This document shows positions 1 through 16,414 of a stretch of DNA of 16,414 bases, one piece after another. Source of the stretch: Deinococcales bacterium (GTDB taxonomy: Bacteria > Deinococcota > Deinococci > Deinococcales > JAAFIG01); NCBI GenBank assembly GCA_043778225.1, contig JAYWGM010000084.1, forward strand, positions 1-16,414, given 5' to 3'. Under the pieces are notes generated by a model. The model made no database searches, had not been told where the DNA came from, and saw only the letters and a program-made list of their open reading frames with translations. Numbering within the stretch: the stretch's first letter is position 1; every line of letters begins with the position of its first letter. A program made the position numbers and the translations under genes.

Positions 1-97
1 TCCCGACTAAAAGGAGTATCAACAAATACCGTCTTTGACAGGTACGAAGCAATCCGCGTTTTTTGCGGATTGCATAGTATCTAAATAAAGACGGTAT
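1..97. repeat. Hairpin repeat / MITE-like element (right part; probably continues left of the window)
   Basis: Perfect 11-bp inverted repeat ATACCGTCTTT (26-36) / AAAGACGGTAT (87-97) enclosing AGGTAC/GTATCT (40-45/77-82, one G-U pair) and a perfect GCAATCCGC/GCGGATTGC stem (49-57/65-73). It is preceded by CCCGACTAAAAGGAGT. The ATAC...GTAT ends and the CCGAC-n-GGAG motif recall Deinococcus/Meiothermus small non-coding repeats (from memory, not searched). Confidence 0.65.
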
Positions 98-265
98 AAT
101 TCCCGTGTTGGTGCGGTTTTCTTCAGATAAGCCCTGAGTGCGGTCATGGAATCCGTGTACCGCTCGAGTACCGCCATGTTTTTTAAGTACCGCGTATTCT
201 GCTTCTAGCACCTCGAGCAGCAACCATTGCTCGAGGTGGAGTGTGCGGATTTCGTTCCAGTCCAT
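98..265 (-). pseudogene. Small hypothetical-protein pseudogene (frameshifted, 3' end cut by the repeat)
   Basis: ATG at 265 lies 6 nt after TACACT (277-272) and reads MDWNEIRTLHLEQWLLLEVLEAEY. After a +1 shift near the A6 run (184-179) it reads KNMAVLERYTDSMTALRAYLKKTAPTRELY and then enters the repeat at 97. Together the halves resemble a small uncharacterised family of pattern MxWxEIR..QWLL.E...AV.....DS..A...Y....P.RELY (recalled, not searched). Confidence 0.55.
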
Positions 266-390
266 GGTAGGAGTGTACATCAAGAGTGTTCAGTGTTTTC
301 TCGAGCTTCCCAATACCGATGCTTGGCAACCCAAGCTCGAGACTGCTCACCTCTTCACAAATTCCTCAGTTAAGGCGCATAATAAAGGCT

Positions 391-564
391 ATGGAATTTA
401 AACTTATTTCTGCTCCAGACCAAGAAATCTTTGAGAACCGTTTGCGTGACTTTATCGAAAGTCTTGGACGCAGTGCCACGATTGGCAACATCAACTTTTC
501 CACCGCCGTGATGCAAAATGGTGAAGTGATGTACAGCGTTTTGGTGGCGTTCCGCCGCGCCTAA
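391..564 (+). CDS. Small conserved hypothetical protein (57 aa, possibly DUF2758/Cse60-like beta-alpha-beta-beta)
   Basis: MEFKLISAPDQEIFENRLRDFIESL...INFSTAV...YSVLVAFRRA. ATG at 391 sits 7 nt after CATAAT (378-383). The 286 start in the ORF track adds a non-protein-like extension. Confidence 0.7.
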   Translation: MEFKLISAPDQEIFENRLRDFIESLGRSATIGNINFSTAVMQNGEVMYSVLVAFRRA

Positions 565-624
565 CAGCCATTTCTCATGCGATTCCTCACATAAAACAAT
601 GGGGGTATGGCGTAAAGTAGAGGT

Positions 625-1398
625 GTGACCATTGCTGCTCTAGCTCCTACGTTTAATCCTGCGCCGCAAAACGCCCCTTTTTTGGTGGCTCGAGGGCTGC
701 ACAAGCGCTTTGGACAACGTGAAGTGGTGGCTGGGGTTGACCTTGAGTTAGCTCGAGGCGAAATCGTGGCGCTTTTTGGTCCAAACGGGGCTGGCAAGAC
801 CACCACTTTTTATATGATGGTTGGCTTTGTTAAACCCAATTCGGGGACAATTCATTTGTCGCAAGCCGATATTACGCGCTTACCGATGCACTCGCGGGCT
901 CGTTTGGGTTTAGGTTATTTGCCCCAAGAACCCAGTGCTTTTCGCAAAATGACGGCTCGAGATAATTTACTCGCCATTCTCGAGTACCAAAAATTAACTC
1001 CAACCGAGCGGATGGACAAAGCCAATTCTTTACTCGAGGAGTTTCAGTTGTCGCACCTCGCCGATAAAATGGCGTACACGCTGTCGGGTGGCGAACGGCG
1101 ACGGCTCGAGATTGCCCGTAGCCTGACCACCAATCCAGATTTTATTTTACTCGATGAGCCTTTTACCGGTGTGGACCCAAAAAGTGTCCGCGAAATCCAG
1201 CGCTTGATTCGTGAACTGCGCGAAAAACGTGGGCTTGGGGTTTTTATCACCGACCATGCGGTGCGCGAAACCGTGGCGATTACTGACCGCGTTTATTTGA
1301 TGTGGGATGGTAAGGTGGTCTTTAAGGGAACACCCGAAGAGTTTGCTCGCAATTCTGAAGTCCGTCAGTATTACTTGGGCGAGGAGTTTGAATTATAA
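625..1398 (+). CDS. lptB: LptB-family ABC transporter ATP-binding protein
   Basis: Walker [10 protein letters not shown], LptB-typical [16 protein letters not shown], signature [13 protein letters not shown], Walker [14 protein letters not shown]-loop ITDH, C-terminal YLGEEF. Confidence 0.93.
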
Positions 1399-3120
1399 AT
1401 GTTGCTTTTTTGGGTGCTGTTGGTCTTAGGGGTTGCCTTAATTGGTGGCTCGATTGCTTGGCTTGGCGATTCGGTCGGGCGGCGTGTCGGGCGTAAACAC
1501 TTGCGCTTATTTGGTTTGCGCCCCAAAACCACTGGTTTGGTGGTTGCCATCAGCAGTGGTGTTTTGGTAGCACTGGCGACTGTTGGCACAGTTTCGCTTT
1601 TGGCACGCAGCACTGTAGACAATGCCCTAAAAGCCCCAGAAATGCGCTTGGAACTCGAGCAACTAAAAGGCAGCATCAAGAATATCAACAATGAGTATCA
1701 GAGCAGTAAAAATAAACTGATGAAAATGCTCGACCAGAGTCAACTCGAGCAGCAAGAATTTGAACGGATTCGCAACGAACTCCAAGCCCGACAAGACGAA
1801 CTCAGTGCTACAACTGCCTTAAATGGGCGTTTGGATGCCAGAATCCTTGGCTTAGAAACCGAACGCAATACCTTGGGAACACAAATTAAAAGTAAAACAG
1901 CCGAACTCCAACGCCTTGGTCTCGAGTCTAGCCAGCGCATTGACACGCTTCGCAAAGAATTAAAAACCTTAGAAACCCAGCGCAGCGAATCCACCAACCA
2001 AATTCAGCGTCTCAATACACAGCGTAACCAATTGCAGTCACGAATTAAAACCCTAGCTACAGAACGTACCGAACTCGAGAATAAAGTCGCCACAGCCCAA
2101 ACCGCAACCAATCAGGCATTGGCGCAACAACGCAGCCTCGAGACGACCGTCAACAATCTTGAAACCAACGTCAGCAACCTTGAAGCCGGACGCAAGAAAC
2201 TCGAGGCACAACAGAGCCAACTCGAGGCACAGCGCAACCAATTACAAAGCGAAAGTAACCAACTCAAAACCGAGCGCAATCAACTCAGTGCTTCGGTTGG
2301 ACAACTCGAGAATCAATCAGCGCAGTTAAAAAATCAATCCGATGTTTTAAGAAACGAGCGCAGTAAGCTCGAAAGCGACATCCGCGAACTAAATCAGACC
2401 CGTACCTCCTTGGAAGCCAGTGTCAATCGTTTAGAAACCCAAAATACGGCTTTAACGCAGCAACTCAATCGTGCCGAAAGCGAACTGCGCGATGCCCAAG
2501 AAGCCTTAGCCCAAGCCACCAGTGGTAATTTTATTTACCGTCAAGGCGATTTGGTGGCGCAACTGGTACTCGAGTCAAATTCAGCCGAAACACTGCGCGA
2601 CCAATTACAAAAATGGCTCAAACAAGCCTCACAAATTGCCCAAGGGCGTGGGGCAACCCGCAATAAAGCGGTGGTCTTAAAACCCAGCGCCGATTTAGAC
2701 CCGTACATTGCCCTCGCCCAAAAAAGTAAAGGCGCAGATTTGGTGCTGATGCGAACCTCGCGCAGTGTCACCCAGACTGGCTTAGAATTGCCAGTCACGC
2801 TCGAGGTTAAATCTAACGATGTTCTTTTTAGCAGTGGTCAACCGCTTCGTTCTCGAGAAATCAGCTTGGGTACAGGCAACAAACCCAACTCGAGTTGGCG
2901 GGTGGCATTTGAGAATTTGGTGCGCGAGACCGAACGAGATTTAATTGAACGCGGCGTACCAAAAGAAAATATCCCCGCGACTTTGGTTTCTAGTGCCGAA
3001 CTGACCGCCTTTATTGCCCAACTCGAGAGTCTGAGTGGTACGGTCTGGATTGCAGTCGCAGCGCGGCGCGATATTACACCGGCTGGACCTGTGCAGGTTT
3101 ATTTAAGTTTAATGCGCTGA
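1399..3120 (+). CDS. DUF3084-type membrane-anchored long coiled-coil protein
   Basis: Two N-terminal hydrophobic segments flanking IAWLGDSVGRRVGRKHLRLFGLRPKTT (DUF3084-like), about 290 aa of heptad coiled coil, then a globular C-terminus. Starts immediately after the lptB stop (TAA-ATG, 0 nt gap). Confidence 0.85.
   Translation: MLLFWVLLVLGVALIGGSIAWLGDSVGRRVGRKHLRLFGLRPKTTGLVVAISSGVLVALATVGTVSLLARSTVDNALKAPEMRLELEQLKGSIKNINNEYQSSKNKLMKMLDQSQLEQQEFERIRNELQARQDELSATTALNGRLDARILGLETERNTLGTQIKSKTAELQRLGLESSQRIDTLRKELKTLETQRSESTNQIQRLNTQRNQLQSRIKTLATERTELENKVATAQTATNQALAQQRSLETTVNNLETNVSNLEAGRKKLEAQQSQLEAQRNQLQSESNQLKTERNQLSASVGQLENQSAQLKNQSDVLRNERSKLESDIRELNQTRTSLEASVNRLETQNTALTQQLNRAESELRDAQEALAQATSGNFIYRQGDLVAQLVLESNSAETLRDQLQKWLKQASQIAQGRGATRNKAVVLKPSADLDPYIALAQKSKGADLVLMRTSRSVTQTGLELPVTLEVKSNDVLFSSGQPLRSREISLGTGNKPNSSWRVAFENLVRETERDLIERGVPKENIPATLVSSAELTAFIAQLESLSGTVWIAVAARRDITPAGPVQVYLSLMR
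2200..2241 (+). repeat. 21-bp tandem duplication (one heptad) inside the coiled coil
   Basis: CTCGAGGCACAACAGAGCCAA (2200-2220) followed by CTCGAGGCACAGCGCAACCAA (2221-2241), encoding LEAQQSQ-LEAQRNQ. Confidence 0.7.
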
Positions 3121-5175
3121 CTAGCGATTATAAAACCGTATCATGGCTTGACGTTGCTTGGTTATCATCGAGGAGGCTACGCCCGTGGTCTGCACCAGCG
3201 TCATGGTAATTCCAATCCCCGAAGCTGGCGGAATCACTTCTGCGACGTTGTTATTTTGGCTGTAAATACCAATAAAATCTCCACCGTTAAGCAGATTATC
3301 GCCATTGACATCTTTGATTGCCGCCATCAGGTATGAGCCACTTGCCAAATTAGGAAAAGTGTAATTGGTACTCGAGCCAGTACCCGCTAAGACCACAACT
3401 TTACTTTTTGTGGTATCGCAATCATCGGTCGCCACCAAATAAAAACACGCCAATACCTCTGTGCCTGCAATGCTTGGCGCAACGACTGGCGAACTTTGTA
3501 CATTGACAGCTAAGGCTGCTTTTCGCACCAAATTGCCAGATGTCCCCTGAATGGTGATGTTATAAGTACCTACCCCAACCGTGGCGGTCAGCACCATGGT
3601 CAGAATTGAATTATTTTGGCTAAAAGTCATCCCGTTTGGCGCACCACCAACCGCCAAAGCAACCGACCCATTAAAGCCACCAACGCTGTCAATCGTCAAA
3701 GCAATTTGGGTACTCGAGCTTGGCAGTACCCGCAGACTCGAGGGGTTGAGGCTAAGACTAAAGTCTGGTGGAGTCGTACCAACACTCAGGGCTTGCAAGG
3801 CAGCTTGGGCATCAATTAGACCCGCACCACAATCGCTCGAGGTTTTGGCTGTCCCAGAACCCGTGCATTTAGTTGGAGTTAAACTTCGGGCGGTGCGGGT
3901 CAGAATTTCGAGCGCCCGCGCAAAAATCAGGCTTGGGTCACGGCTTTTCATTAAGGCAAGCACGCCAGCCACGTGTGGGGCTGCCATTGAAGTGCCTTGT
4001 AAGTAGCGAAAATTAAATTGACTGGTGGTGTCATTGCGCCCAATACTCAGTACGCCATCTGGAAAACCATCATTGTTCAGGTCTTGACTCGAGTCACCTC
4101 CAGGTGCCATCACATCTATACGTGCGCCAAAATTACTGTACGGCGCTCGAGCATCGAGAAAATCGGTTGCCCCAACCGTGATGACCCCACTGCAACTGGC
4201 AGGGGTAAATTGTGAAGCGTCCAAGTTATCGTTCCCAGCCGCCACAACAATCATCTTTCCGGCAGCGTTAATCGCATTGATCGTTTCTTGATAAGCAGGT
4301 GATTGAGCGCAGTTGTACTTACCACCCAAGCTCATATTGAGAATAGCTGCTGGATTGGGATTTGCCACCACGCCAACCACCGACAAGCCAGCCGCCCAGC
4401 GCATGGCATCAAAAATATCGGAAGACGAGCCTCCACCAACCCCCAAAACCCGTACTGGTAAAATTTTTGCACCCCACGAAACACCAGCCACCCCAATGCC
4501 ATTGTTGGTTGCAGCCGCCACAGTTCCTGCCACGTGCGAACCGTGGTAGCTGCCGCCAGCCCGATCTTCTGGATTATTATCTCGCCCATTGCCATCATTA
4601 GCCCGTTGAGGGTCTGAGATAAAGTCAAACCCAGGCAGAAGTTTCCCAACAAAATCCGGATGCCCACCCAGAATACCCGAGTCAATCACCGCCACCGTTA
4701 CGGCATTGCTCTCGCCTTTTTCGATGTCCCAGGCTTGGGGTAAATTGATGTTCTGGTAATGCCATTGCGAACTAAAAAACTCGTCATTGGGTACAGCCAC
4801 TGCTTGCATGATGTAATTCGGTTGCGCCCAGACCACATCGGCTCGAGCTTGCAGGGCTTGCACCACACCACCCACATCGGCGCTACTCGAGCGCATCAGG
4901 CGAGCGTTCTCGAGACCCAAAGCCCGAACATTTTGCAAGGTTGCCCCAGACACTTGTAAACTCGAGGCATTCTGTGCCGAGAGACCACTTTTGAATTTAA
5001 CCAGCACTTCGTTTGGTACAAAAGGCGCATCTGAACCCGAAGAACTCGAGGCTATGGTCACTGTACCCGAAATGCTTTTATTGACCATAGGTGGTGGGTC
5101 AACCACAGGTGGGGTACTCCCTCCGCAAGCAATGAGCGTTGCTATTAAGCCCAAACCAATCAATCGGTTTTTCAT
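3121..5175 (-). CDS. Lipoprotein S8 (subtilisin-like) serine peptidase with C-terminal beta-sandwich domains
   Basis: Signal/lipobox MKNRLIGLGLIATLIA-C; prodomain FVPNEVLVKFK; catalytic motifs VAVIDSG, YHGSHVAG, GTSMAAPHVAG; oxyanion AAGN; C-terminal DFSLSLNP Ig-like repeat and DVNGDN Ca-binding-like loop. Start 5175 is preferred over 5184 because CATAAT (5188-5183) lies 7 nt upstream. Confidence 0.92.
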   Translation of the reverse strand: MKNRLIGLGLIATLIACGGSTPPVVDPPPMVNKSISGTVTIASSSSGSDAPFVPNEVLVKFKSGLSAQNASSLQVSGATLQNVRALGLENARLMRSSSADVGGVVQALQARADVVWAQPNYIMQAVAVPNDEFFSSQWHYQNINLPQAWDIEKGESNAVTVAVIDSGILGGHPDFVGKLLPGFDFISDPQRANDGNGRDNNPEDRAGGSYHGSHVAGTVAAATNNGIGVAGVSWGAKILPVRVLGVGGGSSSDIFDAMRWAAGLSVVGVVANPNPAAILNMSLGGKYNCAQSPAYQETINAINAAGKMIVVAAGNDNLDASQFTPASCSGVITVGATDFLDARAPYSNFGARIDVMAPGGDSSQDLNNDGFPDGVLSIGRNDTTSQFNFRYLQGTSMAAPHVAGVLALMKSRDPSLIFARALEILTRTARSLTPTKCTGSGTAKTSSDCGAGLIDAQAALQALSVGTTPPDFSLSLNPSSLRVLPSSSTQIALTIDSVGGFNGSVALAVGGAPNGMTFSQNNSILTMVLTATVGVGTYNITIQGTSGNLVRKAALAVNVQSSPVVAPSIAGTEVLACFYLVATDDCDTTKSKVVVLAGTGSSTNYTFPNLASGSYLMAAIKDVNGDNLLNGGDFIGIYSQNNNVAEVIPPASGIGITMTLVQTTGVASSMITKQRQAMIRFYNR

Positions 5176-5247
5176 AAAAACCATTATGCCTTAGTTTTTG
5201 CGTTTCATCGCAAAATGATATTTTTAATCCATCTGTCACGCAAATAA

Positions 5248-5817
5248 CTAAAGCAATTCAAGGAACTCTTGAATCACAAAAGCGGTCATGCCCCAAATAT
5301 CCACGCCCTGCCAATAATAATGCAGCACAGCCCGTTCACGAGTCTCAAAATGTGGCACTCGAGCCGAAAGCGGCAAGGTTTTTTGCTCATAAATTGGGTT
5401 TAGCTGTTGTAAATCTGTAATCGGCACATACAGCATTTGGGCAACTTCGGCAGGATTAGGTTTTAGAACACTTATACTCGAGACCACGCCAACCACTGGC
5501 ACAACATGAAACCCAGCCGGAGTCCAGACATCATCAAGTAGCCCTAAAACCTTAACCAGATTTGGCTCGAGTCCAATTTCTTCATGCGCCTCACGCAGAG
5601 CGGCTTCGATTGGTGTTTCGGCAGCATCTAAGCTACCACCAGCAAAAGCAATTTGACCTGAATGGGTGCTGAGGTTACTGGCGCGTTGGGTTAAAATCAG
5701 GCATGGCTCTGGCTCGAGCAGGATGGCAACCAGCACGGCGGCTTTTCTGAATTCTGGCAACTCGAGAATACGCCTCTGACGATTTGCTATCTTCTGCTCA
5801 AGCTGGGCTAGATTCAT
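5248..5817 (-). CDS. Nudix hydrolase, CoA pyrophosphatase (NudL/PCD1-like) subfamily
   Basis: NuCoA-like motif LILTQRASNLSTHSGQIAFAGG followed by Nudix box GSLDAAETPIEAALREAHEEIGL, then NPAEV and IWGMTA. Overlaps the mazG stop by 4 nt (ATGA). Confidence 0.9.
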   Translation of the reverse strand: MNLAQLEQKIANRQRRILELPEFRKAAVLVAILLEPEPCLILTQRASNLSTHSGQIAFAGGSLDAAETPIEAALREAHEEIGLEPNLVKVLGLLDDVWTPAGFHVVPVVGVVSSISVLKPNPAEVAQMLYVPITDLQQLNPIYEQKTLPLSARVPHFETRERAVLHYYWQGVDIWGMTAFVIQEFLELL

Positions 5818-6455
5818 GACAAATTCGTGGCTTTAGTAACAGCACTCTGGACTTGCATCTCCAGACGCTCACGCAGAATCACTTCCGAATTGACCCCCGT
5901 CGAACGCGCCCACGCCACGACCGCCTCAAGGACTGCTGCGATGCTGCTGACATCATCGTCGCCGTTTTCTAGGGCAGCAATTACGGCGCGTCTCGAGCCT
6001 TGCCCAACTTCGAGCGCTTTATGGATTTCATGGGTTCGTGCCAAAGCACCAAGGGCTTTGGGGACGCGCTCAGCAGGATGAAGTTCGGGTTTACCAGCCC
6101 GCTCAAGGGCTTTGATGTCGTTCCAATTTTGCACCACTTGAGCAGACCCCGAGACTTCAGTTGTTCCAAAAACATGAGGATGACGACGAATCAGCTTTTC
6201 GACGATTGCATTCTCGACCGTTTCGTAGGTAAAGCTACTTGTCTCTTCGGCAATTACACTATGAAAGGCAACTTGCAACAGCACATCACCCAATTCGGCT
6301 GCCAGTTCTAAGCGGTCTGGATTCGAGACTGCATCCACTGCCTCGGCAGCTTCCTCGAGTAAATACGGGCGCAGTGACTCGTGGGTTTGTTCAATATCCC
6401 ACGGACAACCGTCAGGGGCGCGTAAACGGCGCATAATTTCCAGCAAACGATTCAT
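5814..6455 (-). CDS. mazG: MazG-family nucleoside triphosphate pyrophosphohydrolase
   Basis: LRAPDGCPWDIEQTHESLRPYLLEEAAE, ELGDVLLQVAFHS, KLIRRHPHVF. The second MazG domain is short and degenerate. Confidence 0.9.
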   Translation of the reverse strand: MNRLLEIMRRLRAPDGCPWDIEQTHESLRPYLLEEAAEAVDAVSNPDRLELAAELGDVLLQVAFHSVIAEETSSFTYETVENAIVEKLIRRHPHVFGTTEVSGSAQVVQNWNDIKALERAGKPELHPAERVPKALGALARTHEIHKALEVGQGSRRAVIAALENGDDDVSSIAAVLEAVVAWARSTGVNSEVILRERLEMQVQSAVTKATNLS

Positions 6456-6598
6456 AGAAAAACCTTCATGGGTTGCATCCTAACTCGAGAAAGAAAAAAT
6501 TGCAGTATTGGGATGACCCTCTCCCAACTGTCTTGACCACCAAAGCAGTGAGACCAAATACACAAAAGTGTCATCCAAATCGGTCATAATAAGAATTC

Positions 6599-9500
6599 AT
6601 GACGGTTGCCACCAGCCAACGCTATCAGTTTGTCCGTGAACTCGGGGCTGGCGCAATGGGTCAAGTTTCCTTGGCATTGGATACCCAAACCGGCACATTG
6701 GTGGCAATTAAAAAAATGCACGAGATGGTGGCGCTAACTGGTGGCGCTCGAATGCGCCGCGAGTTCAGGTCGTTATCGCAAATAGACCACCCAAACGTGG
6801 TGCGGGTTCTCGAGCTAGGCGAAGAACGCGGGATGCCATTTTTGGTGATGGAGTTTATCAAAGGGCAGGATTTATCCGATTGGCTTGGCACAAATCCAGA
6901 TTTCCCAACAATTGCCAAGATGTTTGCTGGAATTGCTGGCGCACTTGGGGCAGTTCACGAAAAAGGCGTGATTCACCGCGACCTTAAACCGGATAACATC
7001 CGTGTAACGACCGAAGGACAGCCTAAACTGATGGATTTTGGACTGGCAAAAACCATGGAAGGCACGGTCGCCTTGACCAAAGTTGGAGCGATGGTTGGCA
7101 CAGCCCTCTATATGGCACCCGAGCAATGCCGAGGCGCACAACTCGATTACCGCGCCGATTTATATGCCCTTGGGGCAGTGCTGTACTGGGCATTGACTGG
7201 GCAGCCACCATTTATGGGCGACAGCATTGTCCAAGTGATTATGCAGCATATTCAGCAAGCTCCTGTGCCGCCAAGAAGCCGCAACCCCAATATCCCCGAA
7301 AGCCTCGAGACGATTTGTTTAGCGCTGTTGGCAAAAAACCCTGCTGAACGCCCGAGCAGCGCCGCGTCCGTGCGTGAAGCCCTGCTCAGGGCATTAGAAG
7401 CACCGTTCTCGCAGACCATCCAACTCGAGGCGCAGTCGGCTCGAGCCGATGCGTTGCTGCTTGCGCCTTTGATTGGGCGGGAAAGCGAACTTGAGTCCTT
7501 GGCTGGTTTATTTGAAACTGGCTTGGGAGGCTTACATACTTTAGTCGGCGATGTTGGCACAGGTAAAACCCGACTTTTACGGGCGCTTGGCGAACGGGCT
7601 CAGATTTCTGGCGCTCGGCTTGGCATTGGCGAAGCGATTCAAGATGACCCAACCCCATTTGGAACAGTCAAACGTTTAATCGAAAACCTCGAGAAACACT
7701 ACCGCTTTATTTTTGATGAAGTCTCGGAGACCAGCCGTAGCGAATTGGCGCGTATTGCCCCACAATTTGGCAGCGCTCCGCCTTCGGATTCCAACCTGCC
7801 AGCCGAAGTCGCCCGACTGCGCTTATTTGAAGCCTTTACCGAACTTTTAGAGCGGGTCTCGAGCCTGACGGTTGTGGCGCTCGAGAACTTGCACTGGGCA
7901 GACGAGAGTACCCTCGCACTGTTGGCTCATGCCTTACGGGCTGCGCCAGATGCTCGCGTGATTATCAGCTACCGACTCGAGGATTTACCCGAAGGGCAAC
8001 TAGCTCCCAAAGGCTTCCCTAAGCCGCGTAAAACCATTCAGTTGACTGCCCTGACCGACGAGCAAATGCGTGAGTTACTACAAGCCCTGCTCGGCGGCGA
8101 AATCGAAACTGCCCTCGAGACCGAACTGGTTTCGCACGCTGGTGGCAACCCGTGGGTTTTAGAAGAACGCCTCAAAGCAATGCTCGAGAATGGCGCAATT
8201 CAACGCCGCGCCCAAGTCTATGAATGGAACAGAAGTCTGACAGGTGTTCCCGAAAGTCTTGGCGAATTGTTGGCGCATCGCTTGGCGGTTTTAGAGCCAA
8301 ATGTGCTTGAGTTTGCTCGGGCTGCCAGTATTTTAGGTCGGGCATTTTGGTTTGAAGATGCTCGAGCCATGCTCGACTGGAACGACGACGATGCTCTGGA
8401 TGCCTTAGAGAGTTTATCTCGAGCCAGATTGATTGCCGAAACGCCCGGCACAAACGGCGAAGGTTTTCGGTTTACCCACCCGATGTACAACGAACTGCTG
8501 CGCGAAGGCATCATGCGCTTAAAACGTAAACGCCTTCATGCCAAAGCTGCCACGCTGCGCTTAGGCAAAGCCGAACCACTCGAGCTTGCCGAGCATTGGT
8601 ACGCTGCCGAAAATTATCACCAAGCGCTCGAGTTTGCAATGCTGGCTGGTACAAGCGCCCAAGCTGCTTTTGCTTACCCACAAGCCGAACGGGCGTACCG
8701 CTTGGTTCTTGAGGCTGCCACCCATTTGGAAAACGACAACAGCGCCTCGGAAGCCCAGCAACTGCTGCGGATGCAAGCCAAGCACCATTTGGGCGAGGTC
8801 TTGAGTGCCTCTGGGAAAACAGCCGAAGCCCAAGATTTATGGCGCGATGTGATCGAACACGCCCAATGGTTGCCAAACAGCAGCGAGTTGATTGCTAAAG
8901 CCAAAGTCAACTTGGTTCGATTATTGCGTCAAGCAGGGTCAATAGAAACAGCCCTTGAGTTAATTGGTGAACCAAAAACGGAAGATGCCTTATTTACTCA
9001 ACTTAGTATTGAACTTGCAGCTACCTTACGTCAAAAAGATCCAAAAAAAGCCAGAGCGTATGCCCTTAGAGCGCTGACATACGCTAAGAAGCAAAACGAT
9101 TTTCTGGGCATTGCCCTTGCCCTTCGCAGTTTAGCAAAAACACTTGAAATAGGAAAACGAGCTATTTTTCTAGCAAAAAAAGCAGTTTTCTACGCATCGG
9201 AATCAACGAATGTTTACATTTTAGGAGCAATCTGGAACGATCTTGGCTTGGTCTATTACAATTCAAATGATCGAAAGAATGCCTTTGAGGCTTGGGAAAA
9301 TGCCCAAAAATATATTGAAACTGTTGGCGACATGAACTTACTGACCACCATCGAAACCAATAAAGCCTTGATTCTGATGCAGGAACTCAATTTTAACCAA
9401 GCCGAACAAATGTTTAACCGAACTGAACAGCTTTTTTCACGCATGGGGTTTGTTCAAAATGAACGATATGCCATCTATAATCGAGCCTTATGTTTGTATG

Positions 9501-10024
9501 CACAGAATCAATTGACCCAAGCACGAACCGAACTCGAAAAAATACGCGAACATCAACTCGAAAAAGTCTCACGTATCTGGGAAGCCCGCATCACCATCGA
9601 ACTTGGTGATGGCTTTGTCCTCGAAACACCAAAACTCGAGCCGCAGGAATATGGCTATGGTTATTACTTATTGACTCAAGCCTTACTTGCTTTGTCGTTT
9701 GGTGACTACCAAAAAGTCTGGGATATGACCATCGAAACAACCCATGACTCAGACTGGCATTGGGCATTGGCTCGAGTTCATGCAGGTTGGCGATTGGGAC
9801 AACTGGATGAGGAAGCCATTAAGAAAGTGCTTGAAGGTACTGCAAATGACCCTGCAATCACGACCGAATTAACCCAAGAATATGCCGAATTTATTCGTCT
9901 GGTGCTGGGAATATGGACATTAGAAAATCGTCGGCGGCTCGAGTTAGCAGCCCAACACTATTTGGCTACCCCAATTGGTGTGTTGGCTCGAGATGTCATG
10001 CTTTCACTAGCAGACGCTTCATAA
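6599..10024 (+). CDS. Hanks-type Ser/Thr kinase fused to a STAND-like P-loop ATPase and a TPR region
   Basis: Kinase motifs GAGAMG, VAIKK, HRDLKPDN, DFG, YMAPE, DLYALG. ATPase motifs LIGRESEL, Walker A GDVGTGKT, Walker B-like VALENLHWAD, GGNP, FRFTHP. Helical TPR-like C-terminus (WNDLGLVYY, YNRALCLY). No transmembrane segment seen. Confidence 0.9.
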   Translation: MTVATSQRYQFVRELGAGAMGQVSLALDTQTGTLVAIKKMHEMVALTGGARMRREFRSLSQIDHPNVVRVLELGEERGMPFLVMEFIKGQDLSDWLGTNPDFPTIAKMFAGIAGALGAVHEKGVIHRDLKPDNIRVTTEGQPKLMDFGLAKTMEGTVALTKVGAMVGTALYMAPEQCRGAQLDYRADLYALGAVLYWALTGQPPFMGDSIVQVIMQHIQQAPVPPRSRNPNIPESLETICLALLAKNPAERPSSAASVREALLRALEAPFSQTIQLEAQSARADALLLAPLIGRESELESLAGLFETGLGGLHTLVGDVGTGKTRLLRALGERAQISGARLGIGEAIQDDPTPFGTVKRLIENLEKHYRFIFDEVSETSRSELARIAPQFGSAPPSDSNLPAEVARLRLFEAFTELLERVSSLTVVALENLHWADESTLALLAHALRAAPDARVIISYRLEDLPEGQLAPKGFPKPRKTIQLTALTDEQMRELLQALLGGEIETALETELVSHAGGNPWVLEERLKAMLENGAIQRRAQVYEWNRSLTGVPESLGELLAHRLAVLEPNVLEFARAASILGRAFWFEDARAMLDWNDDDALDALESLSRARLIAETPGTNGEGFRFTHPMYNELLREGIMRLKRKRLHAKAATLRLGKAEPLELAEHWYAAENYHQALEFAMLAGTSAQAAFAYPQAERAYRLVLEAATHLENDNSASEAQQLLRMQAKHHLGEVLSASGKTAEAQDLWRDVIEHAQWLPNSSELIAKAKVNLVRLLRQAGSIETALELIGEPKTEDALFTQLSIELAATLRQKDPKKARAYALRALTYAKKQNDFLGIALALRSLAKTLEIGKRAIFLAKKAVFYASESTNVYILGAIWNDLGLVYYNSNDRKNAFEAWENAQKYIETVGDMNLLTTIETNKALILMQELNFNQAEQMFNRTEQLFSRMGFVQNERYAIYNRALCLYAQNQLTQARTELEKIREHQLEKVSRIWEARITIELGDGFVLETPKLEPQEYGYGYYLLTQALLALSFGDYQKVWDMTIETTHDSDWHWALARVHAGWRLGQLDEEAIKKVLEGTANDPAITTELTQEYAEFIRLVLGIWTLENRRRLELAAQHYLATPIGVLARDVMLSLADAS

Positions 10025-10065
10025 ATATAATCTTTTCAATTTACTCATCTAATTTTTCAAGGCTC

Positions 10066-10074
10066 TGCTAGGAT
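10066..10074 (+). promoter_or_regulatory. Extended -10 promoter for a leaderless transcript of the lipoprotein
   Basis: TGcTAGGAT (10066-10074), 6 nt before the ATG at 10081; no canonical Shine-Dalgarno. Confidence 0.55.
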
Positions 10075-10080
10075 ACAAGC

Positions 10081-11082
10081 ATGAAAATGCAAATGCTGGT
10101 TTGTCTTGCGACCACTGTCTTAATTTTGACAGGCTGTCCAACAACTCGTCCACTGGATCAACAAAATCAACAAAATCTACGTGAGTTTGGACCAAAAGCG
10201 GTTGCAAATTCGACCCAGTTTCTGCGTGGCGCTCCTGTCTCCTCAGAATCTGCTACGCTTTATATCCAACAATTCTCAAGCCAAAATCCAGAAGTTCGTG
10301 CGCTTATCGCTAAAACTCCTAAGAATTTAGGTATATTGCTTTCCCCTATCCAGCCACAAACAAATAGCTTGCAGGGAGTCGCAAATTTAATTCCAGCCTT
10401 TTCAAAGTTTAAGCTCCAACCACAGGCGGGTGGAAACGCTTGTGGTCCTGCCACTCCACCCCTAGACAATGATGGCGATGGCATTCCAAATCTATTTAAT
10501 TACACATTTGATTGTGGCGGAGCATTTTATGATGGTAAAGCTGCTGTCCTTACGGGGACTGTCTTTATAGATGACAAAGGTGATAACGACCCGAATAGTG
10601 GCTATGATGTCAAACTGACCAATTTAATTTTTGCCACTGTAGATACCACTGTCACTCCCAATACTGCATATGGCTTCGGCACGAATTTAGACACACAAGT
10701 CAAAGTTGGTAGTGGCGGCAAATACACTATTTCGCAGTCTTTGGAGTTTGCGGTCGTTGAAGTTAGTGGTAATAAAGTCTCAACTTCTGAATATATTTCA
10801 AATGGCACTTTTGAGTATACCCCTCAAGCCAATGCAGCCAGCAATGACCGTTTTGGTCGAGGCACATTAAAATTCGATAATAAGTTTGCCTTCAAGCTAA
10901 ACAAAAATGGCGAAAAATACGAATCGAGCTTGCAGTTTTCTTCGACTGGAATGATTGTAGATCGTGATGGTTGTGGAAGCGAAAAAATGGTCAACAGTGG
11001 CAACGTCAAATTCACCGACGGTAAAAACACCTTGACTTGGACAATTACGGGTTGCGGCGACGGAACTTGGAATTACCAATAA
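10081..11082 (+). CDS. Uncharacterised beta-rich lipoprotein
   Basis: MKMQMLVCLATTVLILTG-C lipobox; DNDGDG Ca-binding-like loop; four further Cys; Thr/Asn/Gly-rich beta-strand pattern. Confidence 0.8.
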   Translation: MKMQMLVCLATTVLILTGCPTTRPLDQQNQQNLREFGPKAVANSTQFLRGAPVSSESATLYIQQFSSQNPEVRALIAKTPKNLGILLSPIQPQTNSLQGVANLIPAFSKFKLQPQAGGNACGPATPPLDNDGDGIPNLFNYTFDCGGAFYDGKAAVLTGTVFIDDKGDNDPNSGYDVKLTNLIFATVDTTVTPNTAYGFGTNLDTQVKVGSGGKYTISQSLEFAVVEVSGNKVSTSEYISNGTFEYTPQANAASNDRFGRGTLKFDNKFAFKLNKNGEKYESSLQFSSTGMIVDRDGCGSEKMVNSGNVKFTDGKNTLTWTITGCGDGTWNYQ

Positions 11083-11100
11083 ATTTAGCTCGAGCTTTGC

Positions 11101-11129
11101 AGTGCAGCTTTCAACGGCTGCACTTTTTT
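11101..11129 (+). terminator. Intrinsic terminator after the lipoprotein gene
   Basis: AGTGCAGC (11101-11108) / GCTGCACT (11117-11124) stem followed by a T run to 11129. Confidence 0.8.
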
Positions 11130-11145
11130 CTTGGTAAGTTAAAGC

Positions 11146-12054
11146 ATGAACCTAGACCCACGTTTAGAAGTTTTTGCCAAACACCGCACTGTCCGTAAAT
11201 ATAAACCCCAGCCACTCGAGGACGGGCATCTCGAGCAAATTTTATACTGCGCTCAACACGCCCCAACCGATGCCACAGCGCAGATGTACAGCTTTATTCG
11301 CTTAACTGGCGAAACCAAAACTCGAGTTGCGGAACTGACCAACAATGCCCATATCGAGACTGCTGCCGAGGCTTTTATTATTTGTGCCGATGTGCAGCGC
11401 CTAAAGCTTTTACTCGAGCATCAAGGCTATGAATTTGGCTCATGGAGTGCGGTGGCGGTTCATTTTGGCATTGGCGACGCAGTGCTGGCTGGTCAAACGA
11501 TGCTTCATGCCGCCGAGTGCTTGGGCTATCAAGGCTGCTGGATTGGTGGGGTTCTGAGTGCGCTCGAGCAGATTATTGAATTGTGCGAGTTACCAAACGG
11601 GGTGCTGCCCTTTGCGGGTCTAACAATTGGTGTACCCGATGAAACCCCAGCCCAGCGCCCACGCATCCAGTCAGAACTGGTCATGCACCAAAATACGTAC
11701 CGTATGCCAACCACTACCGAACTCGAGACCGCCCTACAAGACATGGCAGCCATCACCGCCAGAGGCGATTGGGCGCAGAGTCTAGCCCGTTATTTTGCCA
11801 AAGGCGGCACGATGGAAGCTCGAGAAATCAGCTTGCGACGCGCCCTCGAGCAGCAGGGCTTTAACCATGTAGAAAGCGACACCAACACCCTTTTTGCTCG
11901 AGCCGAAAGCGCTGGCTACCCAGAACTGCTGATTCGGCGTGGTCTGCAAGGATTTCAGGCGTGGGTTGACCGCCCAGAAAAAGCCCATGGTGGTCAGGGC
12001 GATACCCCAAGCGCTGCCCTCGAGAATGCCGTTTTGGAAGCCGAACGCGACTGA
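11146..12054 (+). CDS. NfsA/FRP-family nitroreductase (flavin reductase) with C-terminal extension
   Basis: [61 protein letters not shown], and the NfsA-like end motif LEQQGF followed by about 63 extra residues. Confidence 0.85.
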
Positions 12055-12281
12055 TTAACATATTTTGGTATGACTCGAGCTTTTTGATTGCAAATGCGCT
12101 ACAATGTCAGCCATGTCCAAATGCAAGGCTCAACAATTTGTCTCGAGTAGGCATTTTTTGTGTGCTGGTCATCTCAATCAACACCCAGATTGCGAAGTTT
12201 TTTTTTACACCCCAATCACCTAACCTCGAGAAAAGCGACCGTCAAATTTGGCTTATTCGCCCTTTTTCTTTGGAGGTTTTT

Positions 12282-13442
12282 ATGTACGACCCTAAACCCG
12301 AACATCACTTTACTTTTGGACTCTGGACAGTTGGCAATATCGGGCGCGACCCGTTTGGCAACCCGACCCGCAGCCCGCTTTCTGCGCCGTATATTGTCCA
12401 TAAACTCGCCGAGCTTGGTGCGTATGGCGTAAATCTGCACGACAACGATTTGATTCCTATTGATGCCACGGCTGGCGAACGTGATCAGCTTTTGCGTGAT
12501 TTCAAAAAAGCCTTGGCAGATACTGGCATGAAAGTTCCGATGGCAACCACCAACTTATTTGGCGACCCCGCCTTTAAGGATGGGGCTTTTACCAATGCCA
12601 ATGCCCAAATTCGTGGTTATGCGATTCAAAAAGCGATGCAGAGCATGGATTTGGGGGCAGAACTGGGCGCAGAAACCTATGTCTTTTGGGGTGGACGCGA
12701 AGGCGCAGAAGTGGACGCTGGCGGCAATACCTTGAATGCTTTAGCCTATATGCGCGAAGCCATGAATTTTTTAGCCGAGTACAGCCAAGACCAAAAGTAT
12801 GGTTTTAAGTTTGCGATCGAACCCAAGCCCAACGAACCTCGAGGCGATATTTACTTTCCTGTGGTTGGTGCGGCGCTGGCATTTATTTACACGCTCGACC
12901 AACCCGATTTGTTTGGCTTAAACCCCGAAGTTGCCCACGAAACGATGGCTGGCTTAAATTTTGTTCATGCCGTAGCCCAAGCCATAGATGCAAAAAAACT
13001 TTTTCATATTGACCTCAACGACCAAAAAATGGGGCGCTTTGACCAAGACTTGCGCTTTGGTGCAGAAAACATCAAACAAGCCTTTTTGCTGGTCAAATTA
13101 CTCGAGGATACTGGCTACGCTGGCATGAAGCACTTTGATGCTCACGCCCTGCGAACCGAGGACGAAGCTGGCGTTTGGGAATTTGCCAAAGGCTGTATGA
13201 GAACCTATTTGATTTTGTCCGAGAAAGTCAAACAATTTAATAGCAATACCGAAATTCAAGCCTTACTCGAGTATTACCACCTCAAAGACCCGACAGTCTC
13301 GAGCTTGACTGCCAAGTACAGCCCAGACAATGCGGCTGCCCTGAAAGCCCACAGCTTTGACCGTGTAGCGCTTGGCGCTCGTGGACCCGGACTCGAGAAA
13401 ATTGACCAACTGACGATGGAACTCTTGATGGGTATTGGCTAA
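12282..13442 (+). CDS. xylA: Xylose isomerase (class I, Thermus/Streptomyces type), 386 aa
   Basis: [81 protein letters not shown] at 12272-12276 before ATG 12282 (not the 12084 start in the track). Confidence 0.96.
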
Positions 13443-13454
13443 ACTTCTACTTCT

Positions 13455-13493
13455 GCTCGAGCCATTGTTCTTGTATACTGGCTCGAGTTTTTT
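13455..13493 (+). terminator. Intrinsic terminator after xylA, built from two CTCGAG copies
   Basis: CTCGAGCCA (13456-13464) / TGGCTCGAG (13479-13487) stem followed by T6 (13488-13493). Confidence 0.6.
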
Positions 13494-14117
13494 ATGAACA
13501 TTTTTTCTTTGATGCGCGAACCAATCAACACCATCACTCATGGAATCGGGGCTGTCATGGCACTCGTTTTTACCATTCTGATGGTGGTGCTGTCTGGTGG
13601 GCAGTGGGTTTTTGGCGTTTTTGGTATCAGCATGGTGATTTGTTATACCGCCAGCACCTTGCATCATGGAGTGCGTTCGAGTGCCACAATCGAAGAAGGC
13701 TTACGCCGTTTTGACCACAGCGCTATTTATTTGCTGATTGCTGGAACATACACCCCAATTCTGTGGAATGTTCTCGAGGGACAAGCCCGTCTGTACTGGC
13801 TGCTAGGAGTCTGGGGCATGGCTGGACTGGGCATCGTCTTAAAAACTTTTTCAAGACCTCCAGAGTGGCTTTCCTTGTCTATTTATGTTGGCATGGGCTG
13901 GTTAGCGGTGCTGCTCTTGCCTAAATTTATTTCTGGTTTATCGTTGGCGGCACTGGTTGCCCTCGTGATTGGTGGACTGTGTTATACCTTTGGCGTACCA
14001 TTTTATGCGCTCGGCACTCGAGTCTTAAAAAAGGGTTTATGGACATCGCACGAAATCTGGCATTTATTTGTCTTGGCTGGCAGCATAAGCCATTTTGTGA
14101 TGGCAATCAATCTTTAA
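13494..14117 (+). CDS. Haemolysin III / PAQR family membrane protein (TrhA/YqfA-like)
   Basis: EPINTITHGIG, ASTLHH, RRFDHSAIYLLIAGTYTP, YVGMGW, GGLCYTFG, HEIWHLFVLAGS..HF; about 7 hydrophobic segments. Confidence 0.92.
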   Translation: MNIFSLMREPINTITHGIGAVMALVFTILMVVLSGGQWVFGVFGISMVICYTASTLHHGVRSSATIEEGLRRFDHSAIYLLIAGTYTPILWNVLEGQARLYWLLGVWGMAGLGIVLKTFSRPPEWLSLSIYVGMGWLAVLLLPKFISGLSLAALVALVIGGLCYTFGVPFYALGTRVLKKGLWTSHEIWHLFVLAGSISHFVMAINL

Positions 14118-15756
14118 TTTTTGGATGGGTGCTGTTGCGTCCAGCATTTTTTGCGGCATACAAAGCCCGGTCTGCAATTTCAAACAACTTATCTTGATGT
14201 TCAAACGATGTATCATCACACCAGCCAAGGCTAATGGTGACTTTTAAGTCTGGATCAATATCGGTGAAATCCAGCAAAGCAATGACCTCACGGATTCGTT
14301 CACACAAACGGTAGACCGCCACACCACCAATCCCCGGCAACACCAAAGCAAATTCCTCGCCACCATAACGAGCCACCAAATCATGTTCTCGGCAATGATT
14401 GTGCAGAATTTTAGCAATGCGTTGCAAAACTTGATCGCCTGAAGCGTGCAAATATTTATCGTTGACCAACTTAAAATGATCAATATCCAATAAAACAACA
14501 CTGAATTTGGTACGTGCTTCTCGAGCTTCGGCAAAGACTCGAGCCACAAAAGTTTCTAAAGTCCGACGGTTGGCAAGACCAGTTAAGGCATCCTCGCTGG
14601 CTTGACGATCCAATTGGGCATTTAAGTGGGTTAATTCTTCAGAACGCTGTTGATACCAAATGGTTTCGCGGCGAATGTTTTCGCGTTCGATTTTGACGGC
14701 TAAAGCCTGTGCTTGACGTTCGGCGCTCTCGGTACGCACCAAAGAATCAAATCTATAAAACAGTTCAAAATGCTCCAAAGCCTGTTCAAATTCTCTACGC
14801 GCCCGAAAGACCTTATAAAACTCTTTATGCACCTCGGACAAAAGTTTCTTAGCAGTATTAACCTCAAAATGCGCTCGAGCTTGGGTGAGACACTTTAATG
14901 CAACCTCAAACTGACGTTGCGACGCAAAAACCCGTCCAAACTGCAATTCGCACTCACCAAGCGACTCGAGCGAACCATAGCGTGTTGCATGAACTGTCGC
15001 CTGTTTAACTGCCTCTTCAGCAACATCAAAGCGCTCGAGACCACACATGATTTTAGACTTAATGGTGTAGGCATCAACAAGTAAAGCCTGATCATCCGCC
15101 CGAATTAAATAGGTTAGTGCCAAATCCAAATGCTTGAGCGCAATGTGTAAGTCGTCAGGTTGAAATCCTGCACCCTTGTCTTCGATAAGCACATTCGCTA
15201 GTGCCATCAGCGCACCACCTTCGGCTCGAGTTCGTCCCATTTTGCGTGCCAAAGTAATGGCTTGGTGAGCATAATCAATCGCAATGCTCCAGCCCTTCAA
15301 ATGCCGATGCGTTTGACTCAGATAAATCAGGCTGGCTAGTCGCCCACCTTCATTTTGATGGGTTGCAGCTAACTCAAGCGTATCTTCAAAAATCTGAAGG
15401 GCATCGGAATAATCTCCGAGATCTAAATAAAGCGTCCCAATTTCTACTTGACAGGCTATTGCCATTGCAAAAGCCTCAGACAAACAATACAAATCAAAGG
15501 ATTTAAAGTAATTTTCCAGAGCTTGCTTAATTTCAGATTTTCGCAAATGAACTTTGGCGATCCAGCGTAGTCCAAAAGCACGCATGGTATGTTGATTTTC
15601 ACTTGCAGCAATGAGTAACTGTGTACCTAACTCCAATTGAGTCTCAGCAGAACTTTCTATAAATTCAATGTAAACCGCACTAAAGACAGCAGGCATTTCC
15701 TCAGCAATAGAAACACGGCTGATTCGATTGACAGCGCTCTGGATATTTGGTTTCAT
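14107..15756 (-). CDS. Cytoplasmic TPR-domain diguanylate cyclase (TPR-coiled coil-GGDEF)
   Basis: About 340 aa of TPR-like helices, coiled linker, DALTGLANRR, LLDIDHFKLVND, I-site RxxD (REHD), active site RYGGEEF, ADRALYAAKNAGRN. No signal peptide or transmembrane segment. The 3' end overlaps the convergent hlyIII gene by 11 nt. Confidence 0.92.
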   Translation of the reverse strand: MKPNIQSAVNRISRVSIAEEMPAVFSAVYIEFIESSAETQLELGTQLLIAASENQHTMRAFGLRWIAKVHLRKSEIKQALENYFKSFDLYCLSEAFAMAIACQVEIGTLYLDLGDYSDALQIFEDTLELAATHQNEGGRLASLIYLSQTHRHLKGWSIAIDYAHQAITLARKMGRTRAEGGALMALANVLIEDKGAGFQPDDLHIALKHLDLALTYLIRADDQALLVDAYTIKSKIMCGLERFDVAEEAVKQATVHATRYGSLESLGECELQFGRVFASQRQFEVALKCLTQARAHFEVNTAKKLLSEVHKEFYKVFRARREFEQALEHFELFYRFDSLVRTESAERQAQALAVKIERENIRRETIWYQQRSEELTHLNAQLDRQASEDALTGLANRRTLETFVARVFAEAREARTKFSVVLLDIDHFKLVNDKYLHASGDQVLQRIAKILHNHCREHDLVARYGGEEFALVLPGIGGVAVYRLCERIREVIALLDFTDIDPDLKVTISLGWCDDTSFEHQDKLFEIADRALYAAKNAGRNSTHPKIKD

Positions 15757-15815
15757 AGTAAAGACCCAAACACAAGTCTGGATAATACCCTAAACTTGTC
15801 TCTGCCCTCTAACGA

Positions 15816-15983
15816 CTAGCAGTCGCTTCCACAAAAACGTTTTGCCCCTGAAGGTGGCGATGTTGGTTTATCTTCTGGACTGGTGCTGGATTCGCTCGAG
15901 ACTTGATCAACTCCGCCAGCCGCAACTGTTGCTCCAAGAAGACAAAGTAATAGCCCCAACCCGATTATTAATTTCTTAATCAT
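15816..15983 (-). CDS. Small secreted peptide (55 aa), candidate signalling pro-peptide
   Basis: MIKKLIIGLGLLLCLLGATVAA (Sec-type signal), a Ser/Thr/Pro/acidic linker, then KR-FCGSDC-stop. GGGGG SD-like run 5 nt upstream of ATG 15983; ends 59 nt before the TPR-GGDEF start. Confidence 0.75.
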   Translation of the reverse strand: MIKKLIIGLGLLLCLLGATVAAGGVDQVSSESSTSPEDKPTSPPSGAKRFCGSDC

Positions 15984-16007
15984 TTGAACCCCCGTTTGAT
16001 CACACAA

Positions 16008-16061
16008 AATGTACACAAACTGACCTTACAGCAGACTTACTGTAAGAATTTCGTAAGAATT
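16008..16061 (-). promoter_or_regulatory. Promoter/operator of the peptide gene: -10 TACATT plus four CTTAC/GTAAG boxes
   Basis: Minus-strand -10 TACATT at 16013-16008. CTTAC at 16025 and 16036, GTAAG at 16042 and 16053 (11-bp period within each pair, dyad centred on 16041). No consensus -35. Confidence 0.6.
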
Positions 16062-16101
16062 AAATTGACCTGTCAATCACAAACTAAAAGCCTCTTTTGC
16101 G

Positions 16102-16151
16102 AAATGTGAAAAACCACACATTTATATCGAATACGTGTGAAAAAATTCATA
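16102..16151. promoter_or_regulatory. Two CRP-family-like sites
   Basis: AAATGTGA-AAAACC-ACACATTT (16102-16123) and TGTGA-AAAAAT-TCATA (16136-16151), each one mismatch from TGTGA-N6-TCACA. Confidence 0.5.
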
Positions 16152-16171
16152 CTTTAGCCAAAATACAGACC

Positions 16172-16199
16172 TTGACAGCCCCCACAAAAACGCTATACT
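16172..16199 (+). promoter_or_regulatory. Sigma70-type promoter for the T-box leader
   Basis: TTGACA (16172-16177), 16-nt spacer, TATACT (16194-16199); predicted +1 near 16206, right at the T-box 5' end. Confidence 0.8.
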
Positions 16200-16205
16200 C
16201 GAGAC

Positions 16206-16414
16206 AGCAACGACTGGGAAAGTACCGCGCCGCGCACCAACAGAGAAGTGTTCTCGAGGCTGAAAGGAACACTGGGAAAGGCAAACGCGAGAAAGTCACC
16301 CACGAGCATGAGGAAAGAACAGGTGGGCGGTCACACGCCCACACCAGTAGAATCCTCTGGGAGCGCCCATCACAGCGTAGCAAGAGCGCTCGACCAGTTT
16401 TTTAAGAACTCGGC
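16206..16414 (+). ncRNA. T-box riboswitch leader, Val (GUC) specifier; antiterminator lies beyond the window
   Basis: Stem I: basal GA motifs, TGGG(16215-18)/CCCA(16299-302), AGTA (16221-24), CGCG/CGCG, AG bulge AGAGA (16242-46), AGTGTTC/GAACACT (16247-53/16267-73) closing a GCTGAAAG distal loop, specifier loop GAA-A-GTC-A (16291-98). Stem II: GAGGA/TCCTC (16310-14/16353-57) with purine-rich internal loop and GTGGGCG/CGCCCAC. Confidence 0.85.

Follow-up and report, generated by a model that had tools for sequence, protein, structure and literature searches.

CTCGAG, a densely iterated palindrome of a Deinococcales genome, as a candidate Chi-like signal for AddAB

The window, that is, the whole stretch of 16,414 nucleotides that was analyzed, contains exactly 93 copies of the palindrome CTCGAG (163..16258; 5.7 per kb). 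They belong to the 24,877 copies spread across the 4.03-Mb source genome, G000 (an uncultured relative of Deinococcus; assembly 89% complete), which corresponds to one copy per 162 bp, or 6,174 per Mb, and to 3.7% of the genome. The best reading of this word, to which we assign an even chance, is that CTCGAG is a candidate Chi-like stop signal for AddAB. This reading is favored because the signal tracks AddA within a neighboring family, because the congeneric genomes G156 and G157 differ in both, and because copies of a related, non-palindromic word exclude one another in an orientation-specific manner.

CTCGAG in the window and the source genome

The count of about 93 given in the first-pass annotation proved exact, and the excess is larger than its estimate of about four expected copies implied: 200 dinucleotide shuffles of the window yielded 2.35 ± 1.43 copies, with a maximum of 8, so that the real excess is approximately 40-fold. 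As that annotation had described, the copies occupy all three frames of genes on both strands (37/14/3 by frame in the plus-strand and 7/7/10 in the minus-strand members of 12 ORFs). Another 15 lie outside these ORFs, among them every position previously called intergenic. Sites 163, 212 and 230 are probably coding, as they fall in a minus-strand frame without stops that continues past the end of the contig. An example of a host gene with CTCGAG sites is the Ser/Thr kinase-AAA-TPR gene (6599..10024, plus strand), which has orthologues across the genus. Between genes, two copies (300..341) precede a small ORF with a likely start at 391, one (6484..6489) separates the divergent mazG-like and kinase genes, one (11089..11094) closely follows the stop codon of the ORF at 10081-11082, three (12074..12230) lie upstream of a xylose-isomerase-like gene with a likely start at 12282, and two (13456..13487) are 26 bp apart. 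A further copy, at 16253, does sit in the stem I distal loop of a T-box-like leader (16201..16403, plus strand), as had been proposed, but the T-box assignment itself is weak, the Rfam match scoring 34.9 bits (E 4.7e-6) against a gathering score of 93; an Rfam scan of the window gave no match above gathering score.

With proteins and codon usage held constant, the excess in G000 is still 12-fold, as 19,552 copies were counted across 2,536 ORFs, versus about 1,630 after synonymous-codon shuffling. The word has increased Leu-Glu in G000 proteins, in which this is now the top dipeptide. A preference for certain codons or dipeptides might be suspected, since the Leu-Glu frame takes 59% of coding copies. 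Yet with proteins fixed the excess in the three frames is 10-fold, 16-fold and 17-fold, CTC supplies 9% of Leu codons elsewhere, and the density outside ORFs (6.1 per kb) equals that in coding DNA. The word is also present in 19 of 19 genomes of the source family and at orthologous positions. A codon or dipeptide origin is thus ruled out by the protein-fixed shuffles, and the probability of such an origin or of an assembly artefact is practically negligible. Long stretches of the window recur without differences in the Logan contigs of two public runs, both belonging to a single study, which excludes a simple assembly slip; these runs may be the source samples, and hence are not independent support. 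The excess neither vanished under codon control nor was confined to Leu-Glu pairs, and the earlier view of CTCGAG as a signal at the level of DNA, akin to the cyanobacterial HIP1, is borne out.

The uniform depletion of one-mismatch neighbors, which had been suggested as a check, was not observed: their ratios range from 0.29 to 1.28, and the least depleted are the C-to-T neighbors CTTGAG and TTCGAG, which are over-represented at Leu-Glu pairs. These two features exclude very-short-patch repair of T:G mismatches. Palindromes other than CTCGAG are very strongly avoided in G000 (the HIP1-related CGATCG, for instance, has an observed/expected ratio, O/E, of 0.11). Genes below 38% G+C carry 0.94 copies per kb, compared with 6-7.8 in typical genes, and the largest CTCGAG-free gaps are low-G+C islands. 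An rRNA motif search of the G000 assembly found none, and viral contigs with triple CTCGAG were mostly G+C-rich matches, none of them tied to the G000 host.

Conservation, mutual exclusion and a one-directional variant

Comparison of orthologues from G000 and G003 shows that 937 of 1,524 CTCGAG copies are conserved (61%), versus 30% for all hexamers. This conservation is seen in all frames, at a third-position identity of 59%, and at Leu-Glu pairs shared by the two genomes CTCGAG is present in both at 577 of 1,064. In G000, the occupancy of Leu-Glu pairs by CTCGAG rises from 0.29, where a neighboring copy lies less than 12 bp away, to about 0.75 beyond 100 bp (n = 16,598). The effect is additive over both sides, such that each copy disfavors another within approximately 100 bp. 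No short-range periodicity was detected, the pair autocorrelation being flat from about 80 to 1,200 bp, nor any cluster of copies around dnaA in this genome; the flanks of the word are near background and reveal no consensus. Divergence at four-fold sites was unchanged with distance to CTCGAG (0.52-0.54), and lower synonymous divergence near sites was not seen, a test that is weak because almost every base has a site nearby.

The relative G154 iterates a different word, CCMGAG/CTCKGG, of which there are 2,830 copies in 440 kb (6.4 per kb). Here Pro-Glu is the top dipeptide (2.09) and CTCGAG is avoided (0.18); we infer that the two words represent a single signal. Protein-controlled occupancy by CCMGAG increases from 0.21 to 0.47 as the nearest same-orientation site becomes more distant and is flat with respect to sites in the opposite orientation. 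This same-orientation exclusion has a z of 14.7, compared with at most 1.5 for 16 control words, and CCAGAG likewise excludes CCCGAG of matching orientation (z 8.6). In G153 and G155 together, the exclusion is repeated weakly (z 2.7; 120-kb sample), and the orientation comparison in G042 involves very few counts. The 5-mer CCAGA was considered as the signal of G153 and G155 and rejected, as no exclusion was seen. Another word, AAGAGGT, showed no enrichment in 23 genomes of family f4, where it reaches at most 0.26 per kb.

As CCMGAG copies exclude only neighbors of the same orientation, the signal is strand-specific in a statistical sense; this one-directional variant suggests that the signal is read on one DNA strand. 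The shadow in G154 is nearly symmetric on its two sides (0.41 versus 0.33), and the direction of travel is therefore not shown. Across G154, divided into 22 stretches, CCMGAG showed no regional strand bias (chi-square 14.4, df 22).

AddAB and the competing explanations

All 19 genomes of the source family (f1) carry 4.3-6.8 CTCGAG per kb, and an AddA orthologue was found in 18 of the 18 that were searched. In the neighboring family (f3), AddA is restricted to five of 124 genomes, and the signal is confined to these same five, two of which carry it weakly. CTCGAG reaches 3.6 per kb in G042 and 7.0 in G156, and G154, G153 and G155 hold ranks 1-3 of 124 for CCAGAG density; the other 119 genomes do not exceed 0.46 CTCGAG or 1.3 CCAGAG per kb. 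In the congeneric pair, G156 possesses AddA and AddB and has 7.0 copies per kb, whereas G157 (5 contigs, 95% complete) lacks both and has 0.3. One of the word forms reached a codon-aware O/E of 3 or more in 12 of 20 AddA-positive samples versus 0 of 8 AddA-negative ones. In G000, AddA (C79:31168-33813) and AddB (C32:43473-45914) both score below the NCBIfam curated cut-off. This AddB folds like B. subtilis AddB (Foldseek E 2.5e-28; profile E 5.5e-9) and retains four invariant cysteines.

If AddAB is the reader, it would degrade DNA inward from a break until it met a correctly oriented copy of the word, which would be read on one strand as the enzyme moved in from the DNA end. Each new copy would then save DNA or aid recombination of incoming kin DNA, and its value would drop where a same-orientation copy was already near. 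A palindrome would work for enzymes arriving from either side, and this would account for the highest densities. Breaks arising at random, through drying, radiation, restriction or incoming DNA, and not through fork collapse, would explain the absent strand bias: no flank skew is visible around the G013 chromosome, and CCMGAG is unbiased in G154. Intact mismatch repair might keep mutation low enough for a weak advantage per site to persist.

Several observations stand against the AddAB reading. One is the missing replication-strand bias, in contrast to the polarized and 30 times sparser Chi of E. coli; another is the near symmetry of the shadow in G154. The losses of AddAB are few independent events, and any gene lost along with it would leave an identical pattern. 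Strand specificity was seen in the relative G154 and not in G000. Several genomes possess AddAB without the word (O/E 0.5-0.9 in G233, at most 1.8 in G345, G023 and G342, and about 2 in G031 and G033), showing that AddAB is not sufficient. In G233, CCTCGAGG was considered as an alternative signal and rejected, as its Markov-model enrichment of 5.5 was lost under the codon-aware null; G233 therefore counts against AddAB. No AddB was found in G003 (94% complete; 5.2 CTCGAG per kb). At the position that corresponds to the base-reading T44 of B. subtilis AddB, source-family genomes that share one word have S, G, D or A, and the AddB pocket, in a register taken from a weak alignment, does not sort cleanly with word form. 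Lastly, there is a second association, with mismatch repair.

This association is the basis of a rather unlikely alternative, which follows Elhai's proposal for HIP1: the word would be a strand signal for mismatch repair, at which a putative MutS-MutL nicking partner cuts one strand and biased repair fixes new copies. A strand-specific nick would likewise yield same-orientation exclusion, and in family f2 a CTCGAG/GAGCTC ratio of 3.3 or more is reached by 31 of 32 MutL-positive genomes versus 2 of 69 MutL-negative ones, a contrast confounded by G+C content, GAGCTC avoidance and kinship. The AddA-positive, wordless samples G345, G023 and G342 also lack MutL. Yet MutL is found in six sampled genomes of the neighboring family that lack AddA, and the five with DNA samples that were tested, as well as G151, are wordless; G043, G098 and G105 have at most 0.2 copies per kb, and the MutL-negative G159 and G163 still show GCTCGAG (O/E 4.0 and 3.0, small counts). 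Moreover, no nicking partner was identified, four-fold-site divergence is unaffected by distance to a site, and Elhai's biased-repair model levels off at about one site per 1,000 nt, as opposed to one per 160 here. It is unlikely, too, that the word marks DNA for uptake or for transfer between cells, spreading through preferred entry and recombination as do the DUS of Neisseria and the USS of Pasteurellaceae. Its lineage forms, lack of strand bias, distortion of proteins and surplus of C-to-T neighbors resemble uptake sequences; the very strong avoidance of other palindromes is in keeping with frequent DNA exchange between kin that possess numerous restriction systems; and an uptake role has been suggested for HIP1 (PMC13756078, section 14). 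ComEC and a DprA motif are present, but ComEC, detected in five of five genomes tested, does not discriminate, as it also occurs in the word-free G157. A hexamer without flanking consensus would be a poor kin tag, and a receptor that simply bound duplex DNA would be expected to be saturated by either orientation, yet exclusion is same-orientation only; a polar transfer motor may be compatible with it.

A methyltransferase or a nucleoid protein would account for the word in other ways. A methylation-coupled cause, one of those raised in the first-pass annotation, is very unlikely here in the form of an orphan CTCGAG methyltransferase that would mark the sites and promote their gain. Active CTCGAG m6A enzymes without a listed nuclease are known from Marinithermus hydrothermalis, Meiothermus chliarophilus and M. 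ruber (PMC4752239, Table S3), and a relative of annotated paeR7IM (59.5% identical) occurs in 16 of 355 genomes of the phylum. This PaeR7I-type enzyme, however, is found in 0 of 18 source-family genomes and 0 of 124 in the neighboring family, including G156 and G042 (among the best three or fewer candidates per genome). No TaqI-like orthologue was found in G000, and XhoI-family nucleases were absent from five of five genomes. The single-contig relative G013 encodes one C5, two D12-type, one type IIG and three HsdM-type methylases, none of them orthologous to any G000 gene, and its C5 methylase gene has no CTCGAG site. The proposed search for an orphan CTCGAG/TCGA enzyme, made with five Pfam families and two protein queries, thus revealed no methylase shared across the source family (at 89% completeness of G000). 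Highly unlikely is a nucleoid or chromosome-organizing protein that binds the word at regular intervals. The even genome-wide density and short-range exclusion would suit it, as would the long-range periodicity reported for HIP1 (PMC5861425), but the autocorrelation is flat, there is no dnaA cluster, and steric exclusion would ignore orientation, unlike that in G154. The orientation-specific exclusion in G154 and the absent short-range periodicity together disfavor simple forms of both the uptake and the organization ideas raised in the first-pass annotation.

Relation to known repeated signals

HIP1 (GCGATCGC) and the alternate HIPs GGCGCC, GCsGC and rCCGGy are cyanobacterial (PMC4390886, PMC5861425, PMC13756078). 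Like HIP1, CTCGAG is one short palindrome that fills genes and spacers in all frames, is conserved in relatives, has lineage variants and has no proven function. As in the HIP class, the palindrome is in genome-wide excess past codon usage, and its orthologous positions are conserved above background. Unlike that class as Elhai defines it, no resident methyltransferase for part of the word was found with the five Pfam families and two protein queries, and unlike HIP1 proper, the host belongs to the Deinococcota and not to the cyanobacteria, the word is unrelated to GCGATCGC, and there is a non-palindromic variant with strand-specific exclusion. At 6,174 per Mb, CTCGAG exceeds the 300-2,700 per Mb of HIP1 (Elhai's Table 2), with a lower fold excess since it is a hexamer.

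Like the Chi sites of RecBCD and AddAB (PMC4614115, PMC8022716), the word is short, species-specific, over-represented and scarce in recently acquired, low-G+C DNA. The G154 form is orientation-specific in the statistical sense, and an AddAB is present, with an AddB that folds like that of B. subtilis. Unlike Chi, CTCGAG is palindromic in the source family, displays no leading-strand polarity and is about 30 times denser than the polarized Chi of E. coli (PMC8022716). Unpolarized Chi candidates are described in Vibrio and weak polarity in H. influenzae (PMC8022716). The CTCGAG orphan methylases of Nocardia, Meiothermus and Marinithermus share the same six letters, the last two genera belonging to the same phylum. 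In Nocardia the sites cluster only at the replication origin (PMC4752239), whereas in G000 they are genome-wide and do not gather around dnaA, and a search of the source family did not reveal the enzyme. With DUS and USS, CTCGAG shares abundance, strand neutrality, dialects and the distortion of proteins, but it has six bases (against a core of 9-12), no flank consensus, a density several times higher and orientation-dependent exclusion. The uptake sequences of Neisseriaceae and Pasteurellaceae are themselves abundant and strand-neutral, occur in dialects and distort proteins.

The reason for HIP1 has been open for thirty years, partly since a palindrome conceals whether only one strand is read. 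In this phylum there are a HIP-like word of higher density, a non-palindromic form in a relative, a congeneric pair with and without both the word and AddAB, and cultured genera with both the word and methylome data; the cause is testable by a standard nuclease assay. If AddAB is the reader, CTCGAG would be a Chi site for a phylum with none described in the literature searched, the densest known to us, and would show clearly how a signal for DNA repair can change proteins at thousands of positions. A wider proposal, which we put somewhat below an even chance, is that Deinococcota that kept AddAB filled their chromosomes with a Chi word both ways, in the dialects CTCGAG, CCTCGAG, GCTCGAG and CCMGAG, rewriting their proteomes; that Deinococcus responded to mass DNA breakage with the joint loss of AddAB and the word; that a palindromic Chi is one origin of HIPs; and that the exclusion test could find such signals from sequence, in cyanobacteria as well. 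Literature searches found no description of a CTCGAG signal; new here is the iteration of CCMGAG in G154 with its same-orientation exclusion.

CTCGAG in the genome and in the phylum

The first-pass annotation described CTCGAG as highly iterated in the window, and this is borne out by 93 copies, where 200 dinucleotide shuffles gave a mean of 2.35 and a maximum of 8. The genome-wide k-mer check it had proposed was run on the source genome, G000 (4,029,277 bases in 107 contigs, 48.7% G+C; contig C84 is the window). No hexamer is commoner than CTCGAG, whose observed/expected ratio (O/E) is 15 under a second-order Markov model; the next palindrome stands at 1.9. Its 24,877 copies make up 3.7% of all bases and come once every 162 bp; contigs range from 4.0 to 10.6 per kb, none lacking the word, and no periodicity was found up to 1.2 kb. 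Density falls to 0.94 per kb in genes below 38% G+C, and the tRNAs hold 6 copies against 33 expected; 26 tRNA genes, covering most amino acids, form a one-strand array at C19:9937-14171. Most other palindromes are strongly avoided (GGCC 0.01, GATC 0.18), to an extreme degree for most of 4 and 6 bases (GGCC 262 on both strands, GGCGCC 3 sites), in a genome whose DNA methylase genes number at least 23, many of them adjoining a likely nuclease gene.

The claim that the excess is not a codon effect also holds. ORFs of 200 aa or longer, 2,536 in number, contain 19,552 sites (11,559, 3,912 and 4,081 by frame); three synonymous-codon shuffles give about 1,140, 240 and 245 for the same frames, and three codon-order shuffles a total of about 920. 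DNA outside ORFs is as dense in sites as the ORFs themselves, at 6.1 per kb. The leading dipeptide is Leu-Glu (O/E 2.32, against 0.97 for Glu-Leu), and CTC GAG spells 69% of these pairs, although CTC makes up only 9% of leucine codons elsewhere. TTG GAA (241) and CTG GAA (154) are rare among them, though TTG and CTG are the commonest leucine codons elsewhere.

Across 208 orthologue pairs, drawn from 360 kb of the relative G003, 937 of 1,524 sites (61%) are kept; hexamers as a whole reach 30%. Where the partner has a single mismatch, it is mostly a C-to-T decay product, and the non-Leu-Glu dipeptides facing CTCGAG sites include LD, FE, IE, LA and LQ. Within f1, the family of G000, all 19 of 19 genomes carry 4.3-6.8 copies per kb; the close relatives of G000 are all metagenome-assembled. 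Among the 355 phylum genomes surveyed, all 111 of genus g7, which we take to be Deinococcus, have fewer than 0.4 per kb. In f3, the neighbouring family to which g7 belongs, G042 has 3.6 and G156 7.0, but G157, of the same genus as G156, has 0.3; the f5 genera g13, g26 and g27 have 1.4-3.5. Seven-base forms occur as GCTCGAG in G262, G331, G260 and G027 and as CCTCGAG in G042 and G187. Among flank combinations CCTCGAGG is under-used, at about 0.3 in G000 and 0.5 in G013 (L305-L324), yet it is the top octamer of G042.

CTCGAG is a real, family-wide, phylum-rooted iterated word of the HIP kind, distinct from HIP1 itself; it occurs 0 times in the available text of the HIP1 paper PMC4390886, which was used for HIP and Chi comparisons together with PMC5861425, PMC13756078, PMC8022716 and PMC4614115. 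In the mainly open-access literature covered, supplements of genome-wide oligomer surveys aside, nothing was found that describes the word in Deinococcota as a Chi or as an iterated repeat.

Neighbour exclusion and a probably strand-specific form

In G000, pairs of CTCGAG sites lying close together are scarce: those 9-18 bp apart occur at 0.40 of the far rate, those 30-60 bp apart at 0.87. Most control words lack such scarcity, although the shortest distance brings a dip in three rarer palindromes too. For an unchanged protein, the fraction of Leu-Glu pairs spelling CTCGAG rises from 0.29 where the nearest site is within 12 bp to about 0.75 beyond 100 bp, and the effects of neighbours on the two sides add up.

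The AddA-positive f3 genomes G153-G155 are without CTCGAG, which at first seemed to refute a link with AddAB. G154 iterates CCAGAG and CCCGAG, 2,830 times in 440 kb and in all frames, with Pro-Glu as its top dipeptide and CTCGAG avoided. We observed this word, CCMGAG/CTCKGG, at 6.4 per kb with same-orientation exclusion in the G154 stretches L218, L219 and L265-L284. By whole-genome CCAGAG density, G154 (4.5 per kb), G153 (1.6) and G155 (1.5) rank 1-3 of 124, the next genome having 1.3.

At 9-90 bp in G154, pairs that share an orientation occur at 0.61-0.73 of their far rate, compared with 1.05-1.07 for opposite pairs (odds ratio 0.65, p 4e-12); across a set of 60 abundant hexamers the ratio spans 0.62 to 1.89, with one unrelated word below CCAGAG. 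With proteins fixed (5,829 opportunities), occupancy climbs from 0.21 to 0.47 as the distance to a same-orientation site grows, and the distance to opposite sites makes no difference. This orientation effect has a z of 14.7, against at most 1.5 for 16 control words that include the unrelated low-ratio outlier. CCAGAG likewise suppresses CCCGAG where the two share an orientation and not otherwise (z 8.6); in G153 and G155 together the effect is weak (z 2.7). Since exclusion in G154 acts in the same orientation only, its word is probably read on one strand or in one direction. We infer that CTCGAG and the G154 word are forms of one signal, because they differ by one to two bases, the forms exclude one another and the neighbour effect is common to both.

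Candidate readers of the word

The first-pass annotation had offered a methylation-coupled process as one of its readings of the word, a cause that the gene content of this family does not support. The single-contig genome G013 has seven methylase genes, and for 0 of 7 is there an orthologue in G000. With a PaeR7I-like G030 protein as query (59.5% identical to an annotated paeR7IM), matches came from 16 of 355 phylum genomes, with none in f1 or f3, and no orthologue of the TaqI-like enzyme of G025 was found in G000. That enzyme (L144:811-2154, minus strand) is a close M.TaqI relative (E 1e-126), with no adjoining nuclease seen in its 3.3-kb locus. According to Table S3 of Blow et al. (PMC4752239), Marinithermus hydrothermalis, Meiothermus chliarophilus and M. 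ruber have active m6A enzymes for CTCGAG with no partner nuclease listed; in the main text CTCGAG appears only in Nocardia, as clusters at the origin. CTCGAG methylases thus appear to be patchy protectors of an already abundant site rather than its cause, though one could possibly come from a family outside those searched or lie in assembly gaps.

Orthologues of the G000 AddA occur in all 18 of the f1 genomes searched and in most of f2, f4 and f5, but f3 has them in only 5 of 124 genomes (G042, G156, G153, G154 and G155), from a survey that scored two or three candidates per genome, so that misses occur. AddB confirms these five and was not found in G157, G041, G355 or G003; its absence from Deinococcus is in agreement with PMC9751324. 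A codon-aware O/E of at least 3 for some form was reached in 12 of 20 AddA-positive and 0 of 8 AddA-negative genomes, in samples of 10-75 kb from kin that are not independent, with about three separate AddAB losses counted. AddAB stops at Chi in the 3'-ended strand (PMC4614115), and a directional enzyme halting at the first correctly oriented word would produce the same-orientation exclusion. The G000 AddB model (mean pLDDT 79) best matches B. subtilis AddB; in the alignment, the equivalents of Q42, W73, R132 and F210 are either retained or replaced conservatively, which does not hold for those of T44 and R70, the T44 position varying within f1. On the other hand, AddAB genomes without the word exist, such as G233, and no strand bias of the word was seen. 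An unseen gene lost together with AddAB is a possible cause of the same distribution.

Mismatch repair is another candidate. In f2, MutL separates genomes by the word (31 of 32 MutL-positive against 2 of 69 MutL-negative), with G+C as a confounder and with the 69 negatives drawn from the phylum survey by the same completeness filter. In f3, however, MutL does not separate genomes with and without the word, and G156 has MutS. We give an even chance to AddAB as the likely reader with mismatch repair as a condition for the word. MutL was not found in 69 of 102 f2 genomes, and MutS1 is also missing from G345, G021 and G159.

Under the AddAB reading, incoming DNA could supply unpolarised ends: loss of addAB makes T. 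thermophilus far more transformable (PMC9751324), and the enzyme therefore acts on such DNA. In the G000 CRISPR array (C80:17-2691), 10 of 43 spacers contain CTCGAG, so invaders carry the word at host density, as expected of a protective tag rather than a restriction target; no spacer matches the host assembly elsewhere. In its behaviour CTCGAG comes closest to a Chi that is very dense and unpolarised. Because polarity was not seen it is not classed as a Chi site, and the Chi role is that of a candidate.

The addA and addB genes lie apart in G000 (C79:31168-33813 and C32:43473-45914), whereas G006 and the g5 genomes have them adjacent to each other. A divergent T-box-like leader (34.9 bits) occupies window positions 16201-16403 at the contig end. 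Window positions 7129-7231 gather, within about 100 bp, 12 of the 13 differences listed for a whole 1,247-base contig of run X2, a cluster that resembles a short recombined tract in the population.

Follow-up and report, generated by a model that had tools for sequence, protein, structure and literature searches.

The locus considered here raises the question of whether a small, apparently exported peptide can act directly on a cytoplasmic diguanylate cyclase encoded by the next gene. The two genes lie within a window of 16,414 nt, by which we mean the whole stretch of DNA that was analysed. The initial annotation described them as a peptide-pheromone cassette, analogous to the RRNPP systems and preceded by a structured operator, in a Deinococcota-like genome. 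The last of these points is borne out. Below, we describe the two gene products, the distribution of the pair among related genomes, the ways in which it might function and its place amongst known systems.

The two genes and their products

The larger gene (positions 14107-15756, minus strand, with its ATG at 15756) encodes a soluble protein of 549 residues, in which neither a signal peptide nor a membrane helix was seen. Residues ~1-320 (14797-15756, minus strand) form a TPR sensor domain of about eight helix pairs, recognized by Pfam (TPR_12 and TPR_MalT at residues 93-295) and by its AF2 model (pLDDT 90.7), which has 17 helices and is all-helical from residue 3. A linker or 'stalk' helix (residues ~321-386; 14599-14796, minus strand) joins it to the GGDEF domain; this is a single helix over residues 323-369 in the AF2 model, which ends there, and it is conserved in an alignment of the receptor orthologues; it may serve as a signalling helix. 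The GGDEF diguanylate cyclase domain itself (residues 387-541; 14134-14598, minus strand) is identified by Pfam (PF00990, E 1.1e-39), by TIGR00254 (149.5 bits, cut-off 37.4) and by alignment with WspR (3i5a, E 4.8e-31), in which the receptor's REHD and GGEEF match RPSD and GGEEF of WspR. The GGEEF motif is at 14350-14364, and REHD, an RxxD I-site, is at 14380-14391, five residues upstream. No NCBIfam equivalog reaches its cut-off on the receptor, the best being SiaD with 157.8 bits against 290. Judged by its sequence, the cyclase domain is intact, with both the GGEEF and the I-site kept, and the initial description of a soluble TPR-array protein bearing such a domain is upheld by Pfam, the AF2 model and the WspR alignment alike.

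The fold of the sensor is of the peptide-binding type, although this has to be read with some care. In Foldseek searches with the TPR model, the top matches are to the TPR domain of LGN/Pins (3sf4, E 8.4e-10; 7ep7, rmsd 4.3 A over 294 columns), likewise a superhelix of eight repeats and of about the same length. LGN and designed TPRs rank above the Rap proteins, the first of which is at rank 27 (E values between 4e-7 and 6e-6, TMq close to 0.6; 4gyo, E 4e-7, TMq 0.62). The TPR domains of LGN/Pins bind extended peptides in their inner groove. Because LGN, a generic peptide-binding TPR protein, is a better structural match than Rap, the fold indicates the peptide-binding type and nothing more specific; LGN and Pins are eukaryotic scaffolds with 12-16% identity to the receptor, and the likeness is one of TPR array type, not of relatedness or function.

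The smaller gene (15816-15983, minus strand) runs from an ATG at 15983 to a stop codon at 15816-15818 and encodes 55 residues; a Shine-Dalgarno sequence, GGGGG, stands at 15989-15993 on the same strand, 5 nt before the ATG. Its product starts with K/R followed by a hydrophobic stretch, together making up a putative signal peptide of ~22 residues that ends in an A-x-A-like site (TVAA/GG). After it come a Ser/Pro/Asp-rich pro-region of variable sequence and, at the C terminus, the tip KRFCGSDC (C-x3-C). The positions of the two ORFs in the initial annotation are confirmed.

An ORF that is short, has no match in Pfam or NCBIfam and is of low complexity in its middle could be a chance open frame, or part of a non-coding regulatory region. 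This explanation is effectively refuted. The frame, start, stop position and Shine-Dalgarno sequence are kept across five genera, a GGGGG or GGAGG run preceding the start codon in all 14 complete orthologous small ORFs; dN/dS is below 1 (0.06-0.59, computable for 23 of 30 pairs); and the same architecture is present in 29 independent database entries, every one of which ends in C-x3-4-C. In this genome, a signal-peptide-like start is combined with a C-x3-5-C end in four of 121,040 ORF/start combinations of 30-100 residues. A profile of the peptide family has a single match among the ORFs of this genome, the 55-residue ORF (E 5e-18; next best 0.25). All this marks the small ORF as a genuine gene.

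In orthologues of the peptide the signal peptide is conserved and the middle hypervariable, and the C-terminal tip has the form K/R-x(1-3)-C-x(3-4)-C; tips in other genera include VLCNGGC and SMPCGGGC. Across 22 peptides of one genus-type, identity is 98% in the signal peptide, 34% in the middle and 51% in the last eight residues. The very C-terminal end is C-x3-C in 25 of 30 peptides and C-x4-C in the other five, with K/R at most four residues ahead of the first Cys in 29. Sec-type features are recognizable by eye in 14 of 14 complete orthologues, namely MxKK, a hydrophobic run and then ALA/K, AMA/W, ISA/G or VAA/G. Two other assignments of the peptide were considered and rejected: that it is a lipoprotein, since the Cys inside the signal peptide is missing in 3 of 14 orthologues and no lipobox precedes it, and that it is a RiPP precursor, since the signal peptide is apparently of Sec type and the flanks contain no recurrent modifying enzyme.

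Conservation of the pair and of its upstream region

The small ORF and the receptor gene are on the same strand, with 59 nt between the stop codon of the one and the ATG of the other. The sample in which this arrangement was followed comprises 19 genomes from one uncultured Deinococcales family, representing five genera. A receptor orthologue is present in 15 of them (E <= 4.9e-134; next-best paralogue 2.5e-67), and in all 15 a co-oriented small ORF is found 35-221 nt upstream; in one case (G012) the ORF is cut by the contig end, its frame being open to that point and finishing ...SISCGRQGC. The initial annotation had proposed, as a check, to look for a signal-peptide ORF just upstream of homologous TPR-GGDEF genes, and at the orthologous loci one is present in 15 of 15. 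Matches to the peptide profile occur in 14 of the 19 genomes, exclusively at the receptor locus. Three of the genomes without a receptor (G002, G008 and G009) gave no match to the profile, and the fourth gave one weak match, to the signal peptide only. This match aside, neither gene occurs without the other in the 19 genomes.

The flanking genes vary with the genus: NUDIX, HlyIII and xylose isomerase; SWIM, agmatine deiminase-like and HD-GYP-like; HtrA-like with LuxR, and EamA; Fer4 and racemase; or CN hydrolase and MIP. That the neighbours differ in five genera implies that the peptide and receptor genes move as a unit. No such small ORF lies upstream of the three other TPR-GGDEF genes of this genome, of the second-tier paralogues (loci L053-L059) or of the best 22 out-of-family receptor homologues; the pairing is thus a property of a single orthologous group. 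The crude signal-peptide rule used in these checks recovered 12 of the 14 known small ORFs, so that isolated misses are possible. A metagenome scan with the TPR alignment returned one distant locus and no further pairs, and the 12 loci from a scan of a genome collection were all duplicates of genomes already sampled. At one out-of-family locus (L066), there is a divergent signal-peptide ORF of 43 residues. With 15 related pairs, covariation between the tip and the TPR surface is inseparable from shared descent.

Upstream of the small gene is a nested dyad, CTTAC-N6-CTTAC-A-GTAAG-N6-GTAAG (16025-16057, minus strand), which may serve as an operator or as part of a promoter. Across genera it is the direct repeat GTAAG-N6-GTAAG that is kept (16025-16040, 11-bp phasing), and 10 of the 14 peptide loci have it in exact form between -57 and -75; within the genus, CTTAC-N(22-23)-GTAAG occurs at about -71 to -81 in six of six genomes, for an expectation of 0.0003 per 130 nt. 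This genome holds 10 sites of the direct repeat against 2.3 expected, two of them preceding S8-TPR-GGDEF operons on contigs C35 and C37. The 'structured operator' of the initial annotation is borne out in part, by this dyad. Beyond it lies a larger conserved block (~16150-16414), which does not serve the pair as an operator but is a T-box-like leader transcribed divergently. Scans of the window for Rfam families and tRNAs gave nothing at curated thresholds. The 59-nt spacer between the two genes (15757-15815, minus strand) has no convincing terminator and contains a weak hairpin by the receptor start (15764-15783; eight pairs, three of them G-C).

A possible route from peptide to c-di-GMP

We lean, by a modest degree, towards regarding the cassette as an RRNPP-like module, probably convergent and not a member of RRNPP, that connects a peptide to c-di-GMP. 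The product of the small gene would be a pro-peptide, which would leave the cytoplasm through the Sec system and be cut by signal peptidase I. The pro-region would then be trimmed, probably after the conserved Lys/Arg, to leave a C-terminal peptide of ~6-9 residues, in which the two tip cysteines could close a disulfide loop of five or six residues. Having accumulated outside the cell, the peptide would be re-imported, for which Opp/Dpp-type ABC importers are a candidate route; this genome encodes 14 SBP_bac_5 (Opp/Dpp-type) peptide-binding proteins, together with four DsbA-like Thioredoxin_4 proteins. In the cytoplasm it would bind to the TPR solenoid encoded by the neighbouring gene, on its concave face, and such binding may change the geometry of the stalk helix and thereby the GGDEF dimer, so that c-di-GMP synthesis would go up or down. 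Two points weigh against this scheme. The cytoplasm would reduce a disulfide loop, which puts in doubt the form of the peptide that would bind, and the outer envelope layer of these bacteria is a barrier that a diffusible peptide must pass twice.

Direct binding was approached by predicting the complex of the TPR domain with the 33-residue product of signal peptidase. The score is 0.57, compared with 0.02 for the best control, and falls in a range that the tool rates as more often wrong than right unless the pairing is likely beforehand. The runs show contact agreement of at least 68% and a partner pLDDT of at least 47. The mark set for the score was passed by 116 of 157 solved complexes and by two of 215 mismatched pairs. 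Both of these mismatches, but only 18 of the 157 solved complexes, passed it with a score no higher than 0.60. The predicted complex thus weakly favours binding of the peptide by the TPR domain.

It is conceivable, although we think it rather unlikely, that the small protein is an exported product with an extracellular job of its own that is merely co-expressed with the cyclase, the TPR array sensing other peptides or a protein partner. The job might be that of a metal- or redox-active Cys-x3-Cys tail, of a matrix or antimicrobial peptide, or of a substrate or inhibitor of the S8 proteases of this lineage. Conserved adjacency establishes a functional link, not binding, and the complex score is weak. 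Moreover, paralogous TPR-GGDEF proteins are paired with S8 proteases, not with peptides, so that the underlying theme could be an exported factor co-regulated with c-di-GMP; the GTAAG-N6-GTAAG element, common to three such operons, fits co-regulation by a third factor. However, the signal peptide is more conserved than the supposed mature part, in which only the last 6-9 residues keep their frame. A conserved signal peptide joined to a variable mature part is typical of pro-peptides and unusual for structural or enzymatic exported proteins. The inseparability of peptide and receptor in 19 genomes also counts against an independent function, as does the lack of any sensory domain in the cyclase other than the TPR array.

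A link within the cell or in cis appears improbable. Here, the TPR array, acting as a chaperone or as a gauge of secretion, would bind the C-terminal tail of the precursor before its export; alternatively, the small ORF would be a leader that sets translation of the cyclase. SecM, MifM and VemP are leaders whose translation or export sets downstream translation in this way. In favour of such a link, the small ORF precedes the receptor gene on the same strand at a short distance (35-70 nt in three genera), what is conserved in it is the signal peptide and the residues just ahead of the stop codon, and the weak hairpin overlaps the ribosome-binding region of the receptor gene. Against this, the spacer is 164-221 nt in one genus, which is long for translational coupling, and the ~33 residues that follow the signal peptide mean that it would be barely outside the ribosome tunnel at termination, which makes force-sensing arrest unlikely. 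The variability of the tip (25 variants in 30 sequences) is unlike that of arrest motifs, and the downstream gene does not encode a secretion factor.

Known systems and related sensors in the Deinococcales

The comparison with RRNPP drawn in the initial annotation holds for the general plan but not for the details. The RRNPP(A) systems (Rap-Phr, NprR-NprX, PlcR-PapR and AimR-AimP) likewise have an adjacent gene for an exported pro-peptide, with a C-terminal tip that is conserved or diversifying, and a cytoplasmic receptor whose sensor is a TPR solenoid. However, the 549-residue receptor shows no sequence similarity to RRNPP and no match to an RRNPP-specific Pfam or NCBIfam family, and its domain order is different: the RRNPP effector is an N-terminal HTH or three-helix phosphatase/anti-activator, whereas here a diguanylate cyclase is C-terminal. 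Gene order differs too, the peptide gene lying upstream of the receptor. There is one pair, with a single peptide, per genome, in contrast to the swarms of Rap-Phr paralogues; the tip takes the form of a Cys-x3-4-Cys loop; and the host belongs to the Deinococcota rather than the Bacillota. Bacillus Phr peptides are processed by subtilisin-type proteases, which are abundant here and genomically linked to homologous TPR sensors. Among cyclases of the WspR/PleD type with an I-site, WspR aligns with the receptor along the length of the GGDEF domain, RxxD and GGEEF motifs included. Cyclases of this type similarly have a helical stalk between sensor and catalytic domain; their sensor is a phosphorylated receiver domain in place of the TPR array.

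In the passages of the RRNPP survey papers considered, the family is described as one of Bacillota, TPR-read peptide signals are a speciality of Bacillota and of their phages and plasmids, with outputs in transcription or phosphorelay control, and there is no mention of GGDEF, diguanylate cyclase or Deinococcus. Searches of the open-access literature gave nothing relevant on RRNPP with diguanylate cyclase, on TPR-GGDEF or on RNPP in Deinococcus; for TPR, GGDEF, signal peptide and quorum sensing, nothing relevant was found in the titles and abstracts of the matches listed, and 'Deinococcota' is absent among the matches listed for peptide pheromones. If the peptide-to-c-di-GMP reading is true, cell-cell signalling would be wired directly into the second messenger of biofilm and motility, with no transcription factor between, and the same signalling logic would have arisen in a phylum that is distant and differs in its cell envelope. 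The finding lends itself to a cheap and concrete test, with one soluble enzyme and synthetic peptides of 6-9 residues.

Further pairs of a comparable layout occur in the lineage. Homologous TPR sensors adjoin exported S8 subtilases on three contigs of the same genome (C35, C37 and C56), and 11 of 24 S8 loci are paired with such sensors, the S8/TPR pairs recurring within the family. A side family of TPR-winged-helix proteins has a small exported ORF with a conserved tip upstream, in 14 of 20 loci within the Deinococcales family of the cassette and in 15 of 21 loci elsewhere in the order; the tips include some of the DDPKxGxGG type. These pairs are found in two further families of the order, represented by near-complete genomes, and the winged-helix side family, present in three families in all, is much more widespread than the cassette. 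Together, the S8 pairs and the winged-helix pairs make an exported peptide or protease with a cytoplasmic TPR sensor a recurrent design here. We tentatively suggest, at somewhat less than even confidence, that the Deinococcales have a cell-cell signalling of their own, evolved independently of RRNPP, in which small exported pro-peptides with diversifying tips are read by TPR receptors, with c-di-GMP and winged-helix outputs; the secreted S8 proteases linked to the TPR sensors would take part in processing or supply further peptide cues. Were this so, peptide quorum sensing would be on record for Deinococcota for the first time, as would a peptide pheromone receptor that is itself a diguanylate cyclase. 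The winged-helix pairs of the two other families, along with the S8/TPR pairs, would allow the idea to be tested genetically.

At 23 loci of the winged-helix family, no GTAAG repeats lie in the promoter-proximal position ahead of the peptide gene, so that this family is not obviously the factor that binds the element. Homology between the two TPR families is undetectable beyond the TPR itself (BLASTP E 0.5). The top Foldseek matches of the winged helix are YycF, AfsR and PhoB (rmsd 2.2-2.6 A). Proteins of the SARP/AfsR type likewise combine a TPR array with an OmpR/PhoB-like winged helix; in the side family, by contrast, the winged helix is C-terminal, BTAD and NB-ARC are lacking, and a small exported ORF lies upstream.

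The small ORF and the receptor gene

The window is one entire contig of 16,414 nt from a genome of 4.03 Mb and 107 contigs, the closest public relatives of which are Deinococcales MAGs, in agreement with the Deinococcota-like host guessed in the initial annotation. On the minus strand, an ORF scan gives a 55-aa small ORF (ATG at 15983, stop at 15816-15818), followed 59 nt downstream by a 549-aa receptor ORF (15756-14107), in which Pfam recognizes TPR families at residues 93-295 and a GGDEF domain at residues 387-541 (E 1.1e-39). Alignment of this domain to WspR (3i5a; E 4.8e-31) sets GGEEF over GGEEF and REHD over the WspR I-site RPSD, and both the GGEEF motif and the RxxD I-site claimed earlier are thereby upheld. 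The small ORF has no match in Pfam or NCBIfam.

Receptor orthologues were sought in 41 related genomes. Identity is ~70% in the window's own genus (52% in one more distant genus member) and 33-36% in the four other genera of the family, and ORF scans find a co-oriented ORF of 44-60 aa directly upstream in every orthologous locus. These ORFs share a common build: M-x-K-K with a hydrophobic run to a small-x-small site, a variable middle and a C-terminal Cys-x(3-4)-Cys, with ends such as FCGEGC, FCNGDC, YCGSDC, WCGGGNC, LCTGEGC, SCGGNGC, LCNGGC, LCSGGNC, MCGGGSC and PCGGGC. GGGGG or GGAGG stands ahead of the start codon in all 14 complete copies, and dN/dS is 0.06-0.59 (Nei-Gojobori; the 23 of 30 within-genus pairs with unsaturated synonymous sites). 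These Shine-Dalgarno-type runs and dN/dS values are evidence, at the level of sequence, that the small ORF is a translated gene under selection. Its profile matches 29 proteins in a collection of 5.8 billion, all with the C-x3-4-C terminus, 51-61 aa long (one called at 88 aa) and either unnamed or annotated 'hypothetical'; the window genome has a single member (E 5e-18; next match E 0.25).

A profile of the TPR region alone finds the receptor orthologue in 15 of the 19 genomes of the family (E <= 4.9e-134; the next class begins at 2.5e-67). A check set by the initial annotation was whether a short ORF of signal-peptide type lies upstream of homologous receptors; it does so at 15/15 orthologous loci, one copy (in G012, a relative's genome) running off the contig end, with its frame open to that end and finishing ...SISCGRQGC. 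In 14 of the 19 genomes the peptide profile has a match, in each case next to the receptor gene; two weak matches besides (E 0.002-0.005) are to other frames and extend over no more than the signal peptide. Three genomes from which the receptor is absent (G002, G008 and G009; 82, 74 and 91% complete) give no peptide match, and G007 (94% complete), also without the receptor, has one of the two weak matches only. Because the two profiles co-occur in this way, the 19 genomes contain no receptor without the peptide and no convincing case of the peptide without the receptor.

The neighbours of the pair differ across all five genera. They comprise, in the window's own genus, a T-box-like leader and NUDIX on one side with HlyIII and xylose isomerase on the other; in a second genus, a SWIM-like protein, then agmatine-deiminase-like and HD-GYP-like proteins; in a third, an HtrA-like protease and LuxR-type regulator, then an EamA transporter; in a fourth, a Fer4 protein, then a racemase and RNase PH; and in the fifth, CN hydrolase and MIP. 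The pair alone travels together; the flanking genes do not. No such upstream small ORF occurs at the three other TPR-GGDEF genes of the window genome, at second-tier receptor paralogues, or at the best 22 loci in a 301-genome sample of the phylum (a tally that counts one unpublished genome, G265, on which no claim rests). The gene pair is almost certainly real and functionally linked.

The window also encodes an S8 subtilase of 687 aa whose pro-domain is fervidolysin-like (3121-5184, minus strand) and a 1141-aa Ser/Thr kinase-AAA_16-TPR protein (6599-10024, plus strand); in the other genera neither gene is linked to the cassette. One genus has a gene for an HD_5 (HD-GYP-type) protein two genes downstream of the cassette and convergent with it (locus L028, 5600-6697, minus strand), a candidate c-di-GMP phosphodiesterase partner confined to that genus.

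The peptide, the receptor fold and the comparison with RRNPP systems

Among 22 distinct peptide sequences of one genus-type, identity is 98% over the first 24 residues, 34% in the middle and 51% over the last eight; the corresponding values for seven sequences of the window's type are 59, 41 and 60%. Among 30 sequences there are 25 different tips, the cysteine loop being C-x3-C in 25 sequences and C-x4-C in five, and Lys or Arg stands within four residues ahead of the first Cys in 29. In the pro-peptides of secreted signals (Phr, PapR, AimP), conservation is higher in the leader than in the product, the middle is discarded, and the short tip diversifies on a fixed frame. By this analogy, the small protein looks like the pro-peptide of a secreted signal. 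The window genome also encodes 14 Opp/Dpp-type binding proteins and four DsbA-like proteins, which are compatible with, and permissive for, a peptide-signal reading.

The sensor part of the receptor is predicted confidently as an all-helical solenoid of 17 helices (AlphaFold2, 13-sequence alignment; pLDDT 90.7), of which the last is long (residues 323-369) and leads into the GGDEF domain. Foldseek against the PDB ranks the TPR domains of LGN/Pins first (E 8e-10), all in complexes with extended peptides; Rap receptors follow from rank 27 (RapJ-PhrC, 4gyo, E 4e-7), with phage phi3T Rap and its pheromone, RapH, RapF and pLS20 Rap. As modelled, the TPR array shows itself to be of the peptide-binding kind, and its fold does not place the receptor in RRNPP.

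The TPR alignment and residues 23-55 of the peptide alignment were submitted to complex prediction as a single job, which scored 0.57 (best control 0.02), above a mark that 116 of 157 solved complexes and two of 215 mismatches pass, and in a range (<=0.60) that holds just 18 of the 157 solved complexes plus both passing mismatches. At least 68% of contacts agreed between runs, with a partner pLDDT of at least 47. The prediction weakly supports binding of the peptide by the TPR array. The initial annotation had proposed RRNPP-like peptide sensing wired to c-di-GMP, and we lean slightly towards its core, that direct peptide-to-TPR signalling controls c-di-GMP synthesis. The main rival, that peptide and cyclase are co-expressed and do not bind, is a rather improbable account of the pair.

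The cassette is like RRNPP systems in logic; it is unlike them in domain order, output, gene order, its Cys-loop tip and phylum. Since the receptor lacks the N-terminal effector domain that defines RRNPP, the cassette is not a member. A structural-phylogeny paper (PMC12700828) treats RRNPP as a family of Bacillota, and by term search neither it nor the RRNPP_detector paper (PMC10075063) mentions GGDEF, diguanylate, c-di-GMP or Deinococ. The open-access full texts searched yielded nothing relevant on TPR-GGDEF, nor on RRNPP/RNPP with diguanylate cyclase or Deinococcus.

DNA upstream of the pair

The 'structured operator' of the initial annotation survives in part. What stands is an element, CTTAC-N6-CTTAC-A-GTAAG-N6-GTAAG, at 16025-16057, upstream of the small ORF; the block at ~16150-16414 is a separate unit, divergent from the pair. 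CTTAC-N(22-23)-GTAAG recurs at ~ -71 to -81 in all six genomes of the own genus. What persists from genus to genus is GTAAG-N6-GTAAG, a direct repeat phased at 11 bp: of 14 loci, 10 have an exact copy (-57 to -75) and three a degenerate one, and in the remaining locus a contig end truncates it. Direct repeats phased in this way are reminiscent of the sites at which winged-helix regulators bind. The window genome has 10 (T)GTAAG-N6-GTAAG sites (2.3 expected), six of them in a TGTAAG-like context upstream of operons, all on the minus strand (C19 27937, C35 21628, C37 29124, C84 16040, C91 31461 and C95 16792, the C-numbers being contigs). TPR-GGDEF genes lie in three of these operons, at this locus and in paralogue operons on C35 and C37; in the other three are a gene for a PP2C-like phosphatase, one for a lipoprotein-like product of 607 aa, and a string of four genes. 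The six sites are possibly the regulon of one putative factor. GTAAG-N6-GTAAG also precedes S8 genes in five of 24 loci examined.

The strongly conserved block continues past the contig end. It has a near-consensus promoter (TTGACA-16-TATACT, 16172-16199, plus strand) and then a T-box-like leader (window 16150-16414, plus strand; L002 818-1069, L004 3571-3817 and L006 792-1019 in fetched loci), with a NUDIX-domain gene beyond it in relatives. Five orthologous loci have leaders that match RF00230 along the whole model, with scores of 55.9-86.6 bits (E 8e-10 to 1e-17), all below the curated threshold of 93 bits. It is to this leader, and not to an operator of the pair, that the strong nucleotide conservation upstream is due.

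Other TPR sensors with exported partners

All three other TPR-GGDEF genes of the window genome adjoin an S8 subtilase gene: an exported subtilase with a lipoprotein-type signal precedes those on C35 (region 18668-21587, minus strand) and C37 (region 25949-28930, minus strand), and the fourth paralogue, on C56 (region 13620-16620), is divergent to another S8 gene. Among 24 S8 loci of the family (L140-L163 being the fetched loci), several of which are cut by contig ends, 11 have a TPR ORF matching the receptor profile (E 1e-21 to 1e-41) within 1.5 kb after the S8 gene, and two more begin S8-S8-TPR-GGDEF strings.

A second TPR family also has small ORFs. On C27 (11095-12826, minus strand; L087/L088) a 55-aa ORF ending ...LVEDPKPCAIGC lies 19 nt ahead of a gene for a 514-aa TPR protein, and C80 (12454-14296, minus strand) carries another such pair. 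These proteins (514-590 aa; 0-6 copies per genome, in 18 of the 19 family genomes; further loci L089-L106 and L117-L137) combine a TPR array at the N-terminus with a winged helix at the C-terminus. Their last 90 residues are predicted to adopt an OmpR/PhoB-type winged-helix fold (pLDDT 84), with YycF, AfsR and PhoB as top Foldseek matches (rmsd 2.2-2.6 A, E only ~4e-3) and Pfam Trans_reg_C at E 0.012 in three of 15 members. A co-oriented small ORF precedes the gene in 14 of 20 fetched loci (one intact locus is without it and five are truncated), with a hydrophobic N-terminal anchor and a tip ...DDPKPCxxC or ...DDPKxGxGG. Two other families of the order also have matches at E <= 1e-25 (60 of 112 and 32 of 62 genomes sampled), and 15 of 21 loci fetched from them have the small ORF; the sampled genomes of the remaining two families have none (0/103 and 0/14). 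There is no detectable homology between the two TPR families (BLASTP E 0.5). Together, these loci show that pairings of a cytoplasmic TPR sensor with an exported peptide or protease recur in the lineage; the S8 and TPR-winged-helix patterns do not prove the peptide-signal reading of the window cassette.

Several smaller observations were made. An M29 peptidase or WYL-WCX regulator lies downstream at some TPR-winged-helix loci. Upstream of second-tier TPR-GGDEF paralogues in five genomes of one genus is a conserved 50-69-aa frame ending ...RTRPRA.IIIFDNFFMAVSRMRLSQAFLDL (L053 1118-1315, L054 1153-1305, L056 37-189, L057 1109-1318, L058 2787-2996); it has no signal peptide in any of the five, and may be either a small gene or a conserved element that is non-coding and merely reads as an open frame. 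At L065, one of the two closest out-of-family receptor homologues (E 1.7e-53), the gene directly upstream (764-1216, plus strand) resembles, by eye, the terminal part of a peptide ABC permease of OppC/DppC type. At L066, in a single case, a divergent, Pro-rich 43-aa signal-peptide ORF ending ...SQWAG (1012-1143, minus strand) sits ~300 nt upstream of a TPR-GGDEF homologue from outside the family.
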